Counted from the first letter of the stretch, positions 1-64,000 are shown. The stretch is 64,000 nt of DNA from Clostridia bacterium (GCA_017537175.1 JAFYLH010000014.1:33513-97512), one strand, 5' to 3'. Program-made: numbers and translations. The notes: generated from the letters alone by a model not told the origin.

Positions 1-80
1 GTGAAGAAGGACTTAATGTTATTGGTCTCGACATCAGCCGCAAAAAGATAACGGAGGTTCTTAACAATGGACTTAACTGA
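1..80 (+). CDS. 3' end of an upstream CDS (partial, product unknown)
   Basis: Open frame from nt 3 reads EEGLNVIGLDISRKKITEVLNNGLN to TGA at 78-80, overlapping the next ATG at 67. Confidence 0.5.
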   Translation, partial: EEGLNVIGLDISRKKITEVLNNGLN

Positions 81-603
81 AAAGAAGATTAGCGGTGAGG
101 ATATATTTGACGGTGTGGTTCTGCATGTACGTAAGGATACCGTAGAGCTTCCTGACGGAAATACCTCTACCCGTGAGTATATCAAGCATAACGGAGCTGT
201 ATGCGTTATACCCATAACCGATGACGGTGAGGTTGTGCTTGAAAGACAGTACAGATATGCCATTGGCAAGGTACTGACAGAGATTCCTGCAGGCAAGCTT
301 GAGCCCGGCGAGGACAGACTTGAAGCAGCAAAGCGTGAGCTTAAGGAAGAAACAGGCTATGTGGCAGGCAAAATGATCTGCATCGGTGAGTTTTACGGTT
401 CTCCTGCATTATTGGAGGAGCGTGTGACGATGTACCTTGCTACAGAGCTTATCAAAGAAGAAAGACAGCTTGATGAGGATGAGTTTTTAGAGGTGTTTAC
501 AATGCCTCTGGACGAAGCATTTGAACGTGCAATGGCAAATGAATTTGACGATGCCAAAACACATCTTTCTATCTTGAAGGCTTATATAATGTTAAAAAAA
601 TGA
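67..603 (+). CDS. nudF: NUDIX hydrolase, ADP-ribose pyrophosphatase family
   Basis: Nudix box GKLEPGEDRLEAAKRELKEETG, plus REYIKHNGAVCV and QYRYA motifs; GGAGG RBS upstream. Confidence 0.9.
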   Translation: MDLTEKKISGEDIFDGVVLHVRKDTVELPDGNTSTREYIKHNGAVCVIPITDDGEVVLERQYRYAIGKVLTEIPAGKLEPGEDRLEAAKRELKEETGYVAGKMICIGEFYGSPALLEERVTMYLATELIKEERQLDEDEFLEVFTMPLDEAFERAMANEFDDAKTHLSILKAYIMLKK

Positions 604-626
604 AGCGGTAATTCCGCTTCATTTTT
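596..626. terminator. Bidirectional intrinsic terminator
   Basis: AAAAA-TGAAGCGG-taatt-CCGCTTCA-TTTTT between convergent genes. Confidence 0.8.
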
Positions 627-630
627 CTTA

Positions 631-2643
631 TTACTTAAAGTCTTTTGCATCGCCTGTGAACTTGAAGAATGCAGCATATGTGTTGGGTGTATAACCCTCG
701 TAGTATGTTTTCTCGTCGTATTCGACACTATAATCATCATCATAGAGAAGAGCTATGCAATAGACATCATCAGGTTCGATGCTGTCACAGGGTACAAGAT
801 ATTCGGCAAGCTTTTTTACCTGTTTCGGTGTGTGGCTGTAGTGGTCGACATAATAATCAAAGGTGTATATTTCGTTTGAATTATAGAATATTATGTTTAC
901 ATTTTCAAGCCCCTCTGGTTGATTGAGCATGTCAAGTACTTTATCACTTATTTCCTTATCATAGGTCAATGCCATATACTCGTTGATGGTTTTATAAAAG
1001 TATTTATAAACAGGGACGTAGAGAGTATATGTATTTGTACCGTCGGTGATGATTGCTTCAAAATCGAATACAGAATCCATACCTGTAGTATCGTTCATTA
1101 TCATATAGTATTCTTCAAAATCAAGCTCCGTAACCTCTTGTCTGAATACTTCGTACAATTGCATGGCATCATCGGGCGTTATAGTTAATATATTACTATA
1201 TATATGTACCGACTCCGCCTTGGGAACATAACAGTACGCCTCTTTGTATTCTTTAGTGTTCTTCAAGCAGTCAATCAATGCATTGAAATCTGTATTACTT
1301 ATTGTCAGATATCTTTTGTGTTCGATTCCGTTGACACATATTGTCATATTTTGCATTTTTGTACTATCTTCATAATATCTTTCAGTCTTCATCATACTGA
1401 TATTTTTGCTCAGTACATCAGCTACTATCTTCTTGATGTTATCATCCTTGATTTTTACATTTGATGCCTTATAGTCATGATATTCTGATAGATGGTATAT
1501 GTAGCCATCACGCTGATCTAACTTAATATAGCTGATTTCTGAAGGGGTAGGCTCAAATGTTATATAAGAGCGGTAAACAGCCAGCATGCCAAATATACAA
1601 GCTACATTAAGAGCAAAAACTATCGCCAGACCTGAAACTGTTTTAAATACTGTTTTGATCCTCTTTGTGGTAATGATCTCATACAGGAAGTAGACTATGA
1701 TAGCTGCAATATAGATCATTACATATAAGAATATCGAAACTGCATCAAGGTTGTCTGCTCCGATAAGGGTCACAAATATACCGCCGCAAGCATATATACA
1801 TACGCACATACAGAAGATAATACGGATTGTTGCCTGCAGGTATTTGTTGAGGGCAGGGTATCCCGCACTTTCACTCTTTCTGAATTTGAAGATAACAAGA
1901 GCAAGTACAGATACAAGTAAAGCGAGTATTATTGTATATGTAGCACAGCTTATATCGGTGAAACAGAAATCTGATATGGATAAAGAATTAAATCCTACAG
2001 GAAGCCATCTGCCTAAACCGCTATCATAAGGCGCAATGGGTATATTTTCAGTAACCATTACCTTAAATATAAACATAAGGTAGTCCGGAACGATAAGAAT
2101 AAGTCCTGTGACTGCTATGTTTGTAACAAGAGTTCCTGTAAGGGTCATTGCTAATGCCACAGCTGCAGCGCTGTACAGAGAAGCTGCTGTAATGTTAAAT
2201 GTGTAAAGCCATATGTTTGTGTGGTTAAGGGTGAAGTACTGGGGAAAGAATGAATTGGTGATCACACCAAGAAGTGTTGTGGTACTGCAAATTGCAATTA
2301 TCCAAGTAACTATTGCCGCATAATAGCTGATAAACAGGCATATGCGTGTGTCGGCAATAGAATGATAAAAGTCGGATGCCTTACGCTTATTAAGAAAGCT
2401 GAATGCAGAAAGAACGAGTAAAGGTGCAGCAATGTATATCATGCAAAACAGCATTGGGTTTACACCCGAGAAGGTAATTGCTTCGGTTTTATAGTCATAG
2501 CCATAGGTTATGCATTCAAGTACCTTTCCTACAGGAATTGCGATAACCTGGATAAGAAGGATCACAAAAGACGCAATACCCACCAATTTGGTCTGTCTGA
2601 GCCCTTCGAGATAAAGTCGAGGCGAGAATATTCGTTTCTTCAT
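631..2643 (-). CDS. ABC transporter permease (Ytr-type), multi-TM N-half with large soluble C-terminal domain
   Basis: About 9-10 hydrophobic segments; FSFLNKRKASDFYHS motif; downstream of ATPase and GntR genes. Confidence 0.8.
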   Translation of the reverse strand: MKKRIFSPRLYLEGLRQTKLVGIASFVILLIQVIAIPVGKVLECITYGYDYKTEAITFSGVNPMLFCMIYIAAPLLVLSAFSFLNKRKASDFYHSIADTRICLFISYYAAIVTWIIAICSTTTLLGVITNSFFPQYFTLNHTNIWLYTFNITAASLYSAAAVALAMTLTGTLVTNIAVTGLILIVPDYLMFIFKVMVTENIPIAPYDSGLGRWLPVGFNSLSISDFCFTDISCATYTIILALLVSVLALVIFKFRKSESAGYPALNKYLQATIRIIFCMCVCIYACGGIFVTLIGADNLDAVSIFLYVMIYIAAIIVYFLYEIITTKRIKTVFKTVSGLAIVFALNVACIFGMLAVYRSYITFEPTPSEISYIKLDQRDGYIYHLSEYHDYKASNVKIKDDNIKKIVADVLSKNISMMKTERYYEDSTKMQNMTICVNGIEHKRYLTISNTDFNALIDCLKNTKEYKEAYCYVPKAESVHIYSNILTITPDDAMQLYEVFRQEVTELDFEEYYMIMNDTTGMDSVFDFEAIITDGTNTYTLYVPVYKYFYKTINEYMALTYDKEISDKVLDMLNQPEGLENVNIIFYNSNEIYTFDYYVDHYSHTPKQVKKLAEYLVPCDSIEPDDVYCIALLYDDDYSVEYDEKTYYEGYTPNTYAAFFKFTGDAKDFK

Positions 2644-2647
2644 TTAA

Positions 2648-3553
2648 TTACACCTCCTTAACTATACCGTCAAAGGTATAGCCTAATGCTTCCATTTCGT
2701 ATGTAAAGATCTCCTCAAGCGAGAGGGGAAGTACCTCGAGGATAAGAGGATTCATAGAAGAAAGCTTTGCTATGGTTTCTTCGTGATCACCCTTAACTAT
2801 CATATTGGTTACACAGCCTGTTTTGTGGAATGAAACGATGTTGATAGATTCAAATTTTGACTTATCATATTCTTCAGCAAATGCTATCTGAATCTTAAAC
2901 TGCTTGGTTTTTAGGTTGTTGAGGTCGCTTTCTACCACAAGTCCACCCTTGTGAAGCAGGGCAAGCTGATCGCAGATATCCTCAAGCTCTCTTAGAGAAT
3001 GGGAAGTGATTATGGCTGTTGCCTTACGCTCGGCAACATCGTTGTAAATAAGCTTTTTAACAAGGTTACGCATTACGGGATCAAGACCGTCAAAGGTCTC
3101 GTCAAAGTAAATGTATTTTGTCTTTGCCGAAAGTCCGAGCACGGTGGCCGCCTGTCTGCGCATACCCTTGGAAAAAGAATTGAGGTTCTTTTGGGTGTTA
3201 AGATTTAACTCTTTGGTCAAATAATTAAATGTATCATAATCAAAATTGGGGTATACTGCATTATACAAGGATGCCATACGCTTCATAGTTGAATTTGGCA
3301 GATAAAAGACATCGTCGGGTATATATGCTATCTGACTTTTCGCCACAGGATTTTCCCATATAGGCATATCATCTAATGTCACGCTGCCTGCATCGGCTCT
3401 GTATACTCCTGCTATCATACGTAGAAATGTAGATTTACCTGCACCGTTTGATCCTACAAGACCGTATATACATCCGTCGGGAATGGTACAGCTGAGATTA
3501 TCAATGGCAACAGAACCATCGAATTTTTTTACTGCATTTTTAGATACTATCAT
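2648..3553 (-). CDS. ABC transporter ATP-binding protein (YtrB-like)
   Basis: Walker A GSNGAGKST, signature FSKGMRR, Walker B YFDETFDGLD, H-loop TSHSL. Confidence 0.92.
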   Translation of the reverse strand: MIVSKNAVKKFDGSVAIDNLSCTIPDGCIYGLVGSNGAGKSTFLRMIAGVYRADAGSVTLDDMPIWENPVAKSQIAYIPDDVFYLPNSTMKRMASLYNAVYPNFDYDTFNYLTKELNLNTQKNLNSFSKGMRRQAATVLGLSAKTKYIYFDETFDGLDPVMRNLVKKLIYNDVAERKATAIITSHSLRELEDICDQLALLHKGGLVVESDLNNLKTKQFKIQIAFAEEYDKSKFESINIVSFHKTGCVTNMIVKGDHEETIAKLSSMNPLILEVLPLSLEEIFTYEMEALGYTFDGIVKEV

Positions 3554-3555
3554 TA

Positions 3556-3930
3556 TTATTCCTCCTTATTGTTGTAGATTGAATCAATAATCGCCTGAAT
3601 ATCCTTATATTCGGTACCCGCGATCTTAAGTTCATTTACCAACGAGGATAGCTCTTCAAGCTTTTTGCGTTTGCTTTTATTGACTATTTCCTGTGCATTT
3701 TCTGTTACAAAGCAGCCTTTTCCCGGGACGGAGAATATAATTCCTCTAAGATCCAGTTCAGAATAAGCCTTTTGTATTGTGTTGGGGTTAACCGACAGGG
3801 TAACTGACAGATTACGCACAGAGGGTATTTTGTCTCCTGCCTTCAGAAGACCCTTCGAGACATAGTCCTCGGCCTGGCGTATGATCTGCTCATATACCGG
3901 TATTCTCGAAAAGACATCGATCGAAAACAT
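3556..3930 (-). CDS. ytrA: GntR-family regulator, YtrA subfamily
   Basis: 124 aa; PVYEQI..IPSVRNLS..VNPNTIQKAYSEL winged HTH with short C-terminus; heads an ABC operon; cognate operator upstream. Confidence 0.85.
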   Translation of the reverse strand: MFSIDVFSRIPVYEQIIRQAEDYVSKGLLKAGDKIPSVRNLSVTLSVNPNTIQKAYSELDLRGIIFSVPGKGCFVTENAQEIVNKSKRKKLEELSSLVNELKIAGTEYKDIQAIIDSIYNNKEE

Positions 3931-3941
3931 TATTACCTCCT

Positions 3942-3970
3942 TAAGTGTACTATGTATGATGGTACACTTA
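3942..3970. promoter_or_regulatory. YtrA operator AGTGTA-N13-TACACT
   Basis: TAAGTGTAC (3942-3950) ... GTACACTTA (3962-3970); matches the known YtrA inverted repeat and lies just downstream of the -10 box. Confidence 0.85.
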
Positions 3971-3998
3971 TTGTATACTATGATTTTGTGTTTGTCAA
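3970..3998 (-). promoter_or_regulatory. Sigma-A promoter of the ytr operon
   Basis: Minus strand TTGACA (3998-3993), 17 bp, TACAAT (3975-3970). Confidence 0.8.
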
Positions 3999-4009
3999 TA
4001 GGTAAATTA

Positions 4010-4040
4010 AAAAATGCAGCAAATTAATTGCTGCATTTTT
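4010..4040 (-). terminator. Intrinsic terminator overlapping the end of the Sel1 gene
   Basis: AAAAATGCAGCAA-attaa-TTGCTGCATTTTT; one arm lies within the last codons. Confidence 0.7.
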
Positions 4041-5385
4041 CCATAAGTCCTTTTACATATTCATAGATCTTTTGATAACCTGTAGTATCGGTGTCGTTGC
4101 GCTTCATAATAAGCTCCAAGGCCTCAATATCACCGGCAGCGGCTGCAATTTCAAGCCAGGGAAGTGCTTTTTCGCCTCCGCGGTACATTTTGGCGATGGC
4201 TGTATAAGCAGATATATACCCCAGCTTACCGGCCTCCTCGTATCGCTCGCGTTTATTCTTGACGTTCTTTGGAACAGCGTTGAACAGCTCCTCGCCGCGG
4301 ACAAGCTCTGCGTGTATCGTGCGCAGCTTATCCTTGTTGGCAGAAGCTTTATTGTACCAGTATTCGGCTACACTCCAGGCTTTTGGAATGTCATTATCCA
4401 TAGTATATCTGGTTATAAGTGCAAGCTGAGAGGGAAAATGGTCTCTTTTGGCGGCTTCTGTATAAAGCTCGGTTGCCTTAAACTTGCTTTGAGGAACACC
4501 GTCGCCCTTGAAATAACAGTTGGCAAGTGTGTAGATCGCTTTAACATCTCCGCCATTTGCGGCTTTTTCAAGCTCTGTAATTTCGGCTTCTGTTTTTTCG
4601 GTATATTCTCTTGGCAGGGCAGACAGTGCCTTTTGTGCAGGGGAAAAGCCTTTAGCTGCTGATGATTTGATATAAGCAGCCGCCTTTGAAATATCCTTCG
4701 CTGTACCTGATATTCCGTTCATATAGACCATAGCAAGCTGATATTCGCATACTGCATTGCCAAGCTCTGCACCTTTGTTCCAGTATTCCATTGCTTTTGT
4801 AAAATTCTTGTCACAGCCATATCCGTAAGCATACATGACTGCAAGCTTGGAATAAGCATCACCTGTTGCCGACTTTTCAAAGCATTCTATAGCTTTTTTG
4901 TAGGATTTTGATACTCCTATACCGTTATAGTATAACTCACCCATAAGCAGATAAGCATCGCTGTTATTCTTTGCGATAAGCTGCTTTAAAAGCTTAACAG
5001 CCGCATCATATTCCTGCTTTGAGATATGCGCGTAGGCATCCTCGAGAAGCTGATCCTCTGTTTTTTCTTTACCGTATGAAAAACCAAAGGCAGTACCAAA
5101 GGCTGTTGCCACATCTATCGCATCATCCTTTGAGAATCCTTCTGCCATAAGTATCTCTATGGCAATTCTTGTTGCGTTCTCCTGCCCGATATTGTCATCG
5201 TTCTTTGCCTGTGCAACTATATCAACAGCACCTGTTATCAGCGCGACTCTGACAGCCTCCGTAATATCCCCTAAGCCTTTGGTGCTGGCTGTGAGGATAT
5301 TCATAAATTCTTCTTTGTTATCGATTATGTTTTCGCCCTTAGCATCAATTATTGATGTAATGGCAGAAGCTAAATAGTGATTCAT
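4024..5385 (-). CDS. Sel1-repeat (TPR-like) protein
   Basis: Repeats such as AYLLMGELYYNGIGVSKSYKKAIECFEKSA, LAVMYAYGYGCDKNFTKAMEYW and LANCYFKGDGVPQSKFKA. Confidence 0.88.
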   Translation of the reverse strand: MNHYLASAITSIIDAKGENIIDNKEEFMNILTASTKGLGDITEAVRVALITGAVDIVAQAKNDDNIGQENATRIAIEILMAEGFSKDDAIDVATAFGTAFGFSYGKEKTEDQLLEDAYAHISKQEYDAAVKLLKQLIAKNNSDAYLLMGELYYNGIGVSKSYKKAIECFEKSATGDAYSKLAVMYAYGYGCDKNFTKAMEYWNKGAELGNAVCEYQLAMVYMNGISGTAKDISKAAAYIKSSAAKGFSPAQKALSALPREYTEKTEAEITELEKAANGGDVKAIYTLANCYFKGDGVPQSKFKATELYTEAAKRDHFPSQLALITRYTMDNDIPKAWSVAEYWYNKASANKDKLRTIHAELVRGEELFNAVPKNVKNKRERYEEAGKLGYISAYTAIAKMYRGGEKALPWLEIAAAAGDIEALELIMKRNDTDTTGYQKIYEYVKGLMEKCSN

Positions 5386-5387
5386 TA

Positions 5388-8279
5388 TTATTCCTTATTT
5401 AATCCAAATTTTTTAAATGCATATCTGTCGGTAAACAGAGGACATTTGTCGCCGTCCCATTGCTTTTCAAGTGAGAAGGTATCAGGACAGGCTATGACCT
5501 CAACATCAATATGGTGATGAACACCCAACAGATTGAGATTTGATGTATACAACCTAACTCCGATCTTGTCACCGACTTTGATGTTGTCAAGAGTGCAATG
5601 CTGATTGAAGAGAAGCTTGGTATAAGGTGTACCGTTGATATATATATCAGCGCATACATATGAGCCCTCAAGCCACAGTTCCTTACCGCCGCCTGTATAC
5701 TCGGCCTCAAGCATTATGCTGCCTGTAAGGAAGGGATAACCGCTTTCGGTAATGCTTGCAAGATCGATAGAGCCCCCGGACTTCTTAATTGAGAATGAGC
5801 CTGTATATGCGATATAATCGTGAGGATGGTACTCAAATTTATCCTTTTCTGTGTTTACTTCAAAGTCACCAAAGAGATAGATTGACTCGATCTCTGTATC
5901 AAAGCAGAGGCAGTTACGCAGAGACTCTGACACACCGCCGTAGAGAACATAGTAAACATAATCTCTCTGGAAGTAGTCTATCTCACATACTATCTCATTC
6001 ATTCCTTCCTTGAGAAGCTCTGTTATAGAAACAGCGGCTATATGTCTGTCAAGCCACCACTCATCGCCTAATGTGATCTCTGTGCCGTTTACATAAACCT
6101 TTTGGGAGGCAAGTCTTTCGATTGCGCAGGAGAGCTTTGAGGGAACAGCTTTGATATCAAACTCAAACTTTAACCAGAGCTTGCCCTCGTATCTTTCGGA
6201 CAGCAGGTTATCCTTTATGCGTACAATAGGTCTTATATCGCTGTATTCCTTACCGTCATAAGAGATCCGTGCATAGTCAAGGGTAAAGGAGTTTTCTATA
6301 TCCTCACCGATCTTAAAAGGAGTATGCTCAGCTTTGGACATATCCTTTACCGCAGGAAGCTCGCAATCTTCTTCATAGAGAATGTAGGATTGTACCTTTT
6401 CAAAATCAAGAGTAAACTTAATTGAGTCGTCGGTCTTTTCGGTATCTATACCTGTAGCGGTAAGTGTTGCCATATCAAGAATTGACATATGCTCAACGCC
6501 CTTGATGCTGAACTCAACATTTTTATGCTCCAGCTTGTGTGAGAGATTGAGAACATAATAGAGGCGTTTTCCGTCAACACGGCGGCTCTGAACTCTTATA
6601 TCAAGAGCCTCTGTACCGTCATAGCGAACGGTGATCTCGTTTTCATTACAGAAATCACCTATATTGCAGTTAGGCTTGAGCCAACTCATATCTGCTTTTC
6701 TGCCTTCGATATATTCGGGAAGTGTATCACCGTAGAGCGCAAGTCTGCCACCGTTTGCAAGATATTGCTTTAACAGGTCGGCTGTACTCTTATCAAGGGT
6801 GTGCGTTAAAGGAAGAACTACCTTATCATATGTACAGTTACCTACTATGATCTTATTACCTTCAACTCTTCCGTATTTGGCCATAAGGGTCTCATCGCCG
6901 TAGTGATAGAAGAGCTGATTCTGTGAAAGGCAGTTAGTGCAGTTGGCAAAATTGCCTTCGATTTCTGCAAACTCGGGTGTAACTGTGTCACGGAAATACT
7001 TCATATAAGCACTGCGGATAGGATGAATAACAAGAATATCCGCAAATTCCTCACCTCTTGAAAGAGTGTAACCGAGATTGTTGAAATATTCGTTAAACTC
7101 CTTCATTGCAGACTGCCAGGTAGAATGCTCTGAATAGAAGGCGGGATAGTCGCGTTTACGCTGTCCTCTGATAGAAAGGGGATAAAGGTGCTGACACATC
7201 ATATTTACACCGCCGTAATACTGGTGCTCGGCGATCTGCTTCAGGCGTAGAGGAGTAATATCCCAGCCGCAGCAGGCAAACATCTCGGAGAGAACCTTTT
7301 TGCGTCCAAGCTGCGCGGCGACAGAACCAACCTGCTTGTGGGAAATATCATTACCTGCGGTCTTGCCGAGGAAGTCTACACCCGGTATATGCATATATTC
7401 GTAGAAGGGCATAATACCGCCGCAGCACCACATCTGTCCGCCGAGGAATTTTTCCTCGATTGCGTGACCAGTTATCTGTATGCCGTTTTCATTGAACCAC
7501 TCATACAATACTTTTATAAAGTTGTTGGTAAAAAGCTCGTTACAAAGCTTATAATAGTCATATCTGAACTCCTCGGAGCCCTCGTAATCTACAAACAGAG
7601 CCAAAAGTCCGTCAAGCACATTATAGCCGTATCTGGGCTCAAACTCGGTATACATCATATCCGACCATACAGTATGCCATCTGTAATACTGAGGCTCATC
7701 GGTAAAGAATCCGGGCATAGCCTTGCCAAATTCATCTCCGCAACGCTTCTGATAATCAACATGGGTCGCTTCGATAAATTCTTTTGTTATGCGGGGGTTC
7801 ATTGTATCAACATAAGAGGAATCGGCACGGCGGTAGATAGTGTGGTATTCCTTTATACCGCTATTCTCGGTGATTCTACGGCATTTGTTGTCTTCAAGAG
7901 CAAATACTGCGAGTGCCTCAGTGTCATAATGATCAAGCACCTGATAGTCAAGCCAATGGGCATAATTTTCGTCACCTGTAAGGCATTTACCGCCTGCAAA
8001 GCCGCTGGGCCAGCCGTTTTCGTCATATGACCAGGCCTCCATATCAAGCTTTTTTGCTTCTTCTATACAAGCGTTGATGCAATCGTACCATTCATCGCTG
8101 AGATATTCTGTCTCAAGGCCGCTTCTTGCATGCATAAAGAAGCCCTTCATGCCCAGTCTTTTCATATCGTGGATCTGTCTTATAAGATCCTCCTTGTTAA
8201 GCTTGTCGTTCCAACTCCAAAAGGGAATTGAGCCGTACTCGTAGCTGTTATTTTTAATATCTTCGATAAACTTTTTCAT
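5388..8279 (-). CDS. Glycoside hydrolase, GH106-like (alpha-L-rhamnosidase-related)
   Basis: PFWSWND, GFFMHARSGL, YDENGWPSGFAGG, FFTDEP and LSEMFACCGW motifs; no signal peptide; substrate uncertain. Confidence 0.7.
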   Translation of the reverse strand: MKKFIEDIKNNSYEYGSIPFWSWNDKLNKEDLIRQIHDMKRLGMKGFFMHARSGLETEYLSDEWYDCINACIEEAKKLDMEAWSYDENGWPSGFAGGKCLTGDENYAHWLDYQVLDHYDTEALAVFALEDNKCRRITENSGIKEYHTIYRRADSSYVDTMNPRITKEFIEATHVDYQKRCGDEFGKAMPGFFTDEPQYYRWHTVWSDMMYTEFEPRYGYNVLDGLLALFVDYEGSEEFRYDYYKLCNELFTNNFIKVLYEWFNENGIQITGHAIEEKFLGGQMWCCGGIMPFYEYMHIPGVDFLGKTAGNDISHKQVGSVAAQLGRKKVLSEMFACCGWDITPLRLKQIAEHQYYGGVNMMCQHLYPLSIRGQRKRDYPAFYSEHSTWQSAMKEFNEYFNNLGYTLSRGEEFADILVIHPIRSAYMKYFRDTVTPEFAEIEGNFANCTNCLSQNQLFYHYGDETLMAKYGRVEGNKIIVGNCTYDKVVLPLTHTLDKSTADLLKQYLANGGRLALYGDTLPEYIEGRKADMSWLKPNCNIGDFCNENEITVRYDGTEALDIRVQSRRVDGKRLYYVLNLSHKLEHKNVEFSIKGVEHMSILDMATLTATGIDTEKTDDSIKFTLDFEKVQSYILYEEDCELPAVKDMSKAEHTPFKIGEDIENSFTLDYARISYDGKEYSDIRPIVRIKDNLLSERYEGKLWLKFEFDIKAVPSKLSCAIERLASQKVYVNGTEITLGDEWWLDRHIAAVSITELLKEGMNEIVCEIDYFQRDYVYYVLYGGVSESLRNCLCFDTEIESIYLFGDFEVNTEKDKFEYHPHDYIAYTGSFSIKKSGGSIDLASITESGYPFLTGSIMLEAEYTGGGKELWLEGSYVCADIYINGTPYTKLLFNQHCTLDNIKVGDKIGVRLYTSNLNLLGVHHHIDVEVIACPDTFSLEKQWDGDKCPLFTDRYAFKKFGLNKE

Positions 8280-8309
8280 AAGAGCTCCGTCCTTATATAT
8301 AGTTAATTA

Positions 8310-8338
8310 ATTTTACCATATTTATTTGATTAAGTCAA
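8310..8338 (-). promoter_or_regulatory. Sigma-A promoter of GH-Sel1 operon
   Basis: Minus strand TTGACT, 17 bp, TAAAAT with TG extension. Confidence 0.65.
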
Positions 8339-8348
8339 TGATTTGCAG

Positions 8349-8377
8349 TTGACAAGATAGATAAAAACAAGTAACAT
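8349..8377 (+). promoter_or_regulatory. Possible sigma-A promoter of amidase lipoprotein gene
   Basis: TTGACA, 17 bp, TAACAT (weak -10). Confidence 0.45.
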
Positions 8378-8404
8378 ATAGATATAAAATCATCGGAGTT
8401 ATTT

Positions 8405-9703
8405 ATGAAAAAGCATATACTGTTTTTATTTGTATTGATAGTTCTGCTTTCATCCTGCAGTGCACAGCAAAACGGTCTGCCTCGAACTAAAGATACCGAG
8501 CCAACTGTTAAGGACACAAATGATGTCGGTGTAAATGTAGAGTTTGTCAATAACAATTCCTATAGCGACATAGGAATAACAAACCCAATGAATAATGTTA
8601 TCAAGGAATACTTTGTCAGATATTTTTCGGCGTTCGGAGACTTTACTGATATATTGTTTGATGACATATATTATTTTGACACCGAATATGAGCGCGGAAT
8701 TATAAACACTATGGTTGCATATCAGAATAAGATACGAAGGGATATGTCCTTTGATCTCGGATATGATTATGCAACGGTGGGGGTTACATACAGGTCTATT
8801 ACCGAAACCGAAAAAGGCTATGATGTATACCTTGTGCAGAACGATGCCGTAAATTACAATTTTGCCTCGGATATTACATCCTATACAAGCGATGTGGAGC
8901 ATCATTTTATCTTAAAGGAGATAAGCGGTGAGTACTATATCGTTGAGCATAGTGAGATCAGCGGAGTATATGAGCTTATTACCGAAAAGTACGACAGCTA
9001 TTTGAGAGATAATAATCTTACCTTGTCTGTATTGACACCTTCACAGATAACCAAAACTCTCGATGACCTAAAGGATATGCTCGTAAACAATGTAACAACC
9101 GACCTTGAGGGCTACTTACAGCAAAGAGCGGATTTCAATGACGATCCGACAAAATTCACCTCCTCGGTTACAGCACAGAATCCGTACAATGCTGAAGAGG
9201 CTTTGAAGTATTCCTACGAATGGGTATCAAAGACAGATCATAAACGAAACCCCGCATTTACTGCTTATGATGAATACGGTGGCAACTGTAACAACTTTAC
9301 CTCACAATGTCTGCTTGCAGGCGGTATCCCAATGGATCTGCAGGGTAAGCAATGGAAATGGTACGGCGAGGATATCAATAACGGCGGCGGTATGACCGGC
9401 AGATCCTCAAGCTGGGCGGCCTGTGAATATTTTTATGAGTATTGCCGTGATAACGCCGGGTACGGATTGGTATGTGATATTTCTGAAAATCTGTACAGCG
9501 GTAGGCCGGGTGATATCGTACAGTATATCTCTGACGGTATATCTGTTCATTCTGTGATCATTACAAAGGTGATATATGATGAAAAGGGAAATGTTGTGGA
9601 TTACCTTGTCAATTCCAATACAACCGATAAGATCGATTCTCCTATGAGTCTTTACGGATACACAAATTTCAGATTGATAAAAATATTAGGATATAACGGA
9701 TAA
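8405..9703 (+). CDS. Lipoprotein with C-terminal putative amidase (Amidase_6-like) domain
   Basis: Lipobox LLSSC; YNAEEALKYSYEW, GGNCNNFTSQCLLAGG, PGDIVQY..HSVII..NSNT motifs (Cys/His dyad). Confidence 0.75.
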   Translation: MKKHILFLFVLIVLLSSCSAQQNGLPRTKDTEPTVKDTNDVGVNVEFVNNNSYSDIGITNPMNNVIKEYFVRYFSAFGDFTDILFDDIYYFDTEYERGIINTMVAYQNKIRRDMSFDLGYDYATVGVTYRSITETEKGYDVYLVQNDAVNYNFASDITSYTSDVEHHFILKEISGEYYIVEHSEISGVYELITEKYDSYLRDNNLTLSVLTPSQITKTLDDLKDMLVNNVTTDLEGYLQQRADFNDDPTKFTSSVTAQNPYNAEEALKYSYEWVSKTDHKRNPAFTAYDEYGGNCNNFTSQCLLAGGIPMDLQGKQWKWYGEDINNGGGMTGRSSSWAACEYFYEYCRDNAGYGLVCDISENLYSGRPGDIVQYISDGISVHSVIITKVIYDEKGNVVDYLVNSNTTDKIDSPMSLYGYTNFRLIKILGYNG

Positions 9704-9726
9704 AAGGCGGTGTATACCGCCTTTTA
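9701..9726. terminator. Bidirectional terminator spanning both stop codons
   Basis: TAAAAGGCGGT-gtat-ACCGCCTTTTA; the outer triplets are the stops of the amidase gene and sigG. Confidence 0.8.
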
Positions 9727-10518
9727 AAAATACTTTCTCATCTGTTCTATTGCACCCTTTTCCACTCTTGACACCTGAGCCTGAGATATGCCGATCTCAT
9801 CGGCTATCTCCATCTGGGTTCTTCCTTCAAAAAATCGCATACTGATTATAGATTTTTCTCTGTCGCTTAATTTTTTTAAGGCCTCTGACAGAGCAATGTT
9901 TTCAAGCCATAGCTCATCACTTGATGTTCTGTCGCTAATCTGGTCAAGAACATATAGCGAATCTCCGTTGCCCTGATCGTTATATACGGGCTCGTACAGA
10001 GAAACAGGATCAACGATTGCCTCAAGTGCCGCATTGACCTTTTCGCAATTACACTCTATGCCCGATTTTTGCAGATATTCGGTTATTTCCTCCATTGTAG
10101 GCTCTCTGTTACGCTTCTTTGATATTTGCTCCTTTGCAGATAATGCCTGATAGGCAAGATCTCTCACCGATCTGCTTACACGGATTATATTGTTGTCTCT
10201 CAGATATCTTCTCACCTCGCCTATGATCATAGGGACGGCATAGGTGCTGAACTTTACATCAAGATCGGTATTAAAGTTGTCAACCGCCTTTATTAAACCG
10301 ACACAGCCTATCTGGAACAGATCGTCTGCGTTTTCACCGCGGTTGCCGAAGCGCTGTATAATACTCAGTACAAGACGGAGATTACCATCTATCAGAGCCT
10401 TGCGTGCTTCTTTGTCTCCTTTGTTCGCTTTTATAAGAAGCTCCTTTTTTTCTTCGTCACTTAATGTTTTAAGATCCGCGGTGTTGATACCGCATATTTC
10501 AACCTTGTTATAATACAC
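9724..10518 (-). CDS. sigG: Sporulation sigma factor G
   Basis: N-terminal NKVEICGINT diagnostic of SigG; GNLRLVLSIIQRF, RYLRDNNIIRVSRS, GRTQMEIADEIGISQAQVSR; GTG start. Confidence 0.93.
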   Translation of the reverse strand: MYYNKVEICGINTADLKTLSDEEKKELLIKANKGDKEARKALIDGNLRLVLSIIQRFGNRGENADDLFQIGCVGLIKAVDNFNTDLDVKFSTYAVPMIIGEVRRYLRDNNIIRVSRSVRDLAYQALSAKEQISKKRNREPTMEEITEYLQKSGIECNCEKVNAALEAIVDPVSLYEPVYNDQGNGDSLYVLDQISDRTSSDELWLENIALSEALKKLSDREKSIISMRFFEGRTQMEIADEIGISQAQVSRVEKGAIEQMRKYF

Positions 10519-10523
10519 ATTAA

Positions 10524-10565
10524 AAGTCCTCCGTTAATACTAATAAAAGTATTGACAGAGGACTT
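10524..10565 (-). promoter_or_regulatory. Hairpin sequestering the sigG ribosome-binding site
   Basis: Minus strand AAGUCCUC-UGUC-AAUACU-uuuauu-AGUAUU-AACG-GAGGACUU; the 3' arm contains GGAGG. Confidence 0.75.
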
Positions 10566-10577
10566 ATTGTATTATGC
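10547..10577 (-). promoter_or_regulatory. Putative sigma-F/sigma-G promoter of sigG
   Basis: GCATA, 16 bp, GTCAATACTT resembles the forespore promoter consensus. Confidence 0.55.
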
Positions 10578-10593
10578 AAGTAAGTATTTGGGA

Positions 10594-13500
10594 TTAATTT
10601 TTATAATCAACAAATGCTACAGCGGGTATTGCTTCACGGGTGTTGCTGTTATAGCTGCCGAGGGTAACCTGTGCGTAGAACATTGCTTCTGTATTTCTGT
10701 TGTAACGAACTCCTTCGATGACACCGCCGTCGTATTCAACGGTTACTGTGTCCTTGTCTGTGATCACGGCATCGGTAAATTCTGTCCACTGACCGTCAAC
10801 AAGAATCTCAAGGCCGTAGATAATCTCGTCTCCCGAATCGTCAAAGGATCTTAAGCCGTCAGCAACATAATTGAAATTGATCTCGATCTTGTTGTCATTC
10901 ACATAGTTTACATTCTTAAGCACGGGGCCTGAGGTGTATTCTATTTCATAGCCTTCTACATCATAGCCGACCGACAGAGCCATATTTGCAAGGCGGGCTG
11001 CCTGGAGATGCTTGATATAAGGATGGATATTGTTTTCCCAGTTTACATCGATAAAGAAATCAGAACAAGCAACAACATAGGAGTTGTCGAGGATCTGAGG
11101 GATTATACCAACCTCGGTACGTACTGCGCCTGTGGGGATATAATGCTGAATCTTATTGGGGTTGTAGCTGGGGAAGCAAGAGGGAAATTCCATAACATAT
11201 ACAGGGAAGTCATCATTACCCATATGCTCGCGGTAGTATGTCATAAGCTCCGCAAACTGAGTCTGGAATGTGCCCTTGGAGGAATCAAGAAGAGTTTCTC
11301 TGGTACTTGCCCAGTCACTTTCACCCTGATACCAGAGGATACCCGCGGTGGAGAAATTAATAAGGGGATAGATCTGCTGATTGTAAGCAAATCTTGTATA
11401 CATGGTGGGGTTAGCAAGGTCGCCTGTTGCGTAACCTTCCATGTTTACACCTTTAAGATAGTAGAAGTACTGACCTGTAGCTTCATTATAAGCCTCGGTA
11501 CCCCATTTTTCAGCAAGCTCGTTGGGAGCAAATGCAATAAGAGGGAAGCCGGAAGCATCAATTTCTATAACACCGATAGGAGTATCGGTAACCTCGGACA
11601 TATTGTATGCAAACAGATAGCCGAGGGCAGAGAATACGTCAGAACTTGCTACAGCTCTTGCAAAATTATTTGTATCCTCGGGATAGTTTGTATCGTAATC
11701 TACCTTGACATCAGAGGGCTTCTGCCAAGCCTTAGGCACCTCTGCATCCTTATAGAGGGTTGCAGTACCCTGAGCGCGGTCGCCTGTGTTTGTCATATGA
11801 TAGGTGTTGGAGTTACGGAAGAAACGGATATTTCTTGCATCGTCAAAGTCGAATACTACATCGTCTTCAAATCTTTTTGTGATAGAGTCTATCTTCATTT
11901 CAAGAAGGCTGTAGTGCACATTTGACTGTCCGATTACATAATATACATCACCGAAAAGAACATCCTTGTATGTCTCTTTGTCATTAATATATATACTTGT
12001 ACCGTTTTTGTTTACGGGGAATGTTTCTGAGAAGGTAACCTTCCATTCGCCTTTTTTAACTTCTGCAAATGCAGTTTTACCGTCAATTGTAACCTTAACA
12101 TATTTTCCGTTTTCGGAGGTGGGTGCCCAACCCCATACAGAGCAGGGCTCATCCTTTTGAAGTATCATATTATCCGAAAATGCAGAGGAAACGGTATATT
12201 CTGCTGCAAGATTCTCGTTAGGATCAACAGGACCTACGGGATCATCAGGCTTTTTGTTGTTATGACGGAAATCTATAAATGCAGCACAGGGGATATTTTC
12301 TGAGTTGCCCAGGGTAACAGAAACGAGGAACATAGCCCAGGGGGTACGGTTATATCTTATACCGTCGATCCTGCCGGCCTCATAGGATACAAGAACTGTA
12401 TCCTTATCGATGATCTTTGCATCAGTATAGGATATCCAGGTGCCGTTTACAAAGATCTCCATATCAAGAATAAGCTCTTCGCCTGTTTCGTCGCACACCT
12501 TGAGACCGTCGCCTACATAATTGAAGTTAAGCTCAACATTGTGGTCATCGAGATAGAAGGATTCCTTAAGTACGGGACCTGATGTATAGTTAATATCATA
12601 GCCCTCAACTGCATAATCACCAACGGACAGAACGATATTTGTAAGTCTGTCTGCCTGCCAATGCTTGATGTAAGGGTGAATATTGTTGATCCAGGTATTA
12701 TCACCGAAGAAGTCGGAGCTTGCAACGATGTAGGAGTTGTCAAGAACCTGGGGTATGGTACCAAGCTCTGCTCTTACTGAACCAAAGTCGAAGTAAGAAA
12801 GGGTCTCGCCGTTATATGTACCCTCAAAGCAAGAGGGGAATTCCATAACATAAACAGGGAAATCATCGTTACCCATATGCTCACGGAAATATGTCATAAG
12901 CTCCGCAAACTGATTGGTAAATGTGTTCTTATAATCAGCACCCATTATCTCACGGCAGTTTATCCAGTCACTTTCACCCTGATACCAGAGTATACCTGCA
13001 GTTGAGAAGTTGATGAGGGGATAAAGCTGCTGATTATATGCAAATCTTGTCTTGAGGTAATCAGCCGCAAGACCGTTGCAGTTATAATAGTATGTACCTG
13101 TTACGGGGTCATAAGACTCGTGTCCCCATTTTTCTGCAAGCTCATTGGGAGCAAAGGAGATAAGGGGATGACCGGAAGCATCGATCTCGATTACACCGAT
13201 AGGTACATCTGTCTCATCAGACATATTGTAAGCAAAGAGATAACCGAGAGCAGAGAACACCTCGGCACTTATACCGTTACGGTCAAAGCCGTTCTGTGTA
13301 GCAGGCTTATAATTTTCGTAGGGCTCGACCTGGTTGCCGATATCGGAGGGTGTCTGCCAACCTTCGTTGTGATAAACATCCTTAAAGAGCTTATCGGTGC
13401 CGCGGGCATCCTCGCCTGTAAAGCTGTAATCGGTATTGGAAACACGGAAGAATCTGAGGTTTCTGTTATCATCATAATCAACTGTGAGAGTATTGCTGAG

Positions 13501-14478
13501 ACCCTTATAGTTAAGGTCGATTATTAGCTCTGCAAGGCTGTAGTATGCATTGGACTGACCAAAGATGTAGTACATATCACCAAAGAGAATATTATTGTAT
13601 TCTCTGTCTTCGATTCCATCGGTAACGGTAAGGGTTGTACCGTTGGCATTTGCGGGGAATGTTTCGGAGAATGTGGCCTTCCACTCTCCGTTATTTACGC
13701 GCGCAATGGCTACATGACCGTCTATCTCGCAACGCACTATTCTGCCGTTCTGTGTTTCATCAGCGAACCCCCAAACAGAGCATTTTTCGTCTCTCTGGAG
13801 GAGCATATCATCTGCAAATACCTTTGCAACGGTGATATCCTCAGCAAAACGGTTGAACTTTTTATCAAAGTTCATTATCATAACCGCAAGCTCTGCTCTT
13901 GTTGCTGTACCTTTGGGGTTAAGTGTGCCGTCAGCATTACCCGACATAACACCGTTTTCTACCGCCCAGTTCATAGATGCTTTTGCCCAGCTTGCAATTT
14001 TAGCATTATCACTGAAGCCGTCAACAGCATTATTATTTACGGGAGTTACATCACTTCCTGTGAACTTAGCATAATTCTGCAGGAACATTGCAAGCTCCTG
14101 ACGGGTAACTGCGGTAAGGGGCTCAAATTTTTCGCCCTTGCCGTTTGCAACGCCGTTCTGATATGCCCATTCTACTGTTTTTGCAAACCAATGGTTTGTT
14201 TTTACATCAGGGAATGAGGTTCCGTCGTATGCATCGGGATAATACTCTGCCATATTGGCAAGTATCGTAACTATCATAGCTCTGTTAACGGTTGTGGTAG
14301 GACCGTAGGTGGTCTCGGTCATACCGTTAACAAAATTGTTTGTATAGCAATATTCAACTGCCTCTTTGTACCAATGATTATCCTTGACATCCGTAAAGGG
14401 GTGAGCTGCATTTGCAGTCAGGGATAATAAAGTTACAAGAAGAATAACTATTGCGGAAATAGAAAGAATCTTTTTCAT
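10594..14478 (-). CDS. Secreted SLH-domain protein with two tandem sialate O-acetylesterase-like (SGNH/SASA) domains
   Basis: Signal peptide ending ANA-A; three SLH repeats (FTDVKDNHWY, FPDVKTNHWF, PKGTATRAE); two copies of GQSN..WYQGESD..NNIHP. Confidence 0.82.
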   Translation of the reverse strand: MKKILSISAIVILLVTLLSLTANAAHPFTDVKDNHWYKEAVEYCYTNNFVNGMTETTYGPTTTVNRAMIVTILANMAEYYPDAYDGTSFPDVKTNHWFAKTVEWAYQNGVANGKGEKFEPLTAVTRQELAMFLQNYAKFTGSDVTPVNNNAVDGFSDNAKIASWAKASMNWAVENGVMSGNADGTLNPKGTATRAELAVMIMNFDKKFNRFAEDITVAKVFADDMLLQRDEKCSVWGFADETQNGRIVRCEIDGHVAIARVNNGEWKATFSETFPANANGTTLTVTDGIEDREYNNILFGDMYYIFGQSNAYYSLAELIIDLNYKGLSNTLTVDYDDNRNLRFFRVSNTDYSFTGEDARGTDKLFKDVYHNEGWQTPSDIGNQVEPYENYKPATQNGFDRNGISAEVFSALGYLFAYNMSDETDVPIGVIEIDASGHPLISFAPNELAEKWGHESYDPVTGTYYYNCNGLAADYLKTRFAYNQQLYPLINFSTAGILWYQGESDWINCREIMGADYKNTFTNQFAELMTYFREHMGNDDFPVYVMEFPSCFEGTYNGETLSYFDFGSVRAELGTIPQVLDNSYIVASSDFFGDNTWINNIHPYIKHWQADRLTNIVLSVGDYAVEGYDINYTSGPVLKESFYLDDHNVELNFNYVGDGLKVCDETGEELILDMEIFVNGTWISYTDAKIIDKDTVLVSYEAGRIDGIRYNRTPWAMFLVSVTLGNSENIPCAAFIDFRHNNKKPDDPVGPVDPNENLAAEYTVSSAFSDNMILQKDEPCSVWGWAPTSENGKYVKVTIDGKTAFAEVKKGEWKVTFSETFPVNKNGTSIYINDKETYKDVLFGDVYYVIGQSNVHYSLLEMKIDSITKRFEDDVVFDFDDARNIRFFRNSNTYHMTNTGDRAQGTATLYKDAEVPKAWQKPSDVKVDYDTNYPEDTNNFARAVASSDVFSALGYLFAYNMSEVTDTPIGVIEIDASGFPLIAFAPNELAEKWGTEAYNEATGQYFYYLKGVNMEGYATGDLANPTMYTRFAYNQQIYPLINFSTAGILWYQGESDWASTRETLLDSSKGTFQTQFAELMTYYREHMGNDDFPVYVMEFPSCFPSYNPNKIQHYIPTGAVRTEVGIIPQILDNSYVVACSDFFIDVNWENNIHPYIKHLQAARLANMALSVGYDVEGYEIEYTSGPVLKNVNYVNDNKIEINFNYVADGLRSFDDSGDEIIYGLEILVDGQWTEFTDAVITDKDTVTVEYDGGVIEGVRYNRNTEAMFYAQVTLGSYNSNTREAIPAVAFVDYKN

Positions 14479-14494
14479 ATATCCTCCGTTAAAA

Positions 14495-15718
14495 TCAGAA
14501 CGCCCAGTTGCCGTCCTTGAATATCGGTACAGTTTTGCCGTCTGCGCAGACAGCTTCGATGTTAAGATCCTCTGAGCCGATCATAAAGTCCTCGTGGATC
14601 ATAGAATCGTTTACACCCAGCTCCTTGTACTGATCAAGAGTGTATTTTTCATATTCTCTGATTGTGTTGGTAAAGCCTCTACCCATTGCAAGATGACAGC
14701 AGGCATTTTCATCAAAGAGGGTGTTGTAGAAGGTAAGACCGGACTTGTTGATGGGAGAATCAAAGGGAACAAGTGCGCATTCGCCGAGGTATGCGGCACC
14801 CTCGTCCATATTGAGCATTTCTGTTAACAGGTCCTCGTTGCGTTCAGCGCCCCACTTAACAGCCTTGCCGTCCTTAAATTCAATGTAGAAATTCTCTATA
14901 AGCTCTCCTCTGTAGGAAAGGGGCTTTGTGGAATATACAATACCCTCTGCCTCACCCTTCTTGGGAGAAATAAAGCACTCCTCGGTGGGGATGTTGGCGT
15001 TGAAGTATATACCCTGCAGGGACTCTTCACCGCCGCCTAAGAACATTGCTTCGGGGATCATACCAACGGTAAGGTTTGTGCCGTTGGCAGAGGTATAATG
15101 AAGCTTCTCAATACCGAGAGAGTTAAGATACTTGCATCTTTCGTAGAGATCCTTGTTATGCTCCTTCCAGTTTTCTATGGGGTTGCTGTCGGCACGGGAG
15201 GTGTAGAGAATAGCTTCCCAGAGCTTTTCAACAGCTTGATGCTTTGAAAGGTTGGGGAACATCTTCTTTGCCCACTTGACACCGGGAACAGCGGCGATAG
15301 TCCACTGATATTTGTTGTCCATTTCATCTCGGAAGGGCTTGATGATCTTATACTTAGCCTGTGTAGCCTTTGACATCTTAGCCTGATTGATACCATTAAG
15401 ACCGTCGGGATCCTCGGAAAGCAGGTAGATCATACAGGGAAGTACCTTTGTTCTGTATCTGAGCTTTTCTACCTCCCACTCCTCCATTGTAGAAAGGGTC
15501 TTAAGAGATTTATGTCTTACATTGAGCTTTGTGAGGGGCTGATGCTGCCACTGAACCTCAACCTTGCGTGCGCCTGCTTTATAGCACTGGTCTACGACCA
15601 TTTCTACAAATTCGGGCTGGTCAAGCTCTGCCATTACTATGACATCCTGTCCCTTCTGTACATTTGCGCCTACTGTAGCAATAAGCTTTGCATATTCCTT
15701 TAAAACTGTTTTCTTCAT
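14495..15718 (-). CDS. Aminopeptidase, family M29 (AmpS/PepS/AmpT-like)
   Basis: ANIPTEECF, YLGECALV, FYNTLFDENACCHLAMG and NDSMIHEDFMIG metal-ligand motifs. Confidence 0.9.
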   Translation of the reverse strand: MKKTVLKEYAKLIATVGANVQKGQDVIVMAELDQPEFVEMVVDQCYKAGARKVEVQWQHQPLTKLNVRHKSLKTLSTMEEWEVEKLRYRTKVLPCMIYLLSEDPDGLNGINQAKMSKATQAKYKIIKPFRDEMDNKYQWTIAAVPGVKWAKKMFPNLSKHQAVEKLWEAILYTSRADSNPIENWKEHNKDLYERCKYLNSLGIEKLHYTSANGTNLTVGMIPEAMFLGGGEESLQGIYFNANIPTEECFISPKKGEAEGIVYSTKPLSYRGELIENFYIEFKDGKAVKWGAERNEDLLTEMLNMDEGAAYLGECALVPFDSPINKSGLTFYNTLFDENACCHLAMGRGFTNTIREYEKYTLDQYKELGVNDSMIHEDFMIGSEDLNIEAVCADGKTVPIFKDGNWAF

Positions 15719-15726
15719 ATTTCACC

Positions 15727-17004
15727 TCATAAATTTTCAAGAGCCTGAGCGATATCATCAATGATATCGTCTGCGTTTTCGATTCCTACAGAGAGTCTTA
15801 TAAGATCGGGTGTAGTTCCGCACTCAATAAGCTGTTCGTCGGTCATCTGTCTGTGTGTTGTGCTTGCGGGATGCAGACAGCAGGTCCTTGCGTCTGCAAC
15901 ATGGGTAACAACAGCTGCAAGCTTAAGGGAGTCCATAAATCTTGTAGCCGCCTCTCTTCCGCCTGCAACTCCGAAGGATATTACACCGCTTGAGCCGTTG
16001 GGAAGATATTTTTTTGCAAGCTCGTTGTATTTATTATCCTCAAGATCGGGGTAGTTTACCCAGGTAACCTTGGGGTTACTTGTGAGATAGTTTGCAATTT
16101 TTCTCGCGTTCTCACAATGACGCTGAACTCTCAGATGCAGGGATTCAAGACCAAGATTAAGCATAAAAGATGTGATAGCGGGAGGAATGGAACCGAGATC
16201 GCGCATAAGCTGTACGGTAAGCTTGGTGATATATGCCGCTTTACCGAACTGCTCTGTATAGCTGACACCATGATAAGAGGGATCGGGTTCTACCAGACAA
16301 GCAAACTTTTCGGGATACTTTGTCCAATCGAAATTACCGGAATCTATAACAACACCTCCTACAACCGAAGCGTGTCCGTCCATGTATTTTGTTGTGGAGT
16401 GAGTTACGATATCTGCACCAAACTCGATCGGTCTGCAGTTAATGGGAGTAGGGAAGGTATTGTCAACGATAAGAGGTAGTCCGTTATCGTGAGCAGCATT
16501 CGCAAAGGTTTCGATATCAAGCACTGCAAGAGAAGGGTTTGCGAGAGTTTCACCGAACACAGCCTTGGTATTGGGTTTGATCGCTGCACAGATTTCTTCA
16601 TACGTAGAATCAGGTGAGATAAAAGTTGCGTCAATACCCATTTTTTTCATTGTAACGCTGATAAGGTTGAAGGTGCCACCGTATATAGCTGAGGATGCAA
16701 CAATGTGGTCGCCTGCGTTAACGATATTAAAGAGGGCGAAGAAATTCGCTGCCTGACCGGAGGAGGTTAGTATTGCTGCAACGCCGCCCTCAAGAGCTGC
16801 GATCTTGGAAGCAACCGCATCGTTTGTGGGGTTAGCCAGTCTGGAATAGAAATAACCCTCTGCCTTTAAGTCAAAAAGGTCACCCATTTCCTGGCTTGTT
16901 TCATATTTGTATGTTGTTGATTGAATTATAGGAAGTACTCGGGGCTCACCGTTTTTAGGGGTGTAGCCTGCCTGTACGCATTTTGTTTCAATTTTGTTGT
17001 TCAT
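15727..17004 (-). CDS. metY: O-acetylhomoserine aminocarboxypropyltransferase / sulfhydrylase
   Basis: YSRLANPT, SSGQAA, IVDNTF, PLP-lysine motif HSTTKYMDGH, HPASTTHRQ. Confidence 0.9.
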   Translation of the reverse strand: MNNKIETKCVQAGYTPKNGEPRVLPIIQSTTYKYETSQEMGDLFDLKAEGYFYSRLANPTNDAVASKIAALEGGVAAILTSSGQAANFFALFNIVNAGDHIVASSAIYGGTFNLISVTMKKMGIDATFISPDSTYEEICAAIKPNTKAVFGETLANPSLAVLDIETFANAAHDNGLPLIVDNTFPTPINCRPIEFGADIVTHSTTKYMDGHASVVGGVVIDSGNFDWTKYPEKFACLVEPDPSYHGVSYTEQFGKAAYITKLTVQLMRDLGSIPPAITSFMLNLGLESLHLRVQRHCENARKIANYLTSNPKVTWVNYPDLEDNKYNELAKKYLPNGSSGVISFGVAGGREAATRFMDSLKLAAVVTHVADARTCCLHPASTTHRQMTDEQLIECGTTPDLIRLSVGIENADDIIDDIAQALENL

Positions 17005-17008
17005 AATA

Positions 17009-18661
17009 TTAACCTTTCTTGAAACTGTCCTTAAGACCTACTATGAGGTTATAGGTGTTCTCGTTCTTGGTATCCTTTACAAAATATCCGTTACGGACAA
17101 ACTGGAAACGCTCAGCCCCGCCTGCATCCTTAAGTGCAGGCTCAACCTTGCAGTTTTCGTACTTGGTTACAGAATTGATATTGAGGTAATCGTCATAGGT
17201 CTTGTCCTCGGGAATATCACCTGTGTTTTCGATATCAAAGAGCTTATCATACATCATTACGGTGACATTTTCGGCATATTTTGCGCTTACCCAATGGATA
17301 GTACCCTTGATCTTGCGGTCAGGCTTATTTGTGCCTGTTTCGATGTCAGCGGTACATCTGAGCTCCTTGATCGATCCGTCCTCGTTTTTAACGATCTCGT
17401 CAAGCTTGATGATATATGATCCCATAAGTCTTACTTCACCTTCGGGCTTAAGTCTGAAGAACTTAGGCGGAGGTACCTCGGCAAAGTCAGAGCTGTCAAT
17501 ATAAAGCTCACGGGTAAAGGGAACCTGTCTTACACCTGCATTTTCGTCATTGGGGTTGTTTGCAATTTCAAAGTACTCGGTCTTATCCTCAGGGTAGTTT
17601 GTAACAACCACCTTTATGGGATCAATTACCGCAATACGGCGAAGAGCAGTCATATTAAGCTCTTCTCTTGCGCAATGCTCAAGAAGCTCCATATCAAGAA
17701 GGCTGTAATTTTTTGCAACACCTGCGCGGCGTACAAAATCGAATATAGCCGAAGGAGTATAGCCTCTTCTTCTCAGACCGCAGATGGTGGGCATACGGGG
17801 ATCATCCCAACCATCAACCAGATTAGTCTCAACAAGCTTTCTGAGGTATCTCTTACTCATAACTGTATGGGTTACATTGAGTCTTGCGAACTCATACTGG
17901 TGAGGTCTGGGGTCAAAGCCGCCTATATTATCGAGCACCCAGTCATAAAGGGGTCTGTGGTTTTCAAATTCAAGGGAGCAAAGGGAGTATGTGATACCTT
18001 CAAGAGCATCCTGGATAGGATGTGCAAAGTCATAGAGAGGGTAGATACACCACTTGTCGCCCTGTCTGTGGTGATCGGTATGGAGTATACGGTAGATAGC
18101 GGGGTCACGCATATTCATATTAGGCGATGCCATATCTATCTTTGCGCGGAGGGTTCTTGCTCCGTCCTCAAACTCGCCGTTCTTCATACGCTCAAAGAGA
18201 TCGAGGTTTTCTTCAACCGATCTGTTTCTGTAGGGGCTTTCCTTACCGGGCTCGGTAAGAGTACCTCTGTACTCTCTCATTTCATCGGCTGTAAGGTCGC
18301 AGACGAAGGCCTTGCCGTCCTTTATGAGCTTTATTGCATATTCGTAGCACTTCTCAAAGTAATCCGAGCCGTAGAATACACCGCCTGTAGGCTCACAGCC
18401 GAGCCACTTAAGATCCTCGTAGATAGACTGAACATACTCGTCGCCTTCCTTTGAGGGGTTGGTGTCGTCATAACGGAGATTGAACTGACCGCCGTACTTT
18501 TTTGCTGTTGAATAGTTGATCCATATAGCCTTAGCAGAGCCTATATGGAGGTATCCGTTAGGCTCGGGAGGAAAACGGGTATGAACCGTATTATTAACAC
18601 CCTCTGTCAAGTCCTTGTCAATTATGTCGTGAATAAAATTTGATGTGGTGATCTCTTCCAT
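17009..18661 (-). CDS. glnS: Glutamine--tRNA ligase
   Basis: TRFPPEPNGYLHIGS, SLCSLEFENHRPLYDW, VMSKR, GWDDPRMPT, KGTIHWVS, FQFVRNGYF. Confidence 0.95.
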   Translation of the reverse strand: MEEITTSNFIHDIIDKDLTEGVNNTVHTRFPPEPNGYLHIGSAKAIWINYSTAKKYGGQFNLRYDDTNPSKEGDEYVQSIYEDLKWLGCEPTGGVFYGSDYFEKCYEYAIKLIKDGKAFVCDLTADEMREYRGTLTEPGKESPYRNRSVEENLDLFERMKNGEFEDGARTLRAKIDMASPNMNMRDPAIYRILHTDHHRQGDKWCIYPLYDFAHPIQDALEGITYSLCSLEFENHRPLYDWVLDNIGGFDPRPHQYEFARLNVTHTVMSKRYLRKLVETNLVDGWDDPRMPTICGLRRRGYTPSAIFDFVRRAGVAKNYSLLDMELLEHCAREELNMTALRRIAVIDPIKVVVTNYPEDKTEYFEIANNPNDENAGVRQVPFTRELYIDSSDFAEVPPPKFFRLKPEGEVRLMGSYIIKLDEIVKNEDGSIKELRCTADIETGTNKPDRKIKGTIHWVSAKYAENVTVMMYDKLFDIENTGDIPEDKTYDDYLNINSVTKYENCKVEPALKDAGGAERFQFVRNGYFVKDTKNENTYNLIVGLKDSFKKG

Positions 18662-18666
18662 TGGTC

Positions 18667-20310
18667 TTATATCTCCTTGATAGCATTCTTGATTCTGTTT
18701 ATTGATCTTTCCTCACCCAGTATGTTCATTACCTCGTACATATCGGGAGAATTGGTCTTACCTGTGAGGGCAATACGGACAAACATACTGATGTCGCCTA
18801 CATGACCCTTGTATTCCTCGGGGTTCTTTTTGTAAAGCTTTGTTTCGGGAGCAAAGCCTAAATTCTCTGCAATGACCTTCATCTTTGCAAACCATTCGTT
18901 TGCATCGTCATTTTTGTCATAACCTTCGGCAAACATTGTAAGAGATGTTTTGATGTCCTCTTTGTCAAAGCTTTCGGGATAATCTGCTTCCTTTTTGTAG
19001 AGCTCATCATAGAACAGACCTACATAGGGCTTGACATCCTTCCAGATGCAAAGGTCCTTTCTGGGCTTTGCCGTACCTCTGCCGATAGAGAGAATGCGCT
19101 TTGCGTAATCAGCATCTCTTGTAAACAGCTCATAAAGCTCTGTGTCAAATTCCTTTGCCCACTTGACTATCTCGTCATATACCTCGTCGGCTGTCATATG
19201 TGCTATGGTGTTCTTGCTCACATCGTTGAGCTTATCAAAATCAAAGAGTGAGCCGGAAGCCGACATCTTCTTGATAGAGAACTGGAAGTCATTAATATCA
19301 GCCTTGGGATTTGCGTTTCTCCACTCCTCAAAGTTAGAGTTAAGAAGGGTCATAACATATTCCTTAACCGACTTTGCAGGATAGCCCTCTGCAACATAGA
19401 AGCTCAGTCCTGCACCAAGATCTCTCTTGGAAAGCTTTTTCTTTGAGCCGCCCTCCATCTTCATAAGCTGTGAAATGTGCAGATACTTGGGAATCTTAAA
19501 GCCCAGAGCTCTGAAAAGCTGAACATGGAAGGGAAGGCTGGGAAGCCACTCCTCGCCTCTTACAACGTGGGTGGTCTTCATAAGATGATCGTCAACTGCG
19601 TGTGCAAAGTGATATGTGGGGATACCGTCGCTCTTAAGAAGAACATGGTCGATATCGTTTTCTGTTATCTCAATTGCACCCTTGATAAGGTCGGTGAACT
19701 TGATCTTGTTTTCAATAGAACCCTCAGAACGGAATCTGAGAACAAAGGGCATTCCTGCTGCAAGCTTTTCCTTTATTGTTTCAAGATCGCAATCGCGGTA
19801 CTTTGCCCACTTGCCGTAATATCCGGGGTTAGCCTTGATAGCCTCCTGCTCCTCACGGATAGCGGTAAGCTCCTCCTCGGTACAGAAGCAGGGGTAAGCC
19901 TTACCCTCGGCAACCAGCTTCTTTGCGTATGTCTGATATATATCTGCTCTCTTTGACTGACGGTAGGGGCCGTAAACGCCCTTTTCTCCGTCGAGAGAGA
20001 TACCCTCGTCAAAGAAAATGCCGTAGGATGCATAGGAGTTGATAATATCGATATCGGCACCCTCTACCTCACGCTTGGCATCGGTATCCTCTATTCTCAG
20101 GTAGAAAACACCGCCGCTCTGGTGAGCAAGTCTTTCACCTACCATGGTAGGGAACAGGCTTCCGAAATGAACAAAGCCTGTAGGGCTGGGAGCAAATCTT
20201 GTTACCTTTGCTCCTTCGGGCAGATCTCTTTCAGGGAATCTTGCCTCGATCTCCTCAATTGTGGTTGTGATGTTGGGGTAAAGTAATTCACTTAAAGCGT
20301 TGTAGTCCAT
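18667..20310 (-). CDS. gltX: Glutamate--tRNA ligase
   Basis: TRFAPSPTGFVHFGS, LRIEDTD, YGPYRQSKR, PTYHFAHAVDDHLM, RGEEW, KLSKR. Confidence 0.95.
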   Translation of the reverse strand: MDYNALSELLYPNITTTIEEIEARFPERDLPEGAKVTRFAPSPTGFVHFGSLFPTMVGERLAHQSGGVFYLRIEDTDAKREVEGADIDIINSYASYGIFFDEGISLDGEKGVYGPYRQSKRADIYQTYAKKLVAEGKAYPCFCTEEELTAIREEQEAIKANPGYYGKWAKYRDCDLETIKEKLAAGMPFVLRFRSEGSIENKIKFTDLIKGAIEITENDIDHVLLKSDGIPTYHFAHAVDDHLMKTTHVVRGEEWLPSLPFHVQLFRALGFKIPKYLHISQLMKMEGGSKKKLSKRDLGAGLSFYVAEGYPAKSVKEYVMTLLNSNFEEWRNANPKADINDFQFSIKKMSASGSLFDFDKLNDVSKNTIAHMTADEVYDEIVKWAKEFDTELYELFTRDADYAKRILSIGRGTAKPRKDLCIWKDVKPYVGLFYDELYKKEADYPESFDKEDIKTSLTMFAEGYDKNDDANEWFAKMKVIAENLGFAPETKLYKKNPEEYKGHVGDISMFVRIALTGKTNSPDMYEVMNILGEERSINRIKNAIKEI

Positions 20311-20320
20311 GTGTATATCC

Positions 20321-20956
20321 TCATCTCATGTATAAATTATATTCTTTTTCGTATGAAAGGTGGCTTGAGGGGCCGTGTCCCGGATAAATACGGTAATCCG
20401 TCTCAAGTGCCTTTATTCTTTCAAGGGATGACAGTATGGTATCATAGTCACCGCCGTAAAAATCGTATCTGCCTATGCTTCCGCGGAACAGGGTATCTCC
20501 GCATATCATATGCTCTCCTACAAGATAACAGCAGGAGCCCTTGGTATGCCCCGGAGTGTGCATTACGGTGATCGTATTACCGTGAAAATCGATGATGTCA
20601 CCGTCCTTTAACAGTACATCTGCGCTTTTGCAGGGAGCCTTATTGCCTGCATAAAAGGACATCAGGCTCTTATCGGGGTCCAATAGCATCTCGTTATCCG
20701 CTTCGTGGATATATAACGGCGCATTGGTCTTTTCCCGTAGGTCTTCAAGTGCCATCATATGGTCAAAGTGACCGTGGGTAAGTATGATCTTTTCACATTT
20801 TAACCCTTTATCTGACAGCTTTTTCAGTATTATGTCGATATCGTCTGCAGGATCTGCCACAATACAGCTCTTCGATTCTTCATCGATGATAAAATAGCAG
20901 TTGGTCTGCATACTTCCCAATATAAATTTGGCGATCTTCATCTTATAACCCTTCAT
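20321..20956 (-). CDS. MBL-fold metallo-hydrolase (glyoxalase II-like); start may be 20941
   Basis: THGHFDH, HTPGHTKG, GDTLF and PGHG motifs. Confidence 0.9.
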   Translation of the reverse strand: MKGYKMKIAKFILGSMQTNCYFIIDEESKSCIVADPADDIDIILKKLSDKGLKCEKIILTHGHFDHMMALEDLREKTNAPLYIHEADNEMLLDPDKSLMSFYAGNKAPCKSADVLLKDGDIIDFHGNTITVMHTPGHTKGSCCYLVGEHMICGDTLFRGSIGRYDFYGGDYDTILSSLERIKALETDYRIYPGHGPSSHLSYEKEYNLYMR

Positions 20957-21095
20957 AATTTTATAATCATAATATTATAACACGCAATTGAAATATTGTC
21001 TATAGAAAATTATCAAATATAATTAGAAAATTCTCTTTATTTTTCCGTTATAATATGTTAAAATATACATATAACATTTTGTGAGGTACAGATAT

Positions 21096-21470
21096 ATGAA
21101 GGCTTACGGTAAAAAAACATGGCTTATTGCCGATAACTATCTTAATTCCAAATCCTTAAATGACTGGAACAGCCACGAGGCGGTTTGTGTATTGAATACA
21201 TCTGATGTTGACGCAGAGATTAAGATGACATTGTTCTTTGAGGATAAGGATTCTAAAAATGATGTGGTTTCTTACTGTAAGGCGGGGCGCACTCACCATA
21301 TCCGTCTTGATAAGATTCGAGATTCAAAGGGCGAGCTTCTTGAACGGGATTTGCCCTATGCATTGCTTCTTGAGTCCAACACACCTGTAGTTGTTCAGTA
21401 TTCAAGACTTGATACATCCAGACGCGAGCTTGCTTTGATGACAACTATGGCATACTCCATAGAGGAATAA
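21096..21470 (+). CDS. Anabaena sensory rhodopsin transducer (ASRT)-family small beta-sandwich protein
   Basis: GKKTWLIAD, SHEAVCVLNT, RTHHIRL, ESNTPVVVQYSRLDT..ALMTTMAY match the ASRT family; ATG 21096 follows GAGG. Confidence 0.8.
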   Translation: MKAYGKKTWLIADNYLNSKSLNDWNSHEAVCVLNTSDVDAEIKMTLFFEDKDSKNDVVSYCKAGRTHHIRLDKIRDSKGELLERDLPYALLLESNTPVVVQYSRLDTSRRELALMTTMAYSIEE

Positions 21471-21471
21471 C

Positions 21472-21500
21472 TTGACACATTTAAAAAAATATAGTATACT
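21472..21500 (+). promoter_or_regulatory. Sigma-A promoter of sugar-nucleotide operon
   Basis: TTGACA, 17 bp, TATACT. Confidence 0.8.
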
Positions 21501-21527
21501 GATAAGAGTTATTTTGCGAGGTGGCAT

Positions 21528-22442
21528 ATGAAGGATTTTGTGGCATTGCTCCTTTGTGCCGGCAAGGGGAGCCGTATGAATGATGACAGTACCAACAAGG
21601 TATGTTTCCCTGTCAACGGTGTTCCTGCTGTAAGGCGCACGATTGATAATATCCGCCGTGCGGGTATAGATAAATTCATTGTCGTTGTCGGTCATAAGGC
21701 TGATAAGGTTATGGAATGTCTTAGTTGCTATGATAATGTTGCATATGCTTACCAGGCTGAGCAAAGCGGTACGGGTAATGCCGCTCTTATGGGTCTGAGG
21801 GTGCTTGAATCCTTAGGATATAAGGGTGCCGCGCTTATCTGTATGGGCGACAAGATCATCTCAAGTGATGTTATTTCCAAGCTTATAGACCGTTATAAAA
21901 CATCCGATACAGGAACGGTATTTGCCGTACAACCCAAAGCATTCAATGAGGGCGGCGGCAGAATAGCTATGAAGGGTGATAAGGTTTGCGGAATATACGA
22001 GCAGACCGATTCTTATATACTTAAATTAGGAGCACTGAGTGAGAAAAGCCGTGAAAGCTTCGAACTGGCTCTTCGTGATGCACCCATTAACGAAAAGAAA
22101 AAAAGCAAGGTCATCGATTATGCCCTCGCTCATATAGATACAATTCCATCCGAGGTGACCATTTCGGGTGAGCGGTTTGATCACGGTGATATAGAAGGCG
22201 GCCAATATGTTAATACCGCAACATATCTTTGTGATATCGAAAAGACTGTCAAGGCAATAAATGAGCTTGACAGTAACAACGCCCAGGGTGAGATATATCT
22301 GACTGATGCCATTAACATTATGGCATCCCAAAACGGTGCCGAGATCATACCGATATCGGCAAAGGAAGAAATGCTTACATTCGCCACAAAGGAAGAATTA
22401 GCAAAGGTAAGTGATTACTTTGCTTCTGTTGAAAAGGAGTAA
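21528..22442 (+). CDS. Sugar-1-phosphate nucleotidyltransferase (GlmU N-terminal-like, no acetyltransferase domain)
   Basis: LCAGKGSRM..NK, EQSGTGNA, MGD and NNAQGEIYLTD motifs; ends without the hexapeptide-repeat domain. Confidence 0.8.
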   Translation: MKDFVALLLCAGKGSRMNDDSTNKVCFPVNGVPAVRRTIDNIRRAGIDKFIVVVGHKADKVMECLSCYDNVAYAYQAEQSGTGNAALMGLRVLESLGYKGAALICMGDKIISSDVISKLIDRYKTSDTGTVFAVQPKAFNEGGGRIAMKGDKVCGIYEQTDSYILKLGALSEKSRESFELALRDAPINEKKKSKVIDYALAHIDTIPSEVTISGERFDHGDIEGGQYVNTATYLCDIEKTVKAINELDSNNAQGEIYLTDAINIMASQNGAEIIPISAKEEMLTFATKEELAKVSDYFASVEKE

Positions 22443-22444
22443 AT

Positions 22445-24031
22445 ATGATACTTAAAGCATCCGTTTGGAAAGAACTGTTTGTATCAAAAGACGCAGCTGT
22501 TATGGAGCTTTTAGAATGTATATACGGCCCCGGGCAGCAAGCTTTGATCGAGGAGAGACGCACAACACTTATTTCAATGCTCGATACATTTATCGAGCGT
22601 TACGGTGATAATGAGGCGGTAATAACCCGCTCTCCCGGCAGAGTTAATATACTCGGCAGACATATTGAGCATCGGGGCGGTAGCATCAATGTTATGAGTG
22701 TTGACCGCGAGACATTGCTCATATGCGGAAAACGAAGCGATGACCGTGTGAATATGTCCAATATGGACTCAAAGTTCTCAAATGCAAGCTTTTCTATTAC
22801 CGAAACACTTAACTGTGCAGATAACGAAAACTGGATAGATTACATTGAAAGTGATGAGATACTTAAGCTCGTTATGGAAACTAAAGGCGACTGGGCAAAC
22901 TATGTCAAGGCCTCCGTTCTCAGACTTGCCCTTGAATACAGGGATAATTCCTTTGTAGGTATGGATATGCTGTTCTGCGGAAATATCCCCATGGCGGCAG
23001 GACTTTCTTCATCCTCCAGTATTGTAGTTGCTACCACCGAGGCCCTTGTGGCATTGAATGATCTGAACATCAGAGCTAAGGATTTTATACACCTATGCGG
23101 CGAGGGTGAATGGTTTGTCGGTTCCCGCGGCGGTGCCGGAGATCACGCGGCAATGAAATGCGGCAAGCGTGATATGATCACCCACCTTGATTTTTGTCCA
23201 TTTAAGATAGGGAACAGCGTTGATTTTCCTACCGATTACAATGTTGTTATAGCAAACAGCTTTGTTGAGGCCAAGAAAAGCGAGGGTGCAAGAGATAAGT
23301 TCAACCAAAAGGTTGCCTGCTATGAATTTGGCTTTATGATGTTCAAAAAGCTTCATCCAAAGTATGCGGATAAGCTTAAATATCTTAAGCATATCAACCC
23401 GGAACATCTTGGCTGTGATGATGCTGATATTTACGACATGCTCCTTTCTGTTCCCGAGTATATGACGGTAACAGAGGTATATAATGAGTTGCCGGAATAT
23501 AAAAATGAAATAGACAGAATACTTAAGAGCCATAATGCTCCCGATAAATATGAGATAAGAAGTACTCTTCTTTACGGAATCACCGAGTGTCTGCGTGCCA
23601 ATAAATGCATTGAACTCTTACAGGATAAGGATTATGAGGCTCTCGGAAGGCTTATGAGTACAAGCCATGACGGCGACAGAGTGTCTAAGGGTAAAAAGCC
23701 TTATGACTATTCTGCTCCCGACTCATATCTTAAGCAGCTGGCAACCGACTATCGTAACGGAGACACCGAAGCGGCTCTCTACAACCAGCCCGGCGGTTAC
23801 GGTTGTTCAACAGAAACAATAGATAAGCTTGTTGATTTTGCTGTTTCAATTGAGGGTGTTATGGGTGCAGAGCTGTCAGGCGCGGGTCTTGGCGGCTGTA
23901 TCATAATTTTAGTCAAAAAAGAAGCAACAGATCATCTTCTTGATGAGCTGAAGAAATATTATTACGATAAAAAAGGATTGCCTATGGGCGCCGAGGTATA
24001 TATACCTGTTGCGGGCTCCTTGGCGTTTTAA
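22445..24031 (+). CDS. GHMP-family anomeric sugar kinase (galactokinase-like, variant sugar pocket)
   Basis: SPGRVNILGRHIEH, PMAAGLSSSSS, GAGDH and GAELSGAGLGGC motifs. Confidence 0.82.
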   Translation: MILKASVWKELFVSKDAAVMELLECIYGPGQQALIEERRTTLISMLDTFIERYGDNEAVITRSPGRVNILGRHIEHRGGSINVMSVDRETLLICGKRSDDRVNMSNMDSKFSNASFSITETLNCADNENWIDYIESDEILKLVMETKGDWANYVKASVLRLALEYRDNSFVGMDMLFCGNIPMAAGLSSSSSIVVATTEALVALNDLNIRAKDFIHLCGEGEWFVGSRGGAGDHAAMKCGKRDMITHLDFCPFKIGNSVDFPTDYNVVIANSFVEAKKSEGARDKFNQKVACYEFGFMMFKKLHPKYADKLKYLKHINPEHLGCDDADIYDMLLSVPEYMTVTEVYNELPEYKNEIDRILKSHNAPDKYEIRSTLLYGITECLRANKCIELLQDKDYEALGRLMSTSHDGDRVSKGKKPYDYSAPDSYLKQLATDYRNGDTEAALYNQPGGYGCSTETIDKLVDFAVSIEGVMGAELSGAGLGGCIIILVKKEATDHLLDELKKYYYDKKGLPMGAEVYIPVAGSLAF

Positions 24032-24045
24032 ATATGGAGGAAACT

Positions 24046-25068
24046 ATGGAAAACAAAACAATTCTTCTCACAGGCGGTGCCGGCTATATCGGCTCCCACA
24101 CAGCAGTTGAGCTGCTTAATGACGGCTGGCAGGTTGTTATTGCCGATAATTTTTATAACAGCAGCCCTGAGGTTCTTTGCCGCATTGAGGAGCTTACAGG
24201 TAAAAAGCCTGTATTCTACGAGGTTGATATTTGTGATGAAGCGGCTCTCACAAAGCTTTTTGATGAACAGGATATCGACGCGGTTGTGCATTTTGCGGGC
24301 TACAAGGCGGTAGGCGAATCTGTTGCAAAGCCTGAGATGTACTACGATAACAATATCAATTCTACACTTGTGCTGCTTCGTGTTATGAAAGCTCACGGTT
24401 GTACCCGTCTTGTATTCTCTTCTTCTGCAACCGTTTATGGCATACCCGAAACAGTTCCGCTTGTAGAGACTATGCCTACAGGATGCACAAATCCCTACGG
24501 CTGGACAAAGCTTATGAATGAGCAGATACTTACCGATGTTGCAAAGGCTAATCCCGAGATGTCTATAGTTCTTCTCAGATACTTTAATCCTATCGGTGCT
24601 CACAAGAGCGGCAGGATCGGTGAAGATCCCAACGGTATCCCCAACAATCTTGTTCCTTATATCACCCAGGTTGCTGTCGGAAAGCTTGAAAAGCTCAATG
24701 TTATGGGTAACGATTATCCTACCCACGACGGTACAGGTGTCCGCGACTTTATCCATGTAGTTGACCTTGCTCTCGGTCATCTTGCCGCACTTACATACTC
24801 ATTTGACAATACAGGTGTTGAGATCTTCAACCTTGGTACAGGAACAGGCTACAGCGTGCTTGATATCGTAAAGGCATTTGAAAAGGTTAATGATATCAAT
24901 GTACCTTATGTTATCGCACCCAGACGACCCGGTGATGTTGCAGAATGCTACGCTGATGCCACAAAGGCTCATAAATTCCTCGGTTGGAGTGCAAAGCACA
25001 CACTTGAGGATATGTGCCGTGATTCCTGGAACTGGCAGAAAAACAATCCCAACGGTTACAAAGCATAA
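24046..25068 (+). CDS. galE: UDP-glucose 4-epimerase
   Basis: TGGAGYIGSH, FSSSATVYG, PYGWTK, LRYFNPIGAH, GVRDFIHV; ATG 24046 follows GGAGG. Confidence 0.95.
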   Translation: MENKTILLTGGAGYIGSHTAVELLNDGWQVVIADNFYNSSPEVLCRIEELTGKKPVFYEVDICDEAALTKLFDEQDIDAVVHFAGYKAVGESVAKPEMYYDNNINSTLVLLRVMKAHGCTRLVFSSSATVYGIPETVPLVETMPTGCTNPYGWTKLMNEQILTDVAKANPEMSIVLLRYFNPIGAHKSGRIGEDPNGIPNNLVPYITQVAVGKLEKLNVMGNDYPTHDGTGVRDFIHVVDLALGHLAALTYSFDNTGVEIFNLGTGTGYSVLDIVKAFEKVNDINVPYVIAPRRPGDVAECYADATKAHKFLGWSAKHTLEDMCRDSWNWQKNNPNGYKA

Positions 25069-25076
25069 TATAAATC

Positions 25077-25104
25077 AAGCCCACTGCATAGTGGGCTTTC
25101 TTCT
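25077..25104 (+). terminator. Intrinsic terminator after galE
   Basis: AAGCCCACT-gcat-AGTGGGCTT followed by a T-rich tail. Confidence 0.7.
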
Positions 25105-25145
25105 TGCATATATTTTACTAATACATAATCAGAGGGGTACCATAT

Positions 25146-26681
25146 ATGCAAGATAATAGAATATTCAGTATTAAAACTAAAACTACCGAGCCTTTGACGC
25201 TGAACAATGACTATACATTACCCGATTATATCGTGGATGTGCGTAAGCTATTACACTATACAGCAAAGGCAATGCTTCATAATGTATACATCAGCGGCAG
25301 AGCTCTGATGTTTGAGGGAGAGGTAATATACAGCGCGTTTGTTCTCTGTGAGGATAACAGTATCAAGAATATAATCTATTCAGATGATTTTGAAGCGGAA
25401 ATCAAGGATATCGATGTTGATGAAAATCAGATATACGACTGCAGAATTGACAAGTATACATTAAGGCTCATAAGCCCCAGAAAGCTCAACTGCAGAGCAG
25501 ATATTACCGTTAGCATCAAGCTCAATGACAGTACAGAAACAGATTCGGTCTATAAAGGCATCGGGTTACCTGAGGCTGAATATACGACCGAAAAAAGATT
25601 CACAACCGCATCCTATGTCACCCTGTACGAGGATGTATTAAAAAAACAGCACGGTGTATGCAATATTCAATTAGTCAATAGCGGAACAGATATTTCCGAG
25701 ATAATATATACTACAGTAAATATCTGTATAAGCGAACGCAGACAGGTGGATGGAAAGCTGTTTCTGCGAGGAGAGGGAACAGCGCAGGTACTATACACAG
25801 ATAGCGAAGGGCGGTATTGTAAGGCCAAGAGCACATTTCCTTTCAGCGAAATATTGGAAAATCAAAGCACGACCGATGCGCATATATGTACTGTAGAAGT
25901 AAGTGATATCAAAGCATCGTTTAATATTTCAAACGGGGAAAAGGGCAGCATCGAGATCGATTATAGCTATGATATATCTGACAAATATTATATAAGCAGC
26001 TCGACGCAGATCATGAGTGATATTTATTCGACTGAATATGATGTCGAGTATACTGTATGCAATGCTCCTGTACTGAAGCTGAATGATATCTTTGATGGCA
26101 GATTGACTGTTGATGATTACTATGATCTTGATGTAGAATATGATGATGTTAAGATCCTTGACTGCTTTGCATCACTTCATAACTGCACTACATCATTTGA
26201 TCGTGAAAACGGCAGAATTTTAATTTCGGGCGATGTTAAATTTGAACCTGTATTTGCTACCGACACTGTTAACCATATATCGGTTGTAAAGCAGTTTAAG
26301 TATGAAAGGTCGGTCGGTTTACCGCAAAACGAGTTGATATGTGATCATAATGTGGCCTTGATAAGCTGTAACGCCGATGCAGATAAGGGTAAGCTTTTAT
26401 TAACAGCAGAGATCGCTCTAAACGCAGCAGTGCTTGAAAGCTGTGAATATGAATTTATAAAGGAAGTTGAAATCAAGAGCACGAGTCAAAGATCTTATTC
26501 TCCGGTCATTATATATTATCCGTCGGCAGAGGATACTCTTTGGGAAATAGCCAAAAGATACAAGTGTACCTGTAACGATATTATGTCGGCAAATCGCCTC
26601 GAAAACGAAAGTCTCAAGGATATAAAGGTTTTACTTTTACCGCGTAAAAGATCAAAATCTGTATTTAATGCAATAATCTAA
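25146..26681 (+). CDS. SPOCS/DUF3794 + C-terminal LysM protein (SipL-like spore coat morphogenetic protein)
   Basis: N-terminal DYTLPDYIVDV; C-terminal LysM IYYPSAEDTLWEIAKRY..IMSAN; size typical of the family. Confidence 0.72.
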   Translation: MQDNRIFSIKTKTTEPLTLNNDYTLPDYIVDVRKLLHYTAKAMLHNVYISGRALMFEGEVIYSAFVLCEDNSIKNIIYSDDFEAEIKDIDVDENQIYDCRIDKYTLRLISPRKLNCRADITVSIKLNDSTETDSVYKGIGLPEAEYTTEKRFTTASYVTLYEDVLKKQHGVCNIQLVNSGTDISEIIYTTVNICISERRQVDGKLFLRGEGTAQVLYTDSEGRYCKAKSTFPFSEILENQSTTDAHICTVEVSDIKASFNISNGEKGSIEIDYSYDISDKYYISSSTQIMSDIYSTEYDVEYTVCNAPVLKLNDIFDGRLTVDDYYDLDVEYDDVKILDCFASLHNCTTSFDRENGRILISGDVKFEPVFATDTVNHISVVKQFKYERSVGLPQNELICDHNVALISCNADADKGKLLLTAEIALNAAVLESCEYEFIKEVEIKSTSQRSYSPVIIYYPSAEDTLWEIAKRYKCTCNDIMSANRLENESLKDIKVLLLPRKRSKSVFNAII

Positions 26682-26705
26682 AAAAGCACCCGAAGGTGCT
26701 TTTTT
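26680..26705. terminator. Bidirectional terminator
   Basis: AAAAAAGCACC-cgaa-GGTGCTTTTTT between convergent stops. Confidence 0.85.
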
Positions 26706-28132
26706 CAGTTATTTAATTCCTGTTCTACTACTTCCTTGAGGTCATCATATTCCAAGGCTTTTACAAAGCTTTCAACAACCTCGCCGTTTTCGTTAAGTAT
26801 TACAGTATACGGATAGGTGCCTCTACCACCCTGATCGTTGTAGTATGCTTCGTTTTCAAAGTCAACTGCAAATATCATATCTGTTTCGGGATAGTACTCG
26901 GAGATATATGCGGGTGCAGTATCCGAAACCATATATGTATGAACGGCAATTACCGTAACGCTGTCCTTATAATCTGTTGCGATCTGATCAAAATAGGGCA
27001 GCTCCTTGACACAGGGACCGCACCAGGTTCCCCAGAAGTTAACAATGGTGATCTTTCCTGTCGCCTCGGGGGTGATGACATCCCCAGAGACGCCGTCTCC
27101 TGTGAGAATACTAAGCTGTGTTCCTTCAATTTGATTTGAATTTTTTTCAGGACCGTCAAAATAATAGAAAACAGCGGCACCTATAAGAAGAACTGACAAT
27201 AATACGGCAATCACAGCTTTGGTTACGATTTTGGCTGTTTTGTTTTTTGTGTCAGATACAGGTGTGTTACTTTTGTTCCTTGCGCATTTCCAATTAATAG
27301 CCTTTGTGGGACATACACCGATACACTCGCCGCAACCTATACATTCTGCATCACCGATCTTTTTGATATCCAACTTACAATGCTCAATGCATTTGTTACA
27401 GTATGTACATTTGTTGGTGTCGACCTTTACTCCGAATACAGAAATGCGGTTAAACAGGCCGTATAAAGCGCCCAGGGGACATACAAATCTGCAGAAGATC
27501 CTGAAGATAAAGACCGATCCTACAATGGTAGATACAAGCAGCAGGAACTTCCATGTAAACAGAGGTCCTATCATTTCAAGATAATGTGCATTTGCGGGAT
27601 TGGAAAGAAGTCCTATACCGCCCTCAAGTGTACCTGCGGGGCATATAAATTTACAAAAGGCAGGGAAAACCGTGTCCTTGGACAAATACATTATAGGGAC
27701 AATGATCACAAAGAACGCCAATACAAAATACTTTAAATAGGACAGTATTCTCGTAAAGGCAGATTTCTTGATCTTTGGTGTTTTTATCTTATACAAAAGC
27801 TCCTGTATCAATCCAAACGGACATACCCATCCGCATATCATTCTTCCGAAAAGTATGCAATACAGAAGTAATATTCCGCCAATATAGAACAATGTATTTT
27901 TGTTTCCTGAGCTTATTGCACCCTGCAGAGAGCCGATGGGACAGGCCGTTACCGCACCCGGGCAGGAATAACAGTTAAGACCCGGCATACATACAAGCTT
28001 TGTGTTTCCCTGATATATTTTGCCGGTATAAAAGCCTTGAAAATTAACATTGAATAATAGGGCTGCGTACAGCTGAACAAGTCTGCGCTTTGTCGGTCTC
28101 AGCCCCCATATTTTAAGTAAAAAGTTCTTCAT
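26705..28132 (-). CDS. Membrane 4Fe-4S-binding protein (NapH/RdxA-like) fused to a TlpA-like redoxin domain
   Basis: CxxxCP motifs (CGWVCP, CKFICP, CRFVCP), NCYSCP, ferredoxin motifs CTYCNKCIEHC and CIGCGECIGVCP, an extra TM helix, then NFWGTWCGPCVKELP..YPYT. Confidence 0.85.
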   Translation of the reverse strand: MKNFLLKIWGLRPTKRRLVQLYAALLFNVNFQGFYTGKIYQGNTKLVCMPGLNCYSCPGAVTACPIGSLQGAISSGNKNTLFYIGGILLLYCILFGRMICGWVCPFGLIQELLYKIKTPKIKKSAFTRILSYLKYFVLAFFVIIVPIMYLSKDTVFPAFCKFICPAGTLEGGIGLLSNPANAHYLEMIGPLFTWKFLLLVSTIVGSVFIFRIFCRFVCPLGALYGLFNRISVFGVKVDTNKCTYCNKCIEHCKLDIKKIGDAECIGCGECIGVCPTKAINWKCARNKSNTPVSDTKNKTAKIVTKAVIAVLLSVLLIGAAVFYYFDGPEKNSNQIEGTQLSILTGDGVSGDVITPEATGKITIVNFWGTWCGPCVKELPYFDQIATDYKDSVTVIAVHTYMVSDTAPAYISEYYPETDMIFAVDFENEAYYNDQGGRGTYPYTVILNENGEVVESFVKALEYDDLKEVVEQELNN

Positions 28133-28139
28133 ATAAAAA

Positions 28140-28904
28140 TCAACCTAATCCAATACATTCGTTACAAATATTGATCGCTTTGGTAAGAATATCGGCTGTA
28201 CCGTTATTTAACGCACCGATGATTATGGCGATACAAGCAAGTACGGCAAAATTGCCGATCAACATATATTTCAAAATATTAGTATGCTTTGCATTTTCAT
28301 TACCGCATCGAGCCTCCTTGGGCACCTTAGGTAAAGCTTTGATGAGCTCCGACTCCGCCTTCATGCTGCGATTGTTGGTATAGTTTACGATCAATGAGTA
28401 AATAAAAGCAGGAATGATCAAAATCACAAAATAAATAAATAGCAAAAGTATCTTGAGATTATCATTGGGGGCAAATGTATAAAATTGAGGCTGGAATATA
28501 ATATATACAAATGCGATAAATGCATCAATCGAAAGTAAAATACTGATCGATTTTTGTGTATACCGAAATCTTTGTTTCTTTGCAATAGCAATTTTGGTTT
28601 CCTCGGAAGCGGCACTTAGATCCTTGACCTTATAAAGTGCTGCGAGTATATAGGAATAGTTCTTTTTAGGATTCTTTTTAACTTGCTCCGGAGCAAATAA
28701 TGATATCACTGCGGTTATGACTGTCAAAGCCGAGGTGAAATATACCGGTATTGATATATAGCCAAATACTGTTGAGATGGCTTCCGGGGTGTATGTGTGA
28801 TTGTTTCCGTAATATATAAACAGGGCACCAGCTGCAAAGCATATGCCTGTCAGCACAATACAGACAGCAAGCATGATTTTTAATGTAATTAATACATATT
28901 TCAC
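28140..28904 (-). CDS. Membrane protein with C-terminal CxxC motif (CD1871A-like KAINICNECIGLG)
   Basis: About 5 TM segments; the terminal motif is typical of small CxxC proteins encoded beside this 4Fe-4S family; GTG start with GGAGG RBS. Confidence 0.7.
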   Translation of the reverse strand: MKYVLITLKIMLAVCIVLTGICFAAGALFIYYGNNHTYTPEAISTVFGYISIPVYFTSALTVITAVISLFAPEQVKKNPKKNYSYILAALYKVKDLSAASEETKIAIAKKQRFRYTQKSISILLSIDAFIAFVYIIFQPQFYTFAPNDNLKILLLFIYFVILIIPAFIYSLIVNYTNNRSMKAESELIKALPKVPKEARCGNENAKHTNILKYMLIGNFAVLACIAIIIGALNNGTADILTKAINICNECIGLG

Positions 28905-28938
28905 CGAAAATGGACCTCCATTCTGTTTTCACTGTGAT

Positions 28939-28967
28939 ATTATAACATAATCATTTTGAATTGTAAA
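28939..28967 (-). promoter_or_regulatory. Sigma-A promoter, leftward (redox pair)
   Basis: Minus strand TTTACA, 17 bp, TATAAT with TG extension. Confidence 0.7.
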
Positions 28968-29016
28968 TATTGTTGAAATAATATTATAAAAATAAATTAA
29001 GTTATGCCGAATTATA

Positions 29017-29045
29017 TTGCAATTTATATATATATGTAGTAAAAT
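29017..29045 (+). promoter_or_regulatory. Sigma-A promoter, rightward (protease-Opp operon)
   Basis: TTGCAA, 17 bp, TAAAAT. Confidence 0.65.
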
Positions 29046-29112
29046 AAACTGAATATGTCTTCGTGTAGCTAAAATCGACATATTTAAGAAAACAAGGAGA
29101 TTCTGCAAATCA

Positions 29113-32100
29113 ATGAAGAACACACAAATCGCAAAGACTATCAAGAGTATGCTTGCATACCTTATGGTGCTTACCTTCCTTTTGGGAAGTATGGCAGTGC
29201 CTGTCGCAAACGCGGCAGCTCCTGATTATACTGCATCGTATATTCAGAAGCTTGACGGTGTTAAGGTAGACTATTCTCAATATCTTGATAATTCCGTAAT
29301 GTTCGAGCTGCCCGAGGGTATCGGTGATGACGAAGAGATTTCTGTTATCGTTACTCTTGACAGAGTTGACATTATGGAAGCTTACGAAAATTCTAACAAA
29401 ACAATGAGCTTTACCGATTACGCAACGGTAAGTGACGACGCATCTGAGATCAGAAGAGCAAATGCTACAGACAAGGCGCAGTTCCTTGCAGACCTTGATG
29501 AGCTTGGTGTTGCCTATACCACAGGCGAGGATTATGATACCGTACTCAGCGGATTTGAGCTTTTGATAAAAGCCGGTGACTTTAAAAAGACCGCTTCAAA
29601 TCTCAGTGCCGGTATGGACATCATCGTTGGTGAGGTATATGAGGCTCAGAAGACAGAGCTGGTTGAAAACGAGGTTAATGTATTTGAAACCGGTATCTTT
29701 GACAGCTCTGATTCGGGATATGACGGAACAGGAATGGTGGTTGCCGTTCTTGATACAGGTCTTGACTATAATCATACTGCATTTTCTACCGATAACTTTA
29801 CATCCGAGACTCTTGGTCTTACATACGAGGATGTAGCAAAGGTAGTTGACGAGACAAAGGCAAGCGAGCTGCTTGACGGTCTTACCGCGCAGGATGTTTA
29901 CATCAGCGAAAAGGTTCCTTACGGTTTTGACTATGCTGACAGTGACCCCGATCCCTATTCAACACACAATAACCACGGTACACATGTATCGGGTATTATT
30001 GTCGGTAACGACGATACCATCCGCGGTGTTGCTCCCAACGCACAGCTTGTATCTATGAAGATATTCTCTGATGTTGTGGATACATCAAGAACAGCATGGA
30101 TACTTGCGGCTCTTGAGGACTGTGTCGTTCTTGGCGTTGATGTTATCAATATGTCTATCGGTACAGCCTGCGGCTTCAGTCGTGAGACTGACGAAGAGTC
30201 AGTAGGCGGTATTTACGATAAGATCCGTGATGCCGGTATTAATATGATCGTGGCGGCATCTAACAGCTATAGCTCTGCATACGGCTCCGAGGCCAACGGT
30301 AACCTCGGTCTTACATCCAACCCCGATACAGGAACAGTCGGATCCCCCTCTACATATGACGGTGTAATGTCTGTTGCTTCTATCAGCGGTACCGAAACTC
30401 CTTATCTTAAATATGGTGATACAATTATATATTTTACCGAGTCCTCCGATGCTTCAGGCGAGGAAAACGATTTCTTTAAAACATTACTTGGCGAAAAGGA
30501 TTCTGTAAAGATAGATTATGTTCGTATACCCGGTGTGGGCAGATCAGCCGACTATACCGGTGTGAATGTAAAGGGAAAGATCGCTTTGGTCCGCAGAGGT
30601 CAGAATACCTTTGAAGAAAAAGCGATGATTGCACAGGAGCAGGGTGCTGCCGGTATTATCATTTATAACAATGTATCCGGTGACATAAAAATGAATGTGG
30701 GCGAGGCAGAGCTTGCTGCCTGCTCGATCTCACAGAACGACGGTGAGCTCCTTGCAAAGAAGGATAAGGGAACTCTTAAGATCTCAAAGAAGCAGACCTC
30801 AGGTCCCTTTATCTCAGACTTCTCCTCCTGGGGTCCCAGCCCCAACCTCGAGCTCAAGCCCGAGATCACCGCTCACGGCGGTAGTATTCTTTCCGCTATA
30901 ACAGGCGGCAGCTATGACCGTATTTCCGGTACATCTATGGCTTGTCCCAACCTTGCGGGTGTTGTGGTTCTCCTCAGACAGTATGTTGTTGAGAACTTCC
31001 CCGAAATTGCGGATGATAACCAGAAGATCAACATAATGGTTAACTCCCTTATGATGAGTACCGCTGATATTGCTCTGGGTAAAAACGGCTTGCCTTACTC
31101 TGTAAGAAAGCAGGGTGCAGGTCTTGCCAATCTTACCAGCTCCATCAAGACTCCCGCTACCATCACAACAACCGATGCAGACGGTAATGTTATGGACAAG
31201 GCAAAGATTCAGCTTGGTGATGACCCCGAGCGTACCGGTGAATATGAGTTTAGCTTCACCGTACACAATTTTGGTAAGAAGAAGGTTACCTACAGCCTTG
31301 GTGCTATCGTTATGACCGAGGGTGTAAGCGAAACCAAGACCAATTCCGGTAAGACTACCATTACTGAGGAGTCCTACATACTTGAGGGTGCAAAATTTGA
31401 GATCGTCAAGGTTGAGGGCGGCAAAAAGAGCGGTAAGAATGTTAAGGTCGGTGCAGGTAAGGAAGCAACCGTTACCGCAAGGATCACACTTACTAAGGAA
31501 AACAAAAAGTATCTTAACGATTCCTTCGAAAACGGTATGTATGTTGAGGGCTTTATCACCCTCAAGGCAAAGTCCGGCACAAAGATAGATCTTAATGTTC
31601 CTTACCTTGCTTTCTACGGTGACTGGACCGAAGCTCCCATGTTTGACCTCACATATTATGATACCAACGCAGACGAGCTTGATGACGGTATCGATGTTGA
31701 GGACAAGGTAATGGCAGATGCATATGCCTCCAGACCCATAGGCGGCGTTAGTGAGGACTATGTAAGCTATCTTGGTTCATATTACTTCCTCCAGGATCCC
31801 GAGGATATTGCGATCTCCGCACAGAAGGAGCATGTTTCGCTTTCAAATCAGGAGGGAACAATACATTCACTGCGTTATGTTTGGGCAGGTATGCTTCGTA
31901 ACGCAGCAAAGATCAACATAAGCATAACAGATTCTGTTACCGGTGATGTTATTTTCGAAAAGGAAGAAACTGATATCCGTAAGTCCTACAGTGACGGCGG
32001 TGCAATGATCTATCCTGCGAATGTTGAGCTTGAATTTGATGCTATTGACTATAACCTTGAGAACAACAGCGAGTATACCGTAAGACTTGAGGGATATCTC

Positions 32101-35100
32101 GATTACGGTGATGGCGGCGTTGAGACCAACAAGAATAATGTTTTTGAATTTCCTCTTGTTGCCGATTTCGAGGCTCCTACCATTACCAATGTAGAATATA
32201 CATATAAATATGATAAGACATTAGAAAAGAACAGACTTTACGCCGATGTATATATCTACGATAATCACTATACAATGTCTTCACAGCTCGGATATGTAAC
32301 CGAGGGTAAGGATGAAAACGACAATGTTATTCCCGAAATGAAGGCATTTGAGCAGTATATGACCCCCGTATACTCCGAGAGAAACAGCACAACAAAGGTT
32401 ACTTACGAGCTTACAGATTACATATACGATATCAAAAATTACGCAACCAAAAAGAACACCTTTGTTATAACCGCATATGACTATGCGCTTAATTTCGCAA
32501 CATACGAGTTTGGTCTGCCCGATAACTTTACCGAGTTTGTATTTGATGGACTTGACGAGGGTCTCACTCTCAGTCCCAATGAGGTTTATACTCTCACTCC
32601 CAGCGTTACCCCCGGTGACCAATGGGCAGAGCTTATAGAATTCTCCTCCTCCAAGCCCAGTGTTGTAAGAGTTGTTAACAACAAGCTTGTTGCTGTAGCA
32701 AGCGGTACTGCAACAATTAAGGCACAGGATCCCAATACCAACGAGAGTATTACATTTAAGGTAACCGTTCTCAAAAAGGACGACGAGGGCTATAAGCGCT
32801 TTGATAAGCCTGTCGCTGATGTCTTTACTCTTGACGGATTTAATACGATCAAGGCTTATTATATATTAGAAAATGAAGATAAGGACATAGGTGACACCGG
32901 AAGTAAGAATCAGTTTGAAGGTAAATATAACCTTGCGATGTATCCTTCTGAGTCTGTTTTACTTCAGTATTCACTTGATTCTTATTTCCCCAAGGATACC
33001 AAGGTAGCTTTTGAAAGCAGTAACGAAGAGATCGTAAAGGTTGATGCAAGCGGATGTGTTACCGCTGTTGAAGAAGGCTTTGCATCTGTAACCGTTAAGG
33101 TGCTTATGGATAACGAAAGTACCTACTATTCCGAGACCGTATCTGTAGAGGTCAAGGATCCCTATGTTACCACAGGTCCCAGCCTTACACATTATTACGG
33201 TAACGGCGGTCTGGTTGACATTCCCAAGAAGCTTTCTCTTACCGAGATCGGCTCCTTTGCGTTCTCCAACTTCAATTATGTTATGAAGACCGAGGCTGAG
33301 CTTGCTTTGGATGACAGAGAAAAGTCCAAGCAGTGGTTTATCGGTGACAGCACTATTACAAAGGTAGTTATCCCCGAGGGTGTTGAAAAGATCAACTCCT
33401 ATGCCTTTGCAAACCTCACAGCACTTGAGGAGGTAGTATTCCCCTCAACTCTTGAGCATATTGATTACGGTGCATTCTATAACTGCACATCTCTTAAGAA
33501 GATCACATTCAGCTCTGATAACAATCTTAAGGTTATTAACCAGAACTGCTTTGAGAACTGTAATATAAGTGAGCTGGACCTCAGCGCAGTTTGTGTTATC
33601 TCTAACTATGCATTTGCGGGAAACCAGAATCTTAAGAAGGTTGTTCTCGGTGATACACTTATTTCTGTAGGTCAGTATGCATTTGCAGGATGTAAGAAGC
33701 TTTCTGATATAACTATCGAATCCGAAAAGGTTAAGTACGGTGCTTACGCTTTTACAGGATGTGCTTCTCTCAAGGAATTCTATGTTAACTCTTCGGTTCT
33801 TCCTGAGGGTATGTTCTATGAGTGTAAGGAAATGACCAAGGTTACCATCGGTCCCGATGTTGATGATATCGGGGTATTTGCATTCAGAGAAACACAGATC
33901 AAGGAATTTGAGATCCATAAGAAGAATAAGACCTTCAAGGTTCAGACAGCGGATCATATTCTTACCACCGACTCCAAGACCCTGGTTGCGGTTTCTCCTG
34001 TAATTAAAGGTGAGTTTACTGCTGCAACCATTAAAGCCGATAAGATCAATACTATTGCAAAGGGTGCGTTCTCCCATAACCAGAGCATTACCTCTGTAAC
34101 ACTTGAAAAGGTTACAAAAATTGGGGACTACGGCCTTGCTTCCAATAAAAATCTTAAAACCGTAAAGCTCGGTGAGCTTAAAGAAATAGGCAATTATGCT
34201 TTCTTTGAGGCTTCTATTTCCGAGATGCCTGCATTTACCGAAAAGACTAAGATCGGTAAATATGCATTCTCCTTCAGCAAGATAACATCTGTTACGATTC
34301 CTGACGGATTTAAGATCGAAGAGGGAACCTTCAGCGAATGCTCCGCTCTTGAGACGGTCGTTATAGGTGACGATGTTACAATAGGCGATCATGCATTCAG
34401 TACCGACAAGGATACGGCATTTAAGGTTCTCACTGGTGGCGGTTCTACCGGCGATGGTGAGGATGCTGTAGTAGAAAGAAAGTATTTCTATTATGAATTT
34501 TCTTCACCTCTTAAGAATCTTACAATAGGTAAGGATGCCAAGATCGGAGACTATGCATTCAACAACGCAGCAAGTCTTGAGACAGTAACTCTTGGCGAGG
34601 GTGCCGAGATCGGTAAGATGAGCTTCTACAATACATCAAGCTTAAAGAACATCGATCTTTCAAAGGTTAAGTCCTTTGGCGACTATGCTATATCCGGTGA
34701 TGTGTATTATGCTTGTCTTGATGACAGTATGACCGTACCCGATGTTACCTCCGAGGGTATGTACCGTTATACATATCACGGTCCTCTGATCGAGTCTGCT
34801 GATATCTCCTCCGCAAAGAGTATTGGTGAGTATTCATTCTCGTACTGCAGAAATCTTGTTGATATCAAGCTTGGTGATAAGATAACCGAGATCCCCAAAT
34901 ATGCCTTCGCAGGATGTGCTGCACTCAAGAATATCAATCTTACCAATGTAGAGAAGATCGATGAATACGCATTTATGGAATGCGGTCTTGAAAAAATAGA
35001 TATTTCCAAGTGTGAAAGCGTTGGTGATTATGGCTTTGTTTCTAACCGCCAGCTTGCAACTGTTGTACTTTGCGAAAAGGGAACAGATATAGGTGAGGGT

Positions 35101-36345
35101 ACATTCTCATATTGCGATCCTCTTGCAACAGTAACCAACCTCAATGCATCCGAAAATATCGGTGATTACAGCTTTGCATACGATGCAATTACAGAGGTTG
35201 ACCTCACTTCTGCTGTTACCATTGGTAAGAACGCATTTATGAAGGAAACACTTACCAACATCAAGGTAACTCTCGGTGAGGATATCGAGAAGATGGGTGA
35301 CAATCCCTTCGCTATGTGTAAGGTTGCTCCCTTTACATCGGTAGATACCGAAAAGGTAAACGGTGTAAAGCAGGAGGTAACCGTATATGACTTTGAGTTA
35401 AGCGATAATGTTCTCGTTATTGACGGTTCTATCTACTGCAAAAAGGGTGACGGCCTTGAGCTTATAACCTTTGCGGGTAAAGAAACACAGGATGTCAATA
35501 TCCACGAGGATACCATCCGTATATCCGCACTTGCCTTTGCGGGCAGCGATGTTGTTCGCGTAAAGATTCCCTTTATGGTTACCGCAATAGGTCACAAGGC
35601 GTTCTATAAGTGCGATAAGCTTGAGATGGTGCTCTTTGGAAGCCATAATGTTCCTAATTTTGAGGAAGAGTTCGATCCCATGTATTATGAGACCTTTGAG
35701 CATATTCCCGGTTCAGGCGACTATGGCACATATACCGACTACGACGGCAACGAAGTACCGATCACAGGAACAGGAATTCTTCCTTATTATATGTGGAACG
35801 CAACTGACGGTCAGTACTTTACCGTATTCTACGGTGCGAACTTTGTAGATTATGTTGGCTATGTCGAAAACAAGCCTACAATAGTTAAGCCTATAAACGG
35901 TACAGGCTACGATTCCTTTATCTGCGATCAGTATTTTGATCTCAGAATCGACGGTCCTGCCGCTCCCGACAGAACCTCAGTTGAAGCGATCAAGGCTATC
36001 AACGCTATACCCGAAAGAGTGGCTCTTGAGCATAAGGAGCTTGTAGTAAAAGCCCGTGCGGCATTTGATAAGATAGCAACAATTGAGCAGCAGGCACTTG
36101 TATCTAACTATTCAGAGCTTATCTCCGCAGAGCAGAGAATCAAGTCTCTTGAATCCGAAGCAAAGGAAGCTGAGCCAGTCGAAGCTAAGAAGAGCAACAA
36201 TGTTGTTAAGATAATATTGATTATTGTAATTTCGTTTGTTGCGCTTATCGTTCTTCTTGCTGCTGTAGTTATAGTGCTTGTAGTTCTTAAAAAGAAAAGA
36301 TCCTCTAAGAAGGGAGATGCAAATAGTAATGAATCTGTTAAATAA
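29113..36345 (+). CDS. Giant membrane-anchored S8 (subtilisin-like) protease with PA, Ig-like and BspA-type LRR domains
   Basis: Signal peptide; triad VAVLDTG / HGTHVSG / SGTSMACP; PA insert KGKIALVRRG..AAGIIIYN; two Big_2-like repeats; many IGxYAFxxCxxLxxI repeats; C-terminal TM followed by KKKR. Confidence 0.92.
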   Translation: MKNTQIAKTIKSMLAYLMVLTFLLGSMAVPVANAAAPDYTASYIQKLDGVKVDYSQYLDNSVMFELPEGIGDDEEISVIVTLDRVDIMEAYENSNKTMSFTDYATVSDDASEIRRANATDKAQFLADLDELGVAYTTGEDYDTVLSGFELLIKAGDFKKTASNLSAGMDIIVGEVYEAQKTELVENEVNVFETGIFDSSDSGYDGTGMVVAVLDTGLDYNHTAFSTDNFTSETLGLTYEDVAKVVDETKASELLDGLTAQDVYISEKVPYGFDYADSDPDPYSTHNNHGTHVSGIIVGNDDTIRGVAPNAQLVSMKIFSDVVDTSRTAWILAALEDCVVLGVDVINMSIGTACGFSRETDEESVGGIYDKIRDAGINMIVAASNSYSSAYGSEANGNLGLTSNPDTGTVGSPSTYDGVMSVASISGTETPYLKYGDTIIYFTESSDASGEENDFFKTLLGEKDSVKIDYVRIPGVGRSADYTGVNVKGKIALVRRGQNTFEEKAMIAQEQGAAGIIIYNNVSGDIKMNVGEAELAACSISQNDGELLAKKDKGTLKISKKQTSGPFISDFSSWGPSPNLELKPEITAHGGSILSAITGGSYDRISGTSMACPNLAGVVVLLRQYVVENFPEIADDNQKINIMVNSLMMSTADIALGKNGLPYSVRKQGAGLANLTSSIKTPATITTTDADGNVMDKAKIQLGDDPERTGEYEFSFTVHNFGKKKVTYSLGAIVMTEGVSETKTNSGKTTITEESYILEGAKFEIVKVEGGKKSGKNVKVGAGKEATVTARITLTKENKKYLNDSFENGMYVEGFITLKAKSGTKIDLNVPYLAFYGDWTEAPMFDLTYYDTNADELDDGIDVEDKVMADAYASRPIGGVSEDYVSYLGSYYFLQDPEDIAISAQKEHVSLSNQEGTIHSLRYVWAGMLRNAAKINISITDSVTGDVIFEKEETDIRKSYSDGGAMIYPANVELEFDAIDYNLENNSEYTVRLEGYLDYGDGGVETNKNNVFEFPLVADFEAPTITNVEYTYKYDKTLEKNRLYADVYIYDNHYTMSSQLGYVTEGKDENDNVIPEMKAFEQYMTPVYSERNSTTKVTYELTDYIYDIKNYATKKNTFVITAYDYALNFATYEFGLPDNFTEFVFDGLDEGLTLSPNEVYTLTPSVTPGDQWAELIEFSSSKPSVVRVVNNKLVAVASGTATIKAQDPNTNESITFKVTVLKKDDEGYKRFDKPVADVFTLDGFNTIKAYYILENEDKDIGDTGSKNQFEGKYNLAMYPSESVLLQYSLDSYFPKDTKVAFESSNEEIVKVDASGCVTAVEEGFASVTVKVLMDNESTYYSETVSVEVKDPYVTTGPSLTHYYGNGGLVDIPKKLSLTEIGSFAFSNFNYVMKTEAELALDDREKSKQWFIGDSTITKVVIPEGVEKINSYAFANLTALEEVVFPSTLEHIDYGAFYNCTSLKKITFSSDNNLKVINQNCFENCNISELDLSAVCVISNYAFAGNQNLKKVVLGDTLISVGQYAFAGCKKLSDITIESEKVKYGAYAFTGCASLKEFYVNSSVLPEGMFYECKEMTKVTIGPDVDDIGVFAFRETQIKEFEIHKKNKTFKVQTADHILTTDSKTLVAVSPVIKGEFTAATIKADKINTIAKGAFSHNQSITSVTLEKVTKIGDYGLASNKNLKTVKLGELKEIGNYAFFEASISEMPAFTEKTKIGKYAFSFSKITSVTIPDGFKIEEGTFSECSALETVVIGDDVTIGDHAFSTDKDTAFKVLTGGGSTGDGEDAVVERKYFYYEFSSPLKNLTIGKDAKIGDYAFNNAASLETVTLGEGAEIGKMSFYNTSSLKNIDLSKVKSFGDYAISGDVYYACLDDSMTVPDVTSEGMYRYTYHGPLIESADISSAKSIGEYSFSYCRNLVDIKLGDKITEIPKYAFAGCAALKNINLTNVEKIDEYAFMECGLEKIDISKCESVGDYGFVSNRQLATVVLCEKGTDIGEGTFSYCDPLATVTNLNASENIGDYSFAYDAITEVDLTSAVTIGKNAFMKETLTNIKVTLGEDIEKMGDNPFAMCKVAPFTSVDTEKVNGVKQEVTVYDFELSDNVLVIDGSIYCKKGDGLELITFAGKETQDVNIHEDTIRISALAFAGSDVVRVKIPFMVTAIGHKAFYKCDKLEMVLFGSHNVPNFEEEFDPMYYETFEHIPGSGDYGTYTDYDGNEVPITGTGILPYYMWNATDGQYFTVFYGANFVDYVGYVENKPTIVKPINGTGYDSFICDQYFDLRIDGPAAPDRTSVEAIKAINAIPERVALEHKELVVKARAAFDKIATIEQQALVSNYSELISAEQRIKSLESEAKEAEPVEAKKSNNVVKIILIIVISFVALIVLLAAVVIVLVVLKKKRSSKKGDANSNESVK

Positions 36346-37336
36346 AAATGTATTAAAAGTACTTTTGATTACAGTATTTGCTGTTAGCTGTTGTCTTCTT
36401 ATTGCAGGATGCTCTGATCTGAGTACTCCTTATGATATCAATAACAAAGATGGTTATACCGTTAGCGTCAAGTTTGACGCTAACGGAGGTACCTTTGGCG
36501 ATAATGCATCTTTGTCGGTAATGGTCGATTCCTTTGATCCCACCGTTTCTACAGAGATCGCGCTTCTTTCCCCTGATGATCCCGCAAGAGGTGATACAAA
36601 CAGCTTTGTTGCGCAGAAAAGCGAGAGCTTTCTTGTGGGATGGTACAGGGATCGTATAGATAACGGTGACGGAACCTTTAGTTACTCTGGTAAATGGGAT
36701 TTTGAAAATGACAGACTTACCGTTGATCCCGAAGGGTCCTATAGTGCCGATGAACCTGTAATGACTCTGTATGCGGCATGGCAGCCCCGTTTTAAGGTTG
36801 AGTTTTATGACCTTGATTCCTCAGAGCTGCTTGATACCTATATATTTGATCCCAACTACGGTTTAGAGATCAATATACCCTTTGTCGACGAGAAAAAGGG
36901 TGAATATAAAATGTATAAGTTCCCCGAAAAGTCGGGATATACATTCAAAAATGTATATATAGACGAGGCTGCTACTCAGGCTATTGATACCACAACATAT
37001 CTCCACCCCGGTGTTATCGATTATGATAACGCTGTCGTTTCCGGTGAAACGTTAAAGCTGTATGTCGAGTGGACCCAAGGCGAATGGTATTATATTTATG
37101 ACGCCAAGCAGCTTAAAAAGCATGCTGATACAGATTCCAATCTTGTAATCTGCGCCGACCTTGACCTTGAAGGTAAGGGTTGGCCTGAGGATCTGCTTGA
37201 TAAAGACTTCAGCGGTACTGTAATAGGAAACGGACATACTGTTTCAAATTTTGATATTGACAGTATTTACAATATCGAAGAATACGGAAATATGACCGAT
37301 ATTAAATTCATACTCTCGGATAACAGCGACAGCTGA
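36317..37336 (+). CDS. Lipoprotein with InlB-B/Flg_new-like repeats
   Basis: Lipobox LIAGC; VKFDANGGTF..FLVGWY..TLYAAW and PEKSGYTF..LYVEW repeats; overlaps the protease stop. Confidence 0.7.
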   Translation: MQIVMNLLNKNVLKVLLITVFAVSCCLLIAGCSDLSTPYDINNKDGYTVSVKFDANGGTFGDNASLSVMVDSFDPTVSTEIALLSPDDPARGDTNSFVAQKSESFLVGWYRDRIDNGDGTFSYSGKWDFENDRLTVDPEGSYSADEPVMTLYAAWQPRFKVEFYDLDSSELLDTYIFDPNYGLEINIPFVDEKKGEYKMYKFPEKSGYTFKNVYIDEAATQAIDTTTYLHPGVIDYDNAVVSGETLKLYVEWTQGEWYYIYDAKQLKKHADTDSNLVICADLDLEGKGWPEDLLDKDFSGTVIGNGHTVSNFDIDSIYNIEEYGNMTDIKFILSDNSDS

Positions 37337-37415
37337 GATCAGATGTATATTTGAAGGTTATATCTTGATATTATTTAAAGTTAATAAATAAATGAAAATA
37401 AAAGGAGCAAACAAA

Positions 37416-39980
37416 ATGTCAAAGAAAATTCTTTCACTGATCCTTTGTGTTGTAATGTGCCTCGGTGCAGTAGCAACATTTGCCGGTTGTTCCGGTTCAG
37501 GCAATGATGCATTTGTTATTATGACAGAGCAGCTTGACGGACTCTTTAACCCCTTCTTCTATACATCTGCCCCCGATGGCACTATCGTGTCTATGACACA
37601 GATAGGTATGCTTGGTGCAAAGTATGTTGACGGTGAGATCGAGGTAGCATACGGCGAAAACGAAGCTGTTGTTACCAAGGATTATGAGATCGTTGAAAAT
37701 GATGACGATACCGTTACATATAACTTTGTTCTTAAGAACGGCATTAAGTTCTCTGATGGTCACCCCCTGACAATGGAGGATGTGCTTTTTAACTACTATG
37801 TATATCTCGACCCTGTTTATACAGGCTCCAATACCCTTTATTCCACCGATATTCTCGGTCTTAAAGAATACAGAACCCAGACTATAGGCTCCGGCTCTGA
37901 CAACAGTGATGATCAGATCACAAGCCAGGCAAGCTCCAGAGCAGAGAACCGTATTCTTGAGCTTGTAAACCTCTTCAGAAGAGAGATCGAAGCTTCCTCT
38001 ACAAAGGAAGTATCCGAAGAGCAGATGAAAAACATCATTAAGAGCTATACAGTAAGCAGCGGCTACAAGAGTGCAATCTCCAACGATGCCGATTCTGTTG
38101 GCTCGGATGACCTTCTTGCTGACTACGAATATGCCCTTAAGCTTTTCAAGGAAGAGCTTGAGTCAGACTACCTTGCAGCTCAGGAATCCTATGTTGACGA
38201 GCCCTACAAGAACTTTGAAGAGTTCAAGGATCCGGTATTCTGCTTCATGTATGCTGAGGGCTATGTTGAAGCAGACTATGAGCTTGATGAAGAGGGCAAG
38301 AAGGACAAGACACAGATCAAGACCCTTACTCCCGCATATCCTTCCTCCATCAAGTCCAAGCAGGACGCTATTGACTATATCTACAGCGACAAGGTTTCCT
38401 GTAAGCTTGATGAGATCCTTATGTATTGGGGTACAGCAAATACTCTCAGAACCGAGTATGCCGCAAAGGCAAGAGAGGTTATTCTTAACGAAAAGTCCTC
38501 TGACGGCGGCGAGCTTGCAGTTCCCAACATTTCCGGTATCGTTTCTCTCGGACACACCGAGGCTGCAGGCACTACTATTACCGTAAACGGAACAGATTAT
38601 AAGATCGCATCCGCTCATAACGATGACGGTACAGTTTCAAACGCAGACGAATACGATGTTCTTTCCATTACCATTGACGGTGTAGACCCCAAGGCTATCT
38701 GGAACTTCTCCATCACTATTGCTCCTCAGCATTACTACGGTGAGGGCAGCAAGGTTGGCGTTGATATTGCTAACAATAAGTTTGGTGTTGAGTTTGCAAG
38801 CTTTGAGTTTATGACCGATATCATTCAGTCTGTAAGAAACATCAAGATCCCTATGGGTGCAGGTGCTTATAAGGCAACCAACAGCAAGAACGGTGATCCC
38901 TCCGAGTCTGACTTCTATATGAACAATGTCGTTTATTTCAAGGCAAACGAAAACTTCAATACAGTCGGTGCAGAGATTGAAAACGCAAAGATCGAAAAGA
39001 TCAGATATCAGGTAGTAAGCTCTCAGAACGCAATTGCAAGCCTTGAGAACGGTAGCGTTCACTACATTTCTCCCGCGCTTACTACAGACAATTACGAAAA
39101 GCTCACAAAGCTTGAATCCAAGGGTATGGTAACTCTTACCACCTCTCAGCTCGGTTACGGTTATATCGGTATCAACTCCGCTAAGGTAAATGATATCAAC
39201 CTCCGTAAGGCTATTATGTGTGCTATGAACACATCCCTTGCTCTTGACTACTACCGTGCAGGTACTGCAGAGCAGATCTACTGGCCTATGTCCAAGGTAA
39301 GCTGGGCTTATCCTAAGGGAGCAGATGCAACCGATAACGGCTGTGATTATCCTCCCCTTGGTGCTTGGAGCGATGAGATCGCTATAAGCAATATTGAAAA
39401 GTATATGGAAGAGGCAGGCGTAAGCGCAGGTGACGGTGCTCTTAAGGTCAAGTTTACCATTGCAGGCTCCAGCCTTCAGGATCATCCTACCTACAAGGTA
39501 TTCAGAGATGCAGCTACACTTCTTAACAGTCTTGGTTGGGAAGTAGAGGTTGTATGTGATACTCAGGCTCTTACCAAGATCAACACCGGTGCCCTTGAGG
39601 TTTGGGCAGCTGCTTGGTCCTCCGCTCTTGACCCTGACCTTTATCAGGTATATCACAAGGATTCTACCGCTACAAGCACACTTGCCTGGGGTTATAACTA
39701 TCTTAAGAACAGCGGTACCGACGAAGAGCTTGATATTCTTGACGAGCTCAGCGAGCTTATCGATGAAGCACGCGAAACCAACGATCAGGAGGAGCGTTCC
39801 GAGCTTTATATGGAAGCTATGGAGCTTATTCTCGACCTTGCAATCGAGCTTCCCGTATACCAGAGAAGTGTACTCTATTCTTATAACTCCAAGGTTATCA
39901 ACAGTGACTCTGTTCCTACCGAGGTAAATCCCTATTCCTCTCCTCTTGACAGAATCTGGGAGATTGAATTTGCTGGTTAA
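37416..39980 (+). CDS. oppA: Oligopeptide ABC transporter substrate-binding lipoprotein (unusually long)
   Basis: Lipobox FAGC; LDGLFNPFF, LKNGIKFSDGHPLTMEDVLF, PMGAGAYK, LRKAIMCAMN, ELPVYQR; ATG 37416 follows AAGGAG. Confidence 0.85.
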   Translation: MSKKILSLILCVVMCLGAVATFAGCSGSGNDAFVIMTEQLDGLFNPFFYTSAPDGTIVSMTQIGMLGAKYVDGEIEVAYGENEAVVTKDYEIVENDDDTVTYNFVLKNGIKFSDGHPLTMEDVLFNYYVYLDPVYTGSNTLYSTDILGLKEYRTQTIGSGSDNSDDQITSQASSRAENRILELVNLFRREIEASSTKEVSEEQMKNIIKSYTVSSGYKSAISNDADSVGSDDLLADYEYALKLFKEELESDYLAAQESYVDEPYKNFEEFKDPVFCFMYAEGYVEADYELDEEGKKDKTQIKTLTPAYPSSIKSKQDAIDYIYSDKVSCKLDEILMYWGTANTLRTEYAAKAREVILNEKSSDGGELAVPNISGIVSLGHTEAAGTTITVNGTDYKIASAHNDDGTVSNADEYDVLSITIDGVDPKAIWNFSITIAPQHYYGEGSKVGVDIANNKFGVEFASFEFMTDIIQSVRNIKIPMGAGAYKATNSKNGDPSESDFYMNNVVYFKANENFNTVGAEIENAKIEKIRYQVVSSQNAIASLENGSVHYISPALTTDNYEKLTKLESKGMVTLTTSQLGYGYIGINSAKVNDINLRKAIMCAMNTSLALDYYRAGTAEQIYWPMSKVSWAYPKGADATDNGCDYPPLGAWSDEIAISNIEKYMEEAGVSAGDGALKVKFTIAGSSLQDHPTYKVFRDAATLLNSLGWEVEVVCDTQALTKINTGALEVWAAAWSSALDPDLYQVYHKDSTATSTLAWGYNYLKNSGTDEELDILDELSELIDEARETNDQEERSELYMEAMELILDLAIELPVYQRSVLYSYNSKVINSDSVPTEVNPYSSPLDRIWEIEFAG

Positions 39981-39994
39981 TATCGGAGAATACA

Positions 39995-40987
39995 ATGTTT
40001 AAATATATAATTAAAAGACTTTTAATGTCAGTCTTTATTCTCCTTGGCGTTTCGATGATAATATACTTCCTTATCAGATTGATGCCCGTCGATTTTGTTC
40101 AATCCAAGATCGACGCCATCAATCAGGGCGGTGCTACGGTAAGCGAAGAAACAGTAAATGCCATGTATGAGATATACGGACTGGGTGATAACAGCTTTAT
40201 AGGTATCCTTAAGGGATATTTTGGTTGGCTGTGGGCCCTTGTCAGACTCGATCTCGGCACAAGCTTTGTATACGGTATTCCCGTTGCCCGTGTTATATTT
40301 GAGCATATGGGTATCTCCTTTGCAGTTGCTTTGATTGCTACGATATTTGAGTTTTTGATTGCAATACCTCTTGGTATTACTGCAGCTACACATCAGTACA
40401 GTTTCCGTGATTATCTGGTAACAGTACTTGTAATGATCGGTATTTCATTGCCCTCATTCTTCTTTGGTAATATGCTCAAGGATGTATTGGCGTTGAAATT
40501 TGGATGGTTCCCGGCATCTGGACTTGTAGATGCCACCGTTTCTAACGCAGGTATTATGCTTCTTGTTGACTATCTTAAGCATATGTTTATTCCTATACTT
40601 ACAATCGTTATTCTCAGTATAGGTGCCCGTATGCGTATGACAAGAACCAATATGCTTGAGGTTATGAACTCTGATTATATCAGAACAGCCCGCGCCAAGG
40701 GTCTTAAGGAAAGTGTAGTAATCAACAAGCATGCTTTCCGTAACACTCTTATTCCCTTGGTAACATCCCTTGCGGGATTGCTTCCTTCATTGTTCTCGGG
40801 TGCTATTATCACCGAGCAGGTGTTTGACCTTCCCGGTATTGGTAATATTGCGCTTGATGCAATGAACCGAGGCGACATCCCCTTTATAATGGGTTACAAT
40901 ATGTTCCTTGCACTTCTCAGTGTTATAGGCGTACTGCTTGCTGACCTTATGTACGGAATTGTCGACCCCAGAGTTAAATTGGATTAA
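39995..40987 (+). CDS. oppB: Oligopeptide ABC permease
   Basis: YIIKRLL, DLGTSF, DYIRTARAKGL..HAFRN, DLMYGIVDPRV. Confidence 0.92.
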   Translation: MFKYIIKRLLMSVFILLGVSMIIYFLIRLMPVDFVQSKIDAINQGGATVSEETVNAMYEIYGLGDNSFIGILKGYFGWLWALVRLDLGTSFVYGIPVARVIFEHMGISFAVALIATIFEFLIAIPLGITAATHQYSFRDYLVTVLVMIGISLPSFFFGNMLKDVLALKFGWFPASGLVDATVSNAGIMLLVDYLKHMFIPILTIVILSIGARMRMTRTNMLEVMNSDYIRTARAKGLKESVVINKHAFRNTLIPLVTSLAGLLPSLFSGAIITEQVFDLPGIGNIALDAMNRGDIPFIMGYNMFLALLSVIGVLLADLMYGIVDPRVKLD

Positions 40988-40998
40988 GGAGGCAGACG

Positions 40999-42039
40999 AT
41001 GTCAGACAATATCAAAAATATTGATGCAGAAACAGAAGATACCGAGCTGCCTCTTGATAAAAATGTTCGGCTTATGTCTCCTACCCGAATGGTATTACGC
41101 AGATTTTTCCGTTCAAAGCTTAGTATTGTAGGTCTTATAATGGTTATAGGACTCTTTATATTCAGCTTTGTCGGTCCTCTTGTGTACACCCAATGGGGAG
41201 AGATCGAGCTTGACGAAAGCGGAACAACAGAATATTCTGTCAGCGAGACTACATATACGGTTGACGGACAAACCTACACCTTAAGGCAAACTACCGAGCA
41301 AGCGATCAAGGATAATCAGCTTGCACCTCCTTCGGCTGAGCATATTCTCGGAACCGATAATGAGGGCTATGATGTCTTTGTGCGTTTGATGTACGGCGGC
41401 AGAATTTCACTTATTGTAAGCTTTATTGCGGTGTTTCTGATTACATTCTTCGGTGTAATTATGGGTGGTATTGCAGGTTACTTTGGCGGTGTTATTGATA
41501 ACATCATTATGAGACTTTGCGATGTTCTCATTTGTCTGCCGGGTATCCCGATACTTTTGATAATCAGTACAATTCTTGATTCATCAGAAATTGATGCCAA
41601 ATACCGTATCTATTTACTTATGATCTATCTTACCTTTATATCCTGGCCGGGAACAGCAAGATTGGTAAGAGGACAGATCCTTTCTTTACGCGAGCAGGAG
41701 TATATGGTAGCTGCAGAAGCTATGGGTTACTCCACCTTCAGAAAGATCTTTAAGCACCTTGTTCCCAATGTAATGCCCCAGCTTATTGTTTCAATGAGCT
41801 TAAGCCTTGGTAGTATGATCCTGTACGAGGCTACACTTTCATACCTCAACCTCGGTGTTAAGGCTCCCTATGCTGCCTGGGGTACAATGATCAATATTAT
41901 TTCAACAAATCAGGATGTTCTCCAGAACCACCTTCTTGTATGGGTACCTGCCGGTGTATGTATTGTCATTGCCGTGCTTGGATTTAACTTTATAGGTGAC
42001 GGTCTGCGAGATGCTCTTGACCCGAAAGCGAGGCGATAA
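40999..42039 (+). CDS. oppC: Oligopeptide ABC permease
   Basis: HILGTDNEGYDVFVRLMYGGRISL, REQEYMVAAEAMG, NFIGDGLRDALDPK. Confidence 0.92.
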   Translation: MSDNIKNIDAETEDTELPLDKNVRLMSPTRMVLRRFFRSKLSIVGLIMVIGLFIFSFVGPLVYTQWGEIELDESGTTEYSVSETTYTVDGQTYTLRQTTEQAIKDNQLAPPSAEHILGTDNEGYDVFVRLMYGGRISLIVSFIAVFLITFFGVIMGGIAGYFGGVIDNIIMRLCDVLICLPGIPILLIISTILDSSEIDAKYRIYLLMIYLTFISWPGTARLVRGQILSLREQEYMVAAEAMGYSTFRKIFKHLVPNVMPQLIVSMSLSLGSMILYEATLSYLNLGVKAPYAAWGTMINIISTNQDVLQNHLLVWVPAGVCIVIAVLGFNFIGDGLRDALDPKARR

Positions 42040-42042
42040 ATA

Positions 42043-43188
42043 ATGGCAAATAATTATCTTTCGGGAAAAGAGATCAGAGCCATCGCCAAGGAAAACAAAA
42101 AGGTGATGAAGCGCCTTGAGGCATATAAATACCGCAAGTGTGATGAGTCCGAATATATAACCGAAATGAAGAACGACGAAAATATCCTTGAGATAGACGC
42201 TCTTCATACCTACTTCTTTACCGAGCAGGGTGTAGTTAAGGCTGTCAACGGTGTATCCTTTGATATTCCCAAGAATGCAACTGTAGGTGTTGTAGGTGAG
42301 TCGGGCTGCGGTAAATCGGTAACCAGTATGTCTGTTATGAGGCTTTTACAGGCTCCCACGGGACAGATATATTCGGGAGAGATCAGATTTAAGTCCAAGG
42401 ACAAAGAGGGTAACGAAAAGGTTTACGACATAGCAAAGATGCCTATGCGTGATATCTTTAAGATCAGAGGTAACGAGATCGCTATGATCTTCCAGGAGCC
42501 TATGACCTCTCTCAATCCTGTATTTACCATCGGTCAGCAGCTTGATGAGGTTACATTTATACATGATCACTCTGCGTCCAAGGCAGATGCAAGAGCAAAA
42601 TCTATCGAGATGCTCAATCTTGTGGGTATAGCAATGCCCGAGCGTGTGTACAATGCATTCCCCCACGAGCTTTCCGGTGGTATGCGTCAGCGTGTTATGA
42701 TAGCTATGGCTCTTGCGTGTAACCCCAGACTTATTATAGCCGATGAGCCTACAACCGCTCTTGATGTTACTATCCAGGCGCAGATTCTTGACCTGCTCCG
42801 CGATCTTAAGACAAAAATAGACGGCTCTATAATGCTTATCACCCATGACCTTGGTATCATTGCAGAAATGGCAGATTATGTTGTTGTTATGTATGCAGGC
42901 AAGGTTATAGAAAAGGGAACAGTACAGGAGATATTCTATAATCCCATGCATCCCTATACCATAGGCTTGCAGAAATCCAAGCCTACCCTTGAATCAAGCA
43001 GCGATGTGCTTTATAACATCCCCGGCAATGTTCCCAACCCCATAAATATGCCGGATCACTGCTATTTCAAGGAAAGATGCTCAAGGTGTATCGGCAAGTG
43101 TTCGGGCGAATATCCCGGAATGATACAGGTAAGCCCTACACACTTTGTTGCGTGTCATCTTTATGAGGAGGATCAAACTAATGGCTGA
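42043..43188 (+). CDS. oppD: Oligopeptide ABC ATP-binding protein
   Basis: GESGCGKS, IFQEPMTSLNP, LSGGMRQR, DEPTTALDV, HPYT, C-terminal Cys cluster; ~45-aa N-terminal extension. Confidence 0.93.
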   Translation: MANNYLSGKEIRAIAKENKKVMKRLEAYKYRKCDESEYITEMKNDENILEIDALHTYFFTEQGVVKAVNGVSFDIPKNATVGVVGESGCGKSVTSMSVMRLLQAPTGQIYSGEIRFKSKDKEGNEKVYDIAKMPMRDIFKIRGNEIAMIFQEPMTSLNPVFTIGQQLDEVTFIHDHSASKADARAKSIEMLNLVGIAMPERVYNAFPHELSGGMRQRVMIAMALACNPRLIIADEPTTALDVTIQAQILDLLRDLKTKIDGSIMLITHDLGIIAEMADYVVVMYAGKVIEKGTVQEIFYNPMHPYTIGLQKSKPTLESSSDVLYNIPGNVPNPINMPDHCYFKERCSRCIGKCSGEYPGMIQVSPTHFVACHLYEEDQTNG

Positions 43189-44182
43189 CAATAAAATAAT
43201 TGAAACCTTTGATCCCGAAAACATACTTGAGGTTCATAACCTTCGCAAGTGTTTTCCTCTTAAGAAGACCCTTACCGGTAAGGTAACTAGAGAGCTAATT
43301 GCGGTTGATGATGTATCCTTTGGATTAAAAGCAGGTGAGACCTTAGGTATAGTAGGTGAGTCAGGATGCGGTAAGACCACACTTGGCAGAGCTATCCTTA
43401 AGCTCCATCAGCCCACAAGCGGTCGCATTATATTTGAGGGTCAGGATATTACCGACTTTAAATCCTCACAGATGCGTGAGATCAGAAAGAAGATGCAGAT
43501 CATCTTCCAGGATCCCTATTCGTCACTTCCTCCCAGAAGTACAGTAGGCGGTATTCTTTCCGAGCCTGTAACGGTACATAACATTGTACCCAAGTCACAG
43601 GTAAAGGAATATGTACTTGATCTTATGGATAAGTGCGGTCTTCGTGATTATTATTACGAAAGATATCCCCACGAGTTTTCGGGCGGACAGAGACAGCGTA
43701 TCTGTATAGCAAGAGCGCTTTCGGTAAATCCCAAGCTTGTTGTATGCGACGAGCCTGTTTCGGCACTTGATGTGTCTATCCAGGCGCAGATCATAAATCT
43801 GCTTAAAAAGCTTCAGCAGAATATGAATCTTACATATATATTCATTTCCCATGATCTGTCTGTTGTTAAGTTTATTTCGGATAAGATCGGTGTAATGTAT
43901 CTCGGTTCAATGGTTGAGTACGGTGCAAAGGCTGATATATTCTCCAATCCTCTCCATCCTTATACTCAGGCGTTATTTTCTGCGATACCTCATCCCGACC
44001 CTGATGTAAAGATGAACCGTATTATACTTAAGGGTGATATTCCTTCACCTGCAAATCCTCCCAAGGGCTGCCGCTTCCACACCAGATGTCCTTATGCTAA
44101 GGATATTTGTAAGGAGGTAACACCCGAATTTAAGGATTACGGCAACGGACACTGTGCTGCTTGCCACCTTCTTGATGAATAA
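43181..44182 (+). CDS. oppF: Oligopeptide ABC ATP-binding protein
   Basis: [45 protein letters not shown]; ATG 43181 follows GAGGAGG. Confidence 0.93.
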
Positions 44183-44439
44183 TGAGCGATAAGAAAAACA
44201 AAAAGAAAAAAGAAAAAATAACCTATATTGACGATGGCAGAACGATTTCCGACATGTCGGGTGTCAAAAGCAATCTTGATTGGACCCGCAAGGGAACAAC
44301 CTCAAGCTTTGGTGATATCTGGAGAACATATTGGAGCGCTGTAAGAATGATGATCAAGCCGATGCTTGTCACAATTGCATTTTTGTGCGTTGCTTTTTTG
44401 ATCGTTACTTTTATATTCTGGCTGATGTTGATAAAATAA
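44182..44439 (+). CDS. Small membrane protein of unknown function
   Basis: Basic N-terminus, YIDDGRTISDM motif, C-terminal TM; TAATG coupling to oppF. Confidence 0.65.
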   Translation: MSDKKNKKKKEKITYIDDGRTISDMSGVKSNLDWTRKGTTSSFGDIWRTYWSAVRMMIKPMLVTIAFLCVAFLIVTFIFWLMLIK

Positions 44440-44457
44440 AAACTATTAGGAGAACAC

Positions 44458-47274
44458 ATGGAAAACAAATTTTTAACAGAATCCGTTGGCGGATCTGTAA
44501 TGAAGAGTAAGAAAAATAGAATTTATCTTATCTCTGCAGTTGTTGTCATCCTTGTTGCTATGATTTTGACCTTTTCCGCCTGTAAAGGTGGGAAGGGATC
44601 TGCAGGTGTCGAGCTTACCGGCGATCCTGCATCATATTCCGTTACCGTAAAAACTGTCGGCGGTATGGCAATGTCCGAGATAGATGTATATATCTATCTT
44701 GATGATACTCTTGAGGATATGCATGATTATGCAAAGACCGATGAGAATGGAACCGTAACCTTTAATATGCCCGAGTATGATAACTATGCTATCGTGCTTT
44801 CAGGTGTAAAAAAGGGTTACGATGTTGCCGCAAGCTATAAATTTGATGATAAGAACGCGGTGATCGAGCTCACATCCTCACTCATAACCGACGAGGATAT
44901 TTCTACCGCTAAGCTTGATGTTGGCAGTGTAATGTATGATTTCACTCTTATGAAGCCTGATGAAACCGAGATTACTCTCTCTGAGGTTTTAAAAGAAAAG
45001 GATATGGTACTTCTCAACTTCTGGTATACAACCTGTTCCTGGTGTGTAGAAGAGTTTCCTATTATGAATGAGGTATATGAGGAGTATAAGGACAGAATCG
45101 AAATCATTGCTGTTGACCCCATGGATGACACTAACGCAGTTAAGACATTCCAGGCTCAGTATGGATTAAACTTCCCTATGGCAGCATGTTCTGCCTCCTG
45201 GGCTAATGTCTTCCCTATAGAAGGATACCCTACATCTGTTATCATAGACCGTTACGGTGTTATCTGTCTTATAGAGTCGGGTGCTATTACAAGCAAGACA
45301 CCTTTCATCTCTACCTTTGAACATTTTACCGGTGATGATTATGAGCAGAAGCTTTTTATGGGCGGTGTATCTGATCTTGTTACAAGGATCAAGCCAACTG
45401 TAGAGATGGCTTCTTCCGAAGAAATTGCAGCTATAATCAATCAGGGCGATATCAATGTAACATACAGACCCGAAACCGATGAAGATTCTGCAGAGTATTC
45501 CTGGCCCTTTATCGAGGGTGAAAAGCTCGGACAGAGCTGTGTATATGCTTCTAACATTGACATTGACGATTCCTTTGCCATTATGTATTGTGATGTAGAG
45601 CTCAAGGCAGGTCAGGCTCTTGGATTGGATTTTCTTGCTTCATCCGAGCAGGGCTGCGATGTTCTTTATGTAATTGTAGATGACGAGGATGTATTCCAGA
45701 TCTCGGGTGTATCTGAAACCGAACAATGGCAGTCTTGTTATCCTGTTGTTGCCGAAAAGGATGGCACATACGAGGTTGCTCTTTGCTACCTTAAGGACAG
45801 CGACGGTGCAGAAGGTGAGGATACCGTATATATTGACAATATGAGAATTGTTGATGTTTCGGCTATAGATGTTGATACATATCTTCCCAGAAATGCAGCA
45901 GTCACCGAGGACGGCGAAAACTATGAGTACGCCACCGTTGTATATAATGAAAGCGACGGATATTATCATGTTGGTACTGCAAACGGTCCCCTCCTTCTTG
46001 CCGATCTTATGAATTATACTCAGTTCAGTGAAGAAGAGACTCTGCAGGAGATCGTTACAAGCGGTAGTGCCGATAAGGACGGCATAAGCCTCTACAACAA
46101 GGTAGAGGAGGGTGGAGCAGGTATGGTTAAGTACTTCTCATACGCCTCTAACTCTACTCTTAACGGTGTTTGCACAGTTAACAAGGAGCTTGCCGAAATG
46201 CTTAAGCAGGTAGCTGACATTGCTGGCTTTAGCGAAGACGAAAATGAGTGGCTCAAGATCTGTAAGTATTTCAAGGCTTACGGTAAGGGAACAGCTCAGC
46301 TTGAGGATCCCATCAAGGGTCTTGCACCCTTCTGTGCCTACAAGACCACTCTCGGCAAGAATGTTCCCACAAACTATTTCTACTACAACAGAGCTATCAT
46401 ACCCAGAGGTCTTTTCTCTGAGTTTATACCCGCTCAGTCGGGTGTGTACCGTTTCACCTCCAAGAGCGATTATAAGGACGGTATCGATGCATGGGTATTT
46501 GACGAAAACGGTGTTAATATCTATACATACGAGCATGAGGAAAGACTTTACACTGATGATATAAACTGCTCTATGGTATATTATATGGAAGCAGGTAAGC
46601 CCTATTATATCAATATGGCTTTCTGGGATATTTACGCAACAGGATATATCTACTACGATGTTGAATATCTCGGTGCTTCGGTTAATCTTTTCCGCACCTG
46701 TGCTCCCGGTTACTTCACCTATGACAGTGATGCAACAGGAAGTCAGATCTATGATATCATTTCCGGCGGTATCGAGCCTGTACTTAAGAACGGTAAGTAT
46801 TACGAATCTGAGGATAACAGCTTAATTTATGCTGACTTCACATATCCTACAAGAGTATTCGGTCACTCTATCGTTGAAATGATCGACCTTGGCGGCTTTG
46901 ATTTCTCCAAGTCAGAAACAGATGGCGAAATTCTTGCTTACCTCAAGCAGAACGACAACGATCCCGAAAAGACCAGAGAGTACTTAAAGAAGCTTTGGGG
47001 CGAGGATTATGATGCCAATGCTGATATTTATGAGCTCGAGGATGTTCTTAACGGCATATATCACGGTTCGGGTCCCGATCTTACAGAAGAGATCAGAGCC
47101 TATGTTAACAAGGTTGACAAATCCGGCAAGGCTGAGCTTGAAGGCTGTGTTGTTGTCGACGAGAGACTTGCCGAGATACTTCAGCTTCTTATGAACAAGT
47201 ATACATTTGAAGATGTTGAAAACTCTTGGATCAAGCTTTGTTACTACTATGACTATCTTGGTCCTGCAAAATAA
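44458..47274 (+). CDS. Multidomain lipoprotein: Ig-like + TlpA-like redoxin (CSWC) + beta-sandwich domains + two copies of an unrecognised Cys-ended domain
   Basis: Lipobox FSAC; NFWYTTCSWCVEEFP..GYPTSVIIDRYG; GYYHVGTANGP; ENEWLKICKY and ENSWIKLCYY. Confidence 0.8.
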   Translation: MENKFLTESVGGSVMKSKKNRIYLISAVVVILVAMILTFSACKGGKGSAGVELTGDPASYSVTVKTVGGMAMSEIDVYIYLDDTLEDMHDYAKTDENGTVTFNMPEYDNYAIVLSGVKKGYDVAASYKFDDKNAVIELTSSLITDEDISTAKLDVGSVMYDFTLMKPDETEITLSEVLKEKDMVLLNFWYTTCSWCVEEFPIMNEVYEEYKDRIEIIAVDPMDDTNAVKTFQAQYGLNFPMAACSASWANVFPIEGYPTSVIIDRYGVICLIESGAITSKTPFISTFEHFTGDDYEQKLFMGGVSDLVTRIKPTVEMASSEEIAAIINQGDINVTYRPETDEDSAEYSWPFIEGEKLGQSCVYASNIDIDDSFAIMYCDVELKAGQALGLDFLASSEQGCDVLYVIVDDEDVFQISGVSETEQWQSCYPVVAEKDGTYEVALCYLKDSDGAEGEDTVYIDNMRIVDVSAIDVDTYLPRNAAVTEDGENYEYATVVYNESDGYYHVGTANGPLLLADLMNYTQFSEEETLQEIVTSGSADKDGISLYNKVEEGGAGMVKYFSYASNSTLNGVCTVNKELAEMLKQVADIAGFSEDENEWLKICKYFKAYGKGTAQLEDPIKGLAPFCAYKTTLGKNVPTNYFYYNRAIIPRGLFSEFIPAQSGVYRFTSKSDYKDGIDAWVFDENGVNIYTYEHEERLYTDDINCSMVYYMEAGKPYYINMAFWDIYATGYIYYDVEYLGASVNLFRTCAPGYFTYDSDATGSQIYDIISGGIEPVLKNGKYYESEDNSLIYADFTYPTRVFGHSIVEMIDLGGFDFSKSETDGEILAYLKQNDNDPEKTREYLKKLWGEDYDANADIYELEDVLNGIYHGSGPDLTEEIRAYVNKVDKSGKAELEGCVVVDERLAEILQLLMNKYTFEDVENSWIKLCYYYDYLGPAK

Positions 47275-47288
47275 TCGGAGATAATAAT

Positions 47289-48515
47289 ATGATGACTATG
47301 AGACGCATTACAGCAGTGGCCCTTGCAGTGATCTGCCTGGCCACACTGCTGGTCGCTTGTAGCGGTGGCGACAAAGAATATACCGTAACCGTTAAGGATT
47401 ACCTTGGAAATCCCTATACCGGTATTGTAGTTGAGTTCAAGCAGGACGGCAATAAGGTCGCAATGCAGAGCTGCAATGAAGAGGGTATTGCAAAAAAGAC
47501 CCTTGCATCCGGTAAATATGATATTGAGCTTAAATTTAGTGATGATGAAGCCTCATATCACTATGACAAGGATATCGTCGCTACCTCCCGTGACAATAAT
47601 ATAGATGTTATTCTTTCAAGAGTTGTTTCGGGCGAGCCCAAATCTTATTTTGCGGTAGACGGTGATTATGATATCTATACTGTTGCGGCAGGCTGTACCT
47701 ATCTTGAGCTTTCGGAGGGCAAAAACTATGTTATCTTTGTTCCTACCGAAGCAGGAACCTACGAGTTTTCTGTTGTCGACGGTGCTGATGCTGCAATAGG
47801 ATACTACGGTGCACCTCATTATATTCAGGAAATTAATAACGCAGAGGTTGTTGATAACAAGTTTACTATTTCTGTTACTCAGGGTATGATCGGTACAACC
47901 GAGGGCGGTACCTCCTCCTATGTTATAGGCTTGGATAAGGGTGACGCTGATAACTGTGTTCTCGGTATCGAGAGAATCGGTGATCCTGCTTGGTCTATAG
48001 AGGATGAGCCTTGGGATGTCTACACCGAAACAGTAGAGCTTAATCAGTACACTCTTCCCGAGGGCTATAGCCTTGGTGAGTTTGATCTGACCGAAAGCTC
48101 TGATAAATATAATCTTGTATTCAATGATAATGACGGATTCTATCATCTTGACAGCACAGACGGTCCTCTTGTGCTTGTAAGACTTGCCGAGGATACTGAT
48201 TATATTGCTTGCTTTGCTACAATGCTTGACCGTTCAGGCGTAACAAAGTATTACTTTGATGAAAACGATGAGTTTGTTAAGAAGGAAAGCTATTCCGAGT
48301 GTCTCTTGAAGTATATTGAATATGTTGACGAGGATGAGGGTGTATATCCTCTTACCGAAGACCTTAAGTACATTATTCAGTCAAGAGGCGAATATGTCGG
48401 CTGGTGGGATATTGACAGCAATGGTTATATATTTAAGGATTTAAACGGCAATAAGATCAAGGATATCAACCCTGATATCGCTTGGCTTATGATGTGCTGT
48501 TATATTGAGAAATAA
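47289..48515 (+). CDS. Lipoprotein: Ig-like + beta-sandwich + unrecognised GxYH..GP domain
   Basis: Lipobox LVAC; DGFYHLDSTDGPLVLV..GVYPLTEDL..AWLMMCCY. Confidence 0.75.
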   Translation: MMTMRRITAVALAVICLATLLVACSGGDKEYTVTVKDYLGNPYTGIVVEFKQDGNKVAMQSCNEEGIAKKTLASGKYDIELKFSDDEASYHYDKDIVATSRDNNIDVILSRVVSGEPKSYFAVDGDYDIYTVAAGCTYLELSEGKNYVIFVPTEAGTYEFSVVDGADAAIGYYGAPHYIQEINNAEVVDNKFTISVTQGMIGTTEGGTSSYVIGLDKGDADNCVLGIERIGDPAWSIEDEPWDVYTETVELNQYTLPEGYSLGEFDLTESSDKYNLVFNDNDGFYHLDSTDGPLVLVRLAEDTDYIACFATMLDRSGVTKYYFDENDEFVKKESYSECLLKYIEYVDEDEGVYPLTEDLKYIIQSRGEYVGWWDIDSNGYIFKDLNGNKIKDINPDIAWLMMCCYIEK

Positions 48516-48523
48516 GGTATTAT

Positions 48524-49378
48524 ATGATAAAAAGAATTATCAATTTATTTCTTGTGTTTTCTTTACTTTTCGGTGTCGCAGGCTGCACATTGCAGTCTGC
48601 ATCCGAAAGGGAATACAAAATTACCGTTATTACCGAAGGCGGAATGCCTTTTAGCTCCGTGCCTGTTATTGTATATAGCGGAACGGATAAGAATGATCTT
48701 GTATGGAGAGCTGAAACCGATTCTCAAGGTAGTATAACCTTTACAGCAAAAGTATCTGACGATTATATTGCTGTGGTCGAAGATATACCTCAAGGTTATG
48801 ACAATAAGGAATATTATTCTGTTGAATCGTATGAGACAGTAATTACCCCTGAGATTCTTCTTGAAGAGAAGGTAGACCTTACGGGTATCAGCTATGACTT
48901 AGGAGACATTATCCACGATTTCACAGTATGTGATGCCGAGGGTAATGAGCATAAACTTTCCGATATCTTAAAGGATAAGAAGATGGTAATGCTCAATTTC
49001 TGGTATCTTAACTGTATGCCGTGTAAGATGGAATTTCCTTATCTTGAAGAAGCATATCAGCAATACAATGACAAACTTGAGGTTATTGCGTTGAATCCCG
49101 TAGACGGCACCAATGCAACCGTATCGGCATTCGCTGATGAAATGGGACTCAGCTTTCCTATGTCTGTGTGCGACCCCATATGGGAGAGTGCTATGCAGTT
49201 AAGCGCTTATCCCACTACCGTGATCATAGACCGTTACGGTATGATCGGTATGATCCATAAAGGATACATTACAGAGACAGATACCTTCAATGACATTTTT
49301 GAATATTTCACCTCTGACGGTTATGTACAGTCTACTGTAAAAAATATAAGTGATATTTCACAGAAAGAAGGAGAATAA
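48524..49378 (+). CDS. Lipoprotein: Ig-like + TlpA-like redoxin (CMPC)
   Basis: Lipobox VAGC; NFWYLNCMPCKMEFP..AYPTTVIIDRYG. Confidence 0.82.
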   Translation: MIKRIINLFLVFSLLFGVAGCTLQSASEREYKITVITEGGMPFSSVPVIVYSGTDKNDLVWRAETDSQGSITFTAKVSDDYIAVVEDIPQGYDNKEYYSVESYETVITPEILLEEKVDLTGISYDLGDIIHDFTVCDAEGNEHKLSDILKDKKMVMLNFWYLNCMPCKMEFPYLEEAYQQYNDKLEVIALNPVDGTNATVSAFADEMGLSFPMSVCDPIWESAMQLSAYPTTVIIDRYGMIGMIHKGYITETDTFNDIFEYFTSDGYVQSTVKNISDISQKEGE

Positions 49379-49379
49379 A

Positions 49380-49796
49380 ATGAAAACATTCAACAAGCTT
49401 TTCTGCATCGTTCTTGCACTTTGCTTTATGCTCAGCTTCGCTGCATGTACTGCAAATGTTGTAGAGAATAATGAAGAAGACCCTACCCCTAACAATGATG
49501 TTGCAGAATCAGAAAACAATGCAGCTGATGATACCGCATCTGCAGGCTTTAAAGTAACCGTTGTAGACGAAAGCGGTGCACCTGTTGAAGGTGTAATGCT
49601 TCAGATCTGTAAGGAGAACTGTATTCCTGCCTCAACCGATGCTGAGGGCATTGCGACCTTTAATATTGAGGCAAGTGCTGAGCATAAGCTTTCTGTTCTC
49701 ACACTCCCCGAGGGTTATGAGTATAACGGAGAAGCCGAGATCTATCTTGAAGACGGTATGACCGAAACAACCGTTACTGTAACAAAGGTGGCATAA
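49380..49796 (+). CDS. Small lipoprotein, single Ig/prealbumin-like domain with CxxxC
   Basis: Lipobox FAAC; acidic linker; FKVTVVDESGAPVEGVMLQICKENCIPASTDAEG; ATG 49380 follows AAGGAG. Confidence 0.72.
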   Translation: MKTFNKLFCIVLALCFMLSFAACTANVVENNEEDPTPNNDVAESENNAADDTASAGFKVTVVDESGAPVEGVMLQICKENCIPASTDAEGIATFNIEASAEHKLSVLTLPEGYEYNGEAEIYLEDGMTETTVTVTKVA

Positions 49797-49798
49797 TT

Positions 49799-50764
49799 AT
49801 GAAGAACACCGTAAATAAAAAGGCGTTCAGCCTTGGCGGCATAGGGATCATACTTATTACTGCACTTATGCTTTCCTTAGCTCTCGGACTTAACGGCTGT
49901 AAGGCACCTAAGCAAACTGTCGAAGGCGATGAGACAGCTGATGTAAGCGGTGAAGCGGTGGTAGAAACAGCTGATATCACTGAAGAAGCAGTAGACCAAA
50001 CCGAGGAACTTCCCGCTGATACATCCGATGATACTACCGAAGCTCCTGTTACTCAGGACACCACAGAGGCTGATGTTACAACCAATGTAACTAATCCCGG
50101 CGGTACTGTTATAACCGGTGCAGGCAGTGCATCCGAGCCTTATCTCGAGATTCCCAATGAGGATATGACTGTAACTACAGTTAGTATTCCCGCAAGATCT
50201 GAGCTTTATTACGATATATACCGTGTTGGCGGTATGTACCTCACCGTTAACGATCCTGACGCGTATATTATTTGTGATAACCTCCAGTATGACGCTGTAA
50301 ACGGTCAGATATATATGCAGGTTCCTAACGCTCTTGCCAGTGATTCTATTAGTTTCCGTGTTGGTAACTACAGTAATACAGCCAAGTCATTTACTTTGAT
50401 TTTCACTAGTCCTCTTGGCAGCTATCAGAACCCCGCTGTAGTAGACGGCTTGTCCGAGGGCTTTAATGTATCGTTGGAAGAAGGTAATGAGACCGGCTTC
50501 TACTTCAAGCACTATGCTACGCAGAACGGTGTTATCCGTTTTTATATGCAGGCTTCTGTAGACAGCATATTCATTGTAACTAACAACAGAAACTCTGCTC
50601 AGAGAACCTCTGATTCTGACGCTGCAACTGATGCTAACGGTAATGAATATGTTGAGATTGAGGTTAATCAGGGTGATGAGCTTCTCATCAATGTTGGTGC
50701 TATGCCCAACAAGAGAGGTAAATATCCTGCTGTTGAAATATACTGGAATGGTATATATAATTAA
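49799..50764 (+). CDS. Lipoprotein with T/E/D-rich stalk and two beta-sandwich repeats
   Basis: Lipobox LNGC; low-complexity linker; GSASEPY and GSYQNPA repeat starts. Confidence 0.7.
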   Translation: MKNTVNKKAFSLGGIGIILITALMLSLALGLNGCKAPKQTVEGDETADVSGEAVVETADITEEAVDQTEELPADTSDDTTEAPVTQDTTEADVTTNVTNPGGTVITGAGSASEPYLEIPNEDMTVTTVSIPARSELYYDIYRVGGMYLTVNDPDAYIICDNLQYDAVNGQIYMQVPNALASDSISFRVGNYSNTAKSFTLIFTSPLGSYQNPAVVDGLSEGFNVSLEEGNETGFYFKHYATQNGVIRFYMQASVDSIFIVTNNRNSAQRTSDSDAATDANGNEYVEIEVNQGDELLINVGAMPNKRGKYPAVEIYWNGIYN

Positions 50765-50782
50765 TTAAAAAGGAGTATTCAT

Positions 50783-53047
50783 ATGAAAAAAATAACAAGA
50801 AACATACTCAGCGTAATACTGATTGTTTCTGTACTTACTCTCCCTTTGACGTCATTTGCTGATGATCCTATGCTCGGTGCTTATGATAATCCTTATTTTT
50901 TAAGTACTGCAAGCACTCACTTTACTGTTAATGTGGATGCTGAGTCCGAGGTATGGGTTAAGGTTGATGATTGTATAGGCTCCACACTTAATGTTATTAA
51001 GGCTACCACTGATGATTATATGATAATGTATTGCAGACAGCCTCATGTGCCTGAAACTACATCAGGGAAAAACACTCTTTCCTTAGTAATGGTTAGTGGT
51101 GCCGATATGTTTAATATTTATAATCCCGGTACTACTTCCGTTGAGCTTCAGCTTGAGCTTATCGGAGGCAGCGGAATTATTGAGCAGGGAACTGTTGAAA
51201 ATCCTGAGCTTGTTACAATGTCTACCAATATGTTTGGTGGTGTTGGTGCATCGTTAACTAAGGAGCTTGCAGCCTCAAATGAAGGTTATTATTATAAAAC
51301 TATAGCTCCTGCCGATGGTATTATAACTGTTTCAATAAGTGCGTATGATGCAGATTACAACAATGTTGGTTGGACATACTTTGTAAATAACGAAACAAAG
51401 GGTGTCTACGGTGATACACATTGGTCTGATGAAGAAGAGCCCGTTTACTATGAATCTGTAGAAGTAAGTAAGGATGATGTTGTTATAGCATTTGCTGCAA
51501 CATACGATCCTGATAACCGGTGGACCAACCCCGCAGGCACAGTATCTGTTAACTTTAACTTTGATGCTGTAGGTTCCAGCAACAACCCTGAAACCATCGA
51601 AGCGGGTGATCATACAGTTTCTGTTGAGGCAAGCTCCCAGGGTCATCACTATATATGGACTGCTACAGAGGCGGGTACTGCTACAGTTATCATGTCTGAG
51701 GGTAATGCTAACGGTTGGCAGTATAGTGTTAATGTAGAACGTGTCGATGAAAGCTATGTTTATGGCGATACTCATTGGTGTAACGATGATCCTGTAGTTT
51801 CGAGTGAATCCTTTGAGGTTGTAGCCGGAGACAGCTTAAGGATTTTTGTTAACACATACAATCCCAACAATGAATTTGTTGCTCCTGCAGGTAACGTTAA
51901 CTGGACACTTTCCTTTACTGCAGGTGAAGGTGATGGTGGCAACACAACACCCGAACCCGAACCCGAACCTGAGCCTGAACCCGAGCCCGATGTTCCTGCA
52001 AACACATACGAAAACAGTGATGTAGCTATTACTCTTGGCACCAAAGATTATCCTCTTCTTGAAGGTTACGACTATACAATATTTGCATTTGAGCCTTCTG
52101 ATATCGGTAAGTATACATTTACTTCCACAAATGCACTTATCGGTATTGTAAGCTATAACGGTATGTGGGTAAGTACAGAGCCTACTGCTGAAATAATTAA
52201 TTCCAATACTGCATACTGGGAATGTAACGGTGTTGGTCAGGCTATATGGCTTGCTGCAAAGTATAATCCCGTTACAAGAGCTATCGACGATGGCTCAAGT
52301 GTTTCAATTACCGTAACCCGCGAGGATCTTGTTATTGACACAATTCCTTGGACTACATATGTTAATACTCACAAGCCTGTTCCGTTTACATTTAACGGTG
52401 ATGCAGATGCTCTTGAACCTGTAGAGGTATTTGACGATTACGTTAATGTGCCTGTGAAGGGTAGTGATGGTTATTATCACCTTGATTCTGCTACAGGTCC
52501 TATTCTTTACGTTGACCTTGACGATGCTATGATGAATCTTGTTGATGCAACAAGTTACGGTCAGGTTAAGGATATCATAATGGACGGTGACAAGATCGTT
52601 TCCAAGATCGATTATAACTCCGCTCTTATAGAATATTCTGAGTGTGCAGATGCTACACTCTGCCTCTATCCCCTTACCGACGACCTTATCGCTATATACA
52701 AGGGTACAGGTCATTTCCAGACTTGGTACGGTGAAGATGGTTTCCTTGGTACCACAACCGATGACGCTTATCTCTTTGCTTGTTATTTCATCAATGACGG
52801 CAGCGTAAATAACAACAATAATAACAATAACGGTGGCAACAAGGTACCCACAGGAGGTCAGTCTTTTGGCAGCGGTACCACTACAAACGGCAAGCCCATA
52901 GGTTCCGGCAATACTGTAACCGGCACTCAGGTTGGAAAGCCTGTTGTTGGTGCAGCGCAGACCTTCGACCCTATTGCTATTAATGTAGCGGCTTTGGTTA
53001 TCTCCGGTCTTGGTATTGCTGTTACAACCCGTAAGAAGAGATCCTGA
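50783..53047 (+). CDS. Secreted, probably wall-anchored protein: beta-sandwich repeats, PE linker, GxYH..GP domain, sortase-like C-terminus
   Basis: Signal peptide ending SFA-D; duplicated YGDTHW..PAG unit; DGYYHLDSATGP..LYPLTDDL..YLFACYF; AAQTFD + hydrophobic segment + RKKRS. Confidence 0.75.
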   Translation: MKKITRNILSVILIVSVLTLPLTSFADDPMLGAYDNPYFLSTASTHFTVNVDAESEVWVKVDDCIGSTLNVIKATTDDYMIMYCRQPHVPETTSGKNTLSLVMVSGADMFNIYNPGTTSVELQLELIGGSGIIEQGTVENPELVTMSTNMFGGVGASLTKELAASNEGYYYKTIAPADGIITVSISAYDADYNNVGWTYFVNNETKGVYGDTHWSDEEEPVYYESVEVSKDDVVIAFAATYDPDNRWTNPAGTVSVNFNFDAVGSSNNPETIEAGDHTVSVEASSQGHHYIWTATEAGTATVIMSEGNANGWQYSVNVERVDESYVYGDTHWCNDDPVVSSESFEVVAGDSLRIFVNTYNPNNEFVAPAGNVNWTLSFTAGEGDGGNTTPEPEPEPEPEPEPDVPANTYENSDVAITLGTKDYPLLEGYDYTIFAFEPSDIGKYTFTSTNALIGIVSYNGMWVSTEPTAEIINSNTAYWECNGVGQAIWLAAKYNPVTRAIDDGSSVSITVTREDLVIDTIPWTTYVNTHKPVPFTFNGDADALEPVEVFDDYVNVPVKGSDGYYHLDSATGPILYVDLDDAMMNLVDATSYGQVKDIIMDGDKIVSKIDYNSALIEYSECADATLCLYPLTDDLIAIYKGTGHFQTWYGEDGFLGTTTDDAYLFACYFINDGSVNNNNNNNNGGNKVPTGGQSFGSGTTTNGKPIGSGNTVTGTQVGKPVVGAAQTFDPIAINVAALVISGLGIAVTTRKKRS
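51950..51988 (+). repeat. Hexanucleotide repeat encoding a (PE)n linker
   Basis: CCCGAA/CCTGAG units encode PEPEPEPEPEPEP. Confidence 0.85.
52808..52831 (+). repeat. AAY repeat encoding poly-Asn (8)
   Basis: aat aac aac aat aat aac aat aac. Confidence 0.85.
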
Positions 53048-53071
53048 TTATTTGATGTAATAAAGCTATTA

Positions 53072-53106
53072 ATATAAAAGGTGTATATTTTATACACCTT
53101 TTATAT
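53072..53106 (+). terminator. 16-bp hairpin, probable terminator of the protease-Opp operon
   Basis: ATATAAAAGGTGTATA-ttt-TATACACCTTTTATAT. Confidence 0.7.
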
Positions 53107-53136
53107 AAATTTTATTGATATTTTTTCAAAAAACTA

Positions 53137-53165
53137 TTTACATTTCATTAACTGTATAGTATACT
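53137..53165 (+). promoter_or_regulatory. Sigma-A promoter
   Basis: TTTACA, 17 bp, TATACT. Confidence 0.6.
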
Positions 53166-53195
53166 ATTGTTATAAATCATTTGAGGAGGTTTATT

Positions 53196-53795
53196 ATGGA
53201 ACTTGCAGCTTGGGCTATTGGAGCAGTAATCGCTTTAATTATGTGTATACCTTTATTCTTAACTTACATTGCAGTTTATGTACTTGAGGGTATTGCTTTC
53301 ACTAAGCTATCTAAGATTAAGCCTGTTAAAAATATGTGTCTCGTATGGATTCCTTCGTATGTTGAGTATATTGGTAAAAAATATATTATGTCTCAATTTT
53401 CGGATGAAGCCGATTACCATATTTTCGGTAGATCTATTGTTTTCAAAAACAGACTTACACCCTTCTGGATATACTTTGTTTTACAGATCGTTATATTGGC
53501 TATGAGCTTGATCGTATCTTTGTTAGGCGCGATACCGATTCTTGGAATCATATTATTTGTTATATATCTTGTAATATCTGTTCCTTCTATGGTTGTTCTC
53601 ACTATCATAGAATATGGATATTTCCGTGATATGCTTAATTATTTCCGACCCGGAAATACCGGCAATGTTACAACAGCTGTTTTGGTTACAATTGCTAACA
53701 TCGTAACTAATAGACTTGTTGGTGCTATTTATCTCATAGTTCTTTCTAAAAAGGCATCCAATGTTGTTGTTCTTGATGCCGAAGAGGAAATTTAA
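53196..53795 (+). CDS. Hypothetical integral membrane protein (about 4 TM)
   Basis: ATG 53196 follows GAGGAGG; hydrophobic segments; visibly AT-rich. Confidence 0.7.
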   Translation: MELAAWAIGAVIALIMCIPLFLTYIAVYVLEGIAFTKLSKIKPVKNMCLVWIPSYVEYIGKKYIMSQFSDEADYHIFGRSIVFKNRLTPFWIYFVLQIVILAMSLIVSLLGAIPILGIILFVIYLVISVPSMVVLTIIEYGYFRDMLNYFRPGNTGNVTTAVLVTIANIVTNRLVGAIYLIVLSKKASNVVVLDAEEEI

Positions 53796-53824
53796 TAGTA
53801 TATAATTGATCTTATTTATAATGC

Positions 53825-53860
53825 AAGGTGTATGGGATATTCCATACACCTTATTATTTT
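53825..53860 (+). terminator. Hairpin/terminator after the membrane protein gene
   Basis: AAGGTGTATGG-gatatt-CCATACACCTT followed by a T-rich tail. Confidence 0.7.
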
Positions 53861-53871
53861 TATATTTAATC

Positions 53872-53900
53872 TTGAAATTACTACAAAAATGTTGTATGAT
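53872..53900 (+). promoter_or_regulatory. Sigma-A promoter
   Basis: TTGAAA, 17 bp, TATGAT. Confidence 0.6.
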
Positions 53901-53936
53901 ATTATAAATAAGTAAAATATTCAAGGAGTAATACCG

Positions 53937-55178
53937 ATGGAAAAAAAGAAGGTTATATCTATAATCATAATTTGTGTTCTCGCGGCATTTATTGCGGGAT
54001 CTGTATTATACTTTACTGTTTTTAAACAGGATGATACAAGTAAGTATGATATATTAAACGATGTAGCTACCAAGGAGTACAGTATCAATATCAAGACGGC
54101 AGGCAATATGCTGTTGTCGGATATCGATGTATTTGTATACTTTGATGATACCTACGATAAGCTTATCGATTACAAAAAGACGGATAAGAACGGTAATGCT
54201 GTATTTACCATTCCGCAGTACGATAAGTATGTTGTTGTAGTTTCCGGAATTCCTGAGGGCTATGATGTTGCCGATCACTATTCCTTTAACGGTGATATGA
54301 CCGAAATAACAGTTACATCAAAGCTTATTGAAGGAAAGAATATCTATGATGGCTCATTTGCTATAGGCAATGTAATGTACGATTGGTCTCTTAATACAAG
54401 CGACGGTAAAGAGATCAGCATTTCTGAACTTCTTTCGGATAAGAAGATGCTTGTCATCGATTTTTGGTATAAAGAAGCCCACAGTATTGAGCAGTTAAAT
54501 CTTCTCAACGATCTTTACAACCAATACAGTGACAGCGTAGAGGTATTAGCTTTAAATCCTGTAAATACCGACGAAGAAATATCAGGCTTTAAAGTTGAAA
54601 ACTCTCTTAATAAGTTTATGGAAAACAATACTGAAGCTATTGATACCGACAATGATACATTAAACATTATAGACGAGACTTCTTTGAATATTCATATGGC
54701 AAGCTGCTCTCGTAGAATATCCGCATTATTCGGTGTTTCAAGATGTCCCTCGATCGTGATCATTGACAGATACGGAGTTGTATCGATGATCGAGGTCGGC
54801 ACTGTTTACTCCGCTGATCAGTTAACCAAGGTATTTGATCACTATACAGCCGAGGAATATACTCAGAAAATATACCGTAACGGTATAACCGATTTTGTTT
54901 CTCAAGCTATGCCTTCGCCCAAGGTACTTGAGGTTGTTGCAAAGGATAAGGATAATGTAAAGATACCCGGTGTCGAAATTAAGTACACCTCGGGTGAGAT
55001 TACCTATACAGCAATTACCGACGAAGCCGGTGTAGCAAGATTTGATGTCACCACCAAATTAAATGATACCCTTACCGTCCTTAACTGTCCTTCGGAATAT
55101 AAGTACTCAGGTGCAGCCGAGATCATTCTTTCCGATGATATGTTTACTTATAATATCCTGTTTACAAAAGCACAGTAA
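53937..55178 (+). CDS. Membrane-anchored redoxin-fold protein lacking CxxC, flanked by two Ig-like domains
   Basis: N-terminal TM; clear paralog of the 44458 N-terminal third, but DFWYKEAHSIEQL replaces NFWYTTCSWCVEEF; CPSIVIIDRYG retained. Confidence 0.75.
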   Translation: MEKKKVISIIIICVLAAFIAGSVLYFTVFKQDDTSKYDILNDVATKEYSINIKTAGNMLLSDIDVFVYFDDTYDKLIDYKKTDKNGNAVFTIPQYDKYVVVVSGIPEGYDVADHYSFNGDMTEITVTSKLIEGKNIYDGSFAIGNVMYDWSLNTSDGKEISISELLSDKKMLVIDFWYKEAHSIEQLNLLNDLYNQYSDSVEVLALNPVNTDEEISGFKVENSLNKFMENNTEAIDTDNDTLNIIDETSLNIHMASCSRRISALFGVSRCPSIVIIDRYGVVSMIEVGTVYSADQLTKVFDHYTAEEYTQKIYRNGITDFVSQAMPSPKVLEVVAKDKDNVKIPGVEIKYTSGEITYTAITDEAGVARFDVTTKLNDTLTVLNCPSEYKYSGAAEIILSDDMFTYNILFTKAQ

Positions 55179-55183
55179 AAACC

Positions 55184-55212
55184 AAAGCCGAGGATAAAAC
55201 CTCGGCTTTAAT
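55184..55212. terminator. Bidirectional terminator
   Basis: AAAGCCGAGG-ataaaa-CCTCGGCTTT between convergent genes. Confidence 0.78.
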
Positions 55213-56192
55213 TATTGTGTCAGCATATTTTCGATAAATATACCGTAGCCTCTTTCAGGATCATCTACAAATACATGTGTAACAGCTCCAACCAACTTGT
55301 CATTCTGAATTATCGGACTACCTGACATTCCTTGTACTATACCGCCTGTTTTACACATAAGATCATCATCTGTAACCCTTATCACAAAATTTTTGGTACT
55401 GTCCTTAGTGTTGTTTATTTTCTCTATTGTGATCTCATATTGGCAAATAATATTGTTGTCAAGTGTACATAATATAGATGCAGGGCCCTCGCAGACATTA
55501 TCCTTTGAAGCAATTACGGCAGTATTGCCAAGATCGGATATATCATTGAATTTTCCAAACACACCCGAAATTGTATTTTTTGATAGATTTCCGTTTTTAT
55601 CGGTCAGTATTCCTATAAGCTGTCCGGGATGTCCTGATATACTTTCCTGTACCCCTGTCAAGGTTACATCGGTCGTTATACCGTTACGCATTGTCATAAG
55701 CTCTCCTGTGTCCGCATCACAAACACCGTGTCCAAGACCCGCAAAGCTTCCGTTATCTTCAACATAGGTTACCGTACCTATACCCGAGGTGCCGTCCTTT
55801 AGCCACAACCCGATCTTGTAGATACCCTCGCTCAAGGAACGTACGGGAGTAATTGTGCTTTCCATTTGTCTACCGCTTCGTGTAAATACTATCTCCAAAG
55901 GCTTACCCTCGGATATTTTCAGGCTGTCAAGAATATCATTTACATTTGATACCGTCTTTGAATCAAATTTTGTAATTATATCACCTTTTTTGATCCCCGC
56001 AATATCTCCCGGTGAGGTGTTACCCAACTCAGCATCAACCTGTGATACTCCGCAGACCAGCACTCCGTCTGTATATAACTGTATACCAAATGCCATTCCT
56101 CCCACATACACCTCATCGCCCACCGATGCGGCATAGCAGGGAAACACCAGAACGCATACTGCAACAACAAATACAGCAATTCTTTTTATCAT
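55212..56192 (-). CDS. spoIVB: SpoIVB serine peptidase (S55) with PDZ domain
   Basis: GGMAFGIQLYTDGVL, AGIKKGDII, GIGTVTY, FAGLGHG, TGGIVQGMSGSPIIQ, GAVTHVFV. Confidence 0.9.
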   Translation of the reverse strand: MIKRIAVFVVAVCVLVFPCYAASVGDEVYVGGMAFGIQLYTDGVLVCGVSQVDAELGNTSPGDIAGIKKGDIITKFDSKTVSNVNDILDSLKISEGKPLEIVFTRSGRQMESTITPVRSLSEGIYKIGLWLKDGTSGIGTVTYVEDNGSFAGLGHGVCDADTGELMTMRNGITTDVTLTGVQESISGHPGQLIGILTDKNGNLSKNTISGVFGKFNDISDLGNTAVIASKDNVCEGPASILCTLDNNIICQYEITIEKINNTKDSTKNFVIRVTDDDLMCKTGGIVQGMSGSPIIQNDKLVGAVTHVFVDDPERGYGIFIENMLTQ

Positions 56193-56359
56193 ATTTTCGC
56201 CTCCTTTCTATATTAATTTGTGCCGTAATAAGATTAAAATGTATAGGAATATTGACCATACATCTAATTAACTGTATATAAAAAAATTTACAAAATAAAG
56301 ATGTAAATATAAGTGATATATGATATAATGTTTATATATTTATTTTGGAGGTCATTTTG

Positions 56360-56995
56360 ATGTCTATAATTAACGTAATTTCCGAAAAGCTTCAGGCTGG
56401 TGCCGCAAAAGAAATGAAGGTCCTTGTTCCCAAGGCGCTTGAAGAAGGCTTCAGCGCAAAGGAGATCCTTGAGGACGGTCTTCTTGCAGGTATGAGCGTT
56501 GTTGGCGAAAAGTTTAAAAATAATGAGGTTTATGTACCCGAGGTTCTTGTTGCCGCAAGAGCAATGAAGATCGGCTCCAATCTCCTTAAGCCCTATCTTG
56601 TTTCTGATGATGTTCAGCCTCAGGGCAAGGTTGTTATCGGTACTGTTGCAGGTGATATGCACGACATCGGTAAGAATCTTGTTGCTATGATGCTGGAGGG
56701 CAAGGGTCTTGAGGTTATCGACCTTGGTGTCGATGTAGCTGTTGATGATTTTGTAAATACCGCTATTAACGAAAACTGCCGTGTTATCTGTCTTTCTGCA
56801 CTTCTTACCACAACTATGCCTGTTATGAAGGATATAGTTAAGGCTTGTGAGGATGCAGGCATCCGTGATAAGGTTAAGATCATGATAGGCGGTGCTCCCG
56901 TTACACAGGGCTACTGTGATGAGATAGGTGCCGACTGCTTTACACCCGATGCTGCTACTGCAGCTGATGCAGCGCTTGCATTCTGTAAGGAGTAA
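56360..56995 (+). CDS. Stand-alone corrinoid (B12-binding) protein, methyltransferase cognate type
   Basis: Cap domain GLLAGMSVVGEKF..YVPEVL; GDMHDIGKNLV (DxHxxG), SALLTTTM, IGGAPV. Confidence 0.9.
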   Translation: MSIINVISEKLQAGAAKEMKVLVPKALEEGFSAKEILEDGLLAGMSVVGEKFKNNEVYVPEVLVAARAMKIGSNLLKPYLVSDDVQPQGKVVIGTVAGDMHDIGKNLVAMMLEGKGLEVIDLGVDVAVDDFVNTAINENCRVICLSALLTTTMPVMKDIVKACEDAGIRDKVKIMIGGAPVTQGYCDEIGADCFTPDAATAADAALAFCKE

Positions 56996-56998
56996 ACA

Positions 56999-58441
56999 AT
57001 GGATTACATACTTGAAAATCTTGAGCCTAAGGCTGTTTTCAAGTACTTTGAAGAAATATCCCGCATCCCCCGTGGATCCGGCAATGAGACAGCGGTAGTA
57101 GATTATATTGCCGCTGTTGCTTCTTCTTACGGACTTGAATACAGAAGAGATGATGCTGAAAATATTTTAGTACGACGCAAGGCAGATATCGGCAGAGAGG
57201 ACGCACCCTGTGTGATCCTCCAGGGACATACCGATATGGTATGCCAGTGTAATGCCGATACCAAGCACGATTTTGAAAAGGATCCTCTTGATCTTTATAT
57301 AGACAACGGATTTATCAAGGCAAGGGGAACTACTCTCGGCGGTGATGACGGCATAGCCTGTGCATATATGCTGGCTCTGCTTACCTCAGAGGATCTTGAT
57401 CTTCCCGAGCTGGAATGTCTCTTTACCTCCTGCGAAGAGGTTGGTATGAACGGAGCTATCGCCTTCGATTATTCTGACATTAAATCCCGTCTTATGATAA
57501 ATCTTGATTCAGAGGATGAGGGTGTGTGCGTTGTAAGCTGTGCAGGCGGTGTGAGAGCAGAGCTTAGCTTTACTTCTGAGGCTATCGAAGAAAAGAACAA
57601 GCTTATGCGCATCGAAATTAAAGGTCTTTGCGGTGGACATTCCGGTGTTGATATAAACGCAGGTCACGAAAATGCCATTATACTGATGACAGAGCTTCTC
57701 GGTATGATGTACAGCCACGAGCCCTTTAATCTTGTAAGCCTTAACGGCGGCACAAAGGATAATGCCATCCCCCGCGAAGCTGTGTCAGTAATAGCTTCCC
57801 CCGATCCTGACATTTATAAAAGCATTATTACAGAGTTTATAAACGAAAAGAAAAAAATCCTTTCCAAGGATGAAAAAGGATTCAAGATTCACACATCAAA
57901 AAACAGACATGTGGGTAATATGTTTACCTTTGCTGATACATCAAGAATAATATCAGCTGTTTTAAGCGTTCCTAACGGTGTTATCCGTATGTCACAGCAT
58001 ATAGAGGGGCTTGTAGAAACATCCTCTAATATCGGCATTATTTGTGCCGAGAACGGACATTATACCTCGGTTCACCTGATCCGTTCTTCAAATGAATATT
58101 CAATAGATATGACAATTCATAAAATACGAGTTATAGCAAAGCTCTGCTCCTGTGAAGTGGTAACAAGGGACAGATATCCCGGATGGGAGTATAAAGCCGA
58201 CTCAAAGCTCAGAGAGCTGTACGTCAAGCATTATGAAGAGCAGTACGGCAGTAAGCCCGTGACCGAGGCTATACACGCAGGTCTTGAGTGCGGTCTGATA
58301 TCCTCGCGTCTCCCCGGTATAGATATCATATCCATCGGTCCCGATCTTCACGATATTCATTCTCCCGACGAAAGAATGGATATTGCATCGGTAGAGCGCA
58401 CCTGGAAATTGTTATGTAATATGTTAAAAGCCATCGGTTAA
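56999..58441 (+). CDS. pepD: Aminoacyl-histidine dipeptidase (M20C)
   Basis: IPRGSGNE, LQGHTDMVC, TTLGGDDGIA, EEVGM, INLDSED, GGHSG, IHAGLECG, IHSPDE. Confidence 0.92.
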   Translation: MDYILENLEPKAVFKYFEEISRIPRGSGNETAVVDYIAAVASSYGLEYRRDDAENILVRRKADIGREDAPCVILQGHTDMVCQCNADTKHDFEKDPLDLYIDNGFIKARGTTLGGDDGIACAYMLALLTSEDLDLPELECLFTSCEEVGMNGAIAFDYSDIKSRLMINLDSEDEGVCVVSCAGGVRAELSFTSEAIEEKNKLMRIEIKGLCGGHSGVDINAGHENAIILMTELLGMMYSHEPFNLVSLNGGTKDNAIPREAVSVIASPDPDIYKSIITEFINEKKKILSKDEKGFKIHTSKNRHVGNMFTFADTSRIISAVLSVPNGVIRMSQHIEGLVETSSNIGIICAENGHYTSVHLIRSSNEYSIDMTIHKIRVIAKLCSCEVVTRDRYPGWEYKADSKLRELYVKHYEEQYGSKPVTEAIHAGLECGLISSRLPGIDIISIGPDLHDIHSPDERMDIASVERTWKLLCNMLKAIG

Positions 58442-58453
58442 CCGATGGCTTTT
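58426..58453. terminator. Perfect 28-bp palindrome / bidirectional terminator encoded inside two convergent CDS ends
   Basis: AAAAGCCATCGGTT-AACCGATGGCTTTT; both stop codons share the central TTAA. Confidence 0.75.
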
Positions 58454-58908
58454 GATACATCTATCCATTTTTTGAAATTTGAATACTTTTCAAGCTCGGG
58501 TATTGTAAGCTCAATTGCGCTGTTTGCACTTCCTGCAGCAGGGAACACGGTCTCAAATCTTTTAAGCGATTCATCCAGATACACATCTATACCGTCGTTA
58601 ATGCCAAAAGGACAAACACCACCGACACCGTGGCCGATGACAGCTTCAACATCATCAAAGGATATCATCTTAGCCTTGGTGTGAAATTCGGCCTTGTATT
58701 TAGGATTGTCGATTTTGACATCCCCTGCAAGCAGTATAAGAATAGGCTGCTCACCTACCATAAATGACATTGTTTTTGCGATTCTTTCGGGAGCGGTACC
58801 CACAGCCTGTGCCGCAAGCTCAACGGTTGCGCTTGATACATCAAATTCGAGTATTTTGTTATCTATACCAAACTCTTTAAAATATTCTCTTACCTTTTCA
58901 ATTGACAT
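58438..58908 (-). CDS. YbaK/EbsC-family tRNA-editing-domain protein
   Basis: SSATVELAAQA, IAKT, GHGVGGVCPFG, PAAGSANS. Confidence 0.88.
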   Translation of the reverse strand: MSIEKVREYFKEFGIDNKILEFDVSSATVELAAQAVGTAPERIAKTMSFMVGEQPILILLAGDVKIDNPKYKAEFHTKAKMISFDDVEAVIGHGVGGVCPFGINDGIDVYLDESLKRFETVFPAAGSANSAIELTIPELEKYSNFKKWIDVSKAIG

Positions 58909-58924
58909 TTTATTCTCCTATAAT

Positions 58925-58951
58925 AAACAAGCGGGTATGACCCGCTTGTTT
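58925..58951 (-). terminator. Hairpin after Na/Pi cotransporter gene
   Basis: AAACAAGCGGGT-atg-ACCCGCTTGTTT. Confidence 0.65.
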
Positions 58952-60733
58952 TTAGTTAAGCTTATACTTAAGTGCGTATTCCTTATATTTTGCCTTGAAC
59001 TCTTCGTTGTCAATGGACTTAACGGTATGCAGATATTCGTGCGTATCGTAGGCGTCCTGATCGACCTCGATCATTGTAACGGCAATATTTGAACAGTGGT
59101 CCGAAACTCTCTCAAAGTTAGTCAGCATATCGTTAAGTACAAATCCATGCTCGATGGTACACTCACCCACCTTAAGTCTGGAGATATGTCTTGACTTGAT
59201 AGAGCTTATAATATTGTCAATTACCTGCTCAAGAGCCTCAACATTGCTTGCAGCTGCAATATCTGCGTTTATGTATGCTTCAACAGTCATAGCAATAATG
59301 TCGTTAAGTGCTCTGCGTGCTATTGCAAGATCAGCATTGGCCTCAGGGGTAAAGTTGATCTTCTTTACGTGCATTTCCTGAGCAACCTTGATGAGGTTAA
59401 CCGCATGGTCGCCAAGTCTTTCAAAATCGCCGATAGAGTGGAGCATCTTGGAAACCTCTGCATTATCCTTATCTGACATCTCATTTTTGGAGAGCTTAAC
59501 AAGGAATGTGCCCAGCTTATCCTCATATATATCGATATCATCCTCGATCTTTATGATATCGTTGGCTCTGCGCTCGTCATAGTTACCGCAAAGGTTGATA
59601 GCGGAAATGATGCAGGTCTCTGCCTTGCTTGCCATTTCGATACAACGATGTGTACATTCCTGTATAGCAAAGGCGGGAGTGTTAAGAAGTCTGTTGTCGA
59701 TAAATTCGTAATGCTCTTCAACGCCCTTCTTATCCTTGATAACAATATTCGCAAGCTTGACAAGAAGATTACGGAAGGGAAGAAGCAGAAGCGTGGTGAA
59801 CACATTGAATATGGAGTGGCATATTGCAATACCAAATGCGTTAATGTTTATATCAAGATACTGTTCAAAAAAGAAGGAGGCGGGGATGTACAAAACCAGT
59901 ACAACAACCGTACCTATCACATTGAACATAATGTGTATAAAGGCAACGCGCTTAGCGTTCTTATTAACACCGATACTGGAGATAAGTGATGTTACGCAAG
60001 TACCGATATTCTGACCCATAATTATCGGTATAGCAACAGCATAGGTAATAGGAGTGGTGGTAAAAGCCATCGCGATAGCGAGGTTCTGGAGGATTGCTAC
60101 TGATGCAGCGGAGCTCTGGATCACACCTGTAAATACCGCACCTACAATTACACCGATAAGAGGAATAGAAAGGAAGCCAAGGATCGGCTTAAAGGATTCG
60201 GGATTATTCTCTGCAAATTCAGCAATAGGCTCCATTGCATCGCCCATAAGGTTCATACCGAACATAAGAACGCCAAAGCCAAGGAGTATATTACCGATAT
60301 CCTTTTTCTTGGTGCTCTTTGACATCATTGTAAGAAGAATACCGATAAACGCCAGCAGAGGAGAGAAGGAGGAGGGCTTTAATAAAGCAGTAAAGCCGTC
60401 ATCACCAAGACCCGCAAGAGAAGTAAGCCAGGCAGTAAGGGTTGTACCGATATTTGAACCCATAATAACACCAACGGTGCTTCCAAGGCTCATTATACCT
60501 GAGTTTACAAGACCTACCAGCATTACAGTCAATGCAGATGAAGACTGAATAGCAATAGTGATACCTGCACCAAGCGCAAGGCTTTTAAATATGTTATTTG
60601 TAGCCTTGTTCAATGTGGACTGTAGCTTACCGCCGGAGAGCTTTTCAAGACCCGAGGACATTACATTCATACCAAACAGGAAGAACGCAAGACCGCCCAA
60701 CAGCATAAATGTTTGAATGAGAATTGGTATCAT
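58952..60733 (-). CDS. Na/Pi cotransporter family protein with PhoU-like C-terminus
   Basis: Two QSSS/QSSA..GxNIGT repeats; DFERLGDHAVN and FERVSDHCSN. Confidence 0.92.
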   Translation of the reverse strand: MIPILIQTFMLLGGLAFFLFGMNVMSSGLEKLSGGKLQSTLNKATNNIFKSLALGAGITIAIQSSSALTVMLVGLVNSGIMSLGSTVGVIMGSNIGTTLTAWLTSLAGLGDDGFTALLKPSSFSPLLAFIGILLTMMSKSTKKKDIGNILLGFGVLMFGMNLMGDAMEPIAEFAENNPESFKPILGFLSIPLIGVIVGAVFTGVIQSSAASVAILQNLAIAMAFTTTPITYAVAIPIIMGQNIGTCVTSLISSIGVNKNAKRVAFIHIMFNVIGTVVVLVLYIPASFFFEQYLDININAFGIAICHSIFNVFTTLLLLPFRNLLVKLANIVIKDKKGVEEHYEFIDNRLLNTPAFAIQECTHRCIEMASKAETCIISAINLCGNYDERRANDIIKIEDDIDIYEDKLGTFLVKLSKNEMSDKDNAEVSKMLHSIGDFERLGDHAVNLIKVAQEMHVKKINFTPEANADLAIARRALNDIIAMTVEAYINADIAAASNVEALEQVIDNIISSIKSRHISRLKVGECTIEHGFVLNDMLTNFERVSDHCSNIAVTMIEVDQDAYDTHEYLHTVKSIDNEEFKAKYKEYALKYKLN

Positions 60734-60805
60734 TTTGTACTCCTCACAATTTATAAATTAAATCATAATAATTATACAATATTATTTAAATTTTGGCAAT
60801 AGTAA

Positions 60806-60836
60806 AAGCAGTTTTTAAATTAAAACTGCTTATTTT
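60806..60836 (-). terminator. Hairpin after bioY
   Basis: AAGCAGTTTT-taaatt-AAAACTGCTT. Confidence 0.55.
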
Positions 60837-61339
60837 TACATTTTATTCTTAATTATTTTAGGTGATATAGTTATAGAAAGTATTATCTTAATAATATCAA
60901 ATGGTAAAAAGGGCAATATGCAAATACTGAGCATTGTTTTGAAGCTGCAGTCTGTATTTATTAAGTATCCCGTGCAACCGCATATATAGAGTATTACCGT
61001 ACCTGCAATAATACCCCAGACAAAGCCTTTTTTTGATCTTTTGAACAATGCTATACATACTGTAAGAGGTATATATCCCAATATAAATCCTCCACCGGGA
61101 CCGAGTATATGCGTTACACCACCCGAAAAGCCGGAAAACACAGTTAAACCCAACATTCCTATAAATATATACAGAATTACGCTAACAACAGATATATAAG
61201 GTCTTGTCACAGCGGCAACTATATATATTACAAGAGTAGAAAGAGTTAACGGAATACCCCCGACAGGTATTGCAATAGGTGATATAACACATAAAATAGC
61301 GGTTATGACTCCGCAAATAACTGTATCCTTAGTTTTCAT
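60836..61339 (-). CDS. bioY: Biotin ECF transporter S component
   Basis: [45 protein letters not shown]. Confidence 0.85.
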
Positions 61340-62822
61340 CCGATAATGCTTTGTTCACCGCTTTATGCCAACCGTTAAGCTTGTTATCTGCAATTTCCCG
61401 TGACATTTGAGGAGTGAATCTCTTTGATATGGATTTGTTTGCCTTTATGGAATCCATAGATTCAAAAAATCCTGTAGCCAGGCCTGCAAGATATGCCGCA
61501 CCCAATGCGGTCGATTCTATGCAGGAGGGACGGTTTATTACCGCGCCCAGAATATCACTCTGGAACTGAATCAGCAGATTGTTGGCTGATGCACCGCCGT
61601 CTACATTGAGCTCAACGAGGCTTATATCGGCAGAGTTCTCCATAGCCTTGATTACATCATAGCTTTGGTATGCAATAGCCTCAAGTGCAGCTCTGATTAT
61701 ATGATACTTGTTTGTACCTCTTGTTATACCTACAACAGTACCCTTGGCATACTGATCCCAGTAGGGTGCGCCAAGTCCGGTAAAAGCGGGTACAAGATAT
61801 ACCCCGTCGGTATCAGCAACCTTGGAGGCCGCAAGCTCGCTGTCGGCTGCAGATGAAATAACCCCCAGCTGATCGCGAAGCCATTGAATAACTGCACCGC
61901 CTACAAATACCGAGCCCTCAAGTGCATATGTCACCTTACCGTCTATACCCCACGCAATGGTGGATACAAGTCCGTCATTGTTGATGTGAGGTGTATCTCC
62001 GGTATTTAAAAGCAAAAAGCAACCGGTTCCGTATGTGTTTTTTGCTTCACCCTTATTAAAGCAGGTTTGTCCAAAGAGAGCCGCCTGCTGATCACCTGCA
62101 ATACCGCACACCTTAACAGGAACACCCGTTACATCTGCAGAGGTCTTACCAAACAAGCCGGAGGACGGCAATACCCTTGGTAGCATACTCTCGGGAATGT
62201 CAAACAGCTCAAGAAGCTGTTTATCCCAGCACAGCTCGTTGATATTATAAAGCATTGTTCTTGAAGCATTGGAATAGTCTGTGGCATGCACCTTACCGTC
62301 TGTCAGTTTCCACAGAAGCCAGGTGTCTATTGTACCGCAGAGAAGGCTCCCGCTTTCTGCCTTAGCCCTTGCACCCTCCACATTATCAAGGATCCATTTG
62401 AGCTTTGTAGCCGAAAAATACGCATCGATAACAAGTCCGGTCTTGGATTTGATCATATCTGCACAGCCGTCAGCCTTCAGCTTGTCGCAGAGCTCGGCGG
62501 TTCTTCTGCATTGCCATACGATAGCGTTATATACAGGCTTTCCGCTGTCCTTGTCCCAGACCACAACGGTTTCTCTTTGATTTGTAATTCCTATAGAATC
62601 GATGTCATCAAAGCCTATTCCCGCCTTTTCAAGGGCTTCCTTTGCAACCGTTATCTGTGTATTCCAAATCTCCTCGGCATTATGCTCCACTTGACCGGGT
62701 GCAGGGAAGAGCTGAGTAAACTCCTTTTGCGATACCGATACTATATTTGTATTCCTGTCGAATATTATCGCTCTTGAACTGGTCGTGCCCTGATCAAGAG
62801 ACATTATGTATTTTTTGTTCAT
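61329..62822 (-). CDS. glpK: Glycerol kinase
   Basis: [55 protein letters not shown]. Confidence 0.96.
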
Positions 62823-62825
62823 TTG

Positions 62826-63701
62826 TTATCCCTTATACCTTATTGCATTGGGTACTACTTCAATTTCTACAGACTCAAGCTTTTCTATCTCACCGTCAAC
62901 GCATATAGAATCAAGACCGCTTACAGATACCCTTTTGCATCTTATATACCTTAAAACATCTGCAAACTTAGGCTTGATCTCCTTTGTTTCAGGATCAATA
63001 TAAGTACCCTTTCGGTAATCGCCAACAAGGGAAAGGAATTTAGCTCTTGATATCTTTGATACTATCAGCATATCAAGGATACCGTCCTTTAATGATGCCA
63101 AGGGCAATGCATTAAATCCTCCGCCGCAGAAGGAGCCGTTGGCAACAGGGCAGAGAAGAAACTCATCGTCATATTCATGTATCACATCAAATTCGTCGGT
63201 AACAGTCAGCTTGACGCTCTGTCCCAGCTTATGCACAAAAACATTACCCAGACCCAAGATATAAGCCGAGCTTCCGGTTATAAGCTTTTTGTTTTTATAT
63301 AGCTGCGTTTTATCAGCCACATTGCAGTCAAAGCCGATATTGATCATATTAACGGCATATCTGTCGTTATATCTGATAAGATCTATAGAATGGATCTTTC
63401 TTTCGTTTTTGAAGTTCTTAACAAAATCGTTTCCCGAGCCTGTGGGAGCAACGCTGAAAAATGCGCGCTCAGAGGCATCTGCCGACATAATACCGTTAAC
63501 TACCTCGTTTATGGTACCGTCGCCGCCGCACACGATAAAGTGTATCTCCTCGTCTTTATACTGATTGCAGAAATCAATTACAGCATTTTCGGCATCCCTT
63601 ATACCTTTGGTAGTATATCTGATTATGTCTTGCTTTGAAAGCTTAACTGCCTCGGCATGACCGTGTCCGGCTTTGGGATTTATTATCTGGATGATCTTCA
63701 T
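62826..63701 (-). CDS. Diacylglycerol/lipid kinase (YegS/DgkB family)
   Basis: INPKAG, GGDGTINEVVNG, PTGSGNDF, ANGSFCGGG, CVDGE; ATG 63701 follows AAGGAG (the ORF-track start at 63773 is unlikely). Confidence 0.88.
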   Translation of the reverse strand: MKIIQIINPKAGHGHAEAVKLSKQDIIRYTTKGIRDAENAVIDFCNQYKDEEIHFIVCGGDGTINEVVNGIMSADASERAFFSVAPTGSGNDFVKNFKNERKIHSIDLIRYNDRYAVNMINIGFDCNVADKTQLYKNKKLITGSSAYILGLGNVFVHKLGQSVKLTVTDEFDVIHEYDDEFLLCPVANGSFCGGGFNALPLASLKDGILDMLIVSKISRAKFLSLVGDYRKGTYIDPETKEIKPKFADVLRYIRCKRVSVSGLDSICVDGEIEKLESVEIEVVPNAIRYKG

Positions 63702-63781
63702 ATAATATGCTCCTTGTTGTATTAACAACATTATACAACAATATTCCATAATTTTCAACATTAAAAATTTCAAATTAAGTG

Positions 63782-63810
63782 TTGACTAAAGTAAATAAAT
63801 GATATATAAT
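63782..63810 (+). promoter_or_regulatory. Sigma-A promoter of guaB
   Basis: TTGACT, 17 bp, TATAAT. Confidence 0.75.
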
Positions 63811-63840
63811 AATACAAATATAATTATCGGAGGTCCAAAG

Positions 63841-64000
63841 ATGAGTTTTGATGAGTCCTACAAGTTTACAAAAGAGGCTTTGACATTTGATGATGTGCTT
63901 CTTATTCCCGCAAAAAGTTCTGTTCTTCCTGCTGACATCAAGCTTGGAACAAGATTGACAAAAAAGATTACCCTTAATGTTCCCATTATGTCTGCGGCTA
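63841..64000 (+). CDS. guaB: IMP dehydrogenase, 5' partial
   Basis: [45 protein letters not shown]; GGAGG RBS; runs off the window. Confidence 0.88.

Follow-up and report, generated by a model that had tools for sequence, protein, structure and literature searches.

A surface locus of gut Clostridia with a giant S8 protease, an Opp importer and an Fe-S/thioredoxin membrane module

The proteolytic system of lactic acid bacteria is made up of a cell-envelope proteinase (PrtP/CEP), PrtM and Opp, and an LPxTG sortase anchor is typical of the streptococcal and lactococcal CEP members. In Bacteroidota, polysaccharide utilisation loci contain SusC/D together with surface binding lipoproteins. Extracytoplasmic thiol chemistry is represented by DipZ of Mycobacterium tuberculosis, which has its own CcdA-like membrane domain. 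Among the polyferredoxins, NosR joins a Fer4_5 membrane module to an extracytoplasmic redox domain, and the mau cluster has MauN and the TlpA-like MauD for an enzyme subunit rich in disulfides. We have analyzed a block of about 28 kb (positions 26705-55178) from a gut Clostridia genome, located in a window of 64,000 nucleotides, i.e., the whole stretch of DNA that was analyzed. It codes for a giant protease of the cell surface, for surface binding proteins and a peptide importer, and for an Fe-S/thioredoxin membrane module. In the literature that we searched no description of such a system was found, in agreement with the initial annotation, which knew of none with this combination, and the Fe-S/thioredoxin membrane module is previously undescribed. 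Judging from its gene content and conservation, we read the block, with a probability of roughly 0.55, as a surface system of proteolysis and peptide import that is conserved, with a patchy distribution, among gut Clostridia and has its own extracytoplasmic thiol-reducing pathway, one coupled system in which the redox arm would serve the proteolytic machinery. Its features are the following.

26680-26705, no strand assigned: terminator-like hairpin, bidirectional, shared by the ends of the Fe-S/Trx gene and of the SipL gene upstream of it
26705-28132, minus strand: Fe-S/Trx fusion, 475 aa (Pfam Fer4_5, Fer4, Redoxin, Thioredoxin)
28140-28904, minus strand: CD1871A-family membrane protein, 254 aa, 5 TM helices, matched by NF040920 on its last 35 residues
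28905-29112, no strand assigned: divergent intergenic region with promoter-like sites toward both units
29113-36345, plus strand: cell-envelope-type S8 subtilase, 2410 aa, with Peptidase_S8, PA, fn3_5, Big_2, BspA-type LRRs and a C-terminal TM anchor
36317-37336, plus strand: lipoprotein (lipobox), 339 aa, gene overlapping that of the protease by 29 nt
37392-39980, plus strand: OppA lipoprotein, 862 aa, SBP family 5 (SBP_bac_5; lipobox, Pfam)
39995-40987, plus strand: OppB permease (Pfam)
40999-42039, plus strand: OppC permease (Pfam)
42043-43188, plus strand: OppD ATPase with oligo_HPY C-terminal domain (Pfam)
43145-44182, plus strand: OppF ATPase with oligo_HPY C-terminal domain (Pfam)
44182-44439, plus strand: 85-aa protein with one C-terminal TM helix, kept after OppF in congeners
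44458-47274, plus strand: lipoprotein, 938 aa, with Ig-like domain, TlpA/ResA-like redoxin (CSWC), beta-sandwich and shared C-terminal domain
47289-48515, plus strand: lipoprotein, 408 aa, with Ig-like domain, beta-sandwich and shared C-terminal domain, ending in WLMMCCYIEK
48524-49378, plus strand: lipoprotein, 284 aa, with Ig-like domain and TlpA/ResA-like redoxin (CMPC)
49350-49796, plus strand: lipoprotein, 148 aa, Ig-like only
49799-50764, plus strand: lipoprotein (lipobox), 321 aa, matching no family
50783-53047, plus strand: exported protein, 754 aa, with signal peptide and C-terminal TM anchor
53072-53106, plus strand: clear terminator-like hairpin at the end of the 14-gene operon
53937-55178, plus strand: membrane-anchored pseudo-redoxin, 413 aa, paralog of the redoxin lipoproteins, no CxxC
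55184-55209, no strand assigned: own terminator of the 413-aa paralog gene, directly past it

All genes were found at the positions given by the initial annotation. The CD1871A-family CXXC protein and the NapH-like 4Fe-4S/thioredoxin fusion form a divergent pair that faces a 14-gene operon on the opposite strand, and both the gene positions and the domains (from Pfam and NCBIfam profile searches of the locus proteins) bear out the arrangement described before, a divergent pair and a packed operon. The intergenic gaps of the 14-gene run go from -44 to +55 nt. Every terminator-like site within it lies inside coding sequence, and between 26000 and 45900 their number (13 observed, 14.6 expected from shuffles) shows no excess, which agrees with the earlier remark that no internal terminator was seen in the run. 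Another clear terminator is found at 53825-53852, and those at 26680-26705 and 55184-55209 are clear as well. The divergent intergenic region contains on the minus strand a promoter-like site TTTACA-17-TATAAT (28967-28939) with 11 of 12 consensus positions, and on the plus strand another at 29017-29045. Neither an Rfam family nor a CodY-box was detected in this region.

The protease has the catalytic triad in subtilase order, D216 (VLDTG), H289 (HGTH) and S608 (GTSMA), with a PF00082 score of 142.9 bits, a PA insert (PF02225, 479-547) and a Fn3-like domain (PF06280, 708-832) as in C5a peptidase and CEPs. Pfam matched LRR_5 in 8 stretches. A scan for LPx[TSA]G gave no hit over the protein, which ends in a TM helix (2370-2388) followed by a KKKR tail. 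The anchored S8 protease with BspA LRRs that had been annotated is found with its triad, domains and TM anchor. The gene of the 339-aa lipoprotein always follows that of the protease in related loci. This lipoprotein had no match in Pfam or PDB, and an InlB B-repeat/Flg_new-like surface repeat, with an Atlas feature score of 0.95-0.96, is a lead only. The importer is a complete Opp/Dpp-type set with a family-5 binding protein, two BPD_transp_1 permeases and two oligo_HPY ATPases; all five genes of the OppABCDF set claimed before could be identified. OppA is long, and its residues 214-483 (about 270) matched no family. Like in the lactic acid bacteria there is thus a surface-anchored S8 subtilase with PA insert and fn3_5, together with an Opp ABC importer with a lipoprotein OppA. 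Unlike there, protease and Opp are in one operon, the anchor is a TM helix and not LPxTG, and BspA LRRs, redoxin lipoproteins and the Fe-S/Trx module are present. No PrsA-like PrtM was seen; in its place the protease is followed by a lipoprotein with a putative repeat. Ig-like surface binding lipoproteins, a surface hydrolase and an importer in one locus are reminiscent, by analogy, of the polysaccharide utilisation loci, from which this locus differs in the Gram positive cell, the putative protein target, the redox arm and the absence of SusC/D homologs (the Pfam scan of the locus proteins gave no SusC, SusD or TonB-type family).

The lipoproteins of 938 and 284 aa carry, by their sequences, active TlpA/ResA-like CxxC domains, in line with the two exported CxxC redoxins that had been annotated. 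These two and the thioredoxin domain of the fusion (CGPC) have a thioredoxin fold with a W-C-x-x-C site and are predicted to be exported or membrane-tethered. The redoxin scores against the ResA subfamily, 86-92 bits, are below its cut-off of 170, and we therefore consider them TlpA/ResA family-level members rather than ResA equivalogs; the fold match to ResA has a TM of 0.86-0.89 by target. The top fold match of the 938-aa lipoprotein is the C-terminal region of DipZ (PDB 2hyx, 5cyy), where a TlpA-like thioredoxin domain is also followed by a beta-sandwich, although the TM by query is only 0.14 and a further 470 residues have no counterpart. A conserved terminal Cys had been noticed before and is confirmed: it is C928 of the 938-aa protein (14 of 16 homologs) and C403 of the 408-aa protein (13 of 14). 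It belongs to a domain common to the 938-, 408- and 754-aa proteins (residues 425-649 of the latter are homologous to that of the 408-aa lipoprotein), in which C602 (16/16) and C427 (15/16) of the 938-aa homologs are also conserved. The accessory lipoproteins resemble binding modules rather than enzymes, and they gave generic beta-sandwich fold matches only, which point to no particular substrate.

In the Fe-S/Trx fusion a NapH-like membrane polyferredoxin, which has four Cys motifs and two [4Fe-4S] motifs, is followed by one more TM helix and a C-terminal thioredoxin domain. The topology, including the extracytoplasmic position of this domain, is predicted from hydropathy and the positive-inside rule only. 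The Fer4_5 membrane domain with CX3CP motifs and the two [4Fe-4S] motifs are as in NapH/MauN/NosR, from which it differs by the extra invariant Cys motifs in predicted outer loops, the fused thioredoxin and the obligate CD1871A partner. As a true NapH it was discarded (76.3 bits to TIGR02163, cut-off 213.05; 61.2 to NF007013, cut-off 234), the assignment holding only at the level of the Fer4_5/4Fe-4S domains. All 20 motif Cys of the fusion are invariant over 51 homologs. The 254-aa partner passes NF040920, a model of 38 positions, with 33.4 and 37.1 bits (cut-off 32), and over 51 homologs its conservation is confined to an invariant C-terminal tail, KAINICxECIGLG. In 77 of 79 loci this tail motif is encoded immediately before the Fe-S gene; the loci were taken from the best 80 of at least 598 matches, a sample biased toward close relatives. 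Modeling supports that the two membrane proteins bind each other: the predicted complex had an ipSAE of 0.67, against 0.00 for the best of 3 controls, a mark reached in 58 of 80 solved complexes and in 2 of 110 mismatched pairs. Its contacts agree between runs by at least 82%, the pLDDT of the partner is at least 74, and the CD1871A tail touches the predicted outer loops of the Fe-S protein with C54/C57/C64 and C160/C164.

Membrane-tethered TlpA/ResA-like CxxC proteins that need a membrane electron donor are shared with the CcdA/DsbD-dependent pathways of ResA, TlpA, StoA and Etrx, but here the electrons would come from an Fe-S membrane protein and its CXXC partner, and not from a Cys-only transporter-like protein. 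A search of the genome of this locus (G000, 93.45% complete) for CcdA/DsbD_TM (PF02683) gave no match at E 0.1 or better, while the control found it in 11 of 14 known genomes. Over 301 genomes of the order, CcdA was found in none of the 7 with the fusion, in 5 of the 31 (about a tenth of the sample) with the Fe-S module and in 101 of the other 270, which gives a Fisher p of 0.018, with kin that are not independent. Two of seven locus-bearing relatives, G002 and G007, do have CcdA. The redox arm with a membrane electron source that had been postulated finds in the Fe-S/Trx pair a plausible donor, given the predicted binding and a genome in which no CcdA/DsbD was found. Related genomes have a cassette of a TlpA-like lipoprotein, a CD1871A mini-protein of 45-72 aa and a Trx-less Fe-S protein. 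Of the 24 Trx-less relatives 6 were sampled, and in 5 of these a single cassette encodes the same three functions by separate genes, which is fusion evidence for a link from Fe-S protein to thioredoxin.

In the mechanism that we propose, the Fe-S protein and the CD1871A protein would form a membrane complex in which the two [4Fe-4S] clusters would be the entry point for cytoplasmic reducing power. Passage across the membrane might involve the invariant Cys motifs of the former and the invariant CxEC tail of the latter. The external CGPC thioredoxin domain would then be reduced and recharge the redoxin lipoproteins, which would reduce surface disulfides. These may be those of proteins that the LRR and binding modules have captured, or those of the protease and the proteins that work with it. 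Cleavage by the subtilase and uptake of the peptides by Opp would follow. As main redox target the substrate seems somewhat less likely than not, and the proteolytic machinery itself less likely still. We also propose, tentatively and at odds below even, that Fe-S protein, CD1871A CXXC tail and thioredoxin could be a new class of transmembrane thiol-reductase, with Fe-S clusters and Cys motifs at both membrane faces replacing the Cys-only mechanism of CcdA/DsbD. One clade would have recruited it to drive the reduction of disulfides outside the cell, so that disulfide-bonded proteins could be foraged on with the help of the giant LRR protease and of a peptide importer dedicated to the task.

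The initial annotation had named a lack of co-occurrence between the redox and the protease/Opp genes as evidence against its proposal. Of 41 relatives the same 7 had the full-length fusion, the protease ortholog (covering residues 1-1200), the 938-aa lipoprotein and the long OppA (G000, G002, G006, G007, G009, G012 and G031; the 938-aa lipoprotein is a contig-end fragment in G002 and at 34% in G012), and in the remaining 34 none of the four was found full-length. In the 301-genome sample 6 of the 7 fusion carriers had a protease ortholog (at least 67% identity), the exception being G150, a genome 72% complete; in the 11 genomes that had distant CEPs only, no Fe-S module was found. The parts are kept together in at least three gene orders, and where the pair is located elsewhere (beside SecA, IF-2 or another giant protein) all five genomes retain the 938-aa lipoprotein (44-54% identity) and the protease (56-68%). 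By these co-occurrence counts, which favor the proposal of the initial annotation, the arrangement is beyond chance, and since its parts stay together in many gut bacteria they probably function as a single system. In a deep clade of the Fe-S/Trx tree none of 5 genomes had the protease ortholog or the full 938-aa lipoprotein, and 10 of the 36 loci with at least 8 kb at both sides (again from the best 80 of at least 598 matches) had no protease or redoxin lipoprotein nearby. The redox module predates its link to the protease and has a more general occurrence. The earlier interpretation thus stands in part, as to a conserved, co-inherited unit, but since the module occurs without protease in this deep clade and as the Trx-less cassette, the coupling is clade-specific and not intrinsic. 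Moreover, on the tree the S8-linked rows fall together, with 5 changes versus 16.6 in shuffles. The protease link may therefore rest on few origins, and the counted genomes are kin.

The strongest competitor of the coupled system is that the redox arm only keeps reduced and active, or isomerises, the exported proteins of the locus itself (above all the protease and the shared Cys domain) and never acts on substrates; the pneumococcal Etrx/CcdA/MsrAB2 system, which repairs surface proteins, is a precedent. In the protease orthologs C337, C353, C537 and C611 are conserved in 18-20 of 20, C611 lies three residues past the catalytic Ser608, and the aligned positions of the streptococcal CEP are occupied by A, N, A and S; these Cys fit the alternative already mentioned in the initial annotation, the maturing of its own surface proteins, at least as well. 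The conserved Cys of the shared domain also speak for it, and so do the neighbors of the Fe-S pair in other lineages, secretion or quality-control genes such as SecA, an HtrA-like lipoprotein or an S41 peptidase. However, the premise of Cys-rich surface proteins finds no support in a crude count, the locus lipoproteins having 0.6-1.8% Cys against a genome median of 1.4% (103 predicted lipoproteins), three redoxin paralogs and a Trx hub are much machinery for few thiols, and a redoxin next to beta-sandwich/binding-like domains on a long lipoprotein looks tethered to act on a bound target. We consider maintenance as the sole role unlikely.

Two further explanations deserve less credit. The Fe-S/CD1871A/Trx module could be a housekeeping replacement of CcdA, e.g., for a StoA-like sporulation redoxin, that spreads in one island with a protease and an Opp of ordinary nutrition. 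The wide distribution of the module without protease and the clustering of the S8-linked rows would be expected then, and a small TlpA-like gene that the genome keeps on C13 has no CcdA neighbor while locus-less congeners have an adjoining CcdA. Yet the co-occurrence persists through rearrangement and physical separation, redoxin domains active by sequence are encoded within the protease/Opp operon, and among 9 other species of the genus the fusion appears only where the operon is present, all of which makes independence improbable. Least probable is a role other than nutrition, with the protease as a surface factor directed against host or competitors, or an adhesin, and Opp for peptide sensing or recycling: its closest PDB matches are indeed the streptococcal C5a peptidase, SpyCEP and CEP A (E 1e-55 to 1e-61), and its BspA LRRs, like the InlB-repeat-like modules, are what one expects of an adhesin. 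But the protease operon includes a complete Opp in tight translational packing, genomes with the protease also have the long OppA, and the carriers found among the best 80 of at least 598 matches are MAGs of gut and rumen commensals.

The last gene of the block had been annotated as a further redoxin paralog. A paralog it is, but with the CxxC lost: KE-AHS is found at the aligned position and there is no CxxC anywhere in the protein. In G006, G007 and G009 it is conserved as the last gene of the locus.

The stretch lies in contig C16 of an assembly of 2.32 Mb in 39 contigs (93% complete), and its closest relatives, among the best 80 matches listed, are gut and rumen Clostridia MAGs, as these are labelled. 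Between two sporulation genes, SipL and SpoIVB, there are three units, with the following features.

25146-26681, plus strand: SipL, sporulation gene, left flank
26705-28132, minus strand: Fe-S/thioredoxin fusion, 475 aa, with a Fer4_5 membrane domain, two 4Fe-4S motifs, an extra TM helix and a CGPC-bearing thioredoxin domain
28140-28904, minus strand: CD1871A-family membrane protein, 254 aa, its last 35 residues matching the NCBIfam CD1871A CXXC family
29113-53047, plus strand: run of 14 genes, with gaps of -44 to +55 nt
53072-53106: hairpin closing the 14-gene run
53181-53795: 204-aa membrane protein, with its own terminator
53937-55178: 413-aa paralog of the redoxin lipoproteins, with its own terminator
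55212-56192, minus strand: SpoIVB, sporulation gene, right flank

The minus-strand unit has two genes, the Fe-S/thioredoxin gene starting seven bases downstream of the CD1871A gene, whose product matches its NCBIfam family with 33.4 bits (cut-off 32). The 14-gene run encodes a subtilase of 2410 aa (triad D216/H289/S608) with a PA insert, fn3_5, Big_2 and BspA-type LRRs, anchored by a C-terminal TM helix; no LPxTG was found in it. A 339-aa lipoprotein gene (36317-37336) overlaps the protease gene by 29 nt, and the run also encodes the importer components OppA (862 aa) and OppBCDF, five further lipoproteins (938, 408, 284, 148 and 321 aa), an exported protein of 754 aa anchored at its C-terminus, and an 85-aa single-pass protein. 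TlpA/ResA-like domains are found in the 938-aa (CSWC) and 284-aa (CMPC) lipoproteins; the 413-aa paralog has lost its CxxC. This gene content is the one stated in the initial annotation, apart from this paralog, which had been taken for one more redoxin. An Rfam scan of the window found no family, and a CodY-box consensus gave four matches at three mismatches, not above chance and none of them at the promoter.

Two genes of the region deserve a comment. The 204-aa membrane protein, located between the operon and the pseudo-redoxin gene, had no family match and no counterpart in two of the syntenic genomes (G006 and G009), where the flanking genes are about 170 nt apart; it is probably outside the system. 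In OppA (37392-39980) some 270 residues (214-483) were without family match. Distant long family-5 binding proteins (716-814 aa) appear in four genomes, G019, G027, G032 and G034, all of them without the Fe-S fusion.

We have compared 41 relatives of the same genus, family and order. The full-length Fe-S/thioredoxin fusion was found in seven of them (G000, which holds the window, G002, G006, G007, G009, G012 and G031), and the same seven had matches over residues 1-1200 of the protease, the 938-aa lipoprotein at full length and the long OppA, save that both of the latter are fragments in G002 (the lipoprotein one at a contig end) and that in G012 the lipoprotein matches at 34% over residues 57-760 and OppA in two pieces at 45%. 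None of the four was detected at full length in the other 34 genomes, four of which gave only partial, distant S8 matches. The co-occurrence that the initial annotation had proposed to look for across genomes was therefore borne out. G002, G006, G007 and G009 are syntenic with the window, and in G031, from another family, the lipoprotein genes are shifted upstream of the Fe-S pair. A second sample of 301 genomes, evenly drawn from the order, contained the fusion in seven. Six of these have a protease ortholog at 67% identity or more, adjoining the pair where contigs allow, and in the seventh (G150, 72% complete) no ortholog was found. Eleven genomes of this sample with distant proteases of the cell-envelope type had no Fe-S module.

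Relatives of the fusion across all GTDB species amount to at least 598 stretches, of which we examined the best 80, a set biased toward close relatives, with neighbour counts taken from tblastn. At these 80 loci the protease was within 10 kb in 28, a separate redoxin lipoprotein was present in 31 and a full-length homolog of the 938-aa lipoprotein in 17, over at least three gene arrangements; where at least 8 kb could be seen on both sides (36 loci), 26 had at least one of protease and redoxin lipoprotein, and 10 had neither. Five genomes carry the pair beside SecA, IF-2 or another giant protein, and all five keep the protease (56-68%) as well as the 938-aa lipoprotein (44-54%), the two genes adjoining each other in three. 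Against these counts it must be said that kin are not independent. When 51 fusions were placed on a quick tree, rows linked to the protease grouped together (5 changes vs 16.6 in shuffles). Within one deep clade (17 rows) the protease link is absent, and neither a protease ortholog nor a full 938-aa lipoprotein was found in the five genomes of this clade searched; they have secreted proteins of 584-667 aa with a redoxin and an unmatched middle region, and an Ig-like domain in four of the five scanned. Comparison of sequences establishes the parts and their co-inheritance.

Some of these loci showed peculiar neighbours. In L046, L050, L052 and one more cluster 9 locus the pair is directly downstream of SecA, in L059 the gene ahead of it encodes an HtrA-like trypsin-PDZ lipoprotein, and L079 has an S41 peptidase nearby. 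At L030 a 2334-aa protein (1748-8752, minus strand), which begins with a TM segment and matches no Pfam family, takes the divergent position held elsewhere by the S8-LRR protease, whose ortholog in that genome is on another contig. L069, on a contig labelled Alloprevotella (Bacteroidota), has a Clostridia-type pair nested among Bacillota rows in the tree; the contig may be mis-binned or a transfer.

All 20 motif cysteines of the fusion (C48/C54/C57/C64, the CX3C(P) pairs 100/104, 160/164 and 214/218, eight cluster cysteines and C371/C374) are invariant in 51 homologs. In the CD1871A protein conservation is confined to the last 22 residues or so, ending in ...KA.NIC.EC.GLG, and in 77 of 79 testable loci the stretch encoding this tail immediately precedes the Fe-S gene. 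Hydropathy, read together with the positive-inside rule, would put the thioredoxin domain, the tail of CD1871A, the loop with the first four cysteines and the 160/164 pair on the outer face of the membrane; pairs 100/104 and 214/218 would face inside, as would the clusters. Complex prediction of the two proteins gave 0.67, vs 0.00 for the best of three controls, a mark to which 58 of 80 solved complexes came up, against 2 of 110 mismatched pairs, these counts being only roughly valid here, as our own alignments were used; runs agreed in at least 82% of contacts, with a partner pLDDT of at least 74. The modelled tail (233-253) contacts residues 54-72, 154-168 and 184-193 of the Fe-S protein, which are predicted outer loops, and a cytoplasmic loop of CD1871A (79-89) contacts the cluster region (243-257). 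Both modelled contacts agree with the predicted topology, and the prediction supports binding between the two proteins.

An Fe-S homolog of about 290 aa without thioredoxin was found in 24 further genomes of the 301. We inspected six, mostly chosen for long contigs (L105-L110, from G274, G199, G237, G068, G260 and G095). In five there is a cassette of a TlpA-like lipoprotein, a CD1871A mini-protein (45-72 aa, one helix and a ...C.EC.G.G tail) and the Fe-S protein, in this order, and in the sixth the Fe-S protein is followed by the TlpA-like lipoprotein. The unit that is fused in the window is split elsewhere, and the fusion can therefore be considered a Rosetta-stone case for a three-part unit. 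To our knowledge, many anaerobic Firmicutes have exported TlpA-like proteins without CcdA; the importance of the redox module would reach past the locus, the Fe-S/CXXC/thioredoxin unit being a concrete candidate for the electron source of such proteins. CcdA/DsbD_TM was not found in G000, and over the 301-genome sample it was present in none of the 7 fusion genomes, 5 of the 31 with an Fe-S module and 101 of the 270 others (Fisher p 0.018 for CcdA vs the module, overstated by kinship). G002 and G007, congeners bearing the locus, do have CcdA. In locus-less congeners a small TlpA-like gene adjoins CcdA (homolog in G001, G003, G005 and G008). G000 has a 191-aa TlpA-like gene (G000:C13:47754-48335; L103:3752-4327) beside a biotin/lipoate ligase-family gene, with no CcdA neighbour.

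The accessory lipoproteins are built from shared parts. The proteins of 938, 284 and 413 aa each have an Ig-like domain at the N-terminus together with a redoxin unit, and those of 938, 408 and 754 aa have in common a C-terminal domain marked by NExDG[YF]YH and W..LC[YC]Y motifs; the conserved terminal Cys noticed at first in several exported proteins traces to this domain (C928 in 14 of 16 homologs, C403 in 13 of 14). AlphaFold models of the 938- and 408-aa proteins, from alignments of 16 and 14 sequences, had pLDDT of 81 and 88 and appear as strings of beta-sandwich domains. With the former, Foldseek returned ResA and the thioredoxin-plus-sandwich part of DipZ, matches dominated by the thioredoxin domain; with the latter only generic beta-sandwiches (collagen-binding/PPC domains with TM about 0.5 by target, and pilins) and no enzyme fold. 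PDB sequence searches gave nothing for the 339-aa lipoprotein and chance-level matches only for the 408-aa one, an Atlas search with the last 619 residues of the 938-aa lipoprotein only scores below 0.85 and TM below 0.4, and exact-sequence look-up no names from any source. A language-model search, which provides a lead only, likened the 339-aa lipoprotein to InlB-B-repeat/Flg_new surface proteins. No second enzyme was found among the accessory proteins, which we read, on these models, as putative binding or scaffold modules. The 339-aa lipoprotein is 436-495 aa in the ten homologs listed, that of the window being without a C-terminal extension of about 100 residues. The domain that the 408- and 754-aa proteins have in common occurs once more outside the locus (G000:C36:1005-1781, 39% identity to the latter protein).

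Cytoplasmic electrons would cross the membrane by way of the clusters and Cys motifs, with the CD1871A tail assisting, to reach the external CGPC domain, and from there the redoxin lipoproteins and surface disulfides; going by known family functions, the subtilase would cut and Opp import. Those disulfides may belong to the substrates or to the machinery itself. Reduction renders disulfide-bonded proteins more digestible, and the several redoxin paralogs, together with the fusion of redoxin to binding-like domains on a long tether, point to the substrates. The protease argues for the machinery: four cysteines, including one located three residues past the catalytic Ser, are kept in its orthologs (18-20 of 20), at places where an aligned streptococcal protease has A, N, A and S, and in other lineages the pair adjoins secretion and quality-control genes. 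The initial annotation had thought of maturation of Cys-rich surface proteins; the locus lipoproteins were not unusually Cys-rich by a crude lipoprotein count, the predictor of which surely takes in false ORFs.

The protease/Opp half would work like the proteolytic system of lactic acid bacteria; here, however, it is in one operon, and the anchor, LRRs and partners differ. The locus redoxins are TlpA/ResA-like at the family level, and the Fe-S protein resembles NapH at the domain level only, failing the NapH cut-offs. The nearest functional precedents include NosR, which has an outer redox domain attached to this type of membrane module, and the mau genes, with MauN and the TlpA-like MauD. Searches of openly accessible full texts turned up no account of the cassette, CD1871A or such a protein-utilisation locus; the Fe-S-based reductase could be the part that is new in kind. 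Protein breakdown by gut Clostridia is, as far as we know, poorly understood at the gene level, and a self-contained protease, importer and binding-protein locus spreading among gut and rumen species would provide a handle on gut protein eaters. Should the redoxins act on substrates, bacteria would have here a surface system that unfolds disulfide-bonded proteins ahead of digestion, which would be relevant to how mucins, storage proteins of the diet and protease inhibitors are broken down.

We also looked at the site of the locus. In the locus-less congener G008 (L102, G008:C39:92000-101000) a gap of 2.7 kb separates SipL from SpoIVB and is occupied by a PaaK-like, an ACT-domain and a SanA-like gene, and a clean insertion between the two sporulation genes was therefore rejected. 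These three genes are found on other contigs in G000, and the site is therefore a variable one rather than a simple indel.
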